Assembly: GCA_963662625.1 (NCBI GenBank)
Contig: OY759726.1
Location: forward strand, 192,001 to 256,000
DNA: 64,000 nucleotides
Reading direction: 5' to 3'
From: Nitrosopumilus sp.
GTDB lineage: Archaea > Thermoproteota > Nitrososphaeria > Nitrososphaerales > Nitrosopumilaceae
Positions 1-64,000 of the stretch are shown here, in pieces; positions within the stretch are counted from its first letter, which is position 1, and the number at the start of each line of letters is the position of its first letter. A program made the position numbers and the translations under genes. Under the pieces are notes generated by a model. The model had not been told where the DNA came from. It worked only from the letters and a program-made list of their open reading frames with translations, and ran no database searches.

Positions 1-162
1 TGGCCGGCGGCCCCGACGAGGACAAGGTGCGCCGCGCGGTGGCGAGGATCTCGGAGATAGTGTCGGGGAGCCCCGGGCGGCACGGCGGCTGGAAGTGACC
101 GGGGGGCGCCGCCATGGAACCCAGGGCCGGGACCTGGCGGGCATGGGCCCCGGCCTGGAAGC

Positions 163-933
163 TCACGTCGCGCATTCGCCGCCGCAGGGGGACTGGCCGC
201 CGGCGTCGGGCAGGGCGGCACCGCGGGACATGGCGCGCGCCATCCCCCTCAGCGTGTGGCCGTCGGGGGCCAGGGTCTGCCGGGGGAAGTGCTTGTTGGA
301 CTCCTCCACGCCGACGGCCATGGCGTAGAGGTCTGGGTGGGACTCCCAGATCTCGCGCCACCTCCGCATGCTGTTGAAGGGGCAGAAATGGCACCCGCTC
401 TTCGGCGGGACTGGGAGCCTCGCGCGCCTCACCATGGCCTCGCACGCGTCCCTGCCAATCCCGGAATCGACCAGCGGGTAGAGGTTGGTGACGTAGGGGG
501 CGGCCGGCGGCTTCATCCTGCGCGCCTCGCCGTGGTCTATCCCCATGTACTGGTAGACGTGCCCGCCGATCGCGCGGTAGTACGCGTGGACCGGCGCCAC
601 CTTGACGTCCCTGGTGCACCACCGCCAGACCTGCGAGGGGATGACCCCCCTGCCGGCGCACCGCTCCATCAGCGACCGGCCGCTGCGCGTCCGCACCACG
701 TCGAGGCGCAGCCCCCTCCTCCGGAGGTAGCGCCGCATCACCCCGAGGTAGGCGTACGTCTCCGGGATCTCGTCCCCGGTGTCGGCGAACACCACGCGAT
801 CCAGCGGCAGCCCCTCGCGCAGGATGTGCACTATCATGGCGGTCGAGTTCAGCCCCCCGCCGTAGCTCGCCGCGTAGGTGGCCCCCGCGTCCCTTTCCAT
901 CCCGATCGTGCCCCGGGTCCAGGCGTTTTCCAT
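163..933 (-). CDS. PAPS reductase-family protein (mobile-element type, DndC-like superfamily)
   Basis: PP-loop-like SYGGGLNS, FADTGDE, RWCTRDVK, GID, C-terminal SGCHFCPF. Confidence 0.8.
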   Translation of the reverse strand: MENAWTRGTIGMERDAGATYAASYGGGLNSTAMIVHILREGLPLDRVVFADTGDEIPETYAYLGVMRRYLRRRGLRLDVVRTRSGRSLMERCAGRGVIPSQVWRWCTRDVKVAPVHAYYRAIGGHVYQYMGIDHGEARRMKPPAAPYVTNLYPLVDSGIGRDACEAMVRRARLPVPPKSGCHFCPFNSMRRWREIWESHPDLYAMAVGVEESNKHFPRQTLAPDGHTLRGMARAMSRGAALPDAGGQSPCGGECAT

Positions 934-989
934 GCCGGCAAGCAGCCCGCGCGTATTTAGGGTTATACGCGGCCCCCATTCCGGTGCCC

Positions 990-2123
990 ATGGAGAGGAC
1001 GGTGGTGGACCTGTTCTGCGGCGCGGGTGGCATGTCCCTGGGGTTCGCCCAGGCCGGGTTCGAGGTGGCCTTCGGGGTGGACAGCGACAGGCACTCGGTC
1101 GGCACGTTTGCCCGCAACCACGGCCCGGCGTCCGTCGAAGACGTCGCCAACGTGGACGCGGAATACGTCCTGGACTCGGCCGGCATCGGCGGCGTCGGGG
1201 TCCTGGTCGGGTGTCCCCCGTGCCAGGGGTACAGCAGGGCCGGCGCCGGCAGGCTGCGCTCGGCGGGGCGGCCCACGGGGATGGGGGACCCGCGCAACTC
1301 CCTCTACTCCGAGTTCCTCAGGCTGGTGAGGGAGATCCGCCCCGAATGGTTCGTGATGGAGAACGTGCCCGGGATGCTCACTGTCGGCGGGGGGGCCGTG
1401 AGGAGGGGGATCCCGGCGGGCGCCGGGCCGGGGTACTCCGTGTCGTTCATGGTGCTCGACGCGGCCGACTTTGGCGTCCCGCAGCACAGGCGGAGGGCCA
1501 TAGTCATCGGCAACCGGCTCGGCGTCCGCAACCCGCGTCCGGGGAGGACCCACTGCCCGCCGGGGGAGGCGTGGGGGTCTGGGCTGCGGCCGCACGTGAC
1601 GGTGGCCGACGCGATATCGGACATGCCTCCCCTGGGGCCGGGGGAGGGGGAGCCGTGCGCGCCCTACCCGGAGGGGGCCCGGCCGACGGAATACCAGGCC
1701 GGGATGAGGAGGGGGTGCGACCGCCTGTACTGGCACGTCGCCAGGAGGCAGGGGGCGCGCGACCTCGGGATATTCGCGATGCTGCCGCCGGGCGGGAAGA
1801 TAGGGGACCTGCCGGGGCGAGTCAACCCGTGGCCCAACTCCTTCCTGGACAGGTACAGGAAGCTGCCGGTGGACGCGCCGTCGCACGCCGTCATATCCCA
1901 CCTGGCGAAGGACGGGATGACCCACGTCCACCCGGATCCTGGGCAGAACAGGAGCATAACCCCGAGGGAGGCCGCCAGGCTGCAGTCCTTCCCCGACAGC
2001 TACCGCTTCGACGGCCCGCCTGGCAGCCAGTTCAGGCAGATCGGCAACGCCGTCCCGCCGCTGCTGGCCAGGATGGTGGCGGAATCGGTGGCCCGCGCCG
2101 CGGCGGGTGCCGGCGCGGCGTGA
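990..2123 (+). CDS. dcm: DNA (cytosine-5)-methyltransferase
   Basis: Motifs [43 protein letters not shown]. Confidence 0.95.
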   Translation: MERTVVDLFCGAGGMSLGFAQAGFEVAFGVDSDRHSVGTFARNHGPASVEDVANVDAEYVLDSAGIGGVGVLVGCPPCQGYSRAGAGRLRSAGRPTGMGDPRNSLYSEFLRLVREIRPEWFVMENVPGMLTVGGGAVRRGIPAGAGPGYSVSFMVLDAADFGVPQHRRRAIVIGNRLGVRNPRPGRTHCPPGEAWGSGLRPHVTVADAISDMPPLGPGEGEPCAPYPEGARPTEYQAGMRRGCDRLYWHVARRQGARDLGIFAMLPPGGKIGDLPGRVNPWPNSFLDRYRKLPVDAPSHAVISHLAKDGMTHVHPDPGQNRSITPREAARLQSFPDSYRFDGPPGSQFRQIGNAVPPLLARMVAESVARAAAGAGAA

Positions 2124-2132
2124 CTCCGGCGG

Positions 2133-2570
2133 TCACCCCGCGCCCCCGCCCGGGGGCAGGCCGCGGGCCTGGAGCCTGTCCTTCCACCCGCCAGTGGCCC
2201 GGTAGTGGGGGATCCCGGCCCGCGGGATCATCTCCAGCCACTCCTCCAGCTGGAAGGTGGCGAATCCTCTGGACAGGATCTCGGCCGCGCGGGTCCGGGC
2301 CATCCGCCTGACCGCCCTCCTCTGGCGGCTGTAGAACCTCGAACGCTCGTGCTCGGCCGCGGGCGGGGCGGCGCGCCGGCGGCGGGCGTCGTTCTCCCGG
2401 CCGCATTCCCGCGAGCACGTCCTCACCAGCGAGAACCTGTGGACGACGAACGGCCTCCCGCAGCAGGCGCACTCCCTCTCCACGTCGGCCTTGCGCATCC
2501 TGCGTCCTGGCGGGCGGCGGTTGTTCCCGAGGGCGTGGTAGTCCGGCTCCATCCCAGCCCAGTCCGTCAT
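2133..2570 (-). CDS. Arg-rich zinc-finger protein (CxxC...CSxxC)
   Basis: CACCGRPF...TCSREC; start ATG at 2570 is a choice. Confidence 0.55.
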   Translation of the reverse strand: MTDWAGMEPDYHALGNNRRPPGRRMRKADVERECACCGRPFVVHRFSLVRTCSRECGRENDARRRRAAPPAAEHERSRFYSRQRRAVRRMARTRAAEILSRGFATFQLEEWLEMIPRAGIPHYRATGGWKDRLQARGLPPGGGAG

Positions 2571-2919
2571 GGGGCACCGCCGCCGCTGGATGCCGCGGGG
2601 GCGCGCTTCTTCCCGCCCCCACGCCCGTCCCCCCGCCGCCCGGGGCGGCCCAGAACCAACGCGGACATGGGAAAAAGGAAGCCCGGGGGGTATTAAGACC
2701 CGGGCGGCGGCCCCCTGCCTGGGCCGCGTTTCCAGCATTTTCGGCCCGGCCCGGGCCGTTCTTTAAATGCCGACTGCGAGTTTCACCGCCCGGCGGCCCC
2801 CGCGCGCGGCTTTCCGCTCCCCCCGAGTGCGAAATGCGCCGGAAAACCGATTAAAATCCTCATACTGGAACAACAAAATAAGTTAATAATTCTGGAAGGC
2901 CGCCGTTTTCAGGCGTGGC

Positions 2920-2963
2920 CATTGGCGTTAAGTGTAAAACCAGTTTTACATTTAACGCCAATG
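2920..2963. repeat. 44-bp near-perfect palindrome in an AT-rich intergenic region
   Basis: CATTGGCGTTAAGTGTAAAAC-CA-GTTTTACATTTAACGCCAATG: 21-bp arms with one G.T mismatch. Confidence 0.9.
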
Positions 2964-3109
2964 CGATATTCGTTTTTCATTCCTCCCCAAAAACTGCCGG
3001 AAGGACTGTTCCGATACGTTGTGGTTACGGCGCTTCCCATATAAAGTTTGAAATGCGGCATCTTCGGGCCCGGCGGCCGCGCTTTTATCCCCAGCGGAGA
3101 CTCCATGGC

Positions 3110-3244
3110 ATGGAAGACCCCCAACTCAGGTGCTGCCGGTGCGACAGGAAGCTCCGCGGCATAGGCGGGGGGCGCGTGGTCGGATCCAGGAGATTTACCC
3201 TGCTGTCATCCGGGGCGGTCTGTGACGGCTGCCTCGGCGGCTGA
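3110..3244 (+). CDS. Small zinc-finger protein (44 aa)
   Basis: CCRCD...CDGC; TTTTAT box ~25 nt upstream. Confidence 0.5.
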   Translation: MEDPQLRCCRCDRKLRGIGGGRVVGSRRFTLLSSGAVCDGCLGG

Positions 3245-3584
3245 CCATTCGGCCTGGGCCGCCGCGCCCGCCCCCTCCCCCCGCCGCCGTCCCGCGCGCG
3301 CCGGGCGGCGCGTCCGGGACGAGGCCGTCCACCATCACCCTGATCCTGGCGAGCGACTCCTCAACGTCCGCCATCCTCCGGGCGGCCTCGGCGCCGGTGA
3401 TCCCCGCCCCGGGAGGCCCCGGGCCGGCGCGCCTCCTCGCCCCGTCGACTGCCGAGGAGACGAGGGCGAACCTCCTCCTCACCGACGCCACCCTCGCCGG
3501 GGTCAATGGGGGCCGCGCCTCCCACCGCAGCGAGTCCAGCCTCCTGACGATCCTGTCCCTTTCGGCCCTCGTCACGTGGGCCAT
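3195..3584 (-). CDS. Hypothetical protein downstream of VirB4
   Basis: Starts just after the VirB4 stop; helical composition. Confidence 0.55.
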   Translation of the reverse strand: MAHVTRAERDRIVRRLDSLRWEARPPLTPARVASVRRRFALVSSAVDGARRRAGPGPPGAGITGAEAARRMADVEESLARIRVMVDGLVPDAPPGARGTAAGGGGGRGGPGRMVSRRGSRHRPPRMTAG

Positions 3585-3585
3585 C

Positions 3586-5463
3586 TCAGAGGTCCGGCGC
3601 CGCCGTGTCGAACGTCTTGAGCTGCTTCTCCGTCGGCATTATGGAGACCTTGATCCTGTTGTTGTCGCTGCGCATTATGGCCTGCCCCTTGTGGAGCGTG
3701 GTTATCTCGTCTGCCTCCTTCTGGGAGAGCTTCAGTATCTTCTTGAGCAGCGCGGCCGTCTCCGGCAGCATCCTGAGCAGCACCTTCGTCGAGGAGTTGT
3801 TGATTATCCCCTTGCCGTGGACGTTCGTCATCACGTCGTCGAGCTCCTGGGTCATGACCAGCATGTGCACGTTCTCCTTCCTCCCGGACTTCACGATGTC
3901 GTTGAGGACCGCCGCCGTCGACTCCATCCGGAGCATGAACCACGCCTCCTCTATCACCAGGAGCTTGGGGACGTGCTCGGGGGCGTCGCGCATGTCCTGC
4001 CAGATCTTCATCAGTATCAGGGTGATCAGCATCGCCGTGACCCGGTCCTTGCTGGCCTTCCTCATCGCGATCGTGGTCATGTCGCCCACGTCCATCTTCC
4101 CGGCGAACATCCTGGCGAGGCCGCCGTCGACGAACTGGGCCAGGTAGGTGGCGGCCTTGCGGCAGTCGTCGGCGTCGTCGCCGCCGTCGGTCCTGAGCCT
4201 GTCCACCAGCTCCGCGGTGCTGCCGGCGCCGGCCGACCTGGCGAGGGTGAGGGAGCGGAGGTTCGGCGGCATCTCCACGACGTCGCAGAGTATGCCGGCG
4301 GCCTGGTCCGCGTTGGCCGACACCTTGAACGGGTCCAGCCCCATCTCGTCGCGGGTCATCATGTCCACGACCCCCATCCCCAGGTAGTCCGACAGCCGGA
4401 CGTATTCCCCGTGCAGGTCCAGGATGTACGCCATCACCCGGTGGTCCTCGCCGTACCTGGTCCGGATCATCTGGAAGAAGTTGTCCACGTAGGTCTTCAC
4501 CGTCATGCTCTTGCCGTACCCGGACTGGCCCAGTATGATCATGTTGTAGTTGGCCCTCCTGGAATAGTCGTATATCACCGGGGCGCCGGTTATCTGGTTG
4601 TCCCCCAGGTAGACCCCGTTTGGCTCCATCATGTCGGACGAGGAGAAGGGGAAGAACGCCGCCGTGGACTGGAGGGGGAAGGCGAACCTCTTCCCCCACC
4701 CGGCCAGCGTGTCCCTCTGCTTCCCGGCCACGGCCATGCAGGAGATCTGCCTCTGCCTGGCCTGCCGCTCGAACTCCCTGCACTCCTCGCGCAGGCTCTT
4801 CCTGTCGCGGTGCGTGACCACGGCCGTGACGCCGCACTCGAGCAGCGACGTCTCCTGGTTGTGCATCATGTCGTTGACCCTCCTGGCCTCGGCGGCCTCG
4901 ACCTTGTGCCTCCCCCCGATCTTGGCCTCCAGCGTGTTGGCGTGCCCCACCAGGAAGCTCCTGGCCCTTCCGTCAGATATCGGGGTCATGGAGACGTTGA
5001 CGATGCTGCATATCTCCGACAGCCTCATCACCCACGCCGGCCTTATGGACCGGGGGAAGTTGTACACGGTGTACGCCCTCCACCACGCCCCGGACTCCAT
5101 CTCCATCGACCTCAGGTTCTCCCTCCGGATCTCCCAGGACGGCGGGGACTCGGTCCGGACGAACTGGAAGCCGCTGCCCATCAGCAGCTTCCCGAGGTCG
5201 AACTTGGACGTCAGGTAGACGGCGTGGTCCATGTACTGGTGCTGGTGCCCGGCGGCGGCCACCTCGGCCCTCTTGTTTATTATCCTCATGTCCAGCCTCT
5301 TCTCCGCCGCGCCCACGATCCTGGCGAACGACGCCAGGACGTCGGCCTTCTCCTGCTCGCTGAGTATGTCGTAGTTCGTGGGGGTGAGCTTGTATGTCGT
5401 GGCCCGCGGCCTCTTCCTGGCGCCGGCCCCCCTCCCCTGGCGCGCCTTCCCACTGCCGAACAT
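3586..5463 (-). CDS. virB4: VirB4-like conjugation/T4SS ATPase
   Basis: YLG...NYNMIILGQSGYGKS (Walker A), ILDLHGEY, LLVIEEAW (Walker B), GRK...MTQ, L..GQA. Confidence 0.85.
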   Translation of the reverse strand: MFGSGKARQGRGAGARKRPRATTYKLTPTNYDILSEQEKADVLASFARIVGAAEKRLDMRIINKRAEVAAAGHQHQYMDHAVYLTSKFDLGKLLMGSGFQFVRTESPPSWEIRRENLRSMEMESGAWWRAYTVYNFPRSIRPAWVMRLSEICSIVNVSMTPISDGRARSFLVGHANTLEAKIGGRHKVEAAEARRVNDMMHNQETSLLECGVTAVVTHRDRKSLREECREFERQARQRQISCMAVAGKQRDTLAGWGKRFAFPLQSTAAFFPFSSSDMMEPNGVYLGDNQITGAPVIYDYSRRANYNMIILGQSGYGKSMTVKTYVDNFFQMIRTRYGEDHRVMAYILDLHGEYVRLSDYLGMGVVDMMTRDEMGLDPFKVSANADQAAGILCDVVEMPPNLRSLTLARSAGAGSTAELVDRLRTDGGDDADDCRKAATYLAQFVDGGLARMFAGKMDVGDMTTIAMRKASKDRVTAMLITLILMKIWQDMRDAPEHVPKLLVIEEAWFMLRMESTAAVLNDIVKSGRKENVHMLVMTQELDDVMTNVHGKGIINNSSTKVLLRMLPETAALLKKILKLSQKEADEITTLHKGQAIMRSDNNRIKVSIMPTEKQLKTFDTAAPDL

Positions 5464-5512
5464 GGGAGTCAGGTACGGCGGGCGCTTTTAAGGGCAGCGC
5501 GGTGGTGGAATC

Positions 5513-7018
5513 GTGGCCGACAAGCGTTACAAGCTGCACAGCATCAAGATGGACGCCGGCGCCATCGAGACGCTGGAGAAGTACAAGGTGGGGAAGGTCG
5601 ACGTCACCATAACGGGGGACGGGAGGTACCTGGTGCAGGAGCCGGTGATGCCGGCGGGGGGCGACGACCTCTACGACCAGATCATGAAGAAGATAGAGAT
5701 GAGCTTCGTGATGGACCACGAGGACGACTCCGACCCGGAGGTCATAGCGATAAACTTCGAGAGGGAGTTCTGGGAGACCACCAGGCGGCTCAACAAGTTC
5801 GAGGAGGCCAAGGGCATGTTCTCGAACATCGAGTACTACATCCGGCGCGACATCCTGGGCTTCCTCCTGATCGACCCGCTGATGAGGGACCCCGACATAG
5901 AGGACGTGCTGTGCTCGGCCCCGGCCAGGAACATCCGGGTGATCCACAAGAGGTACTCCGGGCGGTTCCACACGCTGGAGACCAACGTGGCGTTCGCGGA
6001 GTCCAGGGACATGGAGAAGTTCATCCAGAGGATGTACGGCCGCACCGGGACGGAGCCCACGGAGTCCTCCCCGATATCCGTCACGTACCTGCGCGACGGC
6101 TCCAGGATCAGCTGCACGTTCGGCTCCCAGGTGTCCTCCCCCGGGCCGGTCATAGCCATCCGGAAGTTCCCGGAGTCCCCGCTCACCGTCACCGACATGA
6201 TAAAGTCCGGGACGATGACGGCCGAGGTCGCCGCGTACATCTGGACCCTCCTCGACGCCAAGGCGGTCGGGCTGGTGATCGGGGTCACCGGCTCGGGGAA
6301 GACCACCCTGCTGGGCTCGTTCACCACCATGATGAACCCGAGGTGGAGGATCCTGACGGTCGAGGACACGCTGGAACTGCAGATACCGCACCCGGACTGG
6401 GTCAGGTACCGCACGCGCAAGTCGTACGGGCAGCTCTCCGACAAGTTCGACGTCACCATGCGGCACCTGATAGACTCGTCCCTGACGCAGCGCCCCGACT
6501 ACGAGATCATAGGGGAGATCAGGCTCGACGACATGGACATGCTGTTCCAGTCCGTCGGCACCGGCCACGGCGGGCTGACCAGCTTCCACGCCTCCAGCCC
6601 CCGCGGGGCCATAACCAGGATGAGGGGCAACAAGATATCGGACGGGGAGATAGCCCTGACGTGGTTCGCGGTGCACACGAGGGACGTGGAGCTCGACGGG
6701 ATCCGGGTCAGGAGGGTCAACGACGTCTCGGAGATAGTCCCGGACGAGGAGACCGGGAAGATAAGCGTGAAGCCCGTGTTCGGGTACGACGTCTTCACCG
6801 ACACTATAAAGAGGAAGGCCATGCTGCAAAACTGCGAGAGGTACGTCGAGGCCACCCACGTCTGCGGGATACGCGAGCCCGAGAAGGACATGGGGTACAG
6901 GATCGGGCTGCTCGACGAGTGCGTCGAGAAGGGGGCCACCGACCCCAGGTCGGTCTTCAGGATACTCGGGCGGTACTACTCCCGCGGGGGCGGGAAGGCC
7001 GGGCGGGCGGCGCGGTGA
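5513..7018 (+). CDS. Type II/IV secretion ATPase (VirB11/TadA/FlaI family)
   Basis: DPDIEDV, IRKF, GVTGSGKTT, TVEDTLEL, RPDYEIIGEIR, TGHGGLTSFHA. Confidence 0.9.
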   Translation: MADKRYKLHSIKMDAGAIETLEKYKVGKVDVTITGDGRYLVQEPVMPAGGDDLYDQIMKKIEMSFVMDHEDDSDPEVIAINFEREFWETTRRLNKFEEAKGMFSNIEYYIRRDILGFLLIDPLMRDPDIEDVLCSAPARNIRVIHKRYSGRFHTLETNVAFAESRDMEKFIQRMYGRTGTEPTESSPISVTYLRDGSRISCTFGSQVSSPGPVIAIRKFPESPLTVTDMIKSGTMTAEVAAYIWTLLDAKAVGLVIGVTGSGKTTLLGSFTTMMNPRWRILTVEDTLELQIPHPDWVRYRTRKSYGQLSDKFDVTMRHLIDSSLTQRPDYEIIGEIRLDDMDMLFQSVGTGHGGLTSFHASSPRGAITRMRGNKISDGEIALTWFAVHTRDVELDGIRVRRVNDVSEIVPDEETGKISVKPVFGYDVFTDTIKRKAMLQNCERYVEATHVCGIREPEKDMGYRIGLLDECVEKGATDPRSVFRILGRYYSRGGGKAGRAAR

Positions 7019-7083
7019 GGACGGCGTTCTCCGCCATTGGCGGGGGGTGCAGCCCCCACCCGGACGCCGCCAGGTTATCCGGG

Positions 7084-7314
7084 ATGATCGGCGTGGAGAT
7101 CGTGGTGTGGGAGGTGGACTGCGCGCTGGTCGGCGGGGAGTGGAGGGTGTACTTCTTGGTGGGAAAGTCGCGGGACTGCTCCAGGTGGTACGTTGACAAG
7201 CACCGCGTCAGCGACATCCAGGTGATGCTGCTGATGAAGGCCCTGTTCCGGGACGGCGCCGCGCCGGTGGTGGCCACCCTGCGGGAGTGCGGGGACGGCC
7301 TCTTCCTGGCGTAG
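7084..7314 (+). CDS. Hypothetical protein (76 aa)
   Basis: Protein-like tail of a long shadow ORF, codirectional with the ATPase. Confidence 0.4.
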   Translation: MIGVEIVVWEVDCALVGGEWRVYFLVGKSRDCSRWYVDKHRVSDIQVMLLMKALFRDGAAPVVATLRECGDGLFLA

Positions 7315-7318
7315 GCGG

Positions 7319-8644
7319 TCATCCCCGGCCATCGTCGTCGTCCCCGCCGTCCCCGGCGTCGGCGGCCCCGGCGCCGTCCGGCCCGCCGTCCCCGTCCCCC
7401 CTGCCGCCCCCTCCGGCGCCAGAAAGCGAGCCCGCGAACCCGCCCAGCGCGCCCTTCCACATGCCCTGGCCGGACGCCGCGCCCTTGGCCATCCCGGTGG
7501 CGACGTTGGCGGCGATGAACGCCGAGGACATCACGGCGCCGGCCACGATCGTGGTGGACTGGTTGACGATCCTCCCGATGAAGGGGACCATTACCAGGGG
7601 GAGGGCGACGGACATGAACAGCGTCCCCATGGAGGATATCCAGACGTACATCATGGCCGCGCCGACGTCCGTCCCCCCAGAGGCCACGGCGACCGGGGAG
7701 GTGATCGCGCTTGCCGCCGTGGCCGCGCCAACGACCGTTATTATCGACGTCAGCAGCGGGATCATGAACAGCGCCGGCAGCGCCGTCAGCAGCTTGTCGG
7801 CGACGGCGTCAAACCCCGGGAACAGCCTGAGGATCAGCAGCAGGGGGAGCGCGCCTATGATCATCCCGGTCAGCATGTCTGTTATGACGGCGATCATGAC
7901 CGACATCAGCCCCACCTGGATGGTCACGATCGACTTCACCGCCCCGAGGAAGAGGTCGCTCCACAGCTGCGTGATTCCCCCCGAGAGTAGCCGCATCAGC
8001 CACTCTACCGGGTCGTCGGTCTCGATGTCGACCTGCTGGCTGCCGGCCATCTGCCATATCACGTAGTTTACCCTGAACTCTGGCCTGCAGACGTCCATCG
8101 CCCTGTCCAGGTCCGGGAACGGGCCCCACACCTCCCCGCCCTTCCTGTAGGGGGAGCCGTTGTAGGCGTCTATGACGTCCGCGTCCGTCCACGACGCCGG
8201 GCACGGGGCGTCCGGGTCCCCGGTGTAGAGCCCGTTCAGCACGGCCTTGGAGCCGTCCTCCATGAGCTGCGCCCCGGCGTCCCAGATGAAGGGGAACGCC
8301 GCCAGCAGCATGATGGAAAAGAGCATGTAGGCGGCCTTCTGGCGCAGGAAGTCCTGGCGGAACGCGAAGTGGAACGCTATGGCCAGGATTATACCGATGG
8401 TGAACACCATGTACGCCGCCCACCTGAGCTGCTCGTACAGGCCGAAGATCTCGTTCCCCGTCCCCAGGGCCGTGACGTAGTCGAACCGCGGCAGGTCGGT
8501 CATCTCCCCCGCCAGGTTGACCTCCATCACCCCGGCCATGATCCCGGCCACCAGCGCCAGCGCCACGTTGACCAGTATGACCGACACTATCACCACCGCG
8601 CCGTCCACCAGCTCAGTCAGGAACCCAGGGATCCTCAGCCTCAC
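7319..8644 (-). CDS. Polytopic membrane protein, VirB6/TrbL-like (paralog 1)
   Basis: Multiple TM segments, Gly/Ala-rich tail, adjacent to VirB4/VirB11; shares VLNxLY..D.D.PC and VCRPEF.V.YV..QM with 16366-18336. Confidence 0.65.
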   Translation of the reverse strand: MRLRIPGFLTELVDGAVVIVSVILVNVALALVAGIMAGVMEVNLAGEMTDLPRFDYVTALGTGNEIFGLYEQLRWAAYMVFTIGIILAIAFHFAFRQDFLRQKAAYMLFSIMLLAAFPFIWDAGAQLMEDGSKAVLNGLYTGDPDAPCPASWTDADVIDAYNGSPYRKGGEVWGPFPDLDRAMDVCRPEFRVNYVIWQMAGSQQVDIETDDPVEWLMRLLSGGITQLWSDLFLGAVKSIVTIQVGLMSVMIAVITDMLTGMIIGALPLLLILRLFPGFDAVADKLLTALPALFMIPLLTSIITVVGAATAASAITSPVAVASGGTDVGAAMMYVWISSMGTLFMSVALPLVMVPFIGRIVNQSTTIVAGAVMSSAFIAANVATGMAKGAASGQGMWKGALGGFAGSLSGAGGGGRGDGDGGPDGAGAADAGDGGDDDDGRG

Positions 8645-8711
8645 GGTGGCAACACCGCCGTGGGGCTTTAAGGCCCGCCGGCCCTTTTAACCCCCCGGCG
8701 GTGTTCCCGGC

Positions 8712-8984
8712 ATGGGGGAGTCGTGGTCGTTCGACGTCAAGGTTGGCACGGTGGACGCCGTCCTGTACGCCGAGAGGGGGCGCCTGAAGATCGAGTCCGG
8801 CGACTCGGTGCTGGTCGACACCCGCTCTCTACGGTCCGTAGACACCAGGGGCGGCGAGAGGCTGGTCATAGTCTGGGAGGACGGCGGGGCGAGGCTGGCG
8901 CAGGTGGTGAGGGTGACGTCCGCCCCGGCGGTGGTGGCGTGCGAGAAGGTCGCCGAGATGGTGTCGCCCGGATCCTGGGCGTGA
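8712..8984 (+). CDS. Small hypothetical protein, possibly PH-like fold
   Basis: Beta-rich pattern G..LY...RLKIES with a C-terminal helix. Confidence 0.5.
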   Translation: MGESWSFDVKVGTVDAVLYAERGRLKIESGDSVLVDTRSLRSVDTRGGERLVIVWEDGGARLAQVVRVTSAPAVVACEKVAEMVSPGSWA

Positions 8985-8989
8985 CGCCG

Positions 8990-10285
8990 TCAGCCCTGCC
9001 CGGCGGCCCCGGCCCACTCATCCGGCGACATCACGTGCACGCCGAACTCGTCCAGGATCCTGCGGCGGGCGATTAGAAAGTCCTCGTCCCTAGTCAGGAG
9101 CACCCTGGCCTTGTCCCCCTTCCCCGGCGCGCATGACGCCTTGGCGAGTATCGCCTTGTCCGTCGTGAGATCCGGGATGCATTCCTTCCACTCGTACCTG
9201 CGCCATCCGGGCCTTCCCTCCTTCTTCATGTGGTGTTTTTTCTCGACGTGTGTCCTCCACTCCTCGAATTCGGCGAACATTCTCTCAAACATGATTCCAA
9301 CTTGATCCTTCATCTCCTCCACCTTGTTGTTGTCGGCCACTATGCGATCGCGGGTCGCCTTCTCCGCCACCAGACGGCGCGCCACATCCTCACATTTCTT
9401 GCCTGTCTGCCTGCTGTCGTTGTTCTTCCACACCACCCCGCGCACCTCTTCGAACACGTTGCTTGCCATGTACAGCCTCTTGCTGTTGGACAGGGTGTCT
9501 ATGATCCCCCTTATCGCGCCGTCCGGGAGTCCCTTCCCAGGCCCGGGCTTGCTCTTCCCGATCACTTCCATGTAATCCACCATCACGTTGGCGTCCGGCA
9601 CCACGACGCACTCCTCCGGGTCGATCCTGGCCGCCACCCTGACCGGCTTGGGAACGCCCCGCGCTTCGGGCCTTGAGTGGGCCACGGTCCCGGCCGGTTC
9701 CCGGCGTAACGGGGCGGCCGGCTTCACGGCCCGGCCGCGCTTTTGCGGGGCCATGTACGCCCCTCCGCCGCCGGTCACCCGGCCCAGGTCGCCCCTCCCG
9801 TGGCCGCGCCGGCGGCCCCGCCTCCTGGATGCCGCCACCGCGGCGGCGACCGCACCCGCCACGACGACGGCCATGGCGAGCGTCCATGAATCCCCGGCGG
9901 GCGGCTGGGCGCCGGCGCCTCCCCCTCCCGCCGGGACCTCCCGTTGGACGGGGGCGGCTGCCACGCCACCCATGTCGCTGCCTGCAGTGGAGGCCGGGGG
10001 CTGCAGGGAGGGATACCTTACCGGGAGGCTGGCCTCGTGGTCCACGCAGTACGTCCTGCCAGTGTCGAGGCTCGCGGCAAACTGCGTCCCGTCGTCATGG
10101 CATCGCCCGTCGGTGAGCCAGGGCTTCAGGCAGAAGCGCTCGATGCCGACCACGACCACGTCGTAGTGCGGCCTGCACTCCCAGGGCTCCCCTGGGGGCT
10201 GGGCCGTGGCGCCCATCCCCCCGGCATGGGCCGCGGCCGCCAGTGACAGTGCGGCCAGAAGGCACAGCGTGGGCGCCGTCCTCAT
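8990..10285 (-). CDS. Signal peptide + Cys-rich ectodomain + TM + cytoplasmic PIN domain protein
   Basis: MRTAPTLCLLAALSLAAAAHA signal, 4 Cys, TM WTLAMAVVVAGAVAAAVAA then RRRGRRR; PIN motifs VVPDANV, VFEEV, TDKAIL, LLTRDEDF. Confidence 0.7.
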   Translation of the reverse strand: MRTAPTLCLLAALSLAAAAHAGGMGATAQPPGEPWECRPHYDVVVVGIERFCLKPWLTDGRCHDDGTQFAASLDTGRTYCVDHEASLPVRYPSLQPPASTAGSDMGGVAAAPVQREVPAGGGGAGAQPPAGDSWTLAMAVVVAGAVAAAVAASRRRGRRRGHGRGDLGRVTGGGGAYMAPQKRGRAVKPAAPLRREPAGTVAHSRPEARGVPKPVRVAARIDPEECVVVPDANVMVDYMEVIGKSKPGPGKGLPDGAIRGIIDTLSNSKRLYMASNVFEEVRGVVWKNNDSRQTGKKCEDVARRLVAEKATRDRIVADNNKVEEMKDQVGIMFERMFAEFEEWRTHVEKKHHMKKEGRPGWRRYEWKECIPDLTTDKAILAKASCAPGKGDKARVLLTRDEDFLIARRRILDEFGVHVMSPDEWAGAAGQG

Positions 10286-10362
10286 GCCGTACCGGCGGGA
10301 TTCTGGTATGTATTGATTGCGGCGGCCGCCGGGCAGCCCGGAGGGCCCGGGGGTCCCCCTGG

Positions 10363-10839
10363 CTACCGGACGGTGGCGCCGGCCGCTTCTCCCGGGGGCG
10401 CCCCGTCGATCCGTATGGTGTCAAAGGACACCCTCTTCTCCCTGACGGCGTCCCTTATCCTCCTCTGGACACTGCTGAGCCCGGCCTTGCCCGACTTTAC
10501 GTCCACCAGCGCCACCTCGATCGGATCCTCGCCGTCCATGTTCCGAAAGATGACGTAATCCACCGGGGCCCCCATGAACCTGGCCTCTGACGGCCTGTAC
10601 TTTTCGCAGAACTCGCTCAGGAGGGGGGCCATGTGCTCGCCTATCTTCCCCTTCAGGACGTTCCTTGACTTGTCCACCGCCGCCCTGGATTCCTCCCTTA
10701 TCCTCTCCTCCACGCCTGCCTCCTGGCTTGCCCTGTACGCCTCAAACCTGGAATTCCTTTGGGCGCGCATCGCGGCGTAAACTATCGCCATCCCGGCCAG
10801 CAGCCCCGCCACGGCCGCCGCCACCGCCTCGAACGTCAA
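10363..10839 (-). CDS. Membrane-anchored endonuclease related to archaeal Holliday junction resolvase
   Basis: N-terminal TM; LKGKIGEHMAP, RFMGAPVDYVIF, VDVKSG..LS..QRRIRDAV. Confidence 0.8.
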   Translation of the reverse strand: MTFEAVAAAVAGLLAGMAIVYAAMRAQRNSRFEAYRASQEAGVEERIREESRAAVDKSRNVLKGKIGEHMAPLLSEFCEKYRPSEARFMGAPVDYVIFRNMDGEDPIEVALVDVKSGKAGLSSVQRRIRDAVREKRVSFDTIRIDGAPPGEAAGATVR

Positions 10840-11080
10840 TGGCGTGGAGTACGCGGCGACTATTTAAGTCCGGGACGGCCGCCGCCGGGAAGCATTCCGG
10901 GCCATTCGAGTCCTCCCGTCCCCTCCCCCGCGATCCCGGCGACTGCCGTCTCGTCGCCACGGCCGGGGGGCCGTCTCCTTGGCGCCCTTTCTGGTCGGAA
11001 ACGCGCCATGCAAGATAGCGGCCGGCGGGGGACCGGGGTCTAGGGATGCCGGCCGCTGGGTCGGCCGGCGGCGGGACGGG

Positions 11081-12229
11081 TCACCACTGCCTGTCCAGCG
11101 CCCGCGCCACCGCCCTGGCAAGCGGCGGGGGGACGGCGTCGCCGATCTGCCCCGCCACCTCCCCCCTGTTCCCCATGAAGACGTAAGAGTCCGGGAACCC
11201 CTGCAGCCTGGCGGCCTCCCTGGGCGTGAGCGCCCTGTCCTGCGCCGGGTGTATGCACCTGTTGGAGCCGGCGAACCCAAAGTTCCTGGTTATGGTGGGG
11301 GACGGCGCGTCGGCGCCAATCCTGGAGTACGAGGTGGAGAACCCTGACGCCATCCCGTCCGGTATGGACCGTATGCTCCTCCCAGAGTGGCGTATTATCC
11401 GCATCACCCTCTGGCTGTGCGCCGTCGCGTCATGCATCCCGGGGAAGCGGCGCCTCCCGCGCAGGCGGCGCGCGTATGGGGTGTGGGCCGGGCCCTGGAG
11501 GTAGCCGCCCCCGGACTGCCCGGCGGCGATCGGTTCCAGGTCCCAGATGGCGTCCCGTACCGTGACCCTTTTGCGCCTACCTGGCCCGTGGGTGGGGCGC
11601 GGGAACCCGAACCGCCCCCCCTCCCTGCTGCCGACCACCACCAGGCGCCTCCTGGACTGTGGCGCCCCAAAGTCGGCCGCGTCGAGCAGCTTCCAGTTCG
11701 CGGTGTACCCAATCCCGGCGAACCGCGCCAGCAACCCGGCCAACGCCTCCCCTCCTCGGTGGGTCACCAGTCCCGGCACGTTCTCCATGACGAACCATTT
11801 CGGGCCCGCCGCCCCCACCGCGGACGCAAAGTCCAGCAGGAGCCCGTTCCTCCCGTCCTCCACGCCGCCGGACCTCCGCGGTCGTATCGAGGAGAATCCC
11901 TGGCACGGCGGCCCCCCGATCACGAGGTCCGGGCGCAGGGCCGCGAGATCCGCCGCCCGGATGTCCCTGACGTCGCCGCGCAGCGTCCACGCCCCAGGGT
12001 GGTTCAGGATGAAAGTCCCGGCCGTGACCGGCGACGCCTCGGCGGCCGCGACCGTGAGGAAGCGGCCGTCCTCCTCGAACCCCAGGGACATGCCCCCCGC
12101 GCCGCAGAACAGGTCCAGGACCCGCAACCCCCCTCCAATGGGGGCGGCGCCTGGAGGGGGCCCCTGCCCGGCATTGCGGGCCCCGCGACTCCCCCCAGCG
12201 ACGCGAGGTACGACCATGGCGAGTCCCAT
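11081..12229 (-). CDS. dcm: DNA (cytosine-5)-methyltransferase
   Basis: [47 protein letters not shown]. Confidence 0.95.
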   Translation of the reverse strand: MGLAMVVPRVAGGSRGARNAGQGPPPGAAPIGGGLRVLDLFCGAGGMSLGFEEDGRFLTVAAAEASPVTAGTFILNHPGAWTLRGDVRDIRAADLAALRPDLVIGGPPCQGFSSIRPRRSGGVEDGRNGLLLDFASAVGAAGPKWFVMENVPGLVTHRGGEALAGLLARFAGIGYTANWKLLDAADFGAPQSRRRLVVVGSREGGRFGFPRPTHGPGRRKRVTVRDAIWDLEPIAAGQSGGGYLQGPAHTPYARRLRGRRRFPGMHDATAHSQRVMRIIRHSGRSIRSIPDGMASGFSTSYSRIGADAPSPTITRNFGFAGSNRCIHPAQDRALTPREAARLQGFPDSYVFMGNRGEVAGQIGDAVPPPLARAVARALDRQW

Positions 12230-12339
12230 GGGGGCAACATGTCGGCGGCGATTTAAGGGACGGCGAGCCCTGGCCCCCTGAAAGCCGCCATGGATTCGCC
12301 GTGCCCGCGCGGCCGCCCCATGAAACAATATATTCCGTC

Positions 12340-13179
12340 ATGAGTATTGCCGTTCAGGGACGCGGCGTGAGGGATCTTGAAAGGGACTATCTGGACATGG
12401 TTGTTGACTCGATCAGGGTTTCGGCTGGATACCGCCCGAAATTTGGGCGCGGTAGGGAGAGGAGCCTGACCCTGGAACAATTCCGGCAAATGTACGGGGG
12501 GGACGCCTTCTACCACTGGTTCGGGCTGGATGACCCGATGGTGTATGGCGCCCACAGGAGCGCCGGCGGCCTGACAAGCCTGTACAGGCAGATAGGCCAT
12601 GGTTGCGAGAAACTCGTGCGGAGGATCATCCGGGATTCGTTTGGGCTGACCGACGATGACGTCATGTGGTCGTACGAGGTGAACGCCCCGGGAGCCGGGG
12701 CCAGGACGCTGAGGCTTGACGCGCGCATCCCGCTGGAAAAGATAGGCGACGTGGAAAAAAGGAGGAGGTTCCTCAATTGGATGAGGCGGTCGGCGGCGGC
12801 CGTCGGGGTGGACGGGAAGGTGGCCGACAACCTCCACGGGGCGGTCTTCGAGATACGGCAGGGGTACAAAAGCAAGGACTCGAAACGGCAGAATGCCGAC
12901 ATCGCCAACGCCACCCAGGCGTACATGGACGGGTATTTCCCGTGCATCATGGTACTCTCAGAGCAGGTTGACGGTGACGTTTTGGCCCGTTACCGTGAAA
13001 GTGGGTGGTGCATCGTCACTGGGGCGCTGGGAAAGTCCGACCCCCACTCATCCACGTATGATTTCATGCGGGATGTAGTCGGTTACGACCTGGCCGGATT
13101 TTTTGAGAGGAACAGCAATTCCATCCGCGGGGAGATAAACGGTGTCCTCAAGGCCATCCTGGACGTTGGTGCCACGTGA
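12340..13179 (+). CDS. Putative type II restriction endonuclease (PD-(D/E)xK-like)
   Basis: Lies between two MTases; GCEKL, LDARI, FEIRQGYKSKD. Confidence 0.65.
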   Translation: MSIAVQGRGVRDLERDYLDMVVDSIRVSAGYRPKFGRGRERSLTLEQFRQMYGGDAFYHWFGLDDPMVYGAHRSAGGLTSLYRQIGHGCEKLVRRIIRDSFGLTDDDVMWSYEVNAPGAGARTLRLDARIPLEKIGDVEKRRRFLNWMRRSAAAVGVDGKVADNLHGAVFEIRQGYKSKDSKRQNADIANATQAYMDGYFPCIMVLSEQVDGDVLARYRESGWCIVTGALGKSDPHSSTYDFMRDVVGYDLAGFFERNSNSIRGEINGVLKAILDVGAT

Positions 13180-14408
13180 GCGCGGCGGGTGGAAGGATGC
13201 TGCAGAGGGCGGACTACACCCACAAGTTCAACAAGGGGGCCGGGAGGCACGGCTGGCTGCGCCTTACCCCGGCCTACTCCGTGAAGATCGTCGACGAGTT
13301 GATCGGGAGGTCTGGCCCGGGGGGGCGCGTGCTGGATCCGTTCTGCGGCACGGCGACCACCGCCCTATGCGCCGCGTACCGCGGGCACGAGTGTGTGACA
13401 GTCGACATAAACCCGTTCCTCGTATGGCTGGGGAGGGCTAAGACCGCCTCCTATTCCAAGGACTCCGCCGACGCGGCGCGGGCCGCGTGCGGGAGGATCG
13501 TGGCCGAAGCCGAGCGCGGCGGGGGGGCGGCCGCGACCCCGCCGCCAATCCACAACATAGGCAGGTGGTGGGGAAAGGCGGAACTTGACTCGCTGTGCAA
13601 GCTAAAGGCGTGCGTGGAACGCGAGTGCGGCGCCGATCCCGGCGCGCGCGACATCCTCATGGTGGCGTTTTGCAAGACCATGATAGGGGTATCAAACGCG
13701 GCATTCAACCACCAGTCAATGTCGTTCAAGGAGCGCCACGGGCGCGGCCGCGCCGCGGACGTCGGGGGGACATTCGGCATCGACGTGGAGTCCGTCATTG
13801 CCGGCATGGGGGGGAACCCGAAGGGGAAGGCGGCCGTGCTTGCCGGGGATTCCAGGCGGCTGGAAGCGGTGGTCGACGGGAGCTTTGACGCGGTGGTCAC
13901 CTCCCCGCCATACGCCAACAGGATGTCATACATCCGCGAATTGAGGCCGTACATGTACTGGCTTGGGTTCCTCAACGACGGGAGGGAAGCTGGGGACCTG
14001 GACTGGTCGGCGATCGGGGGCACATGGGGGGTAGCCACCAGCAGGCTTGCCGGGTGGAAGCCCCCGGAGGGGGCATTTACCCACCCGCGCCTTGACGCGG
14101 CGCTTGAGGGGATGTCCAACCCCTCCAACAGGAGCGGGGACATACTTTCAAACTACGTAGCCAGGTATTTTGATGACATGTGGACCCATTTCAATTCCCT
14201 GGTCCGCGTGCTGAATGGCGGGGCGGAAGTCCACTACATCGTCGGGAACTCCACGTTTTACGGGACCCTGCTGCCGGTGGAGGGACTTTATGCCGAGATG
14301 CTCAGGCGCCTTGGGTTCCGTGACGTGCGGTGCAGGCCAATACGGAAACGCAACTCCAAGAAGGAGCTGTTCGAGTTCGACGTGTCCGGGCGATGGGGTG
14401 GCGGCTGA
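13176..14408 (+). CDS. DNA amino-methyltransferase (SPPY, N4-cytosine type)
   Basis: VLDPFCGTATT (motif I) before VTSPPY; GTGA overlap with the upstream gene. Confidence 0.9.
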   Translation: MSAAGGRMLQRADYTHKFNKGAGRHGWLRLTPAYSVKIVDELIGRSGPGGRVLDPFCGTATTALCAAYRGHECVTVDINPFLVWLGRAKTASYSKDSADAARAACGRIVAEAERGGGAAATPPPIHNIGRWWGKAELDSLCKLKACVERECGADPGARDILMVAFCKTMIGVSNAAFNHQSMSFKERHGRGRAADVGGTFGIDVESVIAGMGGNPKGKAAVLAGDSRRLEAVVDGSFDAVVTSPPYANRMSYIRELRPYMYWLGFLNDGREAGDLDWSAIGGTWGVATSRLAGWKPPEGAFTHPRLDAALEGMSNPSNRSGDILSNYVARYFDDMWTHFNSLVRVLNGGAEVHYIVGNSTFYGTLLPVEGLYAEMLRRLGFRDVRCRPIRKRNSKKELFEFDVSGRWGGG

Positions 14409-14450
14409 CCCGGGACCCGCCGACCCCAGCGTGATGGCCACGGCCGCGGC

Positions 14451-14642
14451 TCACTCCCCCAGCAGCCTCCGCCTCGCGTGGCCCAGCTTGGCGTCGTAGT
14501 GCTTCTGCCTCGCCATGGCCACGGCCTCGTTGGTCGACTCCAGGCCCTTCTTGCCGCAGTAGACGCGGTAGTTCCTGCCGTCCACGGCGTACCCGTAGAC
14601 GATGTAGGTGCCGCTGGGCCTGCGGACCTCGGAAATCGCCAT
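14451..14642 (-). CDS. Small basic hypothetical protein
   Basis: YIVYGYAVDGRNYRVYCGKK; AT-rich promoter at ~14660-14700. Confidence 0.55.
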   Translation of the reverse strand: MAISEVRRPSGTYIVYGYAVDGRNYRVYCGKKGLESTNEAVAMARQKHYDAKLGHARRRLLGE

Positions 14643-14969
14643 GCACATAATCCGCCCGGTTGTTTATATTAGTTTCCTAATATCTACCCTTTTATACGAT
14701 TCCCGCGTAACATATGGCATGGGAACGGAAGGAGCGTGCCCGGCGGCGACGCCGGGGCGAGCAGGGTTGCAAGCCCTCACGGGTTTCCAGGGGATCCCCC
14801 TGATGACCCCTGGCCGTGCCAGCGGACCATCCCGGGTCTTGGCATGCCACGGGGGCCCTGCCGCCCGGCATGTTCCGGACGTTCCCAAAACCTGCGGGTA
14901 CCGGCCGCGCCGCCCCCGTCGCGGCCGGCCCGCCACCCCCCAGGATCCGGCGCCCCCGGGTGAGGCCGC

Positions 14970-16334
14970 TTGCTGATCCTGCAGGGCGGGGAGACGGTGA
15001 GGCGCAGGTATCCCGCCAAGATAAGGAAGATGGGGAAGGGCATATTCTACGTGACCAGCCGCAGGCTCTGCTTCGAGTCCGAGAGGCACGGGCTGTCGTT
15101 CGACCTGGGGTACGGGATGGTGTACAGGTGGGGCCGCGACAAGAATGGCGTGCACGTGGAGTGGCACGAGTACCCCGAGGGGTTCGAGAGGACGTACGAG
15201 GGGGACGGCCTGTTTGAGTTCTTCGACCACCCGGCGCACGCCGTGAAGGTGGAGCTTGCCAGGAAGAAGCTGGACGGCGGGCCGGCGTACCCGTTCGAGG
15301 CGGCCGCGGCCATCTACTACGCCTACATGGGCTTCCACAGGGACGGCTGCAACGGGTACCCAAAGTGGGGCGGGTGGACCTTCTGGGGGAAGTACTTTGA
15401 CCGGAACGGGAACAAGAAGGACCACTTCCAGGACGCCTGGAGGATCCCGTGGAAGTACGTGAGGGAGGACAAGGGCCGCGACGCCCAGGGATTCCCGAAG
15501 GACTGGAGGGAGGTGAAACGGAGGGTCTTCGAGGAGGCGTACCTGGAGATGTGCGCCGACCCCGGAAAGCCGCTGGGGGAGATCGTGAACAAGCGTGGCA
15601 AGCCTGATCCGTCATACCCCGACAGGTCCTACTACAATGAGACGTCGTACCCCGACGGGACGCATTACCTTATAGACCCGCAGACCGGGAGGCCGTACCC
15701 GGCGCTGGGCGGTTCCCTGCTGGAGCAGGACGTCTACTGCTACATTCGTTGGGAGGGGCTGCACTCTGCCACCGAGAGCGTGCGCCGGAAGGCAGGCGGC
15801 CCGTGGCTGGAGGAAAGAATGGCGCGTGTCGAGAAGGACCTCAAGGTCTGCGAGAACCCGATCCGCACCAAGCACGAGATAAGGCACCTCGAGGAGATCG
15901 GGAACAGGAAGGCCCTCACGTCGCGCCACGGGAGGGTGCCGCGCAAGCTGACCTTCGTCCCCGGGAACGGGGACGGCAGCGAATTGCTCACCAGGATCTA
16001 CGAGGACATGCTCGTGCGATGCGACACATGGCCGCATCCCGAGTTCAACATGGGCCCGCACACCATGTACGAGTTCGTCGACAACTGCAAGCGGGTGTAC
16101 CCGTACTACCTCAGGCTGGTGGAGCTCCTCAGGGAGGGGGCCAGGGACGGCACCTTCAAGGTGCCTGACCACTTTGGGACCTACGGGAACGAGGTGGCCA
16201 GGCTCCTGAGGAAGAAGATGGACGCCGGGGAGGACGTCTCCGGCTGGACCCCTGACGTGAGGGTGATGACATACCAGGAGGAGCACGACAGGGAGGTGGC
16301 CGAGTTCGGCCGCCTCCTGGCCGAGACCGTATAG
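14970..16334 (+). CDS. Hypothetical protein with N-terminal PH/GRAM-like segment
   Basis: 454 aa with coding-like composition; GIFYVTSRRLCFES. Confidence 0.7.
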   Translation: MLILQGGETVRRRYPAKIRKMGKGIFYVTSRRLCFESERHGLSFDLGYGMVYRWGRDKNGVHVEWHEYPEGFERTYEGDGLFEFFDHPAHAVKVELARKKLDGGPAYPFEAAAAIYYAYMGFHRDGCNGYPKWGGWTFWGKYFDRNGNKKDHFQDAWRIPWKYVREDKGRDAQGFPKDWREVKRRVFEEAYLEMCADPGKPLGEIVNKRGKPDPSYPDRSYYNETSYPDGTHYLIDPQTGRPYPALGGSLLEQDVYCYIRWEGLHSATESVRRKAGGPWLEERMARVEKDLKVCENPIRTKHEIRHLEEIGNRKALTSRHGRVPRKLTFVPGNGDGSELLTRIYEDMLVRCDTWPHPEFNMGPHTMYEFVDNCKRVYPYYLRLVELLREGARDGTFKVPDHFGTYGNEVARLLRKKMDAGEDVSGWTPDVRVMTYQEEHDREVAEFGRLLAETV

Positions 16335-16365
16335 CCGCCCCGCCAGGCGGGAGCGGGGGGAGGGT

Positions 16366-18336
16366 CTATCCCCCCTCCACCTCGCCCATCGAGTTCCTGT
16401 CGATCATCTCCCGGATCTTCTTCGCGGTGAAGCCCTTCTCCCCGTTCTGCTCCACGAGGTCGTTGATCATCTGGTCCTTCACCCTGGACTCTGCCACCTT
16501 TCCCTCCAGGTCCCCGTTCTCCGCCACCAGGCCGTTGAATGCCTCGTCAAGGTCCCCGTCGTCCAGCGTGCCACTGACCAGTGACCGCTGGAGGTTCCCC
16601 ATTGGGCCTCGGAATTCCGAGGCGGCGTCGGCGAGGTCGGCGTCCATCCTCCCCTCCATTTCCATCTGATCGAGCTTGTCCATGACATTTTCATGCTTCT
16701 CATCGGAGGTGGTTTTCTCGTTCCAGTCACCGCTGGCCTTGTCGCCTTCCGGCAGCCTGTCGTCCATGGCCTCGCTGCTCTCCTCGCCCCGGTGCGTGGC
16801 GTCGCTGTCCGTGATGGCCTTGGAGATCGCCGCGTCCTGCGTGCGCGGCGACATCAGCGCCGCCGACGCCGGGTCCACGCCGTGGCCCATCTCCGCCCCG
16901 GAGTGCACGCCGCCGGCCAGCGACTTCGCGTCCACCCCCACGCCGCCCATGCTGGGGACCCCGGCCGAGGCGATCCCGCCCATGGCCCCCGCCCCGAGGC
17001 CCTTCAGCGCCGCCAGCGCGCCCCCGCCCAGTCCCTTGCCGCCCCTCGAGGCGTCGTGCGCCGCGGTGGCCGCCGAGGAGACGGCCATCCCGGTTATCAT
17101 GGCGCCAGACTGCACGGCCGAGCTCACCACCTGCGTGGCCATGGTGGTGACGTTGCCCAGTATCGGCACCAGGATCACCGGCAGCGTCACGGCGAAGAAC
17201 ACCACGGCCATGCTGGTGATCCAGGTGTAGACGAACCCGTCGACGGCGGCGTCCTGGCCCCCGGCCTCGGCTATGGTCGCGGCACCGACGACGATTATGG
17301 CCGCCGACATGAGGGGGAGCAGCAGCAGCGCGGGGAGGGCGTTGATCATCTTGTTGGCGAACTCCTCGACGCGCGGGATCAGCGAGAGCATGAGGAAGAG
17401 CGGGAGCGCGGCGATGATCATCCCCACGAGCATGTCGGCCATTATCCCTATCATGATGGAGAGGATGAGCACCTGGAGCGCCACCAGGGCCTTGGTCAGC
17501 ATCAGGAACATGTTCTTGAAGACGTCCTCCCCGCGCTGTATCCCTCCCTGGACGTCGCCCATCCAGCCTATGTTGGCGTCGCTGCCGGCGGGGCCGACGA
17601 TCTCCCCCTTGATCTGGTCGGCGATGGTCACCACGTTCCCGCCGTCGGTCGCTATGAGGTCCGCCGCCGCCGGGGGGACCGCCGGCTGCCCCGGGATGGG
17701 GGGGATGGAGTCTTCGGTGGCGCGCAGCATCTGGCCGAACACGTAGGTGACCTTGAACTCGGGGCGGCACACGGACTCCATCTCGGCGAACGTGTTGGGC
17801 GCCGACCCGAGTATGTACGGGTTCCCGTCCACCTGCGCCCGCGCGTCGACGCCGGCCACGCAGGGGGAGTCGTCGTCGAACGAGTACAGCGGGTTGAGCA
17901 CCCAGTACGAGACGTTGGTGACGCCCGCGGCAAGCTCGTCCCACAGCGGGGGGAAGACCATGATCACCAGCATGAACAGCAGCGACTTTGAGATCATCCT
18001 GTTTGCCGTCCCCTGCTGCATGATCCCGGTCTCCGTGGACTCCATGAACTTGGCGAGTCCGGCGAAGACGAGCACGACCACGAAGAGCCCGAACGCCAGG
18101 ATCCGCATGCCCTGGAACACCTTGAATGTCTCATTGCCGTCCTCCTGCCCGCCCACTATGGTGTAGTCGAACCCTGGCGTCTGGAACGCCAGGGCGATGT
18201 AGGTCTTGTCGAGTATCCCAGACCACGCGACTATCACCCCGACCATGGCCACGACCATCATTATCCCGGCGCCCACGACTATCATGGAACCTATGGCCGG
18301 GACCCTCTTCCGGGGGCGCGCGGCGCCCCACGCCAT
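16366..18336 (-). CDS. Polytopic membrane protein, VirB6/TrbL-like (paralog 2) with acidic C-terminal tail
   Basis: TM segments, blocks shared with 7319-8644; TTAAATA box ~30 nt upstream of ATG 18336. Confidence 0.65.
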   Translation of the reverse strand: MAWGAARPRKRVPAIGSMIVVGAGIMMVVAMVGVIVAWSGILDKTYIALAFQTPGFDYTIVGGQEDGNETFKVFQGMRILAFGLFVVVLVFAGLAKFMESTETGIMQQGTANRMISKSLLFMLVIMVFPPLWDELAAGVTNVSYWVLNPLYSFDDDSPCVAGVDARAQVDGNPYILGSAPNTFAEMESVCRPEFKVTYVFGQMLRATEDSIPPIPGQPAVPPAAADLIATDGGNVVTIADQIKGEIVGPAGSDANIGWMGDVQGGIQRGEDVFKNMFLMLTKALVALQVLILSIMIGIMADMLVGMIIAALPLFLMLSLIPRVEEFANKMINALPALLLLPLMSAAIIVVGAATIAEAGGQDAAVDGFVYTWITSMAVVFFAVTLPVILVPILGNVTTMATQVVSSAVQSGAMITGMAVSSAATAAHDASRGGKGLGGGALAALKGLGAGAMGGIASAGVPSMGGVGVDAKSLAGGVHSGAEMGHGVDPASAALMSPRTQDAAISKAITDSDATHRGEESSEAMDDRLPEGDKASGDWNEKTTSDEKHENVMDKLDQMEMEGRMDADLADAASEFRGPMGNLQRSLVSGTLDDGDLDEAFNGLVAENGDLEGKVAESRVKDQMINDLVEQNGEKGFTAKKIREMIDRNSMGEVEGG

Positions 18337-18652
18337 CTTCCTCACGGGATCAAGAGTCGCGGGCGTATTTAACAGGGAATGGGGGTGGGGGCGACCACGT
18401 GCCAATTTGGCACGTGGTCCCGGGCCATGTCGCGCCGCCGTCTCGAACGCCCTCCTGTTCTGTTCCCTGGCCCGCACTTCACTCCAGGAATCTGGGACAT
18501 CCCCGGCCCGGAAGATCCGCGCGCGCCGTCGACCTGAGGGCGAGCCTGTCGCACCCCCCCCGTGCCGCAGGTGGTCGGCGGGACGCCCCTTCCGCCCGCC
18601 ACCGGCCTTGCCGGCCTGGTTCCGCACCTGGAGCATGGCTGGCCTGGCGGCG

Positions 18653-19057
18653 TCATCCTCCCCCCGGCCTCCCGAACCTGACCACCTCGGTCCTTGAGAT
18701 CCTGTAGATCCCCCGCCGCCTCATGATGGCGATGGCCAGCGAGCGTCCCGCCGAGCGGCGCCGGGAGGATTCCCTGTTGTTTGATCTCCTCAGCACCCCA
18801 GCCCACCCGGCGGGCCGGTCCCCGGCCTCCCTCCTGGCCGTCCCGGCGCCGACGTCCCCCCGCCTCCTCGCGCTGGACCGGTTCTGCCACAGTTCGGCCG
18901 AACGGGCGCACCGGCGCGAGCAGTACCTGCCCCTTCCACGCCCGGCCTTGCCTGGCCCGATGCTCCCCCCGCACGCCAGGCACGCGGCGCCGGCCGTCAG
19001 ATCTCCCGCGCCCGGCACGCGTCCTGGCCGGGGCGTCTGGCCGGGCGCCCCGGTCAA
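18653..19057 (-). CDS. Arg-rich zinc-finger protein
   Basis: CLACGG...YCSRRC; TTGA overlap with the upstream stop. Confidence 0.5.
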
Positions 19058-19604
19058 CGGATCGTCCCCGCCAGCGCCCGCGCCACCGCGGCCGCCAGCA
19101 GCGGGGGCACGGCGTTGCCGACCTGGCCGTACTGCGAAAGCGTCAGCCTCCCGCTCCTCCCGCCAGAGGTCCTTGGGCCGGTGAAGCGGTACCAGTCGGG
19201 GAAGGACTGCAGCCTGGCCGACTCCCTGACGGTCAGGATCCTGTCCCGCGAGTAGTGTATCATGTCCTCCATCATGAACGCCCTGGGGCGGAATTCCCCC
19301 AGGAAGCGCGCCAGGTGCTCGAAGAGGGAGTTCCGCGGGTCCCCCTCCTCCCCCGCCCCGGCGTAGGAGAATCCCTGGCAGGACGGCCCGGCCGCCACCA
19401 GGTCCACGGGGCCGACCGCGCGCCTCGCCTCGGCGGCGTCCACGTCCGCGATGTCGGCGCACACCACCCCAGAGCCTTGGAGGTTGGCGGCGTACGTCCT
19501 CGCCGCGTACGGGGAGGAGTCGACGGCGAGGCGCACGTCGAACCCGGCCATGGACAGGCCCAGGCCCATCCCCCCGCGCCGCAGAAGAGGTCTATCGCGG
19601 CCAT
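19054..19604 (-). pseudogene. Degenerate C5-methyltransferase (frameshift plus internal deletion)
   Basis: [12 protein letters not shown] shifts frame in a G6 run; GPSCQGFS; ENV changed to EDM and joined directly to [18 protein letters not shown]...GNAVPP (motif VIII and TRD missing). Confidence 0.8.
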
Positions 19605-19648
19605 CCCCCCCCCCCCGCCCGGGACGGCCGCCGCGCGCCGGCCAGGCC

Positions 19649-21757
19649 CTAGATGGAGGTGGTCACGGTCGGGTGGCGGAGGCCGACCGTGACCTCGCTG
19701 TCGGCCCACTCGAACTCCACCAGGCCCACCGGGTAGGGGCCGGCGACGCTTTCGGGCACCAGTCCGATTATGTCCGCCACCACCGCCAGGTAGAACTCCA
19801 CGTAGTCCCCCTCGGAGAGGCCGGGGATCACCTCGACGTGTCGGTCTATCCAGAGGCCCCCAAAGTCGTAGCCGATCCTGGCCGACGCCTCCCTGTCGCC
19901 GCCTGCCGCCCGCTCTATCGGGTCCGTGAAGACGTGCGAGTCAGCCACCGCCACGCCGCGCCTGTCGGTCACCGCCGACGAGCCTGAGAGGAGCACCCTC
20001 TTCCCCTTGGCAAAGTCGCCGCACTCGCTGTCCACCGAGGCGCCGCCGGACCCGATCGTGCGCTCCTCCCCGTTGACGAAGAGCCGCATCCACACCTCGA
20101 CGGGGCTGCCTATCCCCGGGATCGACCTCACGCCCTGGCCGGCGGGCGTGGCCCAGGCCATCTCCTCCACGGCCGGGGGGGCCAGGCCGCCTATGACCTT
20201 CCCGTTCTCGACGTGCCCGCCCCCGATCACGTCCGCGCTGATCCTCACCTTGAGGTCCCCGTGGTCCGAGGCGATCGTGGAGGAGTACGCTATGGCGCAC
20301 GCCTGCTCGTCCCTTATCTCCCCCCTGGGGAGCCCGGCCTTGGGGGTCGTCCCGGTGGAGCCGGACTCCGTGGAGCTGACCGAGTCGGATATCTTCATGC
20401 TCCCGGATCCGAGCACGTCCACGTACTCCATCCTGGTCGGGGTGTCCTCGACCTCGAACGCCAGGCCGCCGTACCTCGGGATGACCGGGAAGTAGGCGTC
20501 TCCGCCGTCGGCGGCGTACTCGCCGTCCAGGTACGGGAGGCGGAGATCCGGCAGCCCGTCGCCGACGAGCCTGGCCTCCTGGATCTCGAGGTCGAACATG
20601 ATCGGGATCTTGACCGACGAGTACACGTTGATCACCACGTCGTCCCCGGATCCGGTCATCATGGCCTCCCCGTTACGGTGGTCGAACACTATCGTGCCGT
20701 CGCACGCGTGCCGTGGCTCCTCGCAGTGCATCGGGAGGTCGTGCATGTGGAACTTCGGCTGGTACCCGTCCCCGTAGAAGCTCACCGGGTACTTCGTGGT
20801 TATCGGCGTCCCCAACGGCTTGGCCCAGTAGAGTCCCACGTCGTGTATGGTGTCCTCGATCATCGTCACGAAGGAGAACCTGTTCGGGCCGCTGGGGGTG
20901 ATTTCCAGGAAATCGTGGCCGTAGGCGTCCCCGTAGATCCCGCTTGACACGTCGGTCGTGCCGTTCTCGGTGGCGTTCACCAGCATGTACACGTATGGGG
21001 ACTGGGGGTCGGTGGCGTTCCTCCCCGCCCCGTAGTAGAAGAAGTCGCCGGTGAACGACGGCGTCCTCTGCACTATCCCCGCCGGGTACCCCCGGATTAT
21101 GTCCAGCATCGGGACGAACGTCTCTATGATCCTGACGGTGGTGCCTTCGGCCAGGTCTCCCCTGACCGAGAACGTCGGGGTGCCGTCCAGTATCTCCACG
21201 ATGAACGTGTTGGGGGCGCCTCCCGGCGTCGGGCCCGCGAACGTGAGCTTGTTCGCGGCCACGTTCACCGTCTGGTTTGTCCCCCCGACCCAGTGGTGCT
21301 GGACGTTGGCGGTGTGGGGGGCGATGGCGTGGAACGCCCTCTCGTGCAGGCTTGGCTTCCCCCGGCCGTCGCTGTAGAACGCCCGGAACACGTCAGGGAT
21401 GTCGCCGACCCTCGAGTCCGCCTCGTCGAATTCGGCGATCATCCCAGTCGTGGGCCCGTCGTAATGCACGTACGGCCGCATCACCTCCATCCCGCAGTCG
21501 TCCGGGCTGGCGGGATCGAGGATCGAGTTGCACCCGTCGTTGAAGATCAGCACCCCCTCGGGGTCGTCGTGGACGATCCTGGCCGAGAAGGGGAGCAGCC
21601 TGACATAGTCCTCCACGGTCCCGAGCTCTGAGACGTGGACGTCGATCGGGAACTGGTTGCCGAGGTCCGTGACCATGAAGAACTCCGCTGCGAGCGCCGG
21701 CGGCGCGGCGGCCATGAGGATGGTAAGCGCCGCCGCGGCGGCCGCCGGTGCCCGCAT
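19649..21757 (-). CDS. Large exported/surface protein
   Basis: Signal peptide [23 protein letters not shown]; acidic, beta-rich; TAATATA box upstream. Confidence 0.75.
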
Positions 21758-22010
21758 GCCGCACAGGTAGCTGGGGGGTATATTAGGGGCCGTCATCGGC
21801 ACGCGAGGCGGAGCAGGCCCCCCCCCCGACGCCGGGGAGGCCCCCATAGCAGGCACGCCATCCCCATGGGCCTGGAGTTCGGCCGGGCCGGCAGCGTCCC
21901 CGCGGACCGGTGGAACCGGCTGGCCTGCCACGTGGCCATCGACGCGTAGGCCTCGGCGGCGACATCCTTCTTTCCGGCGCCGTCCCCCGGCCCGCCGGCC
22001 GGCGGGGTGA

Positions 22011-23156
22011 TCATGGGTACGACGCCGCCAGCAGGTCGACGGCTCCCACCATCATTCCTAATTGGCTCAGGCACATCACCGCCGCCATCACCCGCGGGTT
22101 GGCCGGGATCATCTCGGTCCACGCCGTCCTCCACCTCCCCGGGACCCCGACGTCCACGAGCATTGGGAGGACCAGCCCCTGGACCAGCCAATCCTCATTT
22201 TGCCTGAACCTGAGGAGGAAGGATCCCCCGGCGTTCCGCTCCATCCACCTCCTGTTCATGATCGGGGTGGCCTTTTTCGGGGCGTCGAACCTGGTTTTGG
22301 AGTGGTTGATCTTCCTCTCCCCCCAGTGGAGCGTGTCGGACTCCTCCCTGTACGCCCACGCCGCGCACTCCAGCTCCCATGGGACGTCCAGGTCGTACCC
22401 GCGCAGCGCCTTCAGGATGTGATCCAGCTCGGCGGCGCCGTCGTCCACGCCCGGGTCTATCCAGAATGGTTCCTCCAGTGCGGCCATGCGCCTCTGCTGG
22501 CCGGCGTCGATCTTCCACTTCCTGTCCAGCCTGGCCCGTTCCGGCGGTCCCCCCGGCGGCGGGGCGGGGCACGGGGGCTCCCCGTAGGCGATCCAGGATA
22601 TTATTCGCCCGTCGTAGACGTTGCCGTCCCAGAGCGCGGGGATGATCCCCTCCATCCTCCGGTTGGCCGGGACCATGGCGGTCCAGCGCTTCTCCCCCTC
22701 CATCCTGACGGAGAACAGCGAGTCCATCCGAAGGTCGGTCCCCTGGCGCTCCGGGTCGATCGACGCCGTGATCCGGAAGCGGGATGAGGAATGGCGCTCC
22801 AGCCACCCGCGGTTCATGACGGGGAGCTCGCGGCGCCGGCCGTCCTGCTCCCAGGAAAACGTGGGGGAGATCTCCCGCCGCTCCCACTGCCAGTTGTGCA
22901 CCCGCGGGGGGAGGGAGAAATCCAGCGCGCATATCCCTACCCAGTGGCGGCCCATCATGTTCAGCCACGGGTCCTCCCACTGGTTCCACGCCGGCCCGAT
23001 CAGGTCGGGGTGGATTATGCAGTCCCGCGGCGCCGCGCCCCCCGCCTCCCTGGAAAACTCCGCGGTTTCGCCGGCGATCCTGCCCACTATGCCGTCCTCC
23101 AGCGCCTGGATCATGTCGTCCAGATTGATGGTGTGGGGGAAGTCGCGGCCCCTCAC
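22011..23156 (-). CDS. Trp-rich hypothetical protein with an internal duplication
   Basis: PVMNRGWLERH...WTAMVPAN vs PIMNRRWMERN...WTEMIPAN; GTGA overlap. Confidence 0.6.
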   Translation of the reverse strand: MRGRDFPHTINLDDMIQALEDGIVGRIAGETAEFSREAGGAAPRDCIIHPDLIGPAWNQWEDPWLNMMGRHWVGICALDFSLPPRVHNWQWERREISPTFSWEQDGRRRELPVMNRGWLERHSSSRFRITASIDPERQGTDLRMDSLFSVRMEGEKRWTAMVPANRRMEGIIPALWDGNVYDGRIISWIAYGEPPCPAPPPGGPPERARLDRKWKIDAGQQRRMAALEEPFWIDPGVDDGAAELDHILKALRGYDLDVPWELECAAWAYREESDTLHWGERKINHSKTRFDAPKKATPIMNRRWMERNAGGSFLLRFRQNEDWLVQGLVLPMLVDVGVPGRWRTAWTEMIPANPRVMAAVMCLSQLGMMVGAVDLLAASYP

Positions 23157-23437
23157 AGCCACAGCGCCGCCCGGAGGGGGAGGACGGCCACGTGGCCGCA
23201 CCTGGAGCACGTGGCGGGGACGGTGGCGACGGTGGGCCTCATCGGCTCGTACTCGTGCTCGCATTCCCGGGATGGCGCGGGCGCGTCCCGCGCGGCCCTG
23301 GTCCCCCTGGCCCTGGGGGCCGCCCTGGCCGACCTTCCGAGGGCGGTGGAGCAGTCGTGGGAGCACGTCCTCCGCCTCGACGTGGTCTTGGCGCGGTACC
23401 CGCCCCCGCACACGTCGCACTTCCTGTCCTCCTTCAC
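23153..23437 (-). CDS. Zinc-finger protein
   Basis: CDVCGGGY...TCSHDC, CEH...CSRCGH; coupled by overlaps. Confidence 0.55.
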   Translation of the reverse strand: MKEDRKCDVCGGGYRAKTTSRRRTCSHDCSTALGRSARAAPRARGTRAARDAPAPSRECEHEYEPMRPTVATVPATCSRCGHVAVLPLRAALWL

Positions 23438-23937
23438 GGCCGCCGCCCCCCGCCGCCGGCGCGCGGCCCGCGGCGTCCGTTCCCGCCCCTGCCGGCGGCC
23501 TGGCGGCCCCGCCCAAGGTGCCAGGATACGAAGTCGAACCAGCTCCTCCCCTCCTCGGCGAACCTTCGGACGTCTATCACGCAGTATGGCACCCCGTGCC
23601 TCCTGTACTCCCTGTTCCTCCTGGCGGTCTTCTCCCTGTTCCTCCCCTTGTAGTGCCAGGCGCCGTCGACCTCGATCACCAGCCTGATCCCCCCGCTGCC
23701 GTCCAGGACGGTGACGTCCGGGGTCCTGACTATCAGCCCGGTGTCCAGCAGGTTCCCCATCCTCCGCGACACCAGGGCGTGGGGGATCCCGTGGCAGAGC
23801 GCCACCACCCTCCCCCTGCACATCAGCAGCGCGTCCTCCCTGCGGATGAGATCCCTGTCGATCCCCTCGGTCTGCTCGAGGTAGGACGCGATCGCCGCCA
23901 GCTGGACGCCGTCCCCGGCGCCCGCCGCCCCCATCAC
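23434..23937 (-). CDS. Vsr/DUF559-like PD-(D/E)xK endonuclease
   Basis: TPDV...LVIEVDGAWH...RN..Y...G. Confidence 0.75.
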   Translation of the reverse strand: MMGAAGAGDGVQLAAIASYLEQTEGIDRDLIRREDALLMCRGRVVALCHGIPHALVSRRMGNLLDTGLIVRTPDVTVLDGSGGIRLVIEVDGAWHYKGRNREKTARRNREYRRHGVPYCVIDVRRFAEEGRSWFDFVSWHLGRGRQAAGRGGNGRRGPRAGGGGRRP

Positions 23938-24473
23938 GTCCGTGTCCCCCTGTGGATCATGTCGAGGGTGGGAGCGAATTCCCCGATCCTGCCGGCGTCG
24001 GCGATCCCGTAGAATATCCCCCCGGCCTTCCTCAGGAGCCCGCCGTCCACCAGGGAGCCGAAGGCCACGCTGAAGTCCTTGTCGCTGACCACCTTCCCGT
24101 ACGTCATGGCCAGCTCCTCGCTGGACCTGGCGTACGTCCCCCCGTTCATGGCGTGCGCGCGGGCAAGCGATAGTATCATCAGGGCCAGCGGGGTGATCCC
24201 CAGGCCAGCGGCGGCGCGCATCGCCAGGCCTGAGGAGGTGGCCCACAGGGAGTCGCCGTCCCTGGCCAGCAGCCCCTCCCGCACCGCGATGCACAGCTTC
24301 TCGTCGAAGAGGTTCCCGGCCCCGCCGCGGATCTCCTCCCTGAGCCGCCTCGCGTCGACCACGCCGTCGCCGACCCCCTCCAGGATCCTGGACAGCAGCG
24401 AGCCCCGCCTGGCCCTCCTCCTGTGCCAGTCCGGGGGGAGCCTCCCCCTGTCTGCCGGGGCGGGCGTCCTCAT
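23934..24473 (-). CDS. Hypothetical protein, possibly tandem winged-helix
   Basis: ATGA overlap; EGLL..DG..LW and LVDGGLLRK..GIFY wing-like motifs. Confidence 0.5.
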   Translation of the reverse strand: MRTPAPADRGRLPPDWHRRRARRGSLLSRILEGVGDGVVDARRLREEIRGGAGNLFDEKLCIAVREGLLARDGDSLWATSSGLAMRAAAGLGITPLALMILSLARAHAMNGGTYARSSEELAMTYGKVVSDKDFSVAFGSLVDGGLLRKAGGIFYGIADAGRIGEFAPTLDMIHRGTRT

Positions 24474-25225
24474 CCCCCCCACCGGATCTCCCCGCAGCCC
24501 GGGGGGTGGTACGAGACCTCGGCGGCGGCCATGTCTATCAGGTACCACCTGCCGTCCCTGCCGCGGGCAAAGTCGACGCTCCATGCCGCGCCGCCGACCC
24601 TCCGGGCCACCTCGCGGGCCATGCCGGCGATCGTCGCCCCGGCGGCGGCCACGGCGCGGTTCTGCCACTCCAGTATCCCCCGCCACCCCGGGTCCATCCC
24701 GCGGGCCAGCCGGCCGCCCCTCTCGGCCCACGCCGCGACGGCGTCTGGGACCCAGTACGGGTGGACGCACCGCGGCTCCCCGCCGGAGACGAAGGCCCTG
24801 GCCTCGACGGATATCGGGAGGCGGTCGAAGGCGCAGAACCCGGCGTCCAGGTCCAGCCACTTCCTGAGCACGACGGCGGAGTCCACCAGGTCGAAGCACG
24901 CGTTCAGGTCCAGGATCTCCATCAGGTGCGGCAGCAGCGCCCTCCTGGACGGCAGCCTGCAGGTGCGGCGGAACATGTGCTTCTGGGAGGAGTGGTCCGT
25001 CCGGAGGAACACCGGGTACGGTTCCAGATCCTCGAGCGCCGCGTACAGCTCCTCCGCGTGGGAGCCTAGGGCCCTCTCGCCGTCCATGACCCCCGACAGC
25101 GTGCGGTATGGGATCTCCACGATCCGGGTCTCCGGCTGCGGGATGTCCAGGTCCCTCACCAGCGGGTGCCAGTGCAGCATGCTGCTCCTGACGTAGTGCC
25201 CGGCGAGATCGGAGAGGTCAGACAA
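24470..25225 (-). CDS. ATP-grasp domain protein (R2K/Cdc123-like)
   Basis: PVFLRTDHSSQKH, VLRKWL, EARAFV..G, WSVDFA....WYLIDM. Confidence 0.7.
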   Translation of the reverse strand: MSDLSDLAGHYVRSSMLHWHPLVRDLDIPQPETRIVEIPYRTLSGVMDGERALGSHAEELYAALEDLEPYPVFLRTDHSSQKHMFRRTCRLPSRRALLPHLMEILDLNACFDLVDSAVVLRKWLDLDAGFCAFDRLPISVEARAFVSGGEPRCVHPYWVPDAVAAWAERGGRLARGMDPGWRGILEWQNRAVAAAGATIAGMAREVARRVGGAAWSVDFARGRDGRWYLIDMAAAEVSYHPPGCGEIRWGG

Positions 25226-25376
25226 CGTCGAACCCCACCGGGTTGGGGTGCCCCCTCGGGCACTCCGCGGACACCTGCGTGACCGTGATCCCCCCCTGCC
25301 TCGGGCTTATCGGGGCGGTGGCGGCGCCTATGGGGGACCCGCACGCGTAGCACCTGCGCGGCCTCGTCCTGATCAC
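25218..25376 (-). CDS. Small zinc-ribbon protein
   Basis: CYACG...CPRGH; GTGA overlap. Confidence 0.45.
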   Translation of the reverse strand: MIRTRPRRCYACGSPIGAATAPISPRQGGITVTQVSAECPRGHPNPVGFDVV

Positions 25377-26308
25377 CGGCCGCCCCCCCTCCGGTACTGC
25401 AGCGGGTTCCGGATGCCGCGGCAGCTGTGGTCCCGGCGGCACAGCCCCATGCCCTCCAGCTTCGCGCATCCCTGGGGGGAGTAGCCGGCGCCGTCGATGT
25501 GGGCCACCTGGGCCGCCGTCACCCGCTCCGAGTAGTCCGGGGCGCCGGAGAACAGGGAGGCGACCTCCCCCCTGGAGCGGCCGGCGCGGAGCATGTAGGA
25601 CGCCACCAGGAACCTCCCGGAGTGGTTCAGGTTCTCCCCCCTGGACATCGCGGCCGCGGCGTGTTCCACGCAGGGGGGGATCCCGTCGCTGCCGGCGGCC
25701 GGCCTCCTGGCCGGCCTGGGCGCCATGGCCGCCACCTCCGACGCCGGGCCGGATATGTCGCCCTCCCACCCGCGGTCCAGCCTGACCCCCCGTATCGCCG
25801 ACATCACGGCGTCCGTCAGGTCCGCCCGGAGGAGCCTCCTCAAGTCGGCGCCGGCGAGCCTGACCATCCCGGAATCGACGTCGCGGTTCACCAGCTTCCA
25901 CGCCGCCTCCCCTATCCGGACGGAACGCCGGAGGTACGCCGGGACCGGCACCAGGTACGTCCCGCCCGACGCGGCCGCCCCGATCATCTCCGCGGCGTCT
26001 GCCATCCTCCCGGCCAGGGCGGCCTCGGCGCGCCTCGATTCGCCGAGGGCGAACCTCCTGGAGAGCGGCTCGCTGCCCGCGGCGGAGAGGAGCACCAGGG
26101 ACGCGGCGTAAAGGACGGCCGACTTTGGGTAGATCCTCCCACCCACCACGTCCTGGCCCTCCCTGGACGGCCTGCCGGCCACGCAGGAGGAGATGTTCTC
26201 CACGGCGCCCCTCAGGATCCCCGGGTCGCGCAGCGCCGCCCCCATGTCGAACGAGCCCGCCTTCAGCGACTCGATCGCGCCGAGCGCCGGGTACCTCGAG
26301 GCGTCCAT
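25373..26308 (-). CDS. priL: DNA primase large subunit
   Basis: IPPCV...GENLNHSGRFLVASY, PDYSERVT..QV.HI, YS..GC.KL..MGLC....C..IRNPLQY (Fe-S domain). Confidence 0.85.
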   Translation of the reverse strand: MDASRYPALGAIESLKAGSFDMGAALRDPGILRGAVENISSCVAGRPSREGQDVVGGRIYPKSAVLYAASLVLLSAAGSEPLSRRFALGESRRAEAALAGRMADAAEMIGAAASGGTYLVPVPAYLRRSVRIGEAAWKLVNRDVDSGMVRLAGADLRRLLRADLTDAVMSAIRGVRLDRGWEGDISGPASEVAAMAPRPARRPAAGSDGIPPCVEHAAAAMSRGENLNHSGRFLVASYMLRAGRSRGEVASLFSGAPDYSERVTAAQVAHIDGAGYSPQGCAKLEGMGLCRRDHSCRGIRNPLQYRRGGGR

Positions 26309-26309
26309 C

Positions 26310-27866
26310 TCAGGCCAGCGCGTCGGTGTAGGAGCGCGGCACGTAGCGCTTCATCGTCCTCAGCAGGTCCCGGATCCCAGAATCGATGACGTAGGTCGGG
26401 GCCGAGTCCCCCTCCTCCCTGACCGACCTGCCGCACCCCTGGAGGAACCTCGTCAGGGCGGCGTACCTGTACCACACCTGGCTCGCCGCCGCCTTGCGCC
26501 TCACCCTGGGGTCGGACATGGACGGGTAGGGGACCTTGTAGATCACCTGCCACTCCGACAGCCTCCCCCTCAGGTCCACGCCGCTCCAAAGCGAGGGGGA
26601 CAGCAGCACCGTCGGCTCCTCGGACTCGACGTGCCTGGCAAGCTGCTCCTCCCTGGTGGAGTCCCCCCGGGCGAACACGGGGACGAGCCTGTCTGGTTCC
26701 TCGGCGTTCCTGATTATCTCCACGCACCTGGCCACCGAGGTGGCCAGGATCAGCCCCTTCTGCCCCGAGTGCCTCCTCATTACCTCGTTCACCCTCCCGC
26801 AGGCGGCCAGGTGCTCCGAGGGGGTGGTCCTCTCGTTGATCCTGGCGACGTCCAGCATGTGGATCCTCCTGTTTTCGGGGGGGAAGGGGGAGTCGTGGAC
26901 CTCGACGAAGGCCGCGTCGCGCACGTCGATCCCCATGGAGTGGCAGAACGGCTCGGGGGAGATCGTCGCGGACATGAAGAGCTGGCGCGGCGCGTCAAAG
27001 TACGTCCGCGCCACCCCGGACACGTCGGCCATGGTGACCGTCAGCCTCCTCGAGCCGGAGCCGTACCCCGTGACCAAGTTGTCCGGCCTGGCCTCGGCCT
27101 CCCTGATCAGGAGGCGGCACTTTTCGGCGACGAAGGCGTAATAGTTGACGTTGGAGCCGTCCCCCCTGGCGCGGCGCGCAAAGTCGGCGTGTATCGCCCA
27201 GAGCGCGGCGCGGACGGAGTCGACGTCCGCCCTCGGGCCGACTTCGGCGCCGCACTCGTCGAGCTGCTCCCTGTCCACGGTGTGGGTCACGTGCGCCACC
27301 AGGGCGTCCTCGATCTCGTGCGCCTCGTCGCAGACCAGCGTGTCCTTCCTGGCCTTCCCGTGGCGGGCGAAGTGGAAGAAGGAGGCGTAGTTGTACACGG
27401 CGGCCTCGGACAGCATGGCGGTGTACTTTGCGGTGTAGTAGAGGCACGAGTCCGCCGGGCCGCTGACCGTCCCCCCGGGAAGGACGGTGAACTCCGACGG
27501 CATCGGCTTGCGCGTGCATGTCATCTTCTTCCCGCCCTCCCTCCAGGTGCACCTGCCCTGGCTGCATGGCGCGCCCTCGGCCGGCCCGCCGTCGAGTTCC
27601 AGGCACCTGTAGTTTGACTTGCCCATCGCCACCGGCAGGCCCGCGAAGTCGCGGGCGTACTGGTGCTGGAGGAGGCGCTGCCTCGTGACTATCCCCCCTC
27701 CCCCGTGGTGGTTGAGGAACGTCATGGCCACGTGGCTCTTGCCGACCCCGGTGGGGGCGCAGAGTATGACGTGGCGGTACCCGGACTTTAGCGCCTCGGA
27801 GATCCTGGAGATTATCTCGGCCTGCTGGGGGCGCGGCGTGGCGCCGCGGGGGAACGACGCTAGCAT
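26310..27866 (-). CDS. XPD/DinG-family SF2 DNA helicase
   Basis: PRPQQ, APTGVGKS, GKSNYRC with Cys cluster, DEAH, MSAT, WSGVDL, KVPYP, QGCGRSVR. Confidence 0.9.
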   Translation of the reverse strand: MLASFPRGATPRPQQAEIISRISEALKSGYRHVILCAPTGVGKSHVAMTFLNHHGGGGIVTRQRLLQHQYARDFAGLPVAMGKSNYRCLELDGGPAEGAPCSQGRCTWREGGKKMTCTRKPMPSEFTVLPGGTVSGPADSCLYYTAKYTAMLSEAAVYNYASFFHFARHGKARKDTLVCDEAHEIEDALVAHVTHTVDREQLDECGAEVGPRADVDSVRAALWAIHADFARRARGDGSNVNYYAFVAEKCRLLIREAEARPDNLVTGYGSGSRRLTVTMADVSGVARTYFDAPRQLFMSATISPEPFCHSMGIDVRDAAFVEVHDSPFPPENRRIHMLDVARINERTTPSEHLAACGRVNEVMRRHSGQKGLILATSVARCVEIIRNAEEPDRLVPVFARGDSTREEQLARHVESEEPTVLLSPSLWSGVDLRGRLSEWQVIYKVPYPSMSDPRVRRKAAASQVWYRYAALTRFLQGCGRSVREEGDSAPTYVIDSGIRDLLRTMKRYVPRSYTDALA

Positions 27867-30232
27867 GGGAAGAACGCCCCCATGGACTCCTGCCTGGTGC
27901 CGTCGGCGATGTCCCTGGCCGAGATCCCCATGGCGGGGAGGATCTGGTCCAGCGTGGACGCCAGGAAGTCGACGTACTTTTTGCGGTCCACCGCCGACGC
28001 CGACGCCATCTCGACGGGGACCGCGCCGCCCCTCGTCTTCACGTAGGCCACGCTGTCGCCGGCGCCGAGCCTCGTCCCGGCCCCGGCCAGGGCGTTGGCG
28101 GCGCGGACGTGCTGGGGGAGGGCCTTGGAGTACTCGGCCGGGTCCCTTGACAGGTTCATCCGGAAGGCCAGCTGGTTGAGGGGTATGTCGCCGTCGCGCA
28201 GGACGCCGACGTCGGCCCTGACCTGGTCCCTTATCCTCCCCCTGGCGTCGTCCACCTTCCCGGGTTCCGTGATCCCCGCGAGCAGCGATATCACCCGGGA
28301 GAACGCGGCGGAGATGAACGGCGGGGTGTGGCTCTTCTTCCCGGTGAGCCCCTTGACGTCGGCCTTCCCGTCGGACTTGCGGATCCCGACGTAGTTCTTC
28401 TTCAGCCCGGACAGTATCATGTAGCGGTACTCGCGGTCCACCTCGAGTTCCACCCCGTCGCGGCGGCCCGCCTCCTCGATTACCCTCCCCTTCATGGCCT
28501 CGTCGGCGCCGCGGATGAACACGGAGTCCGTGTCGCCGTACAGCACGTCCACCCCGTTGGCGCGGCAGTATTCCACCAGCCCGGTGATGGCGCGCCTGCC
28601 GGACGCCGTGATGGAGTCGGCCACCGGGAGGTAATACAGGGGGAACGCCTCCATGGCCATCACCCCGTAGCTCGCGTTCATCAGGACCTTGATGGCCTGC
28701 GAGATGGTGTCGTACTGCCTCCCCTTTCCCCCCGGCAGCGACCCGTCCCTGGCCAGCCTCTTGTAGTACCCCACCCTGAGCTTCCTCAGGGCCCCTATCA
28801 GCACCGCCATCATCCCGTTCCGCCTGGAGCATGACCAGTATTCCGTCCCTGGGATCAGGTGCCCCCGGCACTCCGGGTGCGGGCAGCCGACCGTCTCCCA
28901 CGATATGTTGTTGCGCTCGATCAGCCCGGGGTACATGGACGCGAAGTCCAGCACTGTCACGTCCCAGTGCACCCCGGGCTCGGCGTCCAGGACCTTCCCG
29001 CCCTCGAAGCCCGCCCCGGGGGTGGCGTTGCGGGCCCTGCACTCGGACTCCCTCGGCACCAGCATCCCGTTGGCGCGCATGTGGCGGTGCATCATGGAGA
29101 GGATCCAGCGCGAGATCCCGGTCCTGGACAGCCTGTCGATGGGAAGGGACGTTATCCTCGCCAGGATGACCAGCAGCTGCATGACTATGCCCCCGTCGTA
29201 CGCCGACAGGCCGTACGTCATCGCCGCGTCGTGGTGGCAGTACCTCGCCAGGTCTGCCGGGGGCATCCTGGACGCCTCGGAGCCGGACCCGATCTTGGAC
29301 TGCCCGGTCATCGCGCTCGACACCGCGTCCAGCCCGTAGGTGTCGTACCTCCCGGAAAAGGCGTAGTTCTGCAGCGAGCGGTTCGAGAACACCCCGTAGA
29401 GGTCCACGTGGACCGGGCCGTCCACGAGGACCCTGTCGCCGGCGCGGCGGAAGAACCCCCCGTGGGCTATCCCGAGCCGCTCGGCGCGGTTGGCGAGGTA
29501 GGGGACGTCGAACCCGTCCCCGAAATAGCTCAGTATCACCGGGTAGGACCTCAGCACGGAGATGGCGTCGGAGATCATCTCCGACTCGCTCTCGTACCTC
29601 CTCACGGTCACCCCTCCCTCCTCGTAGGTCCCGGCGGGGGACGCCAGCACGAATGACTGCTCCATGTCGCCTGCCGAAAAGGCCACCGCGGTCACCCCGT
29701 GCCTCCCGGACGTGTCGACCCCCTCGGTCTCGATGTCGAACGCGCAGCGGCGGAACTCGGGCACTGGAGCGTCGAGCATGTCGGCCAGCCTCGATATCTC
29801 CATCCCCAGGCCCTCCGAGTCGGGGAGGGCGGAGTCGCCGATCCCGGCCAGCACCTCCGACAGCCTCTCCTGCATCCTGGCGGACTTGACGTGCGGGTGC
29901 GGCCCGGGGGGGCAGCCCGGGGGGCCAGGGACGTACCAGCACCCTGGGATGATCCCGTGGTCGTACAGGTACGACTCGGCGGGGTGGATCGAGCCCTCCC
30001 ACCCGTCGCGGTCGCCATCCTCCCGGCGGAACCTGCGCAAGGAGTCGGTGATCAGGTCCAGCCTCGGCTCGCCGCCGCCGTCCTCCACCAGGCCGTACGC
30101 CGCGTGCCTGCCGGCATCGTGGACCACAGTCCCGGAGTCGGAGTAGAATTTCAGCTTCGCGGCACCGTCCTCCACGTACGCCGAGAGGAGCAGCATCGGC
30201 CCCCCGGCGCCGTGGGGCCGGCCGTGCGTCAT
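27860..30232 (-). CDS. polB: Family B DNA polymerase (archaeal PolB1-like)
   Basis: Exo I AFDIE, Exo II FDVPYL, Exo III YCHHDA; DFASMYP, KVLMNASYG, YGDTDS, KKNY, VKGLTGKK. Confidence 0.95.
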   Translation of the reverse strand: MTHGRPHGAGGPMLLLSAYVEDGAAKLKFYSDSGTVVHDAGRHAAYGLVEDGGGEPRLDLITDSLRRFRREDGDRDGWEGSIHPAESYLYDHGIIPGCWYVPGPPGCPPGPHPHVKSARMQERLSEVLAGIGDSALPDSEGLGMEISRLADMLDAPVPEFRRCAFDIETEGVDTSGRHGVTAVAFSAGDMEQSFVLASPAGTYEEGGVTVRRYESESEMISDAISVLRSYPVILSYFGDGFDVPYLANRAERLGIAHGGFFRRAGDRVLVDGPVHVDLYGVFSNRSLQNYAFSGRYDTYGLDAVSSAMTGQSKIGSGSEASRMPPADLARYCHHDAAMTYGLSAYDGGIVMQLLVILARITSLPIDRLSRTGISRWILSMMHRHMRANGMLVPRESECRARNATPGAGFEGGKVLDAEPGVHWDVTVLDFASMYPGLIERNNISWETVGCPHPECRGHLIPGTEYWSCSRRNGMMAVLIGALRKLRVGYYKRLARDGSLPGGKGRQYDTISQAIKVLMNASYGVMAMEAFPLYYLPVADSITASGRRAITGLVEYCRANGVDVLYGDTDSVFIRGADEAMKGRVIEEAGRRDGVELEVDREYRYMILSGLKKNYVGIRKSDGKADVKGLTGKKSHTPPFISAAFSRVISLLAGITEPGKVDDARGRIRDQVRADVGVLRDGDIPLNQLAFRMNLSRDPAEYSKALPQHVRAANALAGAGTRLGAGDSVAYVKTRGGAVPVEMASASAVDRKKYVDFLASTLDQILPAMGISARDIADGTRQESMGAFFPC

Positions 30233-30326
30233 CGGCCCCTCCCGTACGCCATGCAGTAGTGTACCAGGCCGGCGGGATCCGATCCGATCCGGGTGTCGCG
30301 CCGGCACCTCTTGCGGTATCCGGTGA

Positions 30327-30710
30327 TCATCCAATGCCGCCCCCCATGGCCGGCTCCAGCCTGGAGTCCGGCCCGGCGTCGAGCACCAGCCTCCTGGCCA
30401 TCTTCCTGATCAGCCCCATTGACTCGCGCGAGCGGCGCTCCCGCTCCCGGTCGAGGACGGCGCTGGTCATGGTCGGGTCCGTCACCCACCGCCTGGCGGG
30501 CGCCCTCCTCTTGATCGAGATCCTGGCGGAGACGTCCTGCGGCGCCGGGTGGCGATCGCGTCTCGTGAACCTCGCCCACGCCGTGCTGCACCCCCCGCCG
30601 CACGTCACCCTCCTCGACGGCCTTCCAGGGGGGGACTTGCAGCGGAACTTCCGCCCGCACGCCGGGCACCTGCGCTCCACCCAGAAGCCCCTCCCGACGT
30701 ACCGCTCCAA
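30327..30710 (-). CDS. Arg-rich zinc-finger protein
   Basis: CPACGRKF...TCGGGC. Confidence 0.55.
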   Translation of the reverse strand: MERYVGRGFWVERRCPACGRKFRCKSPPGRPSRRVTCGGGCSTAWARFTRRDRHPAPQDVSARISIKRRAPARRWVTDPTMTSAVLDRERERRSRESMGLIRKMARRLVLDAGPDSRLEPAMGGGIG

Positions 30711-31115
30711 CTACCTCCCCCTCCTGCGCAGGATGGCAGAGGCGAGTTCCATCGCCAGGCGCTTCCGGGCCTGGCTCCTCCTGGTCGCCTCCCTGCTCAC
30801 CACCTTTCCCCACCCCCCGGCGCCGTCCACCCTCCGGCTCCTCCCGTTGTGTGCCATCGGGTGCTTGATGCTCACCGCCGCCACCCCGTGCATTTTCCTC
30901 GGGAATTTGTAGAGGGAGCATCCCCCGCCGCAGGTCATCCGCCTGTTGGGGTGCTTCGGGGTGTCCTTCACCAGGAGGCGCGCCCCGCAGGTGGCGCAGG
31001 CTATCTCCTTCTCGTACCAGTGGATCTTCTTGGCCGCCCGGCCCCCGCCGGCGCCGGCCGTCCCGCGCGCGGGGGGCGTCCGTGGGGAGAGAACCGCGCC
31101 GGCCGCCGCGATCAT
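30711..31115 (-). CDS. Arg/Lys-rich zinc-finger protein
   Basis: CATCGARL...TCGGGC; ATGA overlap. Confidence 0.55.
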   Translation of the reverse strand: MIAAAGAVLSPRTPPARGTAGAGGGRAAKKIHWYEKEIACATCGARLLVKDTPKHPNRRMTCGGGCSLYKFPRKMHGVAAVSIKHPMAHNGRSRRVDGAGGWGKVVSREATRRSQARKRLAMELASAILRRRGR

Positions 31116-31369
31116 GTAAGCCCCTCGATGATCCCGGTGATGGCGGCTATCTTCAGCCTGCACCCCCGCAGGTCCGAGGACAGCTCGTCCTGCCATCCCT
31201 TGAGCTCCATCAGGATTGTCGCCATCCTCGCGTCCCGCGCCGATCCTGCCATGGAATCCAGCCTCCTCGAGCCGCTTTCCAGGGCGGCGGCGGCCCGGTC
31301 GATTATCTCCAGCACCTCCCGCATGGTCTCCAGGTCCTTCCCCCGCGGCGTGGCGGCGCCGGGGTTCAC
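31112..31369 (-). CDS. Small coiled-coil protein
   Basis: Heptad-like helix; overlaps with both neighbours. Confidence 0.5.
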   Translation of the reverse strand: MNPGAATPRGKDLETMREVLEIIDRAAAALESGSRRLDSMAGSARDARMATILMELKGWQDELSSDLRGCRLKIAAITGIIEGLT

Positions 31370-32220
31370 CGGCCAGCCCTCCCGAGCATCCTCGCGGCCA
31401 TCCTGGCCCGCTGGTGCGCCGCGACGGCGCGGCGGAACCCCGGTTCCATGGGGGCGAACCACCCGGCGGAGTCCCGGTGCGTCGCGTACTCCAACAGCAT
31501 CCTGAGCGCGCCCGCCGGCCTGGATGGGAAGGCGGCCGCGCATCTGGCCAGGGCGAAGGGGGGGTAGTACCCGATGCAGCGCATGGCTCTCCCGTAGCCG
31601 CGGAACCCGTGGGACGAGCCCGCCGGCCTGAGGTGCCTCCCCCGCGCCCCGTCCACCACCTCCACCCTGCGCCCCTCCAGGATCGCGTGGTACAGTGGGG
31701 CGGACTCCCATGCGCAGCTGTGGTTGTAATGCCCCAGCCGCCCGGCAAACCACCCCTGGTCGACCATCCTGCCGCTGCCGCGGGGGAACCCGTGGCTCTT
31801 CCCCGCGGGGGGATCGCCATCCAGCCGCCCCCCGGCGATCACGGCGCCGGCGGCGACGGCCCCCAGCAGGAGCCGGGCGTAATCCCACTCCAGCACGGTG
31901 TCGCCGCCAAGGTGGAGGATGCAGTCGTGCGCCCCGTCCAGGCACCTGTTGATTAGGCCTGGGAGCCTCCTGTAGTCCCTCTCCGGGTGGCTCTCCATCC
32001 GAAGGGTGACCACCCCTGGGTTGTCGCGGCAAAAGCCCTCCACTATCCCGGTGGTTCCGTCCGAGGAGCCGTCGTCGATGACCGACACCGACGACGGCGG
32101 CGCGTCCTGCGCCAGGAGCGATTCGAGCACCCGGGAGATCGTGGACTCCTCGTCCCTCACCGGGATTATGGCGTAATATGTGAGGCCCCGCGCCGCGGCG
32201 CCGCCACTCCCGCCAGCCAT
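31366..32220 (-). CDS. Family 2 glycosyltransferase
   Basis: IIPVRDEE..I..VLESLLAQ...VIDDGSSDGT; LGGD at the DxD position. Confidence 0.85.
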   Translation of the reverse strand: MAGGSGGAAARGLTYYAIIPVRDEESTISRVLESLLAQDAPPSSVSVIDDGSSDGTTGIVEGFCRDNPGVVTLRMESHPERDYRRLPGLINRCLDGAHDCILHLGGDTVLEWDYARLLLGAVAAGAVIAGGRLDGDPPAGKSHGFPRGSGRMVDQGWFAGRLGHYNHSCAWESAPLYHAILEGRRVEVVDGARGRHLRPAGSSHGFRGYGRAMRCIGYYPPFALARCAAAFPSRPAGALRMLLEYATHRDSAGWFAPMEPGFRRAVAAHQRARMAARMLGRAGR

Positions 32221-32999
32221 CAGGGTCGTGGCGCGGAATGGGCGCCTGGCACGTCGCTGATCCGTGACGTGCGTGTCACTGCGCCTGGAACGTGGGGGCA
32301 GGCTGGGTTCACGCCTGTCTCTGATCGCCGTTTTGGTAGGACATAGAAGTCGCTTTGGACATAGATGCCGCTTACTGTCTGACCATTGCAAAAAAACGGC
32401 GACTCGCCGTATTTTTTTTCGCAGTTTTTCCGGGAGGGAGTGCTATGTCCAACCCGACTTCTATGACCGTGGGCATTTTTCCAACATTTTTTGAAGATTT
32501 TACAACATTCCACGATTTTTATTCCAATAACCCGAAAATTTTTTTTTGACGATATTCGCACTGATCTGGGGGTGTGCGAGTCGCCGTATTGAAAATCACC
32601 GAATTTGGCAAATCTATGTCTTCCGCGTCCTGATCGCTCCAAAAAAATGTCTCTTACGCGCTCTTTTTTCATTCCAACCTCACATTTCACCCAATAAAAC
32701 GTGCCAAATTTTTTCAGAGCCGCGATCATGAAAATAACCCCGTTATAAAATTTCGGCAGATTTTCAGAAACCCATCTATGTCTTCTATGACCTTTTGATC
32801 CTGGCAATCCATCACAAACAAAGCATGACAGAACATCCCGCAAACATGGACGCACGTCCGGAATATCATGCCGAAACAGGACCCCAGCGATCAAAAAACA
32901 CCCGGTTTCCGAAATGACTTTTGGGCAAAATGTCCGATTTGATCCACCACTCGCGATCAACCCTCCAATCCTACCCAAACCCTCGCCGTTTTCGATCAT
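32220..32999 (-). CDS. AT-rich ORF spanning the putative origin; function unknown
   Basis: 259 open codons; ATGA overlap with the helicase stop and TGATG overlap with the GT2 start; atypical composition. Confidence 0.35.
   Translation of the reverse strand: MIENGEGLGRIGGLIASGGSNRTFCPKVISETGCFLIAGVLFRHDIPDVRPCLRDVLSCFVCDGLPGSKGHRRHRWVSENLPKFYNGVIFMIAALKKFGTFYWVKCEVGMKKERVRDIFLERSGRGRHRFAKFGDFQYGDSHTPRSVRISSKKNFRVIGIKIVECCKIFKKCWKNAHGHRSRVGHSTPSRKNCEKKYGESPFFCNGQTVSGIYVQSDFYVLPKRRSETGVNPACPHVPGAVTRTSRISDVPGAHSAPRP
32340..32791. promoter_or_regulatory. Putative replication origin (iterons, inverted repeat, A/T tracts)
   Basis: 25-bp IR at 32340-32364/32443-32467 (3 mismatches); TCTATG(A/T)C at 32460, 32613, 32775, 32784 and inverted at 32340, 32358; long A/T tracts; lies next to the SF3 helicase. 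Confidence 0.6.
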
Positions 33000-35332
33000 C
33001 CAACGTCCTCGATTTCGTGCGTGGAGTGGAAATGCTCAATCGGCAGGCCCTTGGAAACTATGGCCCCGTGTTCCCACGGCCCGGCGTTGCAGGTCTTGCA
33101 GACGAATTTCGCACCCTTCCGGAAGTAGAGGCCGTCGCACTCGGTGATCTTTCCAGTCTCCAGCATCAGCTCGACGTACCTGTAACCCTCGTCCTCGGAG
33201 AACTGGCCGGAGCGCACGAGCTCCCTGATTATCGCGTCCCTCCTGGCCTCGGCGGCCTCGAGCCCGCCGAAGATTGCCATGAATATGTCCGCCTTCACCA
33301 TGTCCTCCTCCCTGAGGTCCGCCGGCCCCTGGATGCTCTTGGGGGGCTTTAGCTCCTCTGCCTTCCGGCCGCGTTCCGCCCCGGCCGGCCCCCCGGCCTC
33401 CGCCTCCATGCCGCCAGGGGAGGACACCTCGGCGGGCTTGACGTCACCCACGCTCCCAGCCAGCGCGAGATCCAGCCAAAAGTCCGCCTTCTCCCCCCCG
33501 ACCGCCTCGCTCTTCCACATGCATCCCATGGAGTTCATCCTCATGGTAAAGCCATCCTCGGTCGGGGCTTCCACCCCCTCCGCGGTGCAGTACTTGCGGT
33601 ATTCCCTGTACATCACGTCCTTCCTGGTGTTAGCCCCCTCCTCCTTCCTCACGTACCGCACCAGGAAGCCCTCCACCGGGTCCGTCCCGGGCTTGCCCTT
33701 CGGGCCGCCCCCGCCCCCGGCGCCTTGGCCGTCGCCTTCCTCCCCCTCGCGCCTCATGCGCACCCCCACCCAGACGTTGGTGGTCTTCCCGTCGACCTTC
33801 TTGTCCTCCCAGACGTACCCGAGCGACGTCATCGCCTCGGTGAGCCCGCGGGCCGGCTTCGGCCGCAGGTTGTTCCCCCGGCAAAACTCCACGTAGGCCC
33901 TGTACGCCTCCTTCTTGGGCACGTGCGCCTCCACGTCGGTCTTGAGCGAGTGCCGGCTGAACATCTGCACCGGGTCGGCCCTCTCCTTCCACGTCTGCCG
34001 CATCTCCTCCGTGCTGGCCTCGTAGGTGAGCTTCCCCTCCCTCCTGACCTCGATGGCGTGCCTCACCAGGAGGTTGAGTATCCCGCTGCGCTCCTCCTCG
34101 GTGGTGAGCTCTGAGAACAGCCGTATGTTGTTCGCCGCCCCCTTGAACTGGTGGTGGAAGTTGATGATCACGAACCTCCGGAATATGGCGTCAGAGTCCT
34201 CCTTCACCTCGGGCAGGCGGTTGCAGGAGAAGAACATCTTGGCGAAGCTCGCCATGGTGTACGGCGGCTTGTTCTTCTTCTCCACGGTTATCGGCTCGCC
34301 GGTCACCAGCGACTTTACCACCCCCATCCGGTCCAGCTCGTCGGAGCTTATGTCCGCGTAGACGTTCATCAGCTTGCCGTCCAGCACGGAACGGCTGAAC
34401 CGCTGCCAGATGAGGTCGTGTATGGATATGTGGGAGACGTTGTCCCGCCCGAAGACCTCGATCATCGTCCTGAGGAGGGTCGACTTGCCGTTGTGCCCCT
34501 CCCCCACGAACATCATGATCTTCTCGAGGTTGAGCGCCCCCCCAAGCAGCGCCACGCCGAAGAGTTCCAGTATCACGGTCCGCTCCTCCTCGTCGTGGAG
34601 GACCTGCTCGAGGAACTCCAGGAACCGGTTGGCGGTCCTTTTCGGCTCGTAGGCGGTGTTCACCTGCCTGCGCGAGGGGTACGCCGGGCTGTGCTCCCCG
34701 AGCTCCCCAGTCGACATGTCCAGCAGGCCGTTCTTGACGTTGACGACGTTCGGGTCCGGGTCGAAAATGTCCCGCTTGACGTACGTGTTCGCCCGGATCG
34801 TGTTTATGATCTCGCTGCGCATGTGGGAGCTGCACTCGGGGACCTTCCCCTCCGCCATCTCCTTTATCAGGACCTCCCCCCCGAGCCTGTACACCCCGTC
34901 CCGGTAGAATAGGACCTCCTCGGTGTCGTCCAGCGTGAGGAACCTGACCTCCCCCATTATCTCGGCGGCGTACTCGGTGTGGCTCCGTTCCTCCCCCCTC
35001 CCCCTCCCGGGCGCCGGCGCCTTCCTGGCCTGGGGCTCCCCCTTCCCGTAGTTCCTGTCCTTCCCCCCGAGGCGCTCCATGGTGTCGCGGTCGAGCTGTG
35101 AGAGGAAGCACTCGACGTCCGCGCACATCGCGCTGGACAGGCCGTACTTGCCACCGTCAAAGTCGAACCGCTTCCCCGGGGGGACGTCGTGCTTCTTCCT
35201 CCTGCAGGCGGACTGCCCCTCCCCGTTGACCGCGTAGAGCTCCAGCATGGCCTCCACCCGTCCCGGGGCGCACCGGAAGTGCCTGGCGAACGTCCCGATG
35301 ACGTCGTCGCTGTAGTTGGCCTCGTAGCTCAT
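32996..35332 (-). CDS. SF3 (D5/P4-type) replicative helicase with C-terminal winged-helix domains
   Basis: D5_N-like NVKNGLLD...HSP, GEGHNGKST, KSLVTGE.ITVEKK, FSCNRLP, RRF; two Y..Y..(F/Y)C wH repeats. Confidence 0.9.
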   Translation of the reverse strand: MSYEANYSDDVIGTFARHFRCAPGRVEAMLELYAVNGEGQSACRRKKHDVPPGKRFDFDGGKYGLSSAMCADVECFLSQLDRDTMERLGGKDRNYGKGEPQARKAPAPGRGRGEERSHTEYAAEIMGEVRFLTLDDTEEVLFYRDGVYRLGGEVLIKEMAEGKVPECSSHMRSEIINTIRANTYVKRDIFDPDPNVVNVKNGLLDMSTGELGEHSPAYPSRRQVNTAYEPKRTANRFLEFLEQVLHDEEERTVILELFGVALLGGALNLEKIMMFVGEGHNGKSTLLRTMIEVFGRDNVSHISIHDLIWQRFSRSVLDGKLMNVYADISSDELDRMGVVKSLVTGEPITVEKKNKPPYTMASFAKMFFSCNRLPEVKEDSDAIFRRFVIINFHHQFKGAANNIRLFSELTTEEERSGILNLLVRHAIEVRREGKLTYEASTEEMRQTWKERADPVQMFSRHSLKTDVEAHVPKKEAYRAYVEFCRGNNLRPKPARGLTEAMTSLGYVWEDKKVDGKTTNVWVGVRMRREGEEGDGQGAGGGGGPKGKPGTDPVEGFLVRYVRKEEGANTRKDVMYREYRKYCTAEGVEAPTEDGFTMRMNSMGCMWKSEAVGGEKADFWLDLALAGSVGDVKPAEVSSPGGMEAEAGGPAGAERGRKAEELKPPKSIQGPADLREEDMVKADIFMAIFGGLEAAEARRDAIIRELVRSGQFSEDEGYRYVELMLETGKITECDGLYFRKGAKFVCKTCNAGPWEHGAIVSKGLPIEHFHSTHEIEDVG

Positions 35333-36612
35333 CCCTTCCCCCCCGCCAGCGACACGTTCCTCCTGGCCACGGCAAACGCCGCGGAGTCGGTCTCGCACCC
35401 CAGGAACTTCCTCCCCAGCGAGACGGCGGCCGCGCCAAACGCGCCGCTGCCCATGAACGGGTCGGCGACCAGCTGCCCGGCCCTGCTGAGCCTCCCGATG
35501 TAGTACGCCGCCTCCACCCCGGACTGCGCCCACGGGTGCTCCTCCTTCTTCCCGGGCTCCGACCTCACCACGTCGGAAACCGTCACCTTCCCGCGGTACC
35601 TCCCCCTGGTGTACCACAGCATAGGCTTGTAGCCCACGCTCACGCCGTTGCGCCACATCCTGGCGCGGCCGCCGGTGTGGATCACGGCGAAGAGCCACTG
35701 GTACTCCAGCCCGGCGCCGGAGAGCATGCGGATCGCGTCTGGCAGCATGTAGTTGCCGGCGAGGCACACCAGCGACCCGCCGTCCTCCAGGTGTTCCATG
35801 GCGTACTCCCCGAGTTCCGCGTAGACCGCGACGTTCTTCCTGTCGTAGGGCGGGTCGGTGATTATCAGCCTTATCTTCCCGGGGGGTTCCACGTCCTGGA
35901 ACGGCCCGTGGTGCAGAGACGCCCCCTTGGCAGCCGGCACCCTGGCCCTCCTGGCCCTCCTGGCCTCCTCCTCGTAGGCCTCCTCCTTCTTCAGCCTGGA
36001 GTAGACGCTGCTGACGGTGTTCCGTGACCTGCCGTCGTCGATGCTGTCCAGCAGCCTCCCGTACTTCTCGTCGGTCTTGGCCTTTTTCCCGATCTCCACC
36101 AGCTTGTCCAGCGTCCCGTGGCTCACCCCGACGTAGTCCGATATCACGTCCCTGGTGCGCCCCTGGCCGCCCCCACGCCTTCCCGCGGGAGCTGCGGCCG
36201 AACCGGCCCCGCCGGCGCCGCGCCACCCCTTCCCGCCTCCAGGCCCCGCCGCCTTCCCCCCGCCGGCGCCCCCGCCCCTAGAGTTCTCCCTGCCGGCCCT
36301 GGCCACGGGGGGGCCCATCGCCTCGTGTATCGCCACTATCTCACGGGCCGTAAAGTCCTTGCGCTGGGTGTTCTCGTGCAGTTCCCCAGTGAGCGGGGAC
36401 TTGAGGTCCACGACCACCACCGGCACGCTGGATATCCCCAGCGACCTGCACGCCTCGAGCCTCCTGCGCCCGGCGACCAGCCTGTTCTCCCTGGTGACCA
36501 CTATCGGGTGCAGCAGGCCGATCTCCCCTATGCTGTCCCGCAGCCCGTCCAGGTCGCCAAGATCCACCCGGTGCCTCCTCCCGACGCGGATCTTCTCCAC
36601 CGCCAGCTTCAT
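35329..36612 (-). CDS. ParB-like N-terminal domain fused to an adenine DNA methyltransferase
   Basis: GLLHPIVV...LVAGRRRLEA, EN.QRKD; ITDPPY before DPFMGSG (beta-class order). Confidence 0.85.
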   Translation of the reverse strand: MKLAVEKIRVGRRHRVDLGDLDGLRDSIGEIGLLHPIVVTRENRLVAGRRRLEACRSLGISSVPVVVVDLKSPLTGELHENTQRKDFTAREIVAIHEAMGPPVARAGRENSRGGGAGGGKAAGPGGGKGWRGAGGAGSAAAPAGRRGGGQGRTRDVISDYVGVSHGTLDKLVEIGKKAKTDEKYGRLLDSIDDGRSRNTVSSVYSRLKKEEAYEEEARRARRARVPAAKGASLHHGPFQDVEPPGKIRLIITDPPYDRKNVAVYAELGEYAMEHLEDGGSLVCLAGNYMLPDAIRMLSGAGLEYQWLFAVIHTGGRARMWRNGVSVGYKPMLWYTRGRYRGKVTVSDVVRSEPGKKEEHPWAQSGVEAAYYIGRLSRAGQLVADPFMGSGAFGAAAVSLGRKFLGCETDSAAFAVARRNVSLAGGKG

Positions 36613-36789
36613 CCCGCGCCCCACACGGCGGGGCCCATCCCCATTGGCCGTCTAGGCCGCCTCCCATGACCCGGCCGGCCGGCCGCACAATTCGCACCTT
36701 CCGTCGTGATCCCCCGAATCGCAGTCACGCTCGATCCTGACGCCGAGGGCCTCGGCACATTCGGCGCACGCCCACGCGACGTCCATGCG

Positions 36790-37020
36790 TCACCCGGCGC
36801 CGCCAATGGCGCGCCGCTCCAGGGCGTCCCGGGCGTCCAGCCTGGCGCGGGCCCTCTCGATGTCATCTTCCAGGACTTTCCTGGTGGGGTACTTGATCTG
36901 CCCGCGGCGGAGGCGCGGATCCCATGTCCAGAACGCGCCGCCGCCGTCGCGGATGTAGCGCCTCCCCTCCCCGTCCTCGTAGATCCGGTGCGACTTCAGG
37001 CACCTGAGCCCCGAAGGCAT
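36790..37020 (-). CDS. Small hypothetical protein
   Basis: Member of the coupled minus-strand operon. Confidence 0.5.
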   Translation of the reverse strand: MPSGLRCLKSHRIYEDGEGRRYIRDGGGAFWTWDPRLRRGQIKYPTRKVLEDDIERARARLDARDALERRAIGGAG

Positions 37021-37343
37021 CAGGACCTCCCGCCTGGAGGATCCGCCGGCAGGCCAGCCGACCGCCCGGCCATGATCTTCGCCTCAGCGCGATCCGGGGA
37101 ACCCGTGATTATCCTGATGGCGCTGTGGACGTCCTCGACCGATCTCTCGTACTCCTTCCCGCGCAGCAGCGACCACGTCCTGGAGAATTCCCGGCCATCA
37201 CGGCGCGCCAGGGCGGGCTGGACGTGCCCGTCCGCGCAGTGCCTGACGTAATCCGCGACGTGCATCACCGGGTGGGGCACCCCCCCGGAACCGGGACGGG
37301 CGTGCCTGAGGTATTCGATGACGTGCCACCGCTGGTCCATCAT
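37020..37343 (-). CDS. Small hypothetical protein
   Basis: ATGA-coupled operon member. Confidence 0.5.
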   Translation of the reverse strand: MMDQRWHVIEYLRHARPGSGGVPHPVMHVADYVRHCADGHVQPALARRDGREFSRTWSLLRGKEYERSVEDVHSAIRIITGSPDRAEAKIMAGRSAGLPADPPGGRS

Positions 37344-37540
37344 GACTCCCCCCGCGGGGCAGCCTTCCCGGCGCCGGTGATGCCGGACCCGGCCCGGCCC
37401 AGGTGGTACATGGACTGGGCCAGGGACTCGGTCTCCCCGCTCGTGATGCCGGGGGTCATCATGAGCCGGACCACGCTTTCCATGGCGTCGGAGACGTCCG
37501 ACTTGGCCTGCCGGTACCTCATGGCCTTCAGCTTCTCCAT
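37340..37540 (-). CDS. Small hypothetical protein
   Basis: MEKLKAMRY...; coupled to the downstream gene. Confidence 0.45.
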   Translation of the reverse strand: MEKLKAMRYRQAKSDVSDAMESVVRLMMTPGITSGETESLAQSMYHLGRAGSGITGAGKAAPRGES

Positions 37541-37718
37541 CACCCGCCCCCCCACGCGCGGCAGCTGTCGCACAGCCCGCGCCGCGCCGGACCCGGACGC
37601 TTCAGCTCCCCCCCCGCAGCTCATGCATGCCCGGCGTCCAACCCGCACCCCGTGCAGGCCCGCCGCCCCGGGGCGTATTCGTGGACAGACATCCTGAAGC
37701 ACCTCGGGCATCTCTCCT

Positions 37719-38213
37719 TCATCCGATCCACGGCCCGCCCACGGCGCGTTCCAGGCCGCCGCCCGCCGCGCGCGGGACGGCCAGCGGCTTCCATTCCTTC
37801 AGCGCCGGGATCCCCCTGCACGCCCAGACGAGGATCCTGGTGCAGTCGGCAGAGAGTTCCGCGGCCTCCCACCGGTCATAACTGGAGCTGAACCTCGCCG
37901 CGACCGTCGTGTCGCGGTCATACTCCCCGTACACGCAGCCGCACGGCTCCTCCCCGGAGCACGCAAAGTGCCCGGCATCCCAGTCATGCAGGTTGACCGC
38001 GTGCCCGCACGCGCAGAGGCGGGACTCCAGGGCTGGAGGGTCCATGTCAGGGTCCCCCAGGCCGGAGAGGTCGGCCGGCAGGCACCCGCGCGGGGCCGCC
38101 AGCCCGCCAGATCCGCCGTCCCCACGGCGGCCTGGCACGGCCGAGCCACGGCGCCCCCGGCAGGCCGGGCCGCCGCGAGGCGCCACCATCCCTGGACAGT
38201 TCCCGTCAGTCAT
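37719..38213 (-). CDS. Cys/His-rich hypothetical protein
   Basis: CACGHAVNLH...C....CGC; start uncertain. Confidence 0.4.
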   Translation of the reverse strand: MTDGNCPGMVAPRGGPACRGRRGSAVPGRRGDGGSGGLAAPRGCLPADLSGLGDPDMDPPALESRLCACGHAVNLHDWDAGHFACSGEEPCGCVYGEYDRDTTVAARFSSSYDRWEAAELSADCTRILVWACRGIPALKEWKPLAVPRAAGGGLERAVGGPWIG

Positions 38214-38219
38214 TGTCCA

Positions 38220-38603
38220 TCAGCTCCGCAAGGTGAGGTTCGCAGAACAGGTGGTCATCGCGCGAGTCATCGTACCCCCTACACCAGGGGCAGTTCGTCG
38301 GGTTATCTGCCTCCAGTACGGAGGAAGCACGCGGCACGACCCTTCCGCCATCCGCCCCAGGCTCGCGCCGGCGCGGTTTTTCCGGTGGGCGGCGCGAGCC
38401 GATTCCCTCTTCCTGACCACGTCCGGAGTGGACGCCCGGTGCCACGTCTTCGCGGCCAGTCCCATCCCGCGGGCGGCCATCCCCCTGCACTCCCGGGAGC
38501 AGTGCCGCTGCCGGGGGTACGCCGTGCGAAACCCCCCGCCGCACCACCTGCACGTCCTGCGGATCCACGCGTCCCGTCCCGGCGGTTTCCCGCGCGGCGA
38601 CAT
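38220..38603 (-). CDS. Arg-rich zinc-finger protein
   Basis: CRWCGGGF...HCSREC. Confidence 0.5.
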   Translation of the reverse strand: MSPRGKPPGRDAWIRRTCRWCGGGFRTAYPRQRHCSRECRGMAARGMGLAAKTWHRASTPDVVRKRESARAAHRKNRAGASLGRMAEGSCRVLPPYWRQITRRTAPGVGGTMTRAMTTCSANLTLRS

Positions 38604-38938
38604 GGTCAGGGGGCCCCGTGGCCGTTCATCCCCCCGCCTGATGCCCGCGCCGCGCTTTTTGCGGACGCGGCACCCAAAAACTGTCATGTTAACTGAAACT
38701 TGGTGTGGGGTAAGGTGGGGGCGGGGACGGCGAAATCCCCGAAGTCTCAAAAAAGGCATCAACCCGCCCCTCCCGAAATGAAGTCGTTTTCGTCGAATTC
38801 GTCTCTGATCGGCTCTCGCCGCTTCCCACCGGCGCCGGTGTGAAAAAACCGGCAAGTATCGCAAAGTCCCCGGAGGGAATCGCGGGGGAGTGTCTCGTGG
38901 CACCCCCGCGCCCCGTCCCGGAAGCCAGGTCAGCGTAA

Positions 38939-39427
38939 TCAGGCATTGACCAGCAACCCCCCGGGGGCCACGCCCCCAGCGACGTTGGGGTCGTAAGCCC
39001 CTTTCGTGCCGCGCGTGAGCCTCCCGGTGCCGTCGACGCCAAGCACCCCGCTGACGGCCGCGCGCAGCACGACGGCCATCCAGTCAACATCCCCGCCCCA
39101 TTCCCCCACCGCGGCCACCACCTGTTCAAGCGCCAGGGCCTGGGCATGGTAGCTGACATAGTTCACGACCACCCTCTCAGGGGTGATCCCTTCCGCCTCC
39201 TCGAACGACTCGACGGAGCGGCGGAAGCCGCGGGCCTCCTGCACGGCGGCGGCGCCCCACTTGGACTTTAGGACCCTCTTGCACTCCTCGCAGTGGATCC
39301 CCGCCTCCACGTACTTTCCCGGGGCGGGGTGGAGCAGGCGGGAGCCGGCGCACACGCTGGACTCCCCCAGCAGGTAAAAGTGGGAGCACGCGTCGACGTC
39401 CTTGCCTATCCACCCGATCAACGTCAC
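38939..39427 (-). CDS. Hypothetical protein with a Zn-binding motif
   Basis: HF....S.C...HCEEC; GTGA overlap. Confidence 0.55.
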   Translation of the reverse strand: MTLIGWIGKDVDACSHFYLLGESSVCAGSRLLHPAPGKYVEAGIHCEECKRVLKSKWGAAAVQEARGFRRSVESFEEAEGITPERVVVNYVSYHAQALALEQVVAAVGEWGGDVDWMAVVLRAAVSGVLGVDGTGRLTRGTKGAYDPNVAGGVAPGGLLVNA

Positions 39428-40122
39428 CCGTTCCTCCTGATTATTTCCTTGGCGTTGCGCACCGGCAGCTCGCACCCGACGCAGGTGTGCAGGCCCTTGT
39501 ACTCCCCCTCGTCCCTGACGAAGAACCTCACCTTCGGGGCAGCGCAGGAGCACCACTTCTCGACGTGCTTCCCGAGCTTCTCCTCGTCACGCCCGTCCCC
39601 GGCGCCCGCCGGCCCGGATCCGGCCTGCCCGCCATCCCTCCCCTGGTCGAGGTTGGCCACCTTCCCGGTGCTCTTGACCTCTTCCACGAACTGCGCGATC
39701 AGGTCGGGGGGTATGTGCTTGCGTATCCCGTTGCGCTCGGCCTTGCTGTGCGCCTTGGTCTCGGCGGTCGCGTCATAGTACGTGCCGCCGCCCTTCTTCA
39801 CCCCGTACTGGGGCTGGCGGCCGACCCCCTCGTAGATTATCCCGGTGCCGGCCTCCCTCACCCGCACCCTCGCGTGGTACACCGCGTCGGTCCCCTCCCC
39901 CTGGACGGAGATGTCCGACGCCACGGTCTGCACCACGATCCCGTGGCGCGCCAGCCAGGACGCAAAGGCGCGCACGCCGTCATAGCTCATGGCGTGCTGC
40001 CCCTGGACCTCGTACAGCCAGTCGCCTGAGGTGAGGTATTTTTCGCTGTTCACTATCTGGGCCTCGTCGGCCTCGTTGACCAGGTTGTAGACGGAGTCGT
40101 CCCGCCTGACGATCTCACTCAT
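39424..40122 (-). CDS. Putative single-strand annealing protein (Rad52/Sak/ERF-like)
   Basis: Beta-rich core followed by AETKAHSKAERNGIRKHIP; phage early-operon position; C-terminal CxC...CxxC. Confidence 0.5.
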   Translation of the reverse strand: MSEIVRRDDSVYNLVNEADEAQIVNSEKYLTSGDWLYEVQGQHAMSYDGVRAFASWLARHGIVVQTVASDISVQGEGTDAVYHARVRVREAGTGIIYEGVGRQPQYGVKKGGGTYYDATAETKAHSKAERNGIRKHIPPDLIAQFVEEVKSTGKVANLDQGRDGGQAGSGPAGAGDGRDEEKLGKHVEKWCSCAAPKVRFFVRDEGEYKGLHTCVGCELPVRNAKEIIRRNG

Positions 40123-40297
40123 CGCCGCCGTCCTCCACGACTATCCTGCACACGGGCCTCGTCCCCCCGTGCATCGCCCCGATCACCCCGTGCATCTTCT
40201 TCCGCAGCGCGTCCCCATTCCTCGCGGATATGTCGACCAGCGTGACGATGTTCCGCAGCTCGTGGTACTCCAGCGTGACGGAGGCGGTGGAGCTCAT
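40115..40297 (-). CDS. Small hypothetical protein
   Basis: MSSTASVTLEY...; overlap-coupled. Confidence 0.5.
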   Translation of the reverse strand: MSSTASVTLEYHELRNIVTLVDISARNGDALRKKMHGVIGAMHGGTRPVCRIVVEDGGDE

Positions 40298-40485
40298 CCG
40301 GCCGCGGCCTCCACCATGGCGTCGCGCATTATCCTCAGCCTGGACGCCTCCGGGACCTTCCCCGACACCCAAAACTCGTCCCTGCCGCACGCGTCGCAGA
40401 GGTCCACATCGTACGCGCTGTCCCCGAACCTGACGGTTATGGTGGACGTCTTGGGGTTGCCGTCCCTGCAGGCGTAGCGCGTCAT
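40294..40485 (-). CDS. Small zinc-binding protein
   Basis: ACRDG...LCDAC; ATGA overlaps. Confidence 0.5.
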   Translation of the reverse strand: MTRYACRDGNPKTSTITVRFGDSAYDVDLCDACGRDEFWVSGKVPEASRLRIMRDAMVEAAAG

Positions 40486-40640
40486 GCAGCGGCCCCCTTG
40501 TCGATGTATTCCCGTATGGCCAGGTCGACGAACTGGCTCCTGTTGGTTATGGCGGAATCCACCTTATTGCTGACCAACTCGTCTATCTTCTCGCAGAGGC
40601 CGTTTCTGATCGCGACGGTGGACCATCCTTTATTCACCAT
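40482..40640 (-). CDS. Ribbon-helix-helix regulator (52 aa; absent from the ORF track)
   Basis: Manual translation MVNKGWSTVAIRNGLCEKIDELVSNKVDSAITNRSQFVDLAIREYIDKGAAA; first gene of the operon. Confidence 0.8.
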   Translation of the reverse strand: MVNKGWSTVAIRNGLCEKIDELVSNKVDSAITNRSQFVDLAIREYIDKGAAA

Positions 40641-40791
40641 ATAGGAATATTAACTGAAGCCTTTCTATTAAACGTTTAAGTGAATATTCAGTAAAGCAAA
40701 AGCTGACCCAATTTCACACTCCGCCCGCGCCGGGCCGGGCGCCCGCCGGGAATTTAGAAGAACTTTTAACACCATAACTGAATATTATATC
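40641..40791. promoter_or_regulatory. Divergent promoter/operator region
   Basis: Palindromes TTAAACGTTTAA (40668-79) and TGAATATTCA (40681-90); AATATTCAGT (40683-92) inverted to ACTGAATATT (40777-86); TAACTGAA at 40651 and 40775. Confidence 0.7.
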
Positions 40792-41187
40792 ATGGTAGAG
40801 AACACGAAGGAAAACTGGTCGACCACCAGCGTCAGGTCCACCCTGGTGGAGGAAATAAAGAAGATTCTGCAGACCAAGGCGGCAAAAAGGGAGGGCCTCA
40901 CGAACGTGAGCCAATTCGTGGACACGGCCGTCAGGGACCTGATCGACAGGATCGAGTCCGAGCGCATGACGCACCTGAACATGTACGACGACCACGTCAA
41001 GATACTCGACAACCACCTGGGAAACATAGGCAGGATCGTGTCGGTCTACTTCAAGAGGGGGCGCCGGTCATGGTGCGACTACTGCGAGGAGCCAGGCTGC
41101 GTCCACGTCCAGTACGCCTGGGAGATCCCCAAGGTGGGGAAGATCCTCAGGGGGATGGGGATGAAACCCCCGCCGTCGAGGGCGTGA
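40792..41187 (+). CDS. RHH regulator with a C-terminal Zn-binding (SWIM-like) domain
   Basis: WSTTSV...NVSQFVDTAVRDLI; WCDYC....CVH. Confidence 0.75.
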   Translation: MVENTKENWSTTSVRSTLVEEIKKILQTKAAKREGLTNVSQFVDTAVRDLIDRIESERMTHLNMYDDHVKILDNHLGNIGRIVSVYFKRGRRSWCDYCEEPGCVHVQYAWEIPKVGKILRGMGMKPPPSRA

Positions 41188-42454
41188 TCCTGGCCCGGGT
41201 TTCAGCGCGCCCCGACGGCCGCCAGCCGCCCGTCACGCCACCCGGCCCGGCGGCGACGCCGGCCGGTTCCGGGGAGGTCCTCTCCAGCGCCTCTATCCTC
41301 CTGACCAGCGCGTCTATCATCCTTGACTTTTCCTCCAGCTCGGAGTTCTTGGATTCCAGCGCCGAGTTCCTCGCGGCCATCTCGTCCACCCTTTTCTGCT
41401 TCTCCTTGATCTCGAACGCGTGCCTCTCCGCGGGGTCCACGGTGAGTTTCGGGATGGCGGCGGTGAACTCGGAAAAGCTCTCCTCGATGGTGGGGCGGAG
41501 GTACACCCCGTCCAGCCCGCGCATGTGCCCCATGAGCTTCTCGGCGATGTTGTAGTTGACGTCGGCCAGCTTTATCACCGTGTTGAACCGCTTGCGGAAC
41601 ATGTAGATCGGGGCCTTGTCGTACCGCCTGCTGTTGCCGTCAAGCATCACCGCGGACTGCACCCCGGCGGCGGCGGAGAGGTTCCGCATCATGTTCCTGG
41701 CGCCGCCGCTCCCCAGATGTTCCCCCCCGCGGCCGTTCTCCGACGCGAACAGCGGCGACTCGCCTGTGATCTCCTCCCCGTTGCGCCTCCTGGCCCCAAG
41801 GTACCTGTCAAGCGCCCCCCTGGCCTCCGGGGTCAGGAACGCCCAGTATTCCTCCCTGCTCTTCTCGTATATCGTCACGCCGTAGCACCACCTCGGCCTC
41901 GTCTCCGGGGCTCCAGGATCCGGCATGTCGACCAGGTGCCTCACCCGGAGCACCGGATCCTCCAGGGCCCCGGGCCTTATCCCGGTGGACGCCAGGAAAT
42001 GCACCAGCGCCTTCGTCCTCAGCTTGTTGGTCCCGGCCAGCATGGCCAGTATCTCCCCGTTGGTGACCGGGCTGTTCCCCGAGCCAGCCCCGCCGTCCCT
42101 CCTGATCCCCATCCTGACGCTCTCCTTGTGCCACGACATCTCGTTCATCCTGATGAACTTCTCGATCCCGTTGATCTTGGCGGCGACGGTGACCTGCCGG
42201 TTCCCCTTCTCCTCGTTGTGCAGCACCCATTCCTTCACCGCGTCGGTCGCCATCCGGGTGTCAAAGGAGGCAAACTCGTCGTACGCGTCCGCCCCCGACA
42301 CCAGTTTCTTCCAGTGGAGGAATCCCATGAACAGCCTCATCGAGACGGAGTACGATCTCTTTGTGTGCCGGTTGTGGATCCCCCGCAGGAACTCGCGGTA
42401 GGACTTCTGCTCCCCGCCCATCCTATCCGCGTATTCCAGCCAGCTTTCCGCCAT
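41147..42454 (-). CDS. int: Tyrosine recombinase/integrase
   Basis: LASTGIRPGAL, YMFRKRFNT, AEKLMGH, GVYLRP; C-terminal coiled coil. Confidence 0.9.
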   Translation of the reverse strand: MAESWLEYADRMGGEQKSYREFLRGIHNRHTKRSYSVSMRLFMGFLHWKKLVSGADAYDEFASFDTRMATDAVKEWVLHNEEKGNRQVTVAAKINGIEKFIRMNEMSWHKESVRMGIRRDGGAGSGNSPVTNGEILAMLAGTNKLRTKALVHFLASTGIRPGALEDPVLRVRHLVDMPDPGAPETRPRWCYGVTIYEKSREEYWAFLTPEARGALDRYLGARRRNGEEITGESPLFASENGRGGEHLGSGGARNMMRNLSAAAGVQSAVMLDGNSRRYDKAPIYMFRKRFNTVIKLADVNYNIAEKLMGHMRGLDGVYLRPTIEESFSEFTAAIPKLTVDPAERHAFEIKEKQKRVDEMAARNSALESKNSELEEKSRMIDALVRRIEALERTSPEPAGVAAGPGGVTGGWRPSGRAETRARITPSTAGVSSPSP

Positions 42455-42502
42455 GGGGATGGTGCGGCCCGGATCTAAATAAACACCACAGAAGATGGCA
42501 TG

Positions 42503-42919
42503 TCATCCCTCGATCTCTTCCTTGATGGCCCGCAGCGCCTGCTCGGTGCCCCCCTCGACGTGCCTCTTCACCATCCCGGTGAACATCCCCATCATCCCGG
42601 TCAGCCGGATGTCCCACGCCACCTCCAGGGCGGTCTTTTCGCCCATGGGGGCCACGGTGACTACCTTGGTGCCGTCTATGATCCCCCTAGTAAAGACAGC
42701 CTCGATCCTCTCCTTCGGTGTCAGGGTGACGGTCTGCAGGCACTTTTGGTCCCTGAACGCTATGGTGATCTCCCTCTCGACTGTGTTGCCGTCCCTGAAG
42801 ATGTTCCTGACCCCCTTTGTCCCCTTCCAGAACCTCGGCTCGCTGTCTATGTCCGAGACCACCTCCCACACCCTGTCGACCGGGGCGTCGACCTCGATCC
42901 GCGACTCGATTCTTGCCAT
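42503..42919 (-). CDS. SRPBCC/polyketide cyclase-dehydrase family protein
   Basis: IEVDAPVDRVWEVVSD....P.FW; AATATATTTA box upstream. Confidence 0.85.
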   Translation of the reverse strand: MARIESRIEVDAPVDRVWEVVSDIDSEPRFWKGTKGVRNIFRDGNTVEREITIAFRDQKCLQTVTLTPKERIEAVFTRGIIDGTKVVTVAPMGEKTALEVAWDIRLTGMMGMFTGMVKRHVEGGTEQALRAIKEEIEG

Positions 42920-43062
42920 GCCTGGGGTAGCCACCGAAGTAAATATATTAGATTCCTCCCGTGGCAAGGCGACTGTGATGGGCATGGCGCCTAAAATCCA
43001 GAACAGTAACTCCGGTTCTAACGGCACCTGCCACTCTTCCATCACAGTCACCCCAAAAATAT

Positions 43063-43328
43063 GAGACGCGCGGGATGCCTTCCAAAGATCGGGACGCTTG
43101 ACGGCGCCGGGTTCTGGAAGCGCGCCTACGCGCGCCAGAGGTGAAAGCTGCTGAGAAATGCCGGCGTCCCCGACGGCCAGATCGCCGGCACGGTCGACAG
43201 GCAGTGCCGTGAGATCCCGGCGGCCCCGGGGTACGCGATAGAGACCTGCGGGGCGGACAGGAAAGGCCTGCTGTGACGGGGCGGCCAGATGGGATCCCGC
43301 GGAACGCCGTGCGGGCGCCGAGCGTTTC
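43063..43328 (+). ncRNA. Candidate structured non-coding RNA (~266 nt)
   Basis: End pairing GAGACGC/GCGTTTC, GCGGGAT/ATCCCGC and several nested helices; intergenic; family not recognised. Confidence 0.35.
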
Positions 43329-43363
43329 GAAATTCATTTTAACCCGCCCGCGCAGTAAACCCC

Positions 43364-43690
43364 GTGGAAGGCATAACGTACGAGGACTTTGCGAGGCTGG
43401 ATCTCAGGGTGGGCAGGATAGTCTCCACAGAGCCGATACCCGGCAAGACGAGGATCGTCAAGGGCGTGGTCGACCTCGGCTCAGGGACCCGCGACGTGGT
43501 CATCGGCGGCGCCCAGCACTACGGGCCGGAGGATCTCGCCGGGCTGACAGTCGTGGTGGTCGCGAACCTGGAGCCGAAGAAGCTGGCCGGCGTGCAGTCA
43601 GACGCGATGCTCCTGGCGGCAGACGTGGACGGCAAGCCGTTCTGGCTGACGGTGGGCGGGGACGTGCCGCCCGGCAGCGCGGTGAGGTGA
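43364..43690 (+). CDS. tRNA-binding OB-fold protein (Trbp111/CsaA/MetRS C-terminal-like)
   Basis: DFARLDLRVGRI, VVANLEPKKLAGVQSDAMLLAA. Confidence 0.9.
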   Translation: MEGITYEDFARLDLRVGRIVSTEPIPGKTRIVKGVVDLGSGTRDVVIGGAQHYGPEDLAGLTVVVVANLEPKKLAGVQSDAMLLAADVDGKPFWLTVGGDVPPGSAVR

Positions 43691-43762
43691 ACCGGCTCGC
43701 GGCGGGCAGGCCAGCGGCCCCCTGCAAAAATGGTTAATTAGGGCGCGGTGCGACAATGTGGC

Positions 43763-44227
43763 ATGCTCTCCGAAGGCGAGGCCGTCCCCGAGTTCGAGGC
43801 CGACGGCGCGGACGGCAGGAGGGTGAAGTCTGCCGACTTCAGTGGCAGGCCGCACGCGATCTATTTTTACCCGAAAGACTTCACCCCCGGGTGCACCACC
43901 GAGGCGGACGAGTTTTCCAGGGACTATGAGAAGTTCCTGGAGGAGGGGGTGGAGGTCATCGGGATCAGCCCCGACGGCGTGGACTCGCACAGGAAGTTCT
44001 GCGAGAAGATGGGGATAAGGTACCCCCTGCTGGCCGACGCGGACAAGAAGATCTCAAAGGCGTTCGGCGTCTGGGGCAAGAAGAAGTTCATGGGCAGGGA
44101 GTACATGGGGGTCGTGAGGAGCACGTTTCTGGTGGGCGGGGACGGCAGGATCTTCAAGGTGTTCCCGAAGGTAAAGCCAGCCGGGCACGCGGGGGAGGTC
44201 CTGGCGGAGTTCAAAAAACAGGGTTAA
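43763..44227 (+). CDS. bcp: Peroxiredoxin BCP
   Basis: YFYPKDFTPGCTTEA, GISPD, RSTFLV. Confidence 0.95.
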   Translation: MLSEGEAVPEFEADGADGRRVKSADFSGRPHAIYFYPKDFTPGCTTEADEFSRDYEKFLEEGVEVIGISPDGVDSHRKFCEKMGIRYPLLADADKKISKAFGVWGKKKFMGREYMGVVRSTFLVGGDGRIFKVFPKVKPAGHAGEVLAEFKKQG

Positions 44228-44245
44228 AGGAAAAAAATGGCGGGG

Positions 44246-45253
44246 CTAGAAGCCCTTTGGCAGCTTGCCCTTCGGGCGCCTCGCCGGTTCCGGCTCGGGT
44301 TTGGGATCGAATCCCTTTGGCAGCTTGCCCCGTTTCGATCCGGCGCTGGCCGCGGATCCCGCGCGCGCCTCCTCGGCCAGGGCTTGCTGGCGATCTTGCT
44401 CGCGCTGCGCCCTGTCCTGTTCCAGCCTCTGCAGGTACTCCCTTTCGTAGTTGTCGAGCTCGTCCCTCCGCGACCTTCCCTGATCTTGGGATGCCGGGGG
44501 AGGGGATTGCTGGGCCTGGGCTTCGGCTTTTGGCGGCTCTGCCTCGACCTGCGGGGCCGCCTGCTGCAGCGAGGCGCCCTCGACGGTCATCTGGTTGCCG
44601 CTAAACCCCCCGAACGTCTTTGTGGGCGGGCTGTATGCCAGCCGCGCCCGCGTTGCAAAGTACTGGTTGGAGGGCTGCGTATACCCCGGCACCTTGGATT
44701 TTTGCTCGTTCCAGTTTGAAGTCGGCACGTTTCCCACGGGGGCGGTCCTCCGGACAAAGTACCGGTTTGCCGCCGGGGTGTAGCCCGTGACCTTGGCCCG
44801 GTACTGGTGAAAGTCGGTCATGGGAGCGTTCATGTACGCGTTCTCCAAGGCGTCCTGGAAAGTGACCTGCTTTGGCTCCGGCGGCTGGGCCGCCTGCTGT
44901 TCTGCGGGCTTGCTCTCGGCCGGCTTTGCCTTGGGCGCAGGCTTTGTCTCCTTCGGCACCGCCTTGGGCTTGGGCGCGGGCTTTGGCGCCTCCTTCGGCA
45001 CCGCCTTGGGCTTGGGCGCGGGCTTTGGCGCCTCCTTCGGCACCGCCTTGGGCTTGGGCGCGGGCTTTGGCGCCTCCTTCGGCACCGCCTTGGGCTTGGG
45101 CGCGGGCTTGGCCTCTGCCTGCTCCGCCTTTGGTTCCGGTTGCTCGTCTGGCTGCGCCTCAAACTGCGCGGATAATTTGGATAGCTTCGCCTCTAGCTCT
45201 GCAATCTTCACCTCGAGTTCTTTCTTGGTGCTCGCTTTGCGTTTTGTTGCCAT
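44246..45253 (-). CDS. Low-complexity Lys/Pro/Ala-rich protein
   Basis: N-terminal coiled coil, KPAPKPKAVPKEAP repeats, two KV.GYT...N.YF motifs, two GKLPKGF motifs. Confidence 0.85.
   Translation of the reverse strand: MATKRKASTKKELEVKIAELEAKLSKLSAQFEAQPDEQPEPKAEQAEAKPAPKPKAVPKEAPKPAPKPKAVPKEAPKPAPKPKAVPKEAPKPAPKPKAVPKETKPAPKAKPAESKPAEQQAAQPPEPKQVTFQDALENAYMNAPMTDFHQYRAKVTGYTPAANRYFVRRTAPVGNVPTSNWNEQKSKVPGYTQPSNQYFATRARLAYSPPTKTFGGFSGNQMTVEGASLQQAAPQVEAEPPKAEAQAQQSPPPASQDQGRSRRDELDNYEREYLQRLEQDRAQREQDRQQALAEEARAGSAASAGSKRGKLPKGFDPKPEPEPARRPKGKLPKGF
44948..45111. repeat. 42-bp coding tandem repeat, ~4 copies
   Basis: Unit CTCCTTCGGCACCGCCTTGGGCTTGGGCGCGGGCTTTGGCGC. Confidence 0.95.
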
Positions 45254-45477
45254 TCCTCTAGGTAAATTTGCATAGTTTATTTATATTGTGGTCGACCCCG
45301 AAAGGGGCGCGATCAGGCGCGCCGGGCGGCATCCGGCGGCGTTCGGCGCGCCGTGGGGGCGGCACGGGGGGGAAGCGCGTCCTGCACCCCGGGCCACACG
45401 CGCCGAGTCCCGGTTGCGGCGCACGGATCCGTCGGATCGGATCGCGCTCCTGGCGCGCCGGGCGATCCGGGCTACGG

Positions 45478-45669
45478 TCAGTCTGGCTCCCAAAACTGCA
45501 TCAGGAACATGCAGTTGTTGCAGCGCCACAGCCTGACGTGGATCCCGTTGTAGGTGTCGGAGGCGTACCTGCCGTCATCGAGCCTGCGGATCCGGGGCAG
45601 GTAGCTCAGTTCGGGGTTTTCCAGCCACTCGTTCTGCCCGCAGTTCGGGCATTTGACCCTGGGAGGCAT
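45478..45669 (-). CDS. Small zinc-ribbon protein
   Basis: KCPNCG...RCNNC. Confidence 0.75.
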   Translation of the reverse strand: MPPRVKCPNCGQNEWLENPELSYLPRIRRLDDGRYASDTYNGIHVRLWRCNNCMFLMQFWEPD

Positions 45670-45766
45670 GAGTCCAGTACAGGCCATCCGAGAAATAACT
45701 TTACTGCCACGGCCCCGCGCGGGGCCGTGGTTCGAATCTTTTATATGGAAAACGGCGTGGCTTAGC

Positions 45767-46474
45767 ATGATGGCCAACCCGCGCGCGTACCTTGCCGAGG
45801 CGATAGCCACGTACGGCCTGGTCTTCTTCGGCCCCCTGTCCGTAATCCTGGCAATCGCCTCGTTCGGCGAGGATCTGACCACCCAGTCGGTGCTCTTCAT
45901 AGCCCTCGGCCACGGCGGCGCCATCGCGCTCATGGTCTACGCCTTCGGCCACGTCTCCGGCGCCCACATCAACCCCGCGGTCACCATTCCCATGGTGATC
46001 ACGAGGAGGCTCGGCGTGGCGGACGGCGTGGGCTACATCGCGTCCCAGCTGGTCGGCGCCGTGGCGGCGGCCGCCACCCTGAAGGCGATCCTGCCCGAAC
46101 TGGGGGCCAAGGTGAACTTCGGCACGCAGGGCGGGCCGAGCGATCTGCTCAACAACAGCGCGGGTTCCGGGTTCGCGGTGGAGGCCATCCTGACGTTCTT
46201 CCTCGTCCTGGTAATCTTCATGACGGCCGTGCACAAGAAGGCGTCGCCCGGGTGGCACGGCTTTACCATCGGCGGGATGGTGTTCCTGATCCACCTGGTG
46301 GCGGTGCCGCTCACCGGCGCGTCGGTCAACCCCGCGCGGACGTTCGGCCCCGCCCTGATCTCCGGGTTTTGGGAGTTCCACTGGCTCTACTGGGCGGCCC
46401 CGATCCTGGGCGGGATAATCGCCGGGCTGATAATGAACTACGTCTACGTCAACAGGGCAGAGAAGGAAGCGTAG
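45767..46474 (+). CDS. Aquaporin (MIP family)
   Basis: SGAHINPAVT and GASVNPARTFGP. Confidence 0.95.
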   Translation: MMANPRAYLAEAIATYGLVFFGPLSVILAIASFGEDLTTQSVLFIALGHGGAIALMVYAFGHVSGAHINPAVTIPMVITRRLGVADGVGYIASQLVGAVAAAATLKAILPELGAKVNFGTQGGPSDLLNNSAGSGFAVEAILTFFLVLVIFMTAVHKKASPGWHGFTIGGMVFLIHLVAVPLTGASVNPARTFGPALISGFWEFHWLYWAAPILGGIIAGLIMNYVYVNRAEKEA

Positions 46475-46512
46475 ACCCCAACGTTTTTAAAAATTCGCGG
46501 CGCCCTTGCACC

Positions 46513-46950
46513 ATGTGCCCCCCGGACGGCGTCGCCGAACTGTTCATGATCGAGTCCGGGAGACTGGCCGGCGCGGTGGAGGCCGCCGCGTCCCGGGAGC
46601 TGTCAGTCGCGGAGATAGCCGAGACGTACCACCTGGTCATGAACGTCTCGGCCATGATCACCGCGCTCGGGGGGCGGGACGCCGCCGCGGGCCCCGGGCC
46701 CCTGCAGGAGAGGATCGCGGAGGCCGGGAAGGCGATCGACGGGTTCAACGCGGCGGCGCATCCCAGGATCCTGGCGGGCCTCGCCGCGTCGGTCGAGGAG
46801 GCCGCGGAGGCCCTCCGGGCCGGCTCGGATCCCGGGACGCCGCCCGGCGGGGATGGCGGCACGGCCGACGCGTACGAGGAGCTCAGGCAGATGATGAGCG
46901 CCAGGGAGTTCGTGGAGCAGTATGACAGTGGGCTGGCCGGCGATCCGTGA
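46513..46950 (+). CDS. Hypothetical helical protein
   Basis: TTTTTAAAA box upstream; coding-like composition. Confidence 0.65.
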   Translation: MCPPDGVAELFMIESGRLAGAVEAAASRELSVAEIAETYHLVMNVSAMITALGGRDAAAGPGPLQERIAEAGKAIDGFNAAAHPRILAGLAASVEEAAEALRAGSDPGTPPGGDGGTADAYEELRQMMSAREFVEQYDSGLAGDP

Positions 46951-46951
46951 G

Positions 46952-47773
46952 ATGGCCGCCTGCCTGGCGGTCCTGAAGAGCGAGTTCCAGGCGTCGTACG
47001 CCGGGAAGAGCCACGTGCGGGAGGTGATCCCGGAGGCGCCGTCCGGATCGTTCCCCGCGGGGCGGCGCCACTTGGAACTGCTGCACGAGTTTGCCCGGAG
47101 GAACCCGATATACAGAGCCTCCCGCCGCGTGACGGTCGGCGGCGTGCCGTGCGTGGCCTACGAGGGCGACGCCAACAGGTACTGGCTCGGCAGCATCGGC
47201 CACGCGGCCAGCCGCGCGCCGTTTTCCCCCACGTGGGTGGCGTCGGCGTACGTGCTGTCGCTGCTTGCCCGGGAACACGGGTTCGGCCAGGTGGTGGACG
47301 TCGGCTCGGGCGACGGGCGGATCGCGTTCTGCGCCGGGATCCTCGGCATGGGGTCCTTCAGCATCGAGATCGACGGCGCCTTGGCCGGGCTCCAGGAGCG
47401 GCTGTCCGGGGTCGCGGGCTTTGAGACGCACTGCGCCGACGCGGCGGCGTTTGACTACTCGTCGCTGCCCCTGGAGAGCCCCGCCTTCGCCATAGGCGGC
47501 ATCGCCCAGATGGGCGGGGCATCCCTGGCAAGGGGGGTCATGGGGCGGGTGTCCTCCGGCCGCGGGCTCGGCAGGCACGGGTGGGTGCTTACCGGGACGA
47601 ACCTGCAGAAATACCCCCCGGATCCCAGGGGGGCCGCCGGGTGGGGCACCATGATCGAGGAGTGCGGCATGAGGGTCCTGCGGACGGTGTCGCTGCCCAC
47701 CGCCTGGACGCTCGGCGAGCCCGACGGGACGCCGTACGTCCTCGCCGAGTCCGCGAATAGCAATCCAAATTAA
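46952..47773 (+). CDS. Class I SAM-dependent methyltransferase-like protein
   Basis: VVDVGSGDGRI...SIEID; start uncertain. Confidence 0.7.
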   Translation: MAACLAVLKSEFQASYAGKSHVREVIPEAPSGSFPAGRRHLELLHEFARRNPIYRASRRVTVGGVPCVAYEGDANRYWLGSIGHAASRAPFSPTWVASAYVLSLLAREHGFGQVVDVGSGDGRIAFCAGILGMGSFSIEIDGALAGLQERLSGVAGFETHCADAAAFDYSSLPLESPAFAIGGIAQMGGASLARGVMGRVSSGRGLGRHGWVLTGTNLQKYPPDPRGAAGWGTMIEECGMRVLRTVSLPTAWTLGEPDGTPYVLAESANSNPN

Positions 47774-47795
47774 GCCAAGGCGCCCAACCGTCCTT

Positions 47796-47870
47796 GGACT
47801 CGTTGCATAGCTTGGATAGTGCGAACGCTTGCGGAGCGTTAGGTCGCCGGTTCGAATCCGGTCGGGTCCG
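47796..47870 (+). tRNA. tRNA-Arg(GCG)
   Basis: Acceptor GGACTCG/CGGGTCC, anticodon arm AACGC-TTGCGGA-GCGTT, T-arm GCCGG-TTCGAAT-CCGGT; no encoded CCA. Confidence 0.95.
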
Positions 47871-47910
47871 TTTCCCCCGCCGGCGCGGGCCGCCACCCGG
47901 CCGCCGGGGA

Positions 47911-48376
47911 GCGCGGCCGCCTTGCCGGCGTCCAACTTCCAGAGAACCCCCGGGCCCATGGTGACGATCATTGAAAATTTCCCCAGATGGAACGGTACGG
48001 GATCTTGCAGGCATCCACCCCGATCGGGCACGTCCTGAAACACTCCGAGACAGCGCTTCAAACCATCCGGCATCCCGCAGTGCCCGGGCGTGGCCTGCCA
48101 GTGCCTTGCCTCCCTCCACACGGCCCCCGCCGCGCCGGGCTTCGGCGTGGCGGTGGGAAGGCACGGCGCCCCGGTCTCTCGGTGATCCCGCAGGCATTCC
48201 CCCGCGCCCGCCGTCCCGTGCTGCCCCGCGTTGCCCGTTGTCACCAGCGCGCGCCCCCACTTGCGCCGGATCTCCCGGGGGTACGCCAGGAAGGTGTCCC
48301 CGCCGGACCTGCCGCACGGCCGCATCAGCCTCGTCCCGTCGGCCGCGAGGGCGCGCGGCCGCCTTGCCGGCGTCCA
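47911..48376. repeat. 24-bp direct repeat pair
   Basis: GCGCGGCCGCCTTGCCGGCGTCCA at 47911-47934 and 48353-48376. Confidence 0.8.
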
Positions 48377-48424
48377 GATTCCCGGGCGCCCCCTGCCCCG
48401 GCAGCCAGCGTGCCGCGCCCCCCA

Positions 48425-48559
48425 TCACGTTTGGCATGCCCTGCTTCTGCCCAAGTGAGTGCCCCCGCACCTGCACATGGTGCAGATGGCGTAGCTCGTG
48501 TACTTGTCTTCCTCGGTCGGGCCGCCGCAGATTCTGCACGACTGTAGGACCACGATCAC
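48425..48559 (-). CDS. Small Cys-rich protein
   Basis: CRICGG...CTMCRC; GTGA overlap. Confidence 0.4.
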   Translation of the reverse strand: MIVVLQSCRICGGPTEEDKYTSYAICTMCRCGGTHLGRSRACQT

Positions 48560-48738
48560 ACGCCCTGCCACGTCTTCTGCTTGTGTTCTATAACCCACTG
48601 TTTTGCCATTGGGAGCAGCTTGTCGACATCCACGTTTTTTGACTTGAGCGTTATCGCAAAATTGTTGTTGTGTGTTGAAGACGAGTCGTTTATTTCAAGC
48701 CTGATCTCATTTACGCTCGCGTCGCCGCTCTCTTTCAT
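48556..48738 (-). CDS. Small low-GC hypothetical protein
   Basis: MKESGDASVNEIRLEI...; AT-richer codons. Confidence 0.5.
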   Translation of the reverse strand: MKESGDASVNEIRLEINDSSSTHNNNFAITLKSKNVDVDKLLPMAKQWVIEHKQKTWQGV

Positions 48739-50251
48739 TCCCCCTCCAAGGGTGCCTTTGTTGGTATTCAAGGGCCCCCTCCGGAATCGTGGCCCCTCCC
48801 CGTCCTGCCGGCACGCGCCGCGTCTTGCTCTTCCCCTTCCGGCGCCGGGGCCCCCGCGGTGCCCGACCCGCCGCGTACGAAGACGGCCGCGTCCTTCGGC
48901 GAACCTGCCCTTGGGAGCCCCGGCCCCCGGCCGCGGGCCCCGGTTCCGGGCGGAAGGCACTGCCCCGCCGCTGCAGAGTCCCCGGCCGCGTCGCTTGCAA
49001 GTTCACGGTACGGGTAAAAAGAGGCCAGCGTCATCGCCCCTCCCCCATCCCGCAGGGCGGCGTTGCTTTCGTACGGCATTCCAGTGAACGCGGGTTGCGC
49101 GACCGTGTCCGCGGCGGCGATTCCGCCTCCCGTCGCCGCAACCGGTGGTTTGTTATTCATATATGCTTCCTTTCCTAATAATAATTAGGAATAAGAATAA
49201 TATAAACTAATAGTATTTATTATAGATTTAATTATTATTAATAACCAGCACGTCTGAGGCGCCAAGACTGCCAAAATCCAACGGCCTTGGGCCGCGCGCG
49301 GCGCCATGCCACCTATTGGTGGCGGCAAGCACCAGATACAAAAGGATCAGTCCCTGCCGTAGGCTGGCGATCTCCCACCGCCAAGAGATGATCCCTTGCT
49401 GGCTGGCGGCCTTGCAGATCAGCCGGTGCGGGCGTCCAGGCCAATATGCAAGGCACCGCTTGAACCTGCCCCGCTTCGGGACGCCCGCGTCTGAGGGGTT
49501 TTCAGGTTTTGGAAGGCACGGGATGTCCTCACCTACGCGATTCTGCGGACGGAATGAAAGTTTTTCGTAGCTGCTGACAAAAAGGCGGGTCCTCCCCACG
49601 CGCCACAAAGTCATTCAGGCCTGCGGAGATCATCTGTTAGCGCTTCCGGGGTTCCAAACGGTTTTGGTCTGTCCTTTCCAGACTCGCGCTGTTCTGTCGC
49701 ATGCTCCTAGTTTGGCCACGGGCCGCATCCCGCGCGCTGCCCTGTTTCTTGCATGCGTTGCAATGCCCCCAATGGTTTTGAAATTGTTGGGCAGGATCCC
49801 CGCCCAATGGCGGGCGACGGGTTCAAAACATTGCAGGGTGCGCGCTCTCTGGCTGGGATGTCTGGCAGTGGCAGGCGCGTTCCGAAGCACGGGACGGTTT
49901 GCCGCACAGGATGCCTCAAATCCGGCCGGGTCCGCCCACGCCGTCGGCGCCAGCCGGCGTCCCGGCAGCCATTCCGGCGACCGGCGGCGCGGTTGCGAGT
50001 CCGTCCGCGCGGGTGGCGTGCCGGCGCGCGGCCGCCCCGTTTCCCGGCCCCCGTGCGGGCAGCGCATCCCGCGCGCCGGGCGGGACGGGCTCGATCAGGC
50101 CGAAACACGGCACGCCCCGCTCGTGGCACGGGGCTGCGACGGCAGAGATCGTGGGCCCCGGGGCCCTCCTCGCGCGCTATGAAAACCCCATTCCCGCCGC
50201 CTGCAGCTCGCGCAGCTATGCTTTTTAGTTCGCGCCCCCGCCACAACTTAC

Positions 50252-51136
50252 TTGGATTACGAGTCGCTTCTCGAGTTCATCCGGAAGAGGATGAGGATGA
50301 CGCACGTCTACCAGCCGCTGATGCTCAAGACGCTGCTCGAGTCCCCCGACGGGAGGGCCACCGTGGAGCAGATTGCTCGCAGTTTCCTGAACGTGGACGG
50401 CCCCCAGATGCAGTACTACAAGAGAATCGTCAAGAGGTGGCCCCACATTACCCTCAGGAAGCACGGCGTCGTCAGCTACGACGGGGGCACGTACACCCTC
50501 CTGCTCGACGGAGCGGTCACCAAGGAGCAGAGGCGATCCCTCATAGGTTGGTGCGAACTGAGGTTGCACGAGTTCATGGACAGGGATCCGCGGATAACGA
50601 GGTTCCGCGAGCTTGACCGGAGGTCCGTGTCCGGGAGCATGAGGTACGACGCGCTGTCAAGATCAAGGGGGGTCTGCGTCGCGTGCGGCGCAAGGTCCAC
50701 CGAGGCGTTCCTCCACGTCGATCACATAGTCCCTCGGTCGATGGGCGGGAAGACCGAGCCGGACAACCTGCAGGCCCTGTGCGACAAGTGCAACCTCCAG
50801 AAGAGGGACCGCGACGACACGGATTTCCTGCTGTGGCACAAGAGGCTCGAGTTCAGGAACCCAAGGTGCGGGTTCTGCAAGAAGCCGGCGGGAGCTGTCT
50901 CAAACGGGATGGCGTACGCGGTCCTGGAACGCCGGGCCGCGGGCGCGCTTGTCGTGCCGAACCGCCACGTGGAGTCATTCATGGACTTGGCGCCGCCGGA
51001 AAAGCAGCTCTGCCTTGCCCTGGTCGACAGGGTCATCGGCGGGATGAGGGGGGACTCCAATCGCGGGCGGTTTCGCGTCGGCGGGCTTGACGGCAGCCAT
51101 GGCGGCCACTGCCGCATAAGCATAACGCCGGAGTAG
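50252..51136 (+). CDS. HNH endonuclease with N-terminal helical domain and degenerate C-terminal HIT-like domain
   Basis: CVACG...HVDHIVP...GG.....NLQALCDKCN..K; CGFC...LVVPNRHV; HIT triad not intact. Confidence 0.8.
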   Translation: MDYESLLEFIRKRMRMTHVYQPLMLKTLLESPDGRATVEQIARSFLNVDGPQMQYYKRIVKRWPHITLRKHGVVSYDGGTYTLLLDGAVTKEQRRSLIGWCELRLHEFMDRDPRITRFRELDRRSVSGSMRYDALSRSRGVCVACGARSTEAFLHVDHIVPRSMGGKTEPDNLQALCDKCNLQKRDRDDTDFLLWHKRLEFRNPRCGFCKKPAGAVSNGMAYAVLERRAAGALVVPNRHVESFMDLAPPEKQLCLALVDRVIGGMRGDSNRGRFRVGGLDGSHGGHCRISITPE

Positions 51137-51328
51137 ATCCTGGCGGTGCCACTGCCCCGGCGCTCCACGCCGCGCGATTCCCTGACGCCGCCGCAGGCGG
51201 GGGGGGCGGACGCCGCGGGGGTTGCCGGGGCCAAATGCGGGGGACCTGCTCCCGCGCGCGGCAGCCGGCAGGACCGCATCCCCGGACCCCCGCAATCAAT
51301 ATTTTATGCCGGTGCCGGAAAACCATGC

Positions 51329-51883
51329 ATGGCGGCCAGGTGCGAGTGGGCAAGGGAAGAGCCCATGATATCCTACCACGACAGCGAGTGGGGCGTCCCG
51401 GAGCACGACGACCGGAGGCTGCTAGAGTTCCTGATCCTCGAGGGCGCCCAGGCCGGCCTGTCCTGGATGACCATCCTCAAACGCAGGGAGGGCTACAGGA
51501 GGGCGTTTTCCAACTTCGACCCCTCGAAGGTGTCCCGGTACGGCCAAAGAGAGGCGGAAAGGCTGGCAGGCGACCCCTCCATAATACGAAACAGGCTGAA
51601 GATAGCGTCTGCCATCAACAACGCCAGGCGGTTTTTGAGGGTGCAGGAGGAGTTCGGATCCTTTGACAGGTACGTCTGGGGCTTTGTGAACCACAGGCCG
51701 CTGAAGAACCGGTTCAGGAGGGCGTCGGACCTGCCCGCGAGCACCCCGCTGTCGGGACGGTTGAGCGCCGACCTCAGGGGGAGGGGGTTCACGTTTGTGG
51801 GCCCCACCATCTGCTATGCGTTCATGCAGGCCACGGGCATGGTGAACGACCACACGACAGACTGTTTTTTGCATCGCATGTGA
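51329..51883 (+). CDS. tag: DNA-3-methyladenine glycosylase I
   Basis: RCEW..YHDSEWG, LEGAQAGLSW, IIRNRLKI, FVGPT, GMVNDH...C. Confidence 0.95.
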   Translation: MAARCEWAREEPMISYHDSEWGVPEHDDRRLLEFLILEGAQAGLSWMTILKRREGYRRAFSNFDPSKVSRYGQREAERLAGDPSIIRNRLKIASAINNARRFLRVQEEFGSFDRYVWGFVNHRPLKNRFRRASDLPASTPLSGRLSADLRGRGFTFVGPTICYAFMQATGMVNDHTTDCFLHRM

Positions 51884-52179
51884 CCTCCGGGCGGTCATCG
51901 CGTGCTCATGCGCGGAAATGGCGCCAAAAGCGCGGCACCTGCTTGGTTTTCCTGCGTTGTGCCGGGCGTCCCGGGTTCAAGCCGCCTGGGCGGGCCATTC
52001 GGGCTGTTCGAGAGCCGGCCTCGTTGCGCCGGGGGCTTTGGGGCCCGATGTGGGGGATCCAGGATCCGGGCACCGGCGTCTGGCACGCCGTTCCCCGCGC
52101 GCGCCGGCGCCCGCGTCACTGGGCAGGCGCCAGGCCGACATCCATGGTGACGGAGGATCCGGGCAGGGGCCGAACGCGG

Positions 52180-53030
52180 TGAGCGCGCCCGCGGTGCCCG
52201 ATGACGGGCCTGCCGGCGACGTCGCCGCGGCGTACCCCTCCGGCACCGCCACCTGCGCCAGGAAGCCGGCCGGGGTTATGCCGGCCTTGCTTGCCGTGCC
52301 GTCCTGGCCGTCGGTCACGGAGTCCAGCTCGCCGGCGGAGTACGCGTACACGGTTACCGTCGCGCCCGGTATGGCCGGCTCGCCCCCGCCAATCCTGCCG
52401 TTGGCGTTGGGGTCGGCGTGCGCGGTGACGTCGGGCGTCACGGCCTCCGACGGTTGTACGGGGCGGCACCTTCGAACATGCCGGACATGTCAGTGGCAGA
52501 CTAGACGTCCCAGGCGTCCAGGGGCTGGTTGAAGGAGGCGGCATTCGAGAACGCGCAGGACGTGCCGGTCACGGAGGAAGCGTCCCAGGAGCCGAGGGGC
52601 TGGTCGAAGGAGGCGGCGCCCTCGAACATGCCGGACATGTCCGTCGCGCCCGACACGCCCCAGGAGGAGATGCCGCCGTCGGAGTCGTGGAACATGCATC
52701 CAAGGCAGGTCACGCCTGACAGGTCCGGGGCGCCAGTTGCCCTGTACTCCATTCCGGACGCGCCGCTGAACGCGTGCTCCACCGTGGTCCACCATGCGGC
52801 GCCCCACCGGTCTATCGAGCGCAGATTGGCGGCGTTCACTGGATCCCCGCCCATGCAGATCCGGGCAAGGCCGCCCGTTACCTTCACGGTGTAAATCCCG
52901 GGGGGCCGCACTCGTGCGCGGCGTCGCCCGAATGCGTGGCGCTGCTGCCGTCGCCCCAGTCCACCGCGTAGGCGCCCCCGACTGGGGTTGTCATCGACTC
53001 GGCGGCGGCGGAGGTCTCCCAGGCGGTCAC
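52180..53030 (-). pseudogene. DUF285/BspA-like surface protein remnant with PKD-like and SdrD-B-like pieces
   Basis: MSGMFEGAASFDQPLGSWD repeats, in-frame TAG at 52501-52503, frameshifts; DPNANG....GEP.IPGATV. Confidence 0.75.
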
Positions 53031-53279
53031 GAACGGGCCCGGCGCGGCGGACTAGCCGTGTGCAGGGTCGGCGCTGCCTGCGACCGCCGCGCACGCGGCA
53101 GCGGCCACGACGCACAGGGCGGCGCGCGGCACTCCTGGGCGGGTTCCCACCGAGTCTTGCTACGGCCGTGTTGCATTGATTGGTGCGCGCGCACGCGGGC
53201 CGGCGGCGGGATCATGGGGCACCCCGCTTGGCCGAAAGCATCGAAACCGTTTTAATGGACGCGGGGCATCCAGAATCAA

Positions 53280-53789
53280 ATGAGGCTGTCCGCCAAGGTG
53301 AAGAGATCCCTCGACAAGCAGATCGAGCTGGAGGCCGCCGCGTCGCAGTCGTACCTCGCAATGGCGTCGTGGTGCGAGGTAACCGGCTACGAGGGAGCGG
53401 CGGGCTACTTTTACGCCCAGTCCGACGAGGAGCGCGCCCACATGCTCAAGATAGTCCGCTACCTCAACGGCATGGGCCATCCCGCGACGGTCCCGCCCCT
53501 GAAATCGCCGCCCTCCTCCTACAAGTCGCTCGAGGAGGTTGTCTCCAGGGCGCTGAAAGGCGAGCAGGCCGTCACCAAGGCCATCCACGCCATGGCGGAT
53601 CTCGCGCAGAAGGAGAGGGACTATTCCACGTACGCGTTCCTGGAGTGGTTCGTCAACGAGCAGGTGCAGGAGGAGACAAAGTTCGAGGCGATCCTGCAAA
53701 AGTTCGACACCATAGGCAGGGACAGCCTGGCGGTAAACGAGATCGACAAGTACTTGGGCTCCCAGCCGGCCGAACCGGCCCAGGAGTGA
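53280..53789 (+). CDS. ftnA: Ferritin
   Basis: QIELE...YLAMASW, EERAHM, FLEWFVNEQVQEE. Confidence 0.95.
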   Translation: MRLSAKVKRSLDKQIELEAAASQSYLAMASWCEVTGYEGAAGYFYAQSDEERAHMLKIVRYLNGMGHPATVPPLKSPPSSYKSLEEVVSRALKGEQAVTKAIHAMADLAQKERDYSTYAFLEWFVNEQVQEETKFEAILQKFDTIGRDSLAVNEIDKYLGSQPAEPAQE

Positions 53790-53848
53790 CCCGGCCCGCG
53801 TTCCCGCGACCGCCCCGCGGGACAATTATAATTACGCGCCGATCCCAT

Positions 53849-54007
53849 ATGGTACCGTTGGCAGGCATAAGGGACGTCGCGAGGTTCTTCTCGTTCGTGG
53901 CAGGCGGCATAGTAGCGATCATCGTGGGATCCTTCATGATCCGCGGCACCATGCACATGTGGGACAACCCCGACGCCGACGATCCCGACGCCGAAAACAA
54001 TGACTAA
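53849..54007 (+). CDS. Small membrane protein
   Basis: One TM segment, acidic tail, ATTATAAT box upstream. Confidence 0.6.
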   Translation: MVPLAGIRDVARFFSFVAGGIVAIIVGSFMIRGTMHMWDNPDADDPDAENND

Positions 54008-54033
54008 AAAGCGGGGGGCTGGCATGCCCAGCC

Positions 54034-54336
54034 ATGTCGCGCGAGGCCGCCCTGCGCAGGTCCCTGGAGGGATACGTAAGGAACCGCATCAGGGAGATCC
54101 CCGCCGAGGTATCCCAGGCGTTCCCCGGCGCGGCCAGGGTCTGGAAGTGCTCGGACGAGGCCGACTTCCTCTACGGGTACTACGTGGGAAAGATCGAGGA
54201 GGGCGCCCTGCGCTACCTGCTGAAGGCCACCAGGGCGTCCGCGGGCGGGTTTGTAGACTCTTTTGAGATCCGCGGGATCATCGAGTCCCAGAGGGGGGCC
54301 CTGGTGGACGCGGTCAGGAAGGCCCTGTCTCAGTGA
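54034..54336 (+). CDS. Hypothetical protein
   Basis: Coding-like composition; DFLYGYYVGKIEEG. Confidence 0.75.
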   Translation: MSREAALRRSLEGYVRNRIREIPAEVSQAFPGAARVWKCSDEADFLYGYYVGKIEEGALRYLLKATRASAGGFVDSFEIRGIIESQRGALVDAVRKALSQ

Positions 54337-54367
54337 AGTAAAAATACCGGCGCGCCGCACCCGTAGC

Positions 54368-54541
54368 ATGGTAGGACCGAAGGACGGAGGGTTCGGGTTT
54401 GACCAGTCGAGGAAGTACACCAGCATAGACAACATAGACGAGATCTGCGTCCAGTGCCAGGCGGGCCAGCACAAGAAGTGCCTCAAGAAGGCGGGGCGGC
54501 AGGCCGGGTGCGAGTGCGAGCACTGCCTCGTTTACGGCTGA
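54368..54541 (+). CDS. Small Cys-rich protein
   Basis: CVQC...H..C...CECEHC. Confidence 0.65.
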   Translation: MVGPKDGGFGFDQSRKYTSIDNIDEICVQCQAGQHKKCLKKAGRQAGCECEHCLVYG

Positions 54542-55602
54542 CCCCGCGCGTGCGGCGGCCCCAAGATCCCGAACCCGCAGCATTCCAAGCACGTCCCGCT
54601 CCTGAAGGCGGCAGGCGGCGTGTGCTCCCACCTGCAGGCGTACCGCCACCCGGACAATGCCGCGCTCCTGCCTGGAGAGGTCCCCCCCTGACGGAGGACA
54701 ACGCCGGCCCGGAACTGCTCTTCTCCCAGAACTACATAACCGCAAGCTTTGCCCCACGGCAGGGCGAGCCGCTGAACCTCTACAGCGGCGACACGAAGAC
54801 GGCGTACACCCTGACCGACGTCAGCGACGGCCTGGGAAAGGCCTTGATGATGGAAATGGCACAGACGGCGTGTGCCCTGACGGCACGCTCGGCATAATCA
54901 CGCCGTTAGAAACGCCGTTCCTGACAGAGTCCAACCACCGCTACATGCGGGGGAACCTCACCGAGGAGCGCGCGGTCAGGATGGCAAACGCCGTGATGCC
55001 GGTCGGGGAAGCAGGACAGGCGCATGGCGCTGATCCGCGGGAAGGCCGCCGCGGCGGGGGATCCCCTGCCGCGCGCGGGCTCGCCCCCGCCCAGCCTCCC
55101 CGCGAGCGGCGTGGCGCCGCCCGCGCCGCCGTGCGGCCCGCCGCCCGGCTCCCGCGGGGCGCGCCTGATCGCGGACGGGGCGTGCGCGTCGCGGGACAAC
55201 GTGCTGAGGTGCCGCGGCATGGGCGTGGGGCCGACCGTCCCGGCCAGGGTAGCGCCCGCCGCCGGGGGCAGGGGCGCCGGCGGCGCGCGGCGCGGGGCGG
55301 CCCGGAGGCGCGCGCCGGCAGGATGGGCAGGGGGGAGAGGGGGGAGAACGCCCGGTACCGGGAGGCCAGGAAGGGGCGCGGCGGGAGGCGGCTGACCGGG
55401 ATAACCATGTCGGCGTTCAAGGGGACGTCCGGGGACCACGCGCGCTCGCGCAGGTGGGAGAACATCGTGCAGGAGGCAAGGCCCACGGCGGCCCAGCACG
55501 ACCGGTGGGCGGTGGTGTAGGGACCCCAAGCGGCACGGCCCGGCCACGGCCCGGGGATCGTGCCTAGTTGTTCAACAGACTACCCCCGCCGGCAACGTTT
55601 TA

Positions 55603-55740
55603 ATGCAGACGCCCCCCTACGTGCCCGTGGCAGACAGGTTCGACTTTCGCTGCAGGTACTGCGGGAAGGGCTTCGGCGGCGACGTGGTCGGGCTCGCAAG
55701 GCACATCGGAAGGCGGCACGATCCCGTCAGGTCCGGGTAG
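55603..55740 (+). CDS. Small C2H2 zinc-finger protein
   Basis: FRCRYCGKGF......LARHIGRRH (manual translation). Confidence 0.6.
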   Translation: MQTPPYVPVADRFDFRCRYCGKGFGGDVVGLARHIGRRHDPVRSG

Positions 55741-55765
55741 ATTCAATAATGCCCCGCCCCGCCGT

Positions 55766-55870
55766 ATGGCGATGACCAGACTACAAAAGGTTGCCGCCTG
55801 GGTCGCCATAATAGGCGGCGGGGTGGGGTTCTTCTTCTTCTCGCAGTTTGCGGCAGAAGCCATGCGGTGA
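55766..55870 (+). CDS. Very small membrane protein
   Basis: MAMTRLQKVAAWVAIIGGGVGFFFFSQF. Confidence 0.45.
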   Translation: MAMTRLQKVAAWVAIIGGGVGFFFFSQFAAEAMR

Positions 55871-55908
55871 CGAAAACAGATTTTACCGGACGGCCCCGCC
55901 AGGCACGT

Positions 55909-56349
55909 ATGATAGGCGAGCGTGTCGCGCGGTTCTTGGAGAGGCAGAAGCTCGGGTACGTGGCAACCGTGTCGGCCGACGGCACGCCGAACCTTTCCCC
56001 GAAGGGCACGATCATCGCGCTGGACTCCAAGACCCTCGCGTTTGCTGACATCCGCTCGCCGAACACCGTCAGGAACCTGGAGGCCAACCCGAGCCTGGAG
56101 ATCAACGTGGTCGACCCGCTGCTCCGCAAGGGGTTCCGCTTCGCCGGAAGGGCCAGGATCGTCAGGGACGGCCGGGCCTTCGGCGAGATACTCGGGCGCT
56201 ACAGGAGGGACGGCGTCAGGAGCCGCGTCAAGGCCATAGTGATAGTCGACGTCCTGGGCGTGTCTGAGGTCACGTCCCCCCTGTACGACCTGGGCCTCAC
56301 CGAGGACGAGGTGAGGGCGCGGTGGAGGGCCCGCATGCTAGGCGCGTGA
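55909..56349 (+). CDS. Pyridoxamine 5'-phosphate oxidase-like FMN-binding protein
   Basis: VATVSADGTPNLSPKG...T..NLEANP. Confidence 0.9.
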   Translation: MIGERVARFLERQKLGYVATVSADGTPNLSPKGTIIALDSKTLAFADIRSPNTVRNLEANPSLEINVVDPLLRKGFRFAGRARIVRDGRAFGEILGRYRRDGVRSRVKAIVIVDVLGVSEVTSPLYDLGLTEDEVRARWRARMLGA

Positions 56350-56829
56350 CCCCTTCCTGAGCCGCTCCAGCTCCCCCCGGGTCTCGCCGTGGCCCCGCCT
56401 CTCCTCCTCCAGGAGCCGGCGCGCATCTTCGAGCTCCCTCTCGGCCGCTGCCAGCCGCGACTTTAGCGAGCCCACCACCGCGCTTGCCGCCTCGATGACC
56501 CCCCGGGGCCCGGGGCCGTCGGCCAGCGTGGGGCGCCCTCCCGGCCCCGCGGCCCCGCCCCGGGATCCGGCCACGCGCGCCTTCCTCAGCCCCTCAAGCT
56601 CGGCCTTCTTCTGGTTCGTCTCTTTTTTTACCATCATCAGGTTCGCGACGGCCGTGTCGTACTCCTCCCTGACTGCCCTGAGCCTCCCCGTCACCTCGTC
56701 GAGCTGGGCGCTCGCCTCCCGGAACTTGCCCTGCAGGGCCTCCACCTCGCCTTCCAGATCCCCCTTCAGCGCGTGCTCGGCGCCGCCGTCCTCCTGGCGC
56801 TCCGGGCGCCTCCTACCGAACAGGCCCAT
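56338..56829 (-). CDS. Coiled-coil protein
   Basis: MGLFGR start, heptad repeats. Confidence 0.7.
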   Translation of the reverse strand: MGLFGRRRPERQEDGGAEHALKGDLEGEVEALQGKFREASAQLDEVTGRLRAVREEYDTAVANLMMVKKETNQKKAELEGLRKARVAGSRGGAAGPGGRPTLADGPGPRGVIEAASAVVGSLKSRLAAAERELEDARRLLEEERRGHGETRGELERLRKGSRA

Positions 56830-56865
56830 GCACCACCACCGCCCCCCGGGCAAATGAACCTTCCC

Positions 56866-57066
56866 TCACTTGTTCCTCACCCTGGTGCGGACGAACTTCA
56901 GGTAAAACCCGAGCCCGCCGATCGCCAGCCCCCCGGCCAGCGCCGCGGCGCCAAGCCCGGGGCTGGACGGGTGGATGTTGGGCGCCAGGAACAGCAGCAG
57001 CGCGCCCAGGATGATCAGGGCAAATCCCCCGCTTTTCCTCGACCGGTTGTGCTCGCTGTGGGCCAT
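56866..57066 (-). CDS. Small membrane protein (2 TM)
   Basis: Two hydrophobic segments; directly follows lysS. Confidence 0.65.
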   Translation of the reverse strand: MAHSEHNRSRKSGGFALIILGALLLFLAPNIHPSSPGLGAAALAGGLAIGGLGFYLKFVRTRVRNK

Positions 57067-57068
57067 GT

Positions 57069-58655
57069 TCACGCGTACTCTGAGATCGTTTTGGCGACCC
57101 GCCCCGCCCCCATGTCGCTGATGAGCGGCCCGATCTTGGGCCCCCGGGTCGTGCCCAGTATTATCTGGTACAGCGTCCTGAAGAACTCCCCGGTCGGGAT
57201 CCCGCTGCCCTTGGCGATCCGGTAGATCGAGTCCTGGATCTCCTCGGGGGCCCCTCCGGCCTCCAGCGCCTCGGCCAGCATCCTCAGGGCCCCCCGCACC
57301 CCCGGTTCCAGGTCCAGGTCTGCCCTCTCCCTCACGCCGAACTCGTCCGCAAAGTTTCCAGCCAGCCCGACCAGGCCGTCGAGCTCCCCCGTCCTCTCCC
57401 TTATCACGCCGTACTCCACCAGCTTCTTTGCCACCAGCTCGGCCCTGCCTTCCCTGAATATCTTGCACAGCTCCACCAGCAGCCGGTAGCTTACGTGGGG
57501 GCCGGGCCGCCCCGGCGGGTCCAGCAGGTTGGCGTACTCGTAGAGCCCCCTCATCTTCGCCAGCTTCGCGGCGTTGCCCACGCCCGTCTTGCCGAAATAG
57601 ACGTCCTCTAGCTCGTTGTACTCGTCCATGAGGCCGGGTATGTCCGCGAGCCCCAGCTCCCGCGCCCCCGTGATCCTCTTGTACAGCAGCAGCAGGATCG
57701 ACTCTGGGCTGCCAAACTCCAGCCACCTCTGGGCGGTGAGCACGTTTCCCAGCGACTTGGAGATCTTCTTGCCGCCCTTGTCCAGGAACATCTCGTACTT
57801 GACGTGGTGCGGGTGCGGGAAGCCCAGCACCTCGTCTGCCACCCAGTCGTTGACCCTGACCGAGTCCATTATGTCCTTCCCGTACGCCTCGAAGCGGACG
57901 TCAAACGCCGCCCACCTTGCCGCGAACTCCACCTTCCACGCGAGCTTCCCCAGGTCCCTCGCGACGTCCGCCTCGCCCCGGTGGCCGCACCCCTTCACCA
58001 CCCTGCCCCCTATCTGCGCGTCGCGGCACGCGTAGGCGACCGCCCTCTTGTCGGCAAGGTACCCGGTGGACTCCGCGGTGTACAGCCTGTCGCACCCGGA
58101 GCACACGGGAAAGTACGGCAGGTACCTCCGGTATTTTTCCTGCCCGACCATCTCGGATATCCTCTGCCCTATCGCGGCGGCGTTCTGCAGGATGGCGTGG
58201 ATCTGGTCCGCCAGCAGCCCGTCCCTGTACGTGTCGACTGCCCTCCTGAACTCGTATTTCACCCCCACCCTGTCCAGCCCGTCAAGCAGGATGCTGCTCA
58301 TGTGCATCCCGTACGAATCGTGGCACCCGAACGGGTCGGGGATCAGCGACACCGGCTTGGCGATGTGCTCCTCCAGCGAGTCAGGGAAGCCGTCGGGGAT
58401 CTTCCTCAGCCCGTCCAGGTCGTCCGAGTAGGCGATCAGCACCGACCTGTACCCCATGTCCTCGAGGGCCAGCTTCACGCCGTACGCCCGCACGGCGTCG
58501 CCCAGGCTGCCTATGTGCGGGATGCCCGACGCCCCGAGGCCGCTCTCGACGCGTATCTCCCCCAGGTCGCGGCCCAGCGACTCCTCGCGCCGCAGCAGCT
58601 CGTGGGCCAGCTTGTCTATCCACGTCCCCCTTCCGATCTTCTCCTGCCCGGGCAT
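57069..58655 (-). CDS. lysS: Lysine--tRNA ligase, class I
   Basis: SGIPHIGS, KLAWKVEFAARW, EAYGKD, KISKS, GPKIG. Confidence 0.97.
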   Translation of the reverse strand: MPGQEKIGRGTWIDKLAHELLRREESLGRDLGEIRVESGLGASGIPHIGSLGDAVRAYGVKLALEDMGYRSVLIAYSDDLDGLRKIPDGFPDSLEEHIAKPVSLIPDPFGCHDSYGMHMSSILLDGLDRVGVKYEFRRAVDTYRDGLLADQIHAILQNAAAIGQRISEMVGQEKYRRYLPYFPVCSGCDRLYTAESTGYLADKRAVAYACRDAQIGGRVVKGCGHRGEADVARDLGKLAWKVEFAARWAAFDVRFEAYGKDIMDSVRVNDWVADEVLGFPHPHHVKYEMFLDKGGKKISKSLGNVLTAQRWLEFGSPESILLLLYKRITGARELGLADIPGLMDEYNELEDVYFGKTGVGNAAKLAKMRGLYEYANLLDPPGRPGPHVSYRLLVELCKIFREGRAELVAKKLVEYGVIRERTGELDGLVGLAGNFADEFGVRERADLDLEPGVRGALRMLAEALEAGGAPEEIQDSIYRIAKGSGIPTGEFFRTLYQIILGTTRGPKIGPLISDMGAGRVAKTISEYA

Positions 58656-58659
58656 CTCC

Positions 58660-60237
58660 CTAATCCAGTGTCTTAGACATGTACGGGCCATATAACGAAT
58701 ACCCCATCCCCCGGTAGTACTCCCTGGTGCCGACCGCGCTGATCACCAGCAGCCTGCCGGCGTCAAACTCCTCCCGCGAGATCCTTTCGGCCTCCAGCAT
58801 CAGCCTCTTGCCGAGCCCCGCGTGCTGTACCGCGCCGCCCTTCTGGCCTATCCCCAGCGACCTGCCCAGCACGTGCAGCTCCCTGACGATGCACGCCCCG
58901 CCGCGGACCTCCCGCCTGTGCGCCATGGCGCTAGGCCTCCTCAGCCGCAGGTACCCGTAGATCGAGTCGGCCGAGTCCTCGAACGACAGGAACACCTCGT
59001 CTCCCCCGGAGGACTCGTAGTCGGTCCGGCGGAGCCTCGGCTCTGCGGCGCCCCTGCCCGACAGGCCGATCTCCCTGCACCTGATGCACCTGCACGCCAG
59101 GCCCTGCCTCTCCAGGTTCCGGCGCACCAGCTGCCTCAGGTTCCCCGCCCTCGGCCCCGCGATGATCTCGCCCGGCGAGATCTCCCTCTGGATCCTCATT
59201 ATGCGGACCCACCTGGGCACCTTCTTCTTCACGCTCGTGAGGACCTCGATCATCTCGTCGTCGGAATATGCCGAGTACCTCCCCTCCGCGTGGTCCCTCG
59301 CCAGCCTGGTGCCCCCCAGCACGAGCGCCGGGTAGATCTTCAGCATGTCCGGCTTGAGGTCGGCGTCAGCAAAGAGCCTCTCAAAGTCGGCGACGTCCTC
59401 CCCCGGGGTCATGGTGGGAAGGCCCGGCATCATGTGCGCCGCGACCTTGTATCCCGCGTCCTTGGACACCTGGAACGCCTCCACCACGTCGCCGTAGCCG
59501 TGCCCCCTGTTCACGATCCTGTAGACCCTCTCCCGCAGCGACTGCACGCCCACCTCCACCCGGGTGACCCCGTAGCCCAGCATCGTGTCCACGTGCTCCT
59601 TCTTGCAAAAGTCCGGCTTGGTCTCGACCGTGAGCCCCACGTTCCTGATCCTGGCCCGCTCGTTGAGCCCCTTGGCCTCCCGCAGGTCCCTCGAGACGGT
59701 GCCGTTCAGCGCGTCATAGCACGACTTTATGAAGCCCTCCCGGTAGTCTGCCGGCATGAACAGGAACGTGCCGCCGACGATCACCAGCTCCATCTTCCCG
59801 GGGTCGTGCCCCAGCGCCACCAGCCTCTCGATCTTTTCGGCGATCTGCAGCCCGGGGTCGTACCCGTGCCCCATTGCGCTTACCGTCGACGGCTCGTTCC
59901 CGGTGTAGCTGTTGGGCGAGTTGGACTCGGCCCCGCCCGGGCAGTACGTGCACCTCCCGTGCGGGCACGCGTACGGCTTTGGCATCAGAGCCACCACCGC
60001 CACGCCCGACGCCGTCTTTACCGGCCTCGTCACCAGGACCCGCCTCAGCCTCGCGAACTCCGGCCCGCTCGCCGCCGAGAGGATCTCTCGGTTCCCCGGG
60101 ATCCTGTCCAGGGAGTACTTTGCGCACGCCCTCTTGATCTCCTCCCTGACCCGCCTCCCCGTCGGCCTGCCGGCTGCGAGCAGCCCCCTCACTATCTCGC
60201 CGCACGCCATGGAGAATGCCGCGTCCCGCCCGCCCAT
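58660..60237 (-). CDS. elp3: Elp3 radical SAM/acetyltransferase (tRNA U34 modification)
   Basis: CPHGRCTYCPGG, GGTF, ETKPD, QHAGLGKRL, ISAVGTREYY. Confidence 0.95.
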   Translation of the reverse strand: MGGRDAAFSMACGEIVRGLLAAGRPTGRRVREEIKRACAKYSLDRIPGNREILSAASGPEFARLRRVLVTRPVKTASGVAVVALMPKPYACPHGRCTYCPGGAESNSPNSYTGNEPSTVSAMGHGYDPGLQIAEKIERLVALGHDPGKMELVIVGGTFLFMPADYREGFIKSCYDALNGTVSRDLREAKGLNERARIRNVGLTVETKPDFCKKEHVDTMLGYGVTRVEVGVQSLRERVYRIVNRGHGYGDVVEAFQVSKDAGYKVAAHMMPGLPTMTPGEDVADFERLFADADLKPDMLKIYPALVLGGTRLARDHAEGRYSAYSDDEMIEVLTSVKKKVPRWVRIMRIQREISPGEIIAGPRAGNLRQLVRRNLERQGLACRCIRCREIGLSGRGAAEPRLRRTDYESSGGDEVFLSFEDSADSIYGYLRLRRPSAMAHRREVRGGACIVRELHVLGRSLGIGQKGGAVQHAGLGKRLMLEAERISREEFDAGRLLVISAVGTREYYRGMGYSLYGPYMSKTLD

Positions 60238-60308
60238 GCGCAACCATGCCGGGCTGGACATAAATTCGTTAGACCCGGCCGCGCGCGCCGGCGCCGGCCC
60301 CCCGCGGC

Positions 60309-61559
60309 CTATTTTTGGCCCGGCTCGACCGCCTCGGCGGAGCCCTCGCCGCGGGCCTGCTCCTTCCTGTACTCCATCTTCAGCCAGATCGGAGTGATTA
60401 TCGTGGTCACCGCCACCATGATCACGATCGTGGAATACACGCTGGACGTCAGGACGCCGGCGGTCACCCCCACCCCGGCCACTATCAGCCCGACCTCGCC
60501 GCGGGATATCATCCCTATGCCCACGCGCATGCCCTGGGCCCTGTTCTTCAGGAACAGTATCGACGGCAGGCCGCACCCGAACAGCTTCGTGACTATGGCT
60601 ATGACTATTATGATCCCGCTCATCATCAGTATCTCCAGGTTGACCGCCCTCAGGTCCACCTGCGCCCCGATTATCGCGAAGAACAGCGGCGCGAATATCA
60701 GGCCGATCTTCTCGATGAAGTTCTCCACCTTCTCGAACACCTTGGTGGTGGACAGCGCCATGCCCACGGCGAACGCGCCCACGATCGGCGACAGGCCTAG
60801 CAGGCCGGCCAGCGCGGCGGCCCCGAAGAACGACGCCGTGGCTATCCCCTCCACGCTGCCCTTGGCCTTCCACAGCCGGGGCGTGATGATGCGCGGCATC
60901 ACCACCACCGCGACCAGCAGCATCACGGCAAAGAATCCCAGGACCTCGAGGATCGTGATGGTGACGTCCGTGATGTTTATGCTTTCCAGGCCGCCGCCGT
61001 CGCCCCCGGCGATGGACGTCACCACCGACAGCACCGCGATGGCCAGGATGTCGTCGACCACCGCCGCGCCTATTATGAGGCGCGCCTCCGGGGTCTTGAG
61101 CTTCCCGAACTCGTTGAGCACCTGGATCGAGATGGCTATGCTCGTCGCGGTGAGCGCCGTGGCGATCATCATCGACTGCAGCGCGTCGAACCCGAACGCC
61201 TGGAAGACCAGCAGGCCCACGAAGAACGGCACCACCACGCCCAGCGTCCCCACCGTGAACGACGCCTTGCCCCCGCGGATGAACTCCCTCGGGGTCATCT
61301 CCAGGCCCGCCATGAACAGTATCACGATCGCGCCGATCTCGCCGAGCACCCTTATCTGCTCGCCGATCTGTATGATCTGCTTGCCGTCCACCACGAGGAA
61401 CGAGCCCAGCGCGAACGGGCCGACGATCATGCCGGCCAGGAGCTCCCCGAGGACTATCGGGAGCTTCAGCCTCAGGAACAGCTCCGCCATCAGCTTCGCC
61501 GCAAAGAGAAGGATTCCCACCTCTATGATCGTCTCTATGAAATGCGCCTCGGAAGCCAA
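60309..61559 (-). CDS. Cation:proton antiporter (CPA2/NapA-type)
   Basis: LFMAGLE, TATSIAI, AVVDDI, MISRGEV; many TM segments. Confidence 0.93.
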   Translation of the reverse strand: MASEAHFIETIIEVGILLFAAKLMAELFLRLKLPIVLGELLAGMIVGPFALGSFLVVDGKQIIQIGEQIRVLGEIGAIVILFMAGLEMTPREFIRGGKASFTVGTLGVVVPFFVGLLVFQAFGFDALQSMMIATALTATSIAISIQVLNEFGKLKTPEARLIIGAAVVDDILAIAVLSVVTSIAGGDGGGLESINITDVTITILEVLGFFAVMLLVAVVVMPRIITPRLWKAKGSVEGIATASFFGAAALAGLLGLSPIVGAFAVGMALSTTKVFEKVENFIEKIGLIFAPLFFAIIGAQVDLRAVNLEILMMSGIIIVIAIVTKLFGCGLPSILFLKNRAQGMRVGIGMISRGEVGLIVAGVGVTAGVLTSSVYSTIVIMVAVTTIITPIWLKMEYRKEQARGEGSAEAVEPGQK

Positions 61560-61689
61560 CTTTTCTGTTCTTGGGGGAGGCCTGCCACATATAAGGTATG
61601 CCTGCGCCCGCGGCGCGGGGCGCCCGGCCCGGGCGGCTGTCCGCCCCGCGCCATCAAGTTTTATATGCGCAGGGGGAGTAGACAACAGC

Positions 61690-62064
61690 ATGGACGACTT
61701 TGAGAAGGAGTACCCCGGCTTTGACTGGAAGAACACGCCGGCGTACAAGCACCCCGGCGGCAAGGACTGCCCGTGCCCGAAGCACGAGTACATCAGGGAG
61801 CAGATCAACTTTACAAAGCAGGTCAACCAGAAGGGGGGCGATCCGGCGAAGGTCACCCTGAGGTTCTGCCCCGACCACTACCGGGTGTACATGGACGAGG
61901 TGATTCCCGCGATGCCGCTAAAGTACAAACTCCTGACCAAGATCGCGCTGAAGATCGGGGCGATCCACGTCGAGCAGCTGAAGTACATGGAGTCCGAGAG
62001 GTGCTTCTACTGCAGGTTCGGCTCCGGCGGCCACGACAGGAAGACCGAGCTTCCCCCCGTGTAG
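61690..62064 (+). CDS. Hypothetical Cys/His protein
   Basis: TTTATAT box upstream; CPC, FCPDH, CFYC. Confidence 0.7.
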   Translation: MDDFEKEYPGFDWKNTPAYKHPGGKDCPCPKHEYIREQINFTKQVNQKGGDPAKVTLRFCPDHYRVYMDEVIPAMPLKYKLLTKIALKIGAIHVEQLKYMESERCFYCRFGSGGHDRKTELPPV

Positions 62065-62092
62065 GGGCGCCGCCGGAAGGCCCGGGCGCCGG

Positions 62093-62323
62093 TCACAGTG
62101 GGCCCAGCAGTATCTTCGGCTTGTTGGGGGTGTCGTGGTGGCACATCTTCCCGCACACCGGGCACCGCCTCCTGTCAAGGAGGACGCACTGGCAGATGTG
62201 CGAGTCCAGGTAGGATTTGGCGGGCTTGTTGGGCTCGCCCGTGCCGTTGCAGAACGGGCACTGCGAGCCGAGCAGCTTGATCACCCCGTCGCCATCGCAG
62301 ACCGCGCACCCGTCACCTGCCAA
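62093..62323 (-). CDS. Small zinc-finger protein (DnaJ-type CxxCxGxG)
   Basis: CAVCDGDG, CPFCNGTG, CPVC. Confidence 0.75.
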   Translation of the reverse strand: MAGDGCAVCDGDGVIKLLGSQCPFCNGTGEPNKPAKSYLDSHICQCVLLDRRRCPVCGKMCHHDTPNKPKILLGPL

Positions 62324-62446
62324 CGCCGCTTCTGCCAGGCGGCGGCATTAAAATGCATTGGGCCCCGGCCCGCGCCGGATCCGCCCGGGGGGACGCGGCC
62401 GGGCCCCATTGAGAACAAATTTAAGAAATTCCGCCCCACCGCAGAC

Positions 62447-63007
62447 ATGGAGCGCTACATGGTCCACCTGGGGAACGAGGGGCACGGCCCGGAGGACTCG
62501 CGCCGCCTGGTCCGCAGGGCGAGGGAGCTCTGCTCGGGCATGCAGGCATCCGTGAGGGTCGCCCGCGTGGCAAGCGGCTTCGTGGAGCTCGACGTGGGCG
62601 TGGATGCCGGGGACCTCGACGCGCTGATAGAGAGGCTGGCCCCCATCGGGGGCCTGCTCAACGCCAGGCACGTCGTCGAGGAGGACGTCAGCAAGGAGGA
62701 CGGCATCAGGGACGGCGTGTTCTATTTCAACAACGAGCGGTTCTGGGAGTGCCACGAGGCGTTCGAGGGCGTGTGGAACAAGTGCATCGGGAGGGAGAAG
62801 GACCTCGTCCAGGGGATCATCCTGGTAGCCGTGGCCTTTGCGCACGGCCAGAAGAACGATCCCCAGATAGGCATCGGGATGCTGTCCCGCGCGCTGGAGA
62901 AGCTCGGCGACTCCCCCTCGGTGTACAACGGGATAGATGTCGACATGATCCGCAGCAAGAGCGAGGAGATGCGGAGGGCCAACGAGCTCTCCAGGTTCAG
63001 GATCTGA
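62447..63007 (+). CDS. DUF309 domain protein
   Basis: FNNERFWECHEAFEGVW...QGII..AVA..H. Confidence 0.9.
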   Translation: MERYMVHLGNEGHGPEDSRRLVRRARELCSGMQASVRVARVASGFVELDVGVDAGDLDALIERLAPIGGLLNARHVVEEDVSKEDGIRDGVFYFNNERFWECHEAFEGVWNKCIGREKDLVQGIILVAVAFAHGQKNDPQIGIGMLSRALEKLGDSPSVYNGIDVDMIRSKSEEMRRANELSRFRI

Positions 63008-64000
63008 TCAGGTCCAGCGCCGCCGGCACCACGTCGGCCCCCATGAGCGTCCCCATCCGGCCCCTCGCGGCCTGGGCCTCGGTCATCCTGGTGGTCCCGT
63101 CGTTCCCCACGCGGTCGCCCGAGACCAGCACCGGCACGGGGTCGTCGCTGTGCCCCTTGCTGATGCACGGCGTCGAGTGGTCCGCCGACACCACCACTGC
63201 CACCCTCGCCGGATCGGTGTTGTCCATGAGCGTCCCGAAGAACCGGCGGTCGATCTCCTCGATGTTCCTGGTCTTTCCCTCCGCGTCCCCGTCGTGGCCG
63301 AACTCGTCCGGCCCCTTCAGGTGCACGTAGATCGCGTTCTGCGTCTCCATGGACGCCGCGGCCACCCTCGCCTTCTCCTCGTAGTCGGCCAGGCCGCCCG
63401 CCTCAAACGCCCTCATCTTCAGGACCTTGGAGATGCCCACCTCCACCGGCATGTCCACGATGCACGAAAAGTCCATGGAGTACTTCTCGTTGATCGGCTG
63501 CACCACGGGGTACCGGTTTCCCGCGTCCCTCAGCAGGATGCAGCTGAGCGGCTTCCTGCCCTCCTCCTCCCGCCGGCGGTTGATCGGGCTCTCCGCCATT
63601 ATCCCGATCGACTGCCTGTTGAACTCGTTTACCATCTCCGAGGCCAGCGCGGCGGCCCGGCCCTCCTCCAGCGGCAGGCACCGCTCGATCCTGAGGCAGT
63701 CCCCCACGGCCTTGGCCACCCCCATCCCGCCGATGTTGGTGTACGCGGGGTCCGTGTTGGTGATCCTCGACGAGAGCCCCGACTCCGAGCGTATCCTCAC
63801 TGTGACCCTGTGCCCTATCGTGGGCGTGACTGCGACGGATGACCCGGGCCACGGGAGGCGCACTTTCTCCTCCAGCTCCCTGGCCATCCCCAGCGCGTCG
63901 TCCCTCCCTATGCGCCTGCCGGCCCTCCTGTCCACGATCACGCCGTCCCCGTCCAGGGTGGCGTAGTTGCCGCGCAGCGCCAGGTCGCCGTCCCTGAAGT
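62997..64000 (-). CDS. apgM: 2,3-bisphosphoglycerate-independent phosphoglycerate mutase (5' end outside the window)
   Basis: ALRGNYAT, VDRRAGR, HLKGPDEFGHDG, SADHSTPC, HSDDPVP. Confidence 0.9.
   Translation of the reverse strand, partial: FRDGDLALRGNYATLDGDGVIVDRRAGRRIGRDDALGMARELEEKVRLPWPGSSVAVTPTIGHRVTVRIRSESGLSSRITNTDPAYTNIGGMGVAKAVGDCLRIERCLPLEEGRAAALASEMVNEFNRQSIGIMAESPINRRREEEGRKPLSCILLRDAGNRYPVVQPINEKYSMDFSCIVDMPVEVGISKVLKMRAFEAGGLADYEEKARVAAASMETQNAIYVHLKGPDEFGHDGDAEGKTRNIEEIDRRFFGTLMDNTDPARVAVVVSADHSTPCISKGHSDDPVPVLVSGDRVGNDGTTRMTEAQAARGRMGTLMGADVVPAALDLIRS

Follow-up and report, generated by a model that had tools for sequence, protein, structure and literature searches.

An integrated 114.6-kb element with conjugation and replication genes in an ammonia-oxidising archaeon

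The window analysed here (64,000 nucleotides of contig OY759726.1) most probably holds, in its first 42.5 kb, the right-hand part of one 114.6-kb integrative conjugative element (ICE) of the thaumarchaeal type, lying between neighbouring chromosomal genes. The source organism is an ammonia oxidiser, because its genome encodes amoA (PF12942, 389.5 bits), a GC content of 63.4% notwithstanding. In this genome, 114,576 bp separate two otherwise neighbouring chromosomal genes. The element continues 72 kb past the left edge of the window, which holds its right-hand third (~115 kb in total). Of the 110 ORFs that we called in it, 88 are on the minus strand, and its GC content is 66.3%, against 63.2% for the rest of the genome.

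1..42502 of the window, no strand: right-hand 42.5 kb of the 114,576-bp integrated element (genome 119927-234502)
42503..42512 of the window (genome 234503), plus strand: attR core TCATCCCTCG, 10-bp direct repeat
119927-119936 of the genome, plus strand: attL, twin of TCATCCCTCG, 10-bp direct repeat

The site is empty in G002, G003 and G029, where the flanking genes are adjacent and sequence matching positions 117.5-119.9 kb of the source genome adjoins sequence matching 234.5-235.05 kb. As G002 belongs to the same genus, the insertion postdates the genus. The two att repeats match perfectly, with a core of only 10 bp; the 1.86-Mb genome contains just two plus-strand copies, both exactly at the synteny breaks, and a search of the genome gave no internal copy within the element. 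The attR repeat overlaps the stop codon of a flanking SRPBCC/polyketide-cyclase-like gene (42503-43051, minus strand). A preliminary description of this DNA had placed the right end at 42480, correct to within ~25 bp, and had rightly seen an integrated element; its size estimate (>42 kb) fell far short. Contigs from three sequencing runs (X1, X2 and X3) span attR in the integrated form. Neither an excised circle nor an empty site appears in these contigs, which cannot reveal rare forms, and among the loose contig ends shown for the three runs none lies at the attR junction.

Next to attR there is a single tyrosine recombinase gene, followed by two small divergent genes.

41147..42454, minus strand: tyrosine recombinase (integrase; NCBIfam XerA, 5.4e-7)
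40792..41187, plus strand: 131-aa putative DNA-binding regulator, divergently transcribed paralogue of the 52-aa gene
40482..40640, minus strand: 52-aa putative RHH-like regulator, first gene of the long minus-strand set

The integrase had no Pfam match at E<=0.01 in the scan of window ORFs; it is the sole PF00589-like match in the genome (15.8 bits, below the cut-off), and tblastn found no paralogue there. Its identity, as first described, is borne out by the XerA match and by 572 homologues at E<=1e-5; among the 120 listed, many contain PF00589/PF02899, and the names integrase and XerD appear for some. The divergent pair also proved to be paralogous (42% identity over 45 aa, E 4e-11). The 131-aa protein has no Pfam or PHROG family. 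The model of the 52-aa protein (extended N-terminus and two helices, pLDDT 66.7) gave no Foldseek match and is weakly consistent with the RHH fold that had been assigned to both. What was called phage-like regulation would consist of these two small paralogous DNA-binding-like proteins only.

Genes encoding conjugation and pilus components lie on both sides of the left edge of the window.

3586..5463, minus strand: VirB4/TrbE-like conjugation ATPase (P-loop_TraG 3.7e-16, AAA_10)
5513..7018, plus strand: FlaI/GspE2/CpaF-type secretion ATPase, of the type IV pilus assembly type (PF00437 2.4e-29)
7319..8644, minus strand: 10-segment membrane protein kept in related elements
16366..18636, minus strand: polytopic membrane protein, weakly TrbL/VirB6-like (PF04610 E 0.0024)
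174036-177593 of the genome, left of the window: VirD4/TrwB-like coupling ATPase, 1185 aa
177596-179452 of the genome, left of the window: T2SSF/TadC

The VirB4 assignment holds, with a match to PDB VirB4 4ag5 at 1.7e-8 besides the family matches. Among plasmids, its best full-length relatives come from archaeal conjugative plasmids, those of Thermococcus and Sulfolobus (22-23% identity over 96%), and relatives occur in 15 of 61 related genomes. The neighbouring ATPase had been taken for a VirB11 type, which we reject: it matches 2oap at 2e-54 and FlaI at 1.2e-48, far more strongly than VirB11 (~2e-10). It is 55-65% identical to its counterparts in five related elements. Two VirB6-like proteins had also been proposed. 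One, at 16366-18636, gains some support: it has seven hydrophobic segments, a TrbL score of 18.1 bits (cut-off 25.9) and relatives in G016 (47% identity) and G029 (33%), and its PDB profile search was empty. The other is possibly the protein at 7319-8644, which matches no Pfam, NCBIfam or PHROG family and is 41% and 33% identical to proteins of G016 and G029, respectively. A weak T4SS_pilin match provides a VirB2-like pilin candidate; no relaxase was recognised in the element. Several defining parts (VirB6, pilin, ParB and the Pfam score of the integrase) are identified by sub-threshold matches.

The minus-strand set also includes an operon of replication genes.

35329..36624, minus strand: ParB_N domain fused to an N6/N4 DNA methyltransferase (PF01555 2.9e-11, PF02195 7.2e-8)
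32996..35398, minus strand: D5-type SF3 helicase (DUF5906 7.8e-23, Pox_D5, D5_N)
32300..32900, no strand: AT-rich candidate replication origin, containing inverted repeats and short iterons
27860..30334, minus strand: PolB1-type (cellular archaeal) family B DNA polymerase (PF00136 9.8e-40)
26310..27866, minus strand: XPD/Rad3/DinG-like Fe-S helicase (Helicase_C_2 1e-16, ResIII)
25373..26308, minus strand: PriL-like primase large subunit with Fe-S domain (PF04104 3.1e-11)

Family matches agree with the preliminary description for all five genes. The coupling of the minus-strand genes through ATGA or GTGA had been overstated: of the 17 junctions on that strand from 22011 to 40640, 9 are overlaps, and in just three of these is the overlap 4 bp (gene starts being heuristic). 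The D5 protein, whose reading frame is open as far as 36226, has a Walker A motif and matches the PDB primase-helicase 7ola at 1.7e-29 in the helicase part only; no primase domain was recognised in it. It is likely the replication initiator and helicase, and relatives occur in 26 of 301 genomes of the family. The adjoining region at 32300-32900 has a GC content of 40-47%, against ~68% in its surroundings, and contains a 26-nt inverted repeat (88% complementary) and recurring TCGCCGT(T/A)TT and CTATG-containing words, features that suggest a replication origin.

The polymerase carries the Exo I motif and polymerase motifs A, B and C, has 1s5j as its best PDB match (1.3e-118) and is 44% identical to the host's own PolB (genome 47071-49269). 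Its identity to isolated viruses is at most 26% among the 10 matches listed, and to IMG/VR contigs at most 29%. Phylogenetic analysis places it beside the replicative PolB of the host family, apart from viral and casposon polymerases, on a clade with long branches (0.77-0.99) for which the tree program warns about placement. The XPD-like helicase has Walker A and DEAH motifs with Cys 88, 101, 106, 117 and 141 between them, and the PriL-like protein has four C-terminal cysteines (213, 281, 290 and 296). The element has no recognisable PriS or other catalytic primase; the sole PriS match in the genome is a host gene (799578-800075).

Most of this gene set is familiar. Thaumarchaeal ICEs (Abby 2018, Krupovic 2019; PMC5797428, PMC6563490) are described, in the accessible parts of these papers, as encoding an integrase, CopG/RHH proteins, VirB4 and VirD4, VirB6, TadC, a FlaI-type ATPase, TFIIB, ParB, DNA methyltransferases and element-specific replication proteins; a PolB occurs in one of them and a fused primase-SF3 helicase in others. 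As the gene set matches these ICEs, the earlier suggestion of a possibly undescribed class is unsupported. The element is of a known kind, and its set of DNA-copying enzymes is unusual: in the accessible parts of the literature on thaumarchaeal ICEs we found no description of a D5-PolB-XPD-PriL operon.

An ICE of this kind could operate as follows. The integrase would recombine the two repeats and release a circle, with the switch set by the divergent pair of DNA-binding-like proteins beside it. Judging from gene content, the circle may replicate itself through its own operon: the D5 helicase would open the adjoining AT-rich iteron region, the PolB, presumably derived from the replicative PolB1 of the host family, would extend, the PriL-like subunit may partner host PriS or an unrecognised primase, and the XPD-like helicase may assist. 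Left of the window the element encodes an actin-like protein and, directly downstream of a TFIIB gene (Zn-ribbon match; profile match to PDB TFIIB at 2.3e-6), a ParB-like protein with a top PDB match to ParB at E 0.032 only; the actin-like and ParB-like proteins could segregate the circle. TFIIB, Alba (2.9e-7; also encoded left of the window) and a TBP whose gene crosses the window edge may steer its transcription and packaging. Transfer would proceed via the VirB4-like ATPase, the VirD4-like coupling ATPase, the VirB6-like pore and the pilin candidate, between cells brought together by a TadC/FlaI-type type IV pilus, and the many DNA methyltransferases, together with an ArdC-like region, may shield the DNA once it has entered a new host.

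1..98, plus strand: 3' end of the element TBP gene (genome 191529-192098; PF00352 1.8e-11)
984..2123, plus strand: C5 cytosine DNA methyltransferase (PF00145 1.3e-57)
11081..12328, minus strand: C5 cytosine DNA methyltransferase (PF00145 1.3e-63)
19054..19569, minus strand: C5 cytosine methyltransferase remnant, internally deleted (PF00145 7.2e-30, two stretches)

The last of these retains only the parts that correspond to residues 15-128 and 299-359 of an intact paralogue, the middle being absent. A 1.37-kb segment of the element has a chromosomal copy with 99.9% identity, pointing to exchange with the chromosome. Both observations would fit an element that has long been resident and is decaying, as well as an immobilised, vertically inherited remnant that keeps its genes and no longer excises, replicates or transfers. 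The integrated-only junction in the three runs and a GC content close to that of the rest of the genome fit this as well, and an integrase-less, probably immobilised ICE is known in a related archaeon, according to the accessible text of PMC5797428. We nevertheless consider a remnant improbable: both att repeats are perfect, the frames for the integrase, VirB4, VirD4-like protein, D5, PolB, XPD-like helicase and PriL are open and full length, the catalytic motifs that we looked for are present in the last four, and the empty site in G002 makes the insertion younger than the genus.

Related genomes bear on whether the element is one unit. G016 keeps the order ParB-methyltransferase, D5, PolB, XPD and PriL at 33-43% identity, with its ParB-methyltransferase (33%) immediately upstream of D5, and G116 keeps D5, PolB, XPD and PriL at 34-45%; the XPD-like helicases (43% and 40% identity, respectively) occupy the same operon position. 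The conjugation, "leading-like" and replisome blocks of G016 follow the same cyclic order as here, as expected of one circular element; the best integrase-like match in G016 (25% identity over 208 aa) sits elsewhere on that circle. An accretion of at least two elements at one hotspot (an ICE, a separate cryptic element with replication genes occupying the right end, plus a defence island) is a slimmer prospect than a remnant. It would account for the related ICE of G029, which has no D5/PolB/XPD/PriL block, and for a low-GC stretch (52-61% GC, genome 148-160 kb) with HerA/NurA-like genes, in which ORFs at 151.5-155.8 kb share 36-57% identity with part of the VirB4 contig of G034. Nesting also has a precedent, NitEve-E7 inside NitEve-E6 (accessible text of PMC6563490). 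The shared cyclic order, the single recombinase candidate in the genome and the lack of an internal att core within the element argue for one ICE instead.

Looking left of the window for VirD4 or for capsid and terminase genes was the check proposed at the outset. The VirD4-like ATPase and TadC were found there and no capsid or terminase, which favours an ICE and supports the initial picture of a capsid-less integrated element that brings its own replication genes along with genes for conjugation. The capsid and terminase search consisted of the HK97 capsid family PF05065 (no match genome-wide), the terminase family PF03237 (just 9.9 bits, outside the element) and PHROGs; the Pfam scan took in ~70 of the 110 element ORFs, and 107 of the 110 were compared with at least one library. 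PHROGs established no virion gene among 72 unannotated ORFs. Three "tail" families matched; the one traced, phrog_30, matches ~100 profile positions in a 156-aa ORF and also matches in 8 of 14 control genomes.

39424..40122, minus strand: conserved 232-aa protein, probably the gene first called SSAP-like

That label is not confirmed, as the protein has no Pfam, NCBIfam or PHROG match and its model (pLDDT 60.6) no PDB match at E<=0.001. None of its eight homologues is annotated; its nearest Atlas clusters consist of viral hypothetical proteins (0.95), and RecT, at 0.84, is no more than a lead. D5-type helicases and ParB-methyltransferases are frequent in viruses. A provirus of an undescribed capsid type, using pilus and secretion genes for entry, egress or superinfection, would suit these two genes, the Atlas likeness and the many unannotated ORFs (72 without a family in the last scan), and is very improbable given the missing HK97 capsid and terminase matches, the lack of a virion PHROG beyond the small phrog_30 domain match, the full VirB4, VirD4, TadC and FlaI set common to related elements, and the low identity of PolB to the phage-collection and IMG/VR sequences.

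Among the remaining genes of the ICE in the window, the "nuclease" at 22011-23516 found no backing. The "exported protein" (~720-760 aa) has no Pfam, NCBIfam or PHROG match and no homologue in the G016 and G029 elements.

31366..32391, minus strand: family-2 glycosyltransferase (PF00535 3.9e-10)
24470..25225, minus strand: ATP-grasp (R2K clade) protein (PF14243 6.9e-10)
19649..21931, minus strand: the "exported protein", with one N-terminal hydrophobic segment (residue 20)
10363..10839, minus strand: Hjc-related endonuclease with an N-terminal hydrophobic segment (PF10107 1.8e-28)
163..933, minus strand: PAPS-reductase-domain protein (PF01507 6.7e-7)

The element is integrated in the chromosome with definable ends and extends 72 kb past the left edge of the window. 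These ends were found via synteny, with 20 kb of right-flank DNA as the query against five relatives and comparison of the matching regions with the source genome (G000). In G002 (same genus), in G003 and in G029 (another genus), the match to genome 117.5-119.9 kb directly adjoins the match to 234.5-235.05 kb, and the same two stretches lie 114.6 kb apart in G000. The 10-mer TCATCCCTCG is present at both synteny breaks as a direct repeat (attL and attR, genome 119927 and 234503), and the + strand of the whole genome holds no copy other than these two. The empty site reconstructed from G000 aligns with the sites of these three relatives; the insertion point is a 3-4 bp gap separating two co-oriented genes, and through the att repeat the upstream flanking gene retains its stop codon. 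The element measures 114,576 bp and carries 110 ORFs (codon-position caller), 88 of them on the minus strand, at 66.3% GC against 63.2% in the remaining genome. In the preliminary description, made from sequence alone, the element ended at window 42480. That right end was correct within about 25 bp (attR starts at window 42503), but window 1-42480 is far from the whole element. A blastn-short comparison of the right end with genome 100-232 kb missed the true left end, the att repeat being only 10 bp long.

The genome is a single contig of 1,858,698 bp with 63.4% GC. Such a high GC had suggested a haloarchaeon, a reading ruled out by a full-length amoA (PF12942, 389.5 bits), which agrees with the initial placement of the host in an ammonia-oxidising archaeal lineage. 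Class I lysyl-tRNA synthetase and ELP3 are encoded in the chromosomal flank of the element. Since open frames abound in all six frames at such GC (314 ORFs of at least 80 aa), genes were called by codon-position GC, with heuristic start codons. The main genes found within the ends are as follows.

Genes of the element, with the matches on which their names are based
genome 160666-161736: actin-like protein
genome 167906-168625: TFIIB homologue (Zn_Ribbon_TF; profile of 4 sequences against PDB TFIIB, 2.3e-6)
downstream of the TFIIB homologue, 4-bp overlap: 353-aa ParB-like gene (best PDB match ParB 4umk, E 0.032; no Pfam match)
genome 174036-177593: TrwB/VirD4-like coupling ATPase, 1185 aa (TrwB_AAD_bind 2.4e-7, 30.4 bits, cut-off 20.5)
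genome 177596-179452: T2SSF/TadC (T2SSF 6.6e-17)
genome 189962-190348: Alba
genome 191529-192098: TBP
window 3586-5463: VirB4-like ATPase (P-loop_TraG 3.7e-16; PDB 4ag5 1.7e-8)
window 5513-7018: FlaI/GspE2/CpaF-type ATPase (T2SSE 2.4e-29; best PDB matches GspE2, FlaI, CpaF)
window 25373-26308: PriL (Pfam and sequence motifs)
window 26310-27866: Helicase_C_2/ResIII helicase, XPD-like (Cys cluster between Walker A and DEAH)
window 27860-30334: PolB (Pfam and PDB sequence search)
window 32996-35398: D5-type SF3 helicase (Pfam and PDB sequence search)
window 35329-36624: ParB_N-methyltransferase fusion (Pfam)
window 41147-42454: tyrosine recombinase (NCBIfam XerA 5.4e-7; among 120 homologues listed, many with PF00589, some named integrase or XerD)

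The XerA match and the annotated homologues identify the proposed integrase as a tyrosine recombinase. Its own PF00589 score is sub-threshold (15.8 bits), and the genome holds no paralogue of it and no other PF00589-like match. The two small genes beside it, first read as a divergent RHH (ribbon-helix-helix) pair, are real paralogues. Their RHH fold is putative; the model of the 52-aa protein predicts an extended N-terminus followed by two helices, and a Foldseek search with it returned seven matches, all with E>7.

Among the conjugation genes expected of thaumarchaeal integrative conjugative elements (ICEs), a pair of VirB4/TrbE-like and VirD4/TraG-like ATPases and a TadC-like platform protein with a FlaI/PilT-type ATPase are present. 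VirB4 lies where it had been read, at 3586-5463; its neighbour at 5513-7018 had been called a VirB11-type ATPase and is of FlaI/GspE2/CpaF type instead. One of the two proteins put forward as VirB6-like has family support, below threshold (TrbL, E 0.0024, 18.1 bits, under the 25.9 cut-off), and the other has none. The supported candidate has seven hydrophobic segments and is conserved in G016 and G029, and its profile found no match in the PDB. A 146-aa two-segment protein (genome 191079-191519) matches T4SS_pilin under the cut-off (E 0.008), and a 227-aa four-segment protein adjoining the ParB-like gene has no family match. Of 61 related genomes, 15 have a relative of VirB4, and the conjugation genes recur at 27-65% identity in the related genomes G029, G002, G034 and G001. 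A pattern search of genome contigs with the VirB4 protein matched 14 stretches, none of which encodes a relative.

A provirus would require virion genes, and the leftward DNA had been marked for a check for VirD4, relaxase, capsid and terminase genes. Of these, the VirD4-like ATPase was found; no relaxase family appeared among 70 Pfam queries on the element ORFs, and neither an HK97-type major capsid protein nor a large terminase was detected. The HK97 profile (PF05065) has no match at E<=1 in the whole genome, while the control gave matches in 4 of 14 genomes, and the best match to the terminase profile PF03237 (Terminase_6N), at 9.9 bits, lies at 1.49 Mb, outside the element. PHROG searches with 20 large or early-region proteins gave no structural family. 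A second PHROG scan covered 72 unannotated ORFs, leaving out ORFs below 45 aa and three at locus borders (genome 131661-132164, 151514-152533 and 171623-173041), and returned a methyltransferase, a restriction endonuclease, two nuclease families, one family of unknown function and three "tail" families. One of the latter, phrog_30, traces to a 156-aa ORF (genome 139550-140020) and covers about 100 profile positions; 8 of 14 control genomes match this profile too, as does one further place in G000, and we regard it as a common small domain, not a tail protein. The other two "tail" families are assumed to fall in the same ORF.

A composite of several elements was also considered. No internal copy of the att core exists in the element. 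When its 110 ORFs were compared by local tblastn with fetched regions of relatives, the blocks of G016 (conjugation at 1368-1440 kb, leading-like at 1456-1472 kb, replisome at 1481-1492 kb) showed the same cyclic order as in G000, with the best integrase-like match (25% identity over 208 aa) at a different point of that order. Such an arrangement is exactly what is expected if a single circular element has been opened at differing attachment sites. G029 lacks the replisome block.

The gene set as a whole matches described thaumarchaeal ICEs. In the available text on ICE-1 (NCAV2-E1) and ICE-2 of Ca. Nitrosocaldus cavascurensis, these elements combine a tyrosine integrase and att repeats with ATPases like VirD4 and VirB4 and with proteins resembling VirB6 and VirB2. 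They further encode CopG-like RHH proteins, TFIIB homologues, a fusion of primase and SF3 helicase, methyltransferases and nucleases (Abby et al. 2018, PMC5797428). The ten thaumarchaeal ICEs of Krupovic et al. 2019 (PMC6563490), NitEve-E6 among them, are described there with VirB4 and VirD4, VirB6, VirB3, TadC, FlaI/PilT ATPases, prepilin peptidase, pilins, TFIIB upstream of ParB, diverse replication modules and no relaxase, and conjugative elements of Nitrososphaeria are taken as established in the corresponding part of Beltran et al. 2023 (PMC9905601). Our element shares with these ICEs, as there portrayed, the tyrosine integrase with direct-repeat att, the VirB4 and VirD4 pair, TadC, a FlaI-type ATPase, a TFIIB homologue and numerous nucleases and DNA methyltransferases, and its size falls in the published range. 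Candidates for further common traits are the VirB6- and VirB2-like proteins (sub-threshold matches), the putative ParB-like gene that follows TFIIB (E 0.032), the putative small regulators of CopG/RHH type and, within the 70 Pfam queries, the lack of a recognised relaxase. The element also has replication proteins of its own, as do NCAV2-E1 (SF3 helicase fusions) and NitEve-E6 (PolB). A match to a described element family had been set beforehand as the outcome that would tell against an undescribed class, and since the element is an ICE of a described kind (PMC5797428, PMC6563490), that suggestion is not supported. The observations of the preliminary description were thus confirmed in part and its interpretation supported in part. 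An ICE of thaumarchaeal type, 114.6 kb long and with an unusual, host-derived replisome operon, is the best explanation, and we consider it probable.

Differences from the published elements, as far as their available descriptions go, concern the site and the gene content. ICE-1 and ICE-2 lie in tRNA genes with repeats of 21-24 bp, whereas our element separates two protein genes and has a repeat of 10 bp, and it additionally encodes TBP and Alba. As a kind it is not new; its replisome operon, D5-PolB-XPD-PriL, was not found described. The literature searched yielded no ICE that combines a PolB of cellular type with PriL and with helicases of both XPD-like and SF3 type, a point on which the supplements of PMC6563490 may bear. 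PriL and the XPD-like helicase are not mentioned for the described ICEs in the text available, to which supplementary tables may add. In contrast to the primase-SF3 fusion of NCAV2-E1, the SF3 helicase has no recognisable primase domain. PolB occurs among the ICEs of Krupovic et al. 2019 (PMC6563490) in NitEve-E6 only, by that text, where it is casposon-like and retrieves no cellular polymerases; the PolB studied here, in contrast, is 44% identical to that of the host (genome 47071-49269) and branches beside the host family clade.

Pfam, NCBIfam and PDB sequence searches placed the ParB-methyltransferase, SF3 helicase, PolB, XPD-like helicase and PriL where they had first been read. The element PolB keeps exonuclease motif I and polymerase motifs A, B and C. 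We take these motif names, the Fe-S cluster of the XPD-like helicase and the Fe-S domain of PriL to apply to these sequences. No PriS was found in the element, the sole PriS of the genome being the host gene. The order D5-PolB-XPD-PriL is kept in two related genomes, in G016 at 39-43% identity, with the ParB-methyltransferase gene (33%) ahead as in G000, and on contig 26 of G116 at 34-45%; the GC of the syntenic DNA is 38% in G016 and 50% in G116. Relatives of the D5-type helicase occur in 26 of 301 family genomes. The replication operon is complete-looking and recurs in two genera. A candidate replication origin follows immediately after the helicase gene: 600 bp of AT-rich DNA (40-47% GC) in which inverted repeats and short iterons occur.

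The closest solved structure to the element PolB is an archaeal PolB1-type enzyme (1s5j, 1.3e-118), and its identity is at most 26% to the ten phage-collection matches listed and at most 29% to IMG/VR contigs. Each of 81 sampled genomes of the class (81/81) has one host-type PolB copy; G016 and G116 have additional element-type copies, and G094, a related genome, has another divergent copy on a 68-kb contig. In a quick LG+G4 tree of 34 chosen rows (all element-type copies, 22 family hosts and 8 from other families), the element PolBs of G000, G016 and G116 form one clade (SH-aLRT 100), which together with the G094 copy (96) is sister to 21 host sequences of the family, within the order. This placement is provisional because of long branches and a program warning of possible attraction. 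The G094 contig (G094:C3; 68,160 bp, 32.7% GC) belongs to a three-contig genome of another genus; its second, divergent PolB is 36% identical to the element PolB and joins the element clade, and no other element genes were found on it.

Other systems resemble the element in part. Family 1 and 2 casposons and cryptic elements with a PolB, such as ThaMY3-E2, in the available text of Krupovic et al. 2019 (PMC6563490), are likewise integrated, thaumarchaeal and equipped with their own family B polymerase. Unlike casposons, the element integrates by a tyrosine recombinase, with direct repeats beside it as its ends, and its polymerase is of cellular PolB1 type, not protein-primed or casposon type. 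The PolB neighbours are a glycosyltransferase, the D5 helicase and the XPD-like helicase, and the Pfam matches of the replisome operon and its neighbours include no Cas1 or HNH pair. ThaMY3-E2 is described as pairing PolB with MCM (PMC6563490), whereas here PolB is paired with an SF3 helicase. The best full-length plasmid relatives of VirB4 (22-23% identity over 96%) are on Sulfolobales conjugative plasmids of pNOB8 type and a large Thermococcus nautili plasmid, which, as far as described, are also archaeal, conjugative and relaxase-less; they come from another phylum or class and are much smaller (24-42 kb in the Sulfolobus records listed), the comparison being of VirB4. Ced and Ted of Crenarchaeota share, by description only, a minimal archaeal T4SS-derived core of VirB4-like ATPase, VirB6-like membrane protein and VirB2-like pilin (Beltran et al. 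2023, PMC9905601). They belong to the chromosome, as domesticated systems for import, and are not mobile.

These data show that a cellular-type replicative polymerase and primase large subunit can reside on a conjugative element, which bears on how archaeal mobile elements acquire replisome parts and exchange them with their hosts. They also offer a well-bounded new case for the unsolved question of archaeal conjugation without a relaxase. To our knowledge, ammonia-oxidising archaea have no genetic system. In the text available, ICEs and cryptic elements were named as the obvious replicon source for them (Krupovic et al. 2019, PMC6563490), and the present element provides testable parts for genetics: base-exact ends, a candidate origin beside the helicase gene and a complete-looking replication operon in two genera. 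A bolder and, in our judgement, rather doubtful reading is that the elements of G000, G016 and G116 are a conjugative episome lineage that long ago captured the replicative PolB1 of the host family, along with a PriL and an XPD-like helicase, and combined these with an SF3 helicase of viral type. Equipped with TBP, TFIIB and Alba of its own and with actin-like segregation, such a lineage might replicate and be expressed largely independently of its host, as a mini-chromosome-like conjugative replicon of ammonia oxidisers with a PolB clade as old as the host family. Sizes above 100 kb were shown for G000 and G016, the latter spanning at least 1354-1492 kb of its genome; the G116 element is known from a 19.7-kb contig only.

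We infer excision, induction, autonomous replication and transfer from gene content. The sequencing data comprise four runs of one study (X1-X4), as contigs only, with no RNA run listed. Contigs of X1, X2 and X3 span attR in the integrated form, and no loose end among those listed lies at 42503, contigs being blind to rare excised forms. In X1, the contig with element and flank has a depth of 25.9 against 21.9-28.8 for flank contigs, depths that are not copy numbers. The run contigs have no bearing for or against excision or expression.

Left of the window the element also encodes an N6/N4 methyltransferase, an RNase H/HhH protein and large secreted or membrane proteins without family. Genome 120-148 kb is a minus-strand stretch of mostly unknown genes, including ArdC-N-like and SNase-like proteins, and resembles a plasmid leading or anti-defence region. 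Within this one-strand array of the left 28 kb, a multi-copy family shares a near-identical 5' module of 260-760 bp (upstream region and first ~35 codons, MEQVAKYRGELEW...), whose copies, with 95-99% identity, are found near 124.8, 132.6, 135.0, 139.2, 141.7 and 143.4 kb; between these copies lie ArdC-N-like, SNase-like and rIIA/HSP90-like (GHKL) genes, several of which have relatives in G016. The stretch at 148-160 kb has low GC (52-61%) and HerA-like and weakly NurA-like genes. There, about 1.5 kb (148.8-150.3 kb) has a counterpart of 82-97% identity at genome 1808.6-1810.3 kb, and ORFs at 151.5-155.8 kb are 36-57% identical to sequence on the G034 contig that carries VirB4.

Inside the window, the C5 methyltransferase paralogue at 19054-19569 retains, in a single frame, ~115 residues of the N-terminus and ~60 of the C-terminus; the middle, target-recognition part included, is missing. 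Two labels of the preliminary description found no backing. For the "nuclease" at 22011-23516, Pfam, NCBIfam, PHROGs, PDB and Atlas gave nothing usable. The "SSAP-like" gene at 39424-40122 is unsupported, though not disproved, by sequence families, homologues and fold search: it has no Pfam, NCBIfam or PHROG match, none of its 8 relatives besides itself is annotated, its AlphaFold model (mediocre, pLDDT 60.6) gave no Foldseek PDB match at E<=0.001, and its Atlas scores for RecT (0.84) and Sak (0.83) are both below the lead threshold. No sequence or fold match thus places it among RecT, Redbeta, Erf, Sak or Rad52.

Several observations concern the surroundings of the element. The block with the insertion site is inverted in G000 relative to G003, G029 and G001 (genome 102-120 kb and 234.5-235.7 kb), and the gene at 101.6-102.2 kb adjoins the 235.7-kb side in relatives and the 104.7-kb side in G000. 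The left end of the element (genome 120378-121751) and the chromosome 20 kb away (100102-101475) share, at 99.9% identity, a 1374-bp segment with two genes, for an exported protein of 222 aa and a protein of 152 aa; the chromosomal copy is absent from the corresponding position in G001. Just outside the element, a single ORF of 2579 aa (genome 109524-117263) fills an 8-kb stretch that G002, G003 and G029 lack in their syntenic regions. On the other side, 162 kb of sequence contain a single tRNA, tRNA-Arg(GCG) at window 47795-47871. The DNA downstream of this tRNA measures 1.6 kb in G003; in G000 it is about 6.5 kb long, lower in GC and encodes an HNH endonuclease, and contigs of X2-X4 diverge from the reference exactly at 47870, with differing continuations. 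Window 47795-54300 thus seems likely to hold a second variable island, a small one, at the tRNA 3' end.

Follow-up and report, generated by a model that had tools for sequence, protein, structure and literature searches.

An integrated element in the chromosome of Nitrosopumilus sp. encodes PriL, the large (regulatory) subunit of primase, and lacks any recognisable catalytic primase subunit. Since the element has only the regulatory half of a primase, it most likely borrows the catalytic half, PriS, from its host. The reading we favour, probable though well short of certain, is that of an old replication module, derived from the host, in which an orphan PriL recruits PriS from the host cell. 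The module has five components: an SF3 helicase of the D5 type that lacks a primase domain, an iteron-like stretch that is the likely origin, a polymerase (PolB1-like), an Fe-S helicase (XPD-like) and a full-length PriL. The polB, helicase and priL genes would have been captured long ago from thaumarchaeal cells and would then have evolved inside the element family. PriL would pair with host PriS via a conserved surface of its N-domain, and the hybrid primase would then serve the polymerase and the helicases of the element. The analysis establishes the gene content and mobility of the element, the conservation of the module and the cellular origin of PolB and PriL; we infer this pairing, the position of the origin and the helicase with which the primase works.

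The element was located by synteny with a congener (G002) and another member of the family (G008). An insertion of ~114.5 kb spans about 119,952-234,503 of contig C1 in the genome under study (G000), and the genes that flank it, at 119,951 and 234,504, are adjacent in both relatives. Its right-hand 42.5 kb makes up positions 1..42503 of the window (the whole 64,000-nucleotide stretch analysed here, to which all further coordinates refer). An integrase-like gene (41147..42421, minus strand; phrog_216 'integrase', E 2.6e-6) lies 82 bp inside the right junction, as set by synteny. Thus, an integrated block, an integrase and an empty site in relatives together identify an integrative element; a direct repeat flanking it was looked for and not found. 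Pfam scans revealed conjugation-type genes (TraG/VirB4-like, TrwB/VirD4-like, T2SSE and T2SSF), with ATPases of the TraG/AAA_10/HerA-type and TrwB_AAD_bind families, and a relaxed scan gave a faint TrbL match below the cut-off (E 0.0036). Judged from this gene content, the element appears to be of the conjugative type. A 58-kb contig of run X1 covers positions 24000-42846 with 0 differences. The host, an ammonia-oxidising archaeon, encodes AmoA. Its chromosome has its own PolB and an adjacent PriL-PriS pair, all apart from the element, so the copies described below are not the only polB and priL genes of the host.

The polB, helicase and priL genes form a tightly packed operon on the minus strand, with a 7-nt overlap between polB and the helicase gene and a 1-nt spacer between the helicase gene and priL; frames were set by GC3 frame analysis and families by Pfam. 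The first-pass annotation had described these genes as contiguous with intact motifs, and Pfam and motif alignments agree. The polymerase gene (27860..30232, with an alternative TTG start at 30334) encodes a PolB1-like family B enzyme with polymerase (PF00136, E 9.8e-40) and exonuclease (PF03104, E 1.6e-14) domains. Its translation retains FDIETE, DFASMYP, KVLMNASYG and YGDTDS, of which the first, second and fourth are exonuclease/polymerase catalytic motifs of PolB; domains and motifs together make it a family B polymerase. Its identity to the one other PolB of the host is 43-44%, and it groups with the cellular PolBs of the family, in keeping with its initial description as a host-like PolB1. 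In most Thaumarchaeota, PolB1 is the only active B-family polymerase, according to the part of Makarova 2014 (PMC4104785) that treats them.

Immediately upstream of priL, positions 26310..27866 (minus strand) encode a helicase of 518 aa that matches Helicase_C_2 (E 1e-16), ResIII and DEAD in Pfam and phrog_2488 'DNA helicase' (E 1.9e-81). An alignment of five homologous sequences shows invariant Walker A (G40/G42/K43/S44) and DEAH (D180-E-A-H183) residues and five invariant cysteines (C88, C101, C106, C117 and C141). This arrangement, a cysteine cluster between Walker A and DEAH followed by Helicase_C_2, assigns the protein to the XPD/Rad3/DinG-like SF2 Fe-S helicases. A host paralogue (G000:1701148) is 38% identical, and among solved structures no sequence match was obtained at E <= 0.001.

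The priL gene itself (25373..26308, minus strand) encodes a full-length protein of 311 aa that includes the Fe-S C-terminal domain. It matches PF04104 with E 3.1e-11 and 43.6 bits, against a curated cut-off of 22.4, and scores 41.5 bits in a six-frame search of the genome. Identity to host PriL is 33% over 333 columns (E 2e-53). In an alignment of 24 PriLs, the Fe-S cysteines (C213, C281, C290 and C296) are invariant, as are the W137-K-L-V-N141 contact motif and G147, and the element PriLs are best conserved in the PriS-contact region of their N-domain. The Fe-S C-terminal domain of PriL is required for primer initiation, not for PriS binding.

Upstream of the operon, positions 32996..35332 (minus strand) encode the SF3 helicase, a protein of 778 aa with Pfam matches to D5_N (PF08706), DUF5906 (PF19263) and Pox_D5 (PF03288). 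The combination of D5_N and an SF3 ATPase marks it as a D5-like helicase; from the N-terminus it consists of a ~95-aa domain, D5_N, the SF3 ATPase, Pox_D5/winged-helix regions and C-terminal cysteines. The N-terminal domain has the pattern C-x4-H-x21-C-x4-C, whose C43, H48, C70 and C75 are invariant in five aligned homologues. That this N-terminus lacks AEP and TOPRIM motifs had been noted from the start, and the first ~115 residues indeed match no AEP/TOPRIM family (E <= 0.01); the match to phrog_864 'DNA primase' begins at profile position 209 of 1064, omitting the primase part. A profile search with the domain found 17 proteins, in which it is always N-terminal or stands alone, and in none of the 17 does an AEP precede it. 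An AlphaFold model of the domain (pLDDT 79.1) matched no known fold, and none of a primase, which is weak evidence.

Between the SF3 gene and polB lies a non-coding A+T-rich stretch (32220..32995, no strand assigned) in which no frame has coding GC3 (values about 0.4-0.5). The 10-bp motif GACATAGAWG, allowing one mismatch or fewer, has eight matches in the window, six of them clustered in both orientations at 32340-32791; 2.66 per window are expected, and 0 of 100 shuffles reached eight. The stretch also holds A/T tracts and inverted repeats, and repeat arrays occur in the D5-polB spacers of three relatives. From these features, this iteron-like stretch is likely the origin of the element.

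The search for a catalytic primase covered several levels. No PriS, MCM or PCNA family was found among the 75 ORFs of the window (Pfam, E <= 0.001-0.01), as had first been reported. The wider search gave the same answer for PriS/AEP throughout the 114.5-kb element: Pfam scans of its 140 called ORFs detected neither, and nor did a relaxed scan of 12 element orphans. When all 996 stop-to-stop ORFs of the element were compared with a PriS profile, the lowest E was 20, against 2.7e-182 for the host control. In the whole genome, PF01896 (PriS) has one match, that of the host, and PF09250 has 0 matches at E <= 0.1. The element PriL thus has no PriS encoded with it, which is a property of its setting rather than of the protein itself. 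About half of the element ORFs lack a family match and could conceal a highly divergent primase.

Complex prediction is consistent with host PriS as the partner. When host PriS was paired with residues 1-200 of the element PriL, the score was 0.88 in three of three runs and 0.02 for the best of three controls, although PriS-PriL complexes have already been solved, so 0.88 may show family likeness rather than binding by this copy. Of 80 solved complexes, 58 attained the mark that this score passes, as did 2 of 110 mismatched pairs, counts that are only rough because our own alignments were used. The runs share at least 96% of their contacts, with a partner pLDDT of at least 85, and the predicted contacts fall at PriL residues 121-148, taking in the invariant tryptophan motif and glycine. 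Element and host PriL are identical at 15 of the 20 contact residues and at 63 of 200 positions of the whole N-domain; all PriLs conserve the contact motif, however, so that the 15 of 20 may stem from constraint on PriLs in general rather than from adaptation to this host. The N-domain of the element PriL is therefore predicted, by modelling, to bind host PriS.

Related elements were sought in 401 genomes of the family, and the best 30 helicase loci were inspected. In five of these 30 (the element studied here and those of G102, G511, G175 and G208), priL directly follows the helicase gene, and all four relatives also have a D5-like gene and PolB. At least 5 of the 401 sampled genomes thus contain the D5/PolB/helicase/PriL module, with helicase and priL adjacent every time and overlapping by 4 nt in four of the five elements. 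The relatives' element PolBs are 38-46% identical to that of the window. D5, PolB, helicase and PriL are common to all five elements, and tblastn (E <= 1e-4) found no orphan that is. In the PriL tree, eight element-type PriLs lie on one side of a branch (92/98), beside 14 cellular PriLs (96/94). In the PolB tree, one branch (99) sets off the five element PolBs, and another (99) separates these and three PolBs of the family from the 19 that belong to other families. The element PolBs thus group with the thaumarchaeal cellular PolBs, the ones named PolB1 by Makarova 2014, in a tree free of PolB2, PolB3 and casposon sequences. Element PolBs and PriLs thus form one clade each, beside the host-type copies and of thaumarchaeal cellular origin.

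One relative departs from this pattern. With PF01896, the genomes G511, G175 and G208 each yield a single PriS, that of the host, and G102 yields two; the G102 element encodes a PriS of 296 aa with DxD and SGNxGFH kept. Borrowing is therefore not universal in the element family, and the lineage can use a PriS of its own. Within the element PriL tree, G102 is nested as the sister of G175 (100/99), so a single gain of PriS is more parsimonious than three or more losses; an ancestral element PriS may nevertheless have been lost several times. The G102 PriS takes a basal position among the cellular PriS of the family, shallower than that of the PriL clade. The contig of G175 stops 1,082 bp past priL, and an adjacent PriS could be missing from the assembly, but the whole-genome search gave one PriS. 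In 3 or 4 further elements, the module has persisted without a PriS. The initial proposal that PriL captures host PriS thus gains in silico support from the conserved contact motif, the prediction scores and this persistence, and has its exception in G102. In that proposal PriL would also redirect priming to the element's own helicase; gene order associates PriL with the XPD-like helicase rather than with the SF3 helicase.

Several other roles for PriL have to be weighed. It might act without PriS, assisting the XPD-like helicase and/or the element PolB as an Fe-S accessory subunit that, for example, keeps hold of the 5' end of the primer or of the template at hand-off, with host PriS-PriL priming alone. 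Helicase-priL adjacency in every element, the 4-nt overlap, which suggests co-translation and a complex, and the shared operon with PolB all speak for such a role. However, the best-conserved part of the protein is the PriS-contact region, which is predicted to dock on PriS, and we know of no full-length PriL with a PriS-independent role, so we consider it unlikely. Distinctly unlikely is a cryptic catalytic primase with PriL as its partner, residing in the Cys/His domain of the SF3 protein or in a family-less ORF. That domain is conserved and found only on D5_N-SF3 proteins or alone, and many element ORFs match no family; yet it is small, its model resembles no primase fold (a weak point), and the five elements share no orphan.

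The predicted binding to PriS would equally suit a factor that withdraws PriS from the chromosomal replisome in a takeover, with no productive element primase, and the element has many other host-interaction genes. Full conservation of the Fe-S C-terminal domain and the location of the gene in a polymerase operon make such interference very improbable. PriL might also be a functionless relic, decaying after the loss of an element PriS that G102 still has. The frame is open, however, and the Fe-S cysteines and core motifs are intact in five elements with divergent PolBs, while the nested position of G102 and the shallower branching of its PriS favour a gain; we give decay very little credence. 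Least credible of all is a second, non-mobile chromosomal replisome of the host. PolB, helicase and PriL are nearest to thaumarchaeal cellular genes, but the 114.5-kb block is missing between the same flanks in two relatives, the module occurs in only five of the best 30 loci from 401 genomes, and integrase and conjugation genes accompany it.

Recruitment of host PriS by the element PriL could be part of a two-helicase replisome, a tentative and rather doubtful elaboration. In this scheme, the D5-like SF3 helicase would open the iteron origin and track along one strand, and the 5'-3' XPD-like helicase, made together with PriL, would track along the lagging-strand template, acting as a 'helicase-primase' with a stolen host protein for its catalytic subunit. 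If so, the element would hijack the host primase with no more than a substitute regulatory subunit, tethered to its own helicase, and the G102 element would represent the next step, in which PriS itself is captured.

The element resembles the integrated elements of Thaumarchaeota described in the main text of Krupovic et al. 2019 (PMC6563490), which are large, reside in AOA hosts and carry integrase, VirB4/VirD4-type and transcription-factor genes. Some of those encode their own PolB (NitEve-E6, ThaMY3-E2) or AEP-SF3 helicase proteins. In that account, however, the NitEve-E6 PolB is casposon-like and the SF3 helicases carry AEP, whereas here there is no AEP and PriL is separate; the main text has 0 mentions of PriL/PriS, and the supplementary gene tables might list such genes. 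Archaeal mobile elements also recruit MCM helicases, host replication genes (cited in sections of PMC6563490 and PMC5862659). The present element likewise captured and kept cellular replisome genes, but as one operon of three (PolB1, XPD-like helicase and PriL), in which the captured primase gene is that of the non-catalytic subunit.

Over its full length, the element PriL can be aligned with that of the host, and it shares the Fe-S cysteines and PriS-contact region of cellular PriS-PriL (e.g. S. solfataricus PriSL/PriSLX). In contrast to the cellular pair, no priS lies beside it or elsewhere in the element, and the element PriLs form their own clade; in the host, priS directly follows priL, as it does at 30 of 41 metagenome loci. 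PolpTN2 and similar mobile-element primases, as outlined in part of PMC3973330, also have an element-encoded PriL-related helper in their fused PriL-like/PriCT domains, but that helper is fused to or beside an AEP domain, and here a complete cellular-type PriL stands alone. In the relevant part of Kazlauskas 2018 (PMC5862659), PriL is found 'nearly exclusively' with chromosomal primases and PriCT is the mobile-element version. The SF3 protein shares D5_N, the SF3 ATPase (DUF5906) and Pox_D5 with poxvirus/NCLDV D5 and phage/plasmid primase-helicases, with strong PHROG 'DNA primase' matches over the helicase part; unlike in those proteins, the N-terminal primase part is unmatched and the Cys/His domain takes its place.

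The element also has many other host-interaction genes, among them several methyltransferases, restriction genes and a TIR-domain protein. Downstream of priL, positions 24470..25225 (minus strand) encode an R2K-clade ATP-grasp protein (PF14243, E 6.9e-10), which is common to the G511 element and 48% identical to a gene in L115. A ParB-N/DNA methyltransferase fusion (35329..36624, minus strand; PF02195, PF01555) has homologues, found by tblastn, that adjoin the D5-like gene in G102, G511 and G208.

Because the window is rich in G+C (59-73% per 2-kb step), plain ORF lists are crowded with shadow ORFs. Genes called from third-position G+C by frame, together with a simple caller, form a run on the minus strand, and these were named by Pfam and PHROGs. 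The run consists of genes for an R2K ATP-grasp protein (24470-25225), PriL, the non-catalytic primase subunit (25373-26308), an XPD/DinG-like helicase (26310-27866), PolB (27860-30232), a glycosyltransferase (31366-32160), a D5-like SF3 helicase (32996-35332), and a ParB-methyltransferase (35329-36624); a non-coding, A+T-rich gap (32220-32995) separates the glycosyltransferase and D5-like genes. The PolB gene overlaps the start of the helicase gene by 7 nt, and priL starts 1 nt from the helicase stop. The catalytic motifs of PolB are readable in its translation, and the XPD/DinG-like helicase keeps Walker A, DEAH, and five invariant cysteines. PriL aligns end to end with host PriL (33% identity, E 2e-53) and has all four Fe-S cysteines. 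The SF3 protein contains D5_N, DUF5906, and Pox_D5 regions; no primase-like region was found in it by Pfam or PHROGs, its best PHROG match beginning at profile position 209 of 1064. The first-pass annotation had described polB, helicase, and priL genes with intact motifs beside an SF3 helicase lacking AEP or TOPRIM motifs. By these results, that description was correct.

The genome is a single contig of 1,858,698 bp, 99.5% complete. A methanogen host is rejected: MCR alpha is absent and archaeal AmoA is present, so the host is an ammonia-oxidising thaumarchaeon. Its chromosome encodes a separate PolB near 48 kb and, near 798-800 kb, a priL with priS next to it; the genes in the window are thus not the host's only polB and priL copies, a case that the first-pass annotation had named as counting against its reading. 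The genes flanking contig positions 119,951 and 234,504 lie side by side in one genome of the same genus and one of the same family, indicating that about 114.5 kb is an insertion that ends at about window position 42,503. This element has an integrase-like gene at its right end; conjugation-type genes (TraG/VirB4-type, TrwB/VirD4-type, and T2SSE ATPases, a T2SSF protein, and a faint TrbL match); and further cargo, namely an actin-like protein, TBP, a Holliday-junction-resolvase-like nuclease, many methyltransferases, a restriction enzyme, and a TIR protein. Its G+C content is 66.3%, versus 63.2% for the remaining genome. A search for attachment-site repeats at its ends found none, the longest shared word being an 11-mer. 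A 58-kb contig of a public sequencing run (X1) spans window 24000-42846 with zero differences, so more than this one assembly supports the integrated state. The stretch is present in three DNA runs of one study and in no listed RNA run; the contig joints listed for these runs have sides of 20-23 letters, are not interpretable, and carry no information on excision.

Several smaller features accompany the element. The X1 contigs break at a 31-base node (window 42817-42847) of depth 60, the contigs on either side having depths of about 26 and 22. This node falls inside a host gene just right of the element and is probably a word common to co-occurring strains. Left of the window, a block of lower G+C (50-59%, contig positions about 149,000-160,000) encodes a BsuBI/PstI-type restriction enzyme, Eco57I-type and C5 methyltransferases, a HerA-type ATPase, and a TIR-domain protein, and looks like a defence island that the element carries. 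Genes for C5 or N6/N4 DNA methyltransferases recur from contig position 160,000 to 192,000 and over window 1-21847, with at least four in the window part alone (984-2123, 11081-12127, 13197-14408, and 19054-19569), and a PAPS-reductase-like gene (window 163-933) is shared with a related element, that of G511. Just left of the element, about 8 kb (109,472-117,544) are missing from the syntenic region of the two comparison genomes and may be another small insertion. To its right, an HNH endonuclease gene, a DUF285 gene, and lower-G+C sequence (48200-53000) come after a tRNA-Arg(GCG) gene (window 47795-47871), a region that may be a separate small island.

A gene for PriS, the catalytic primase subunit, was sought throughout. 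In the whole genome, PF01896 matches only the host gene and PF09250 matches nothing at E <= 0.1. AEP and TOPRIM families came up neither when the element's called ORFs were scanned with Pfam nor in a relaxed scan of 12 orphans, and a PriS profile built from 19 sequences gave a best E of 20 on the element's 996 stop-to-stop ORFs, versus 2.7e-182 for host PriS. The earlier claim that PriS is lacking thus holds, for any recognisable PriS, in the window and in the entire 114.5-kb element. An Atlas look-up of a 501-aa orphan returned scores of at most 0.82, including a DUF927 row at 0.81, below a meaningful level.

The first ~95 residues of the SF3 helicase form a conserved domain in which C43, H48, C70, and C75 are invariant. 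A profile search of 1.84 billion representatives detected it in 17 proteins, either at the N-terminus of a protein of 650-820 aa or alone in one of 60-200 aa; all nine long proteins scanned carry D5_N and SF3 regions. One candidate reading of this C-x4-H-x21-C-x4-C domain was a zinc finger of the UL52/PrimPol primase type. That reading is unsupported: Pfam is blank there, the domain is found only N-terminally or alone, and structure searches gave no convincing neighbour. With its model (pLDDT 79.1), Foldseek found no PDB neighbour at E <= 0.001, and the best VIA-align Z was 3.7; a word-indexed search with the helicase N-terminus returned only the protein itself.

Related elements were found with the helicase as query against 401 genomes of the family. 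Among the 30 best loci, priL directly follows the helicase gene in five, this genome and relatives G102, G511, G175, and G208; the other 25 hold a chromosomal helicase paralogue standing alone. Five of 401 is a lower bound, as the count covers these best loci and no second helicase matches in other genomes. Within wider flanks, all four relatives also encode a D5-like protein and PolB, in the order D5, PolB, helicase, PriL in three and as PolB ... D5, helicase, PriL in G208. Their proteins are only 32-51% identical to those of the window, indicating that the element family is old. In G511, G175, and G208, only one PriS was found per genome, at a distance; the case of G175 is weaker because its contig ends 1,082 bp past priL. 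For the element's PriL, a word-indexed protein search gave three matches, with none in plasmids or viral contigs, and phages gave one match of 22% coverage, a haloarchaeal virus gene annotated 'DNA primase'. PriL loci elsewhere (three from genome contigs and 41 from metagenomes) all look chromosomal, and none has PolB, helicase, or D5 matches. The second of the PriL-like matches within genome G039 was rejected as a module member. This 338-aa ORF (L150:4039-5055) has split terminase genes on one side and a DDE transposase on the other. A piece of 80 aa in it shares 64% identity with host PriL but has lost the first Fe-S cysteine (PSH instead of PPC), and it looks like a captured, decayed priL fragment.

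Phylogenies place the element's PolB and PriL in distinct clades beside thaumarchaeal cellular genes. The PriL tree (24 sequences) places the eight element-type proteins, five from genomes and three from the protein collection, on one side of a branch (92/98), with 14 cellular PriLs of the order as their sister group (96/94). The PolB tree (27 sequences) has no outgroup and long element branches; in it, the five element proteins form one side of a branch (99) and group with three PolBs of the family against 19 of other families (99). Element and host PolB share 43-44% identity, versus at most 26% between element PolB and phage PolBs; the element helicase is 38% identical to a host paralogue, and its best phage match is 31% over 81% of the query, other listed matches being about 25%. 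The replication module is real and conserved in a family of thaumarchaeal mobile elements, and it combines cellular genes captured long ago with an SF3 helicase that lacks a primase part.

G102 has, besides a host pair, a 296-aa PriS (L031:5458-6348) 3.5 kb beyond the element priL, the only PriS seen on any of these elements. This protein lacks about 62 residues present in all 18 cellular PriS (alignment columns 239-315) and has S in place of the nearly invariant H289; it retains the DxD and SGNxGFH motifs. It is basal to the cellular PriS of the family (99/95 for the family plus this protein), less deep than the PriL clade. G102 branches within the element trees, paired with G175 (100/99), so one late acquisition of PriS takes fewer steps than repeated loss; this is suggestive of such an acquisition but not decisive.

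The first-pass annotation had proposed that the element's PriL captures host PriS. A complex of host PriS (19-row alignment) and element PriL residues 1-200 (24-row alignment) was predicted with a score of 0.88 in all three runs, versus 0.02 for the best of three controls, with at least 96% contact agreement and partner pLDDT of at least 85. In the tool's calibration, 58 of 80 solved complexes reach the score mark, as do 2 of 110 mismatched pairs; these figures are rough here because our own alignments were used. Predicted contacts involve PriL residues 121-148, including the invariant WKLVN and G147. Of the 20 contact residues, element PriL shares 15 with host PriL and 9-14 with the other element PriLs; across the whole N-domain it matches host PriL at 63 of 200. 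Because PriS-PriL complexes have been solved, the score indicates that the copy still resembles a PriS binder and is not proof of binding. The proposal thus gains from the predicted docking and the retained contact motif, and is tempered by the likeness of the pair to known structures.

Recruitment of host PriS by the element's PriL, which would form a hybrid primase, is the best supported reading and a reasonably probable one. It has four less probable rivals. PriL might act independently of PriS beside the XPD-like helicase, whose gene overlaps priL by 4 nt in all four relatives; the surface predicted to contact PriS is retained. It might interfere with the host, whose PriS it is predicted to dock with; against this, its gene sits in the polymerase operon. 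It might be decaying; against this, the element's PriL is of full length with its Fe-S cysteines in place. Lastly, a catalytic primase might be hidden in the element: because many of its ORFs belong to no family, a very divergent one is conceivable from sequence, and the PriS profile and domain scans argue against a recognisable one.

Host replication genes captured by mobile elements are usually catalytic, for example MCM, PolB, or AEP primases. Recruitment of host replisome parts by mobile elements is a known theme; what is unusual here is that a regulatory primase subunit alone is kept. Literature searches on the primase large subunit and mobile elements found no description of a stand-alone PriL on such an element. 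One survey of integrated elements in thaumarchaea reports conjugative ones that encode PolB or AEP-SF3 proteins, and its main text never mentions PriL or PriS (PMC6563490). Kazlauskas et al. 2018 describe PriL as nearly exclusive to chromosomal primases, PriCT domains being the mobile-element version (PMC5862659), and Raymann et al. 2014 describe PriS and PriL as essentially single-copy (PMC3914693). The present family has kept only the non-catalytic subunit through deep divergence, tied to genes for an XPD-like helicase and PolB1. If real, the hybrid primase would be a clear case of subunit replacement redirecting a host enzyme, and a natural handle, in an abundant, hard-to-study group of nitrifiers, on the part of PriL in primer initiation and hand-off.

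By position and analogy, the gap just downstream of the D5-like gene (32220-32995) is likely the origin of the element. These ~770 bp have about 45% G+C versus 66% for the element and contain several A/T tracts. A GACATAGAWG-like 10-bp motif occurs eight times in the window against 2.66 expected (none of 100 shuffles reaches eight), and six of the eight matches cluster in the gap, in both orientations. With its helicase, this candidate origin would make the module a candidate autonomous replicon for genetic tools in ammonia-oxidising archaea. The D5-polB spacers of G511, G102, and G175 have tandem or inverted repeat arrays of their own; at the equivalent position lie ten 54-bp tandem units (L115:14471-15186, from G511) and 17-bp units (L119:6140-6224). 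In two relatives, a second, shorter D5-like gene lies directly upstream of the full-length one (L117:13973-14917 in G208, 314 aa; L115:10617-11876 in G511, 419 aa).
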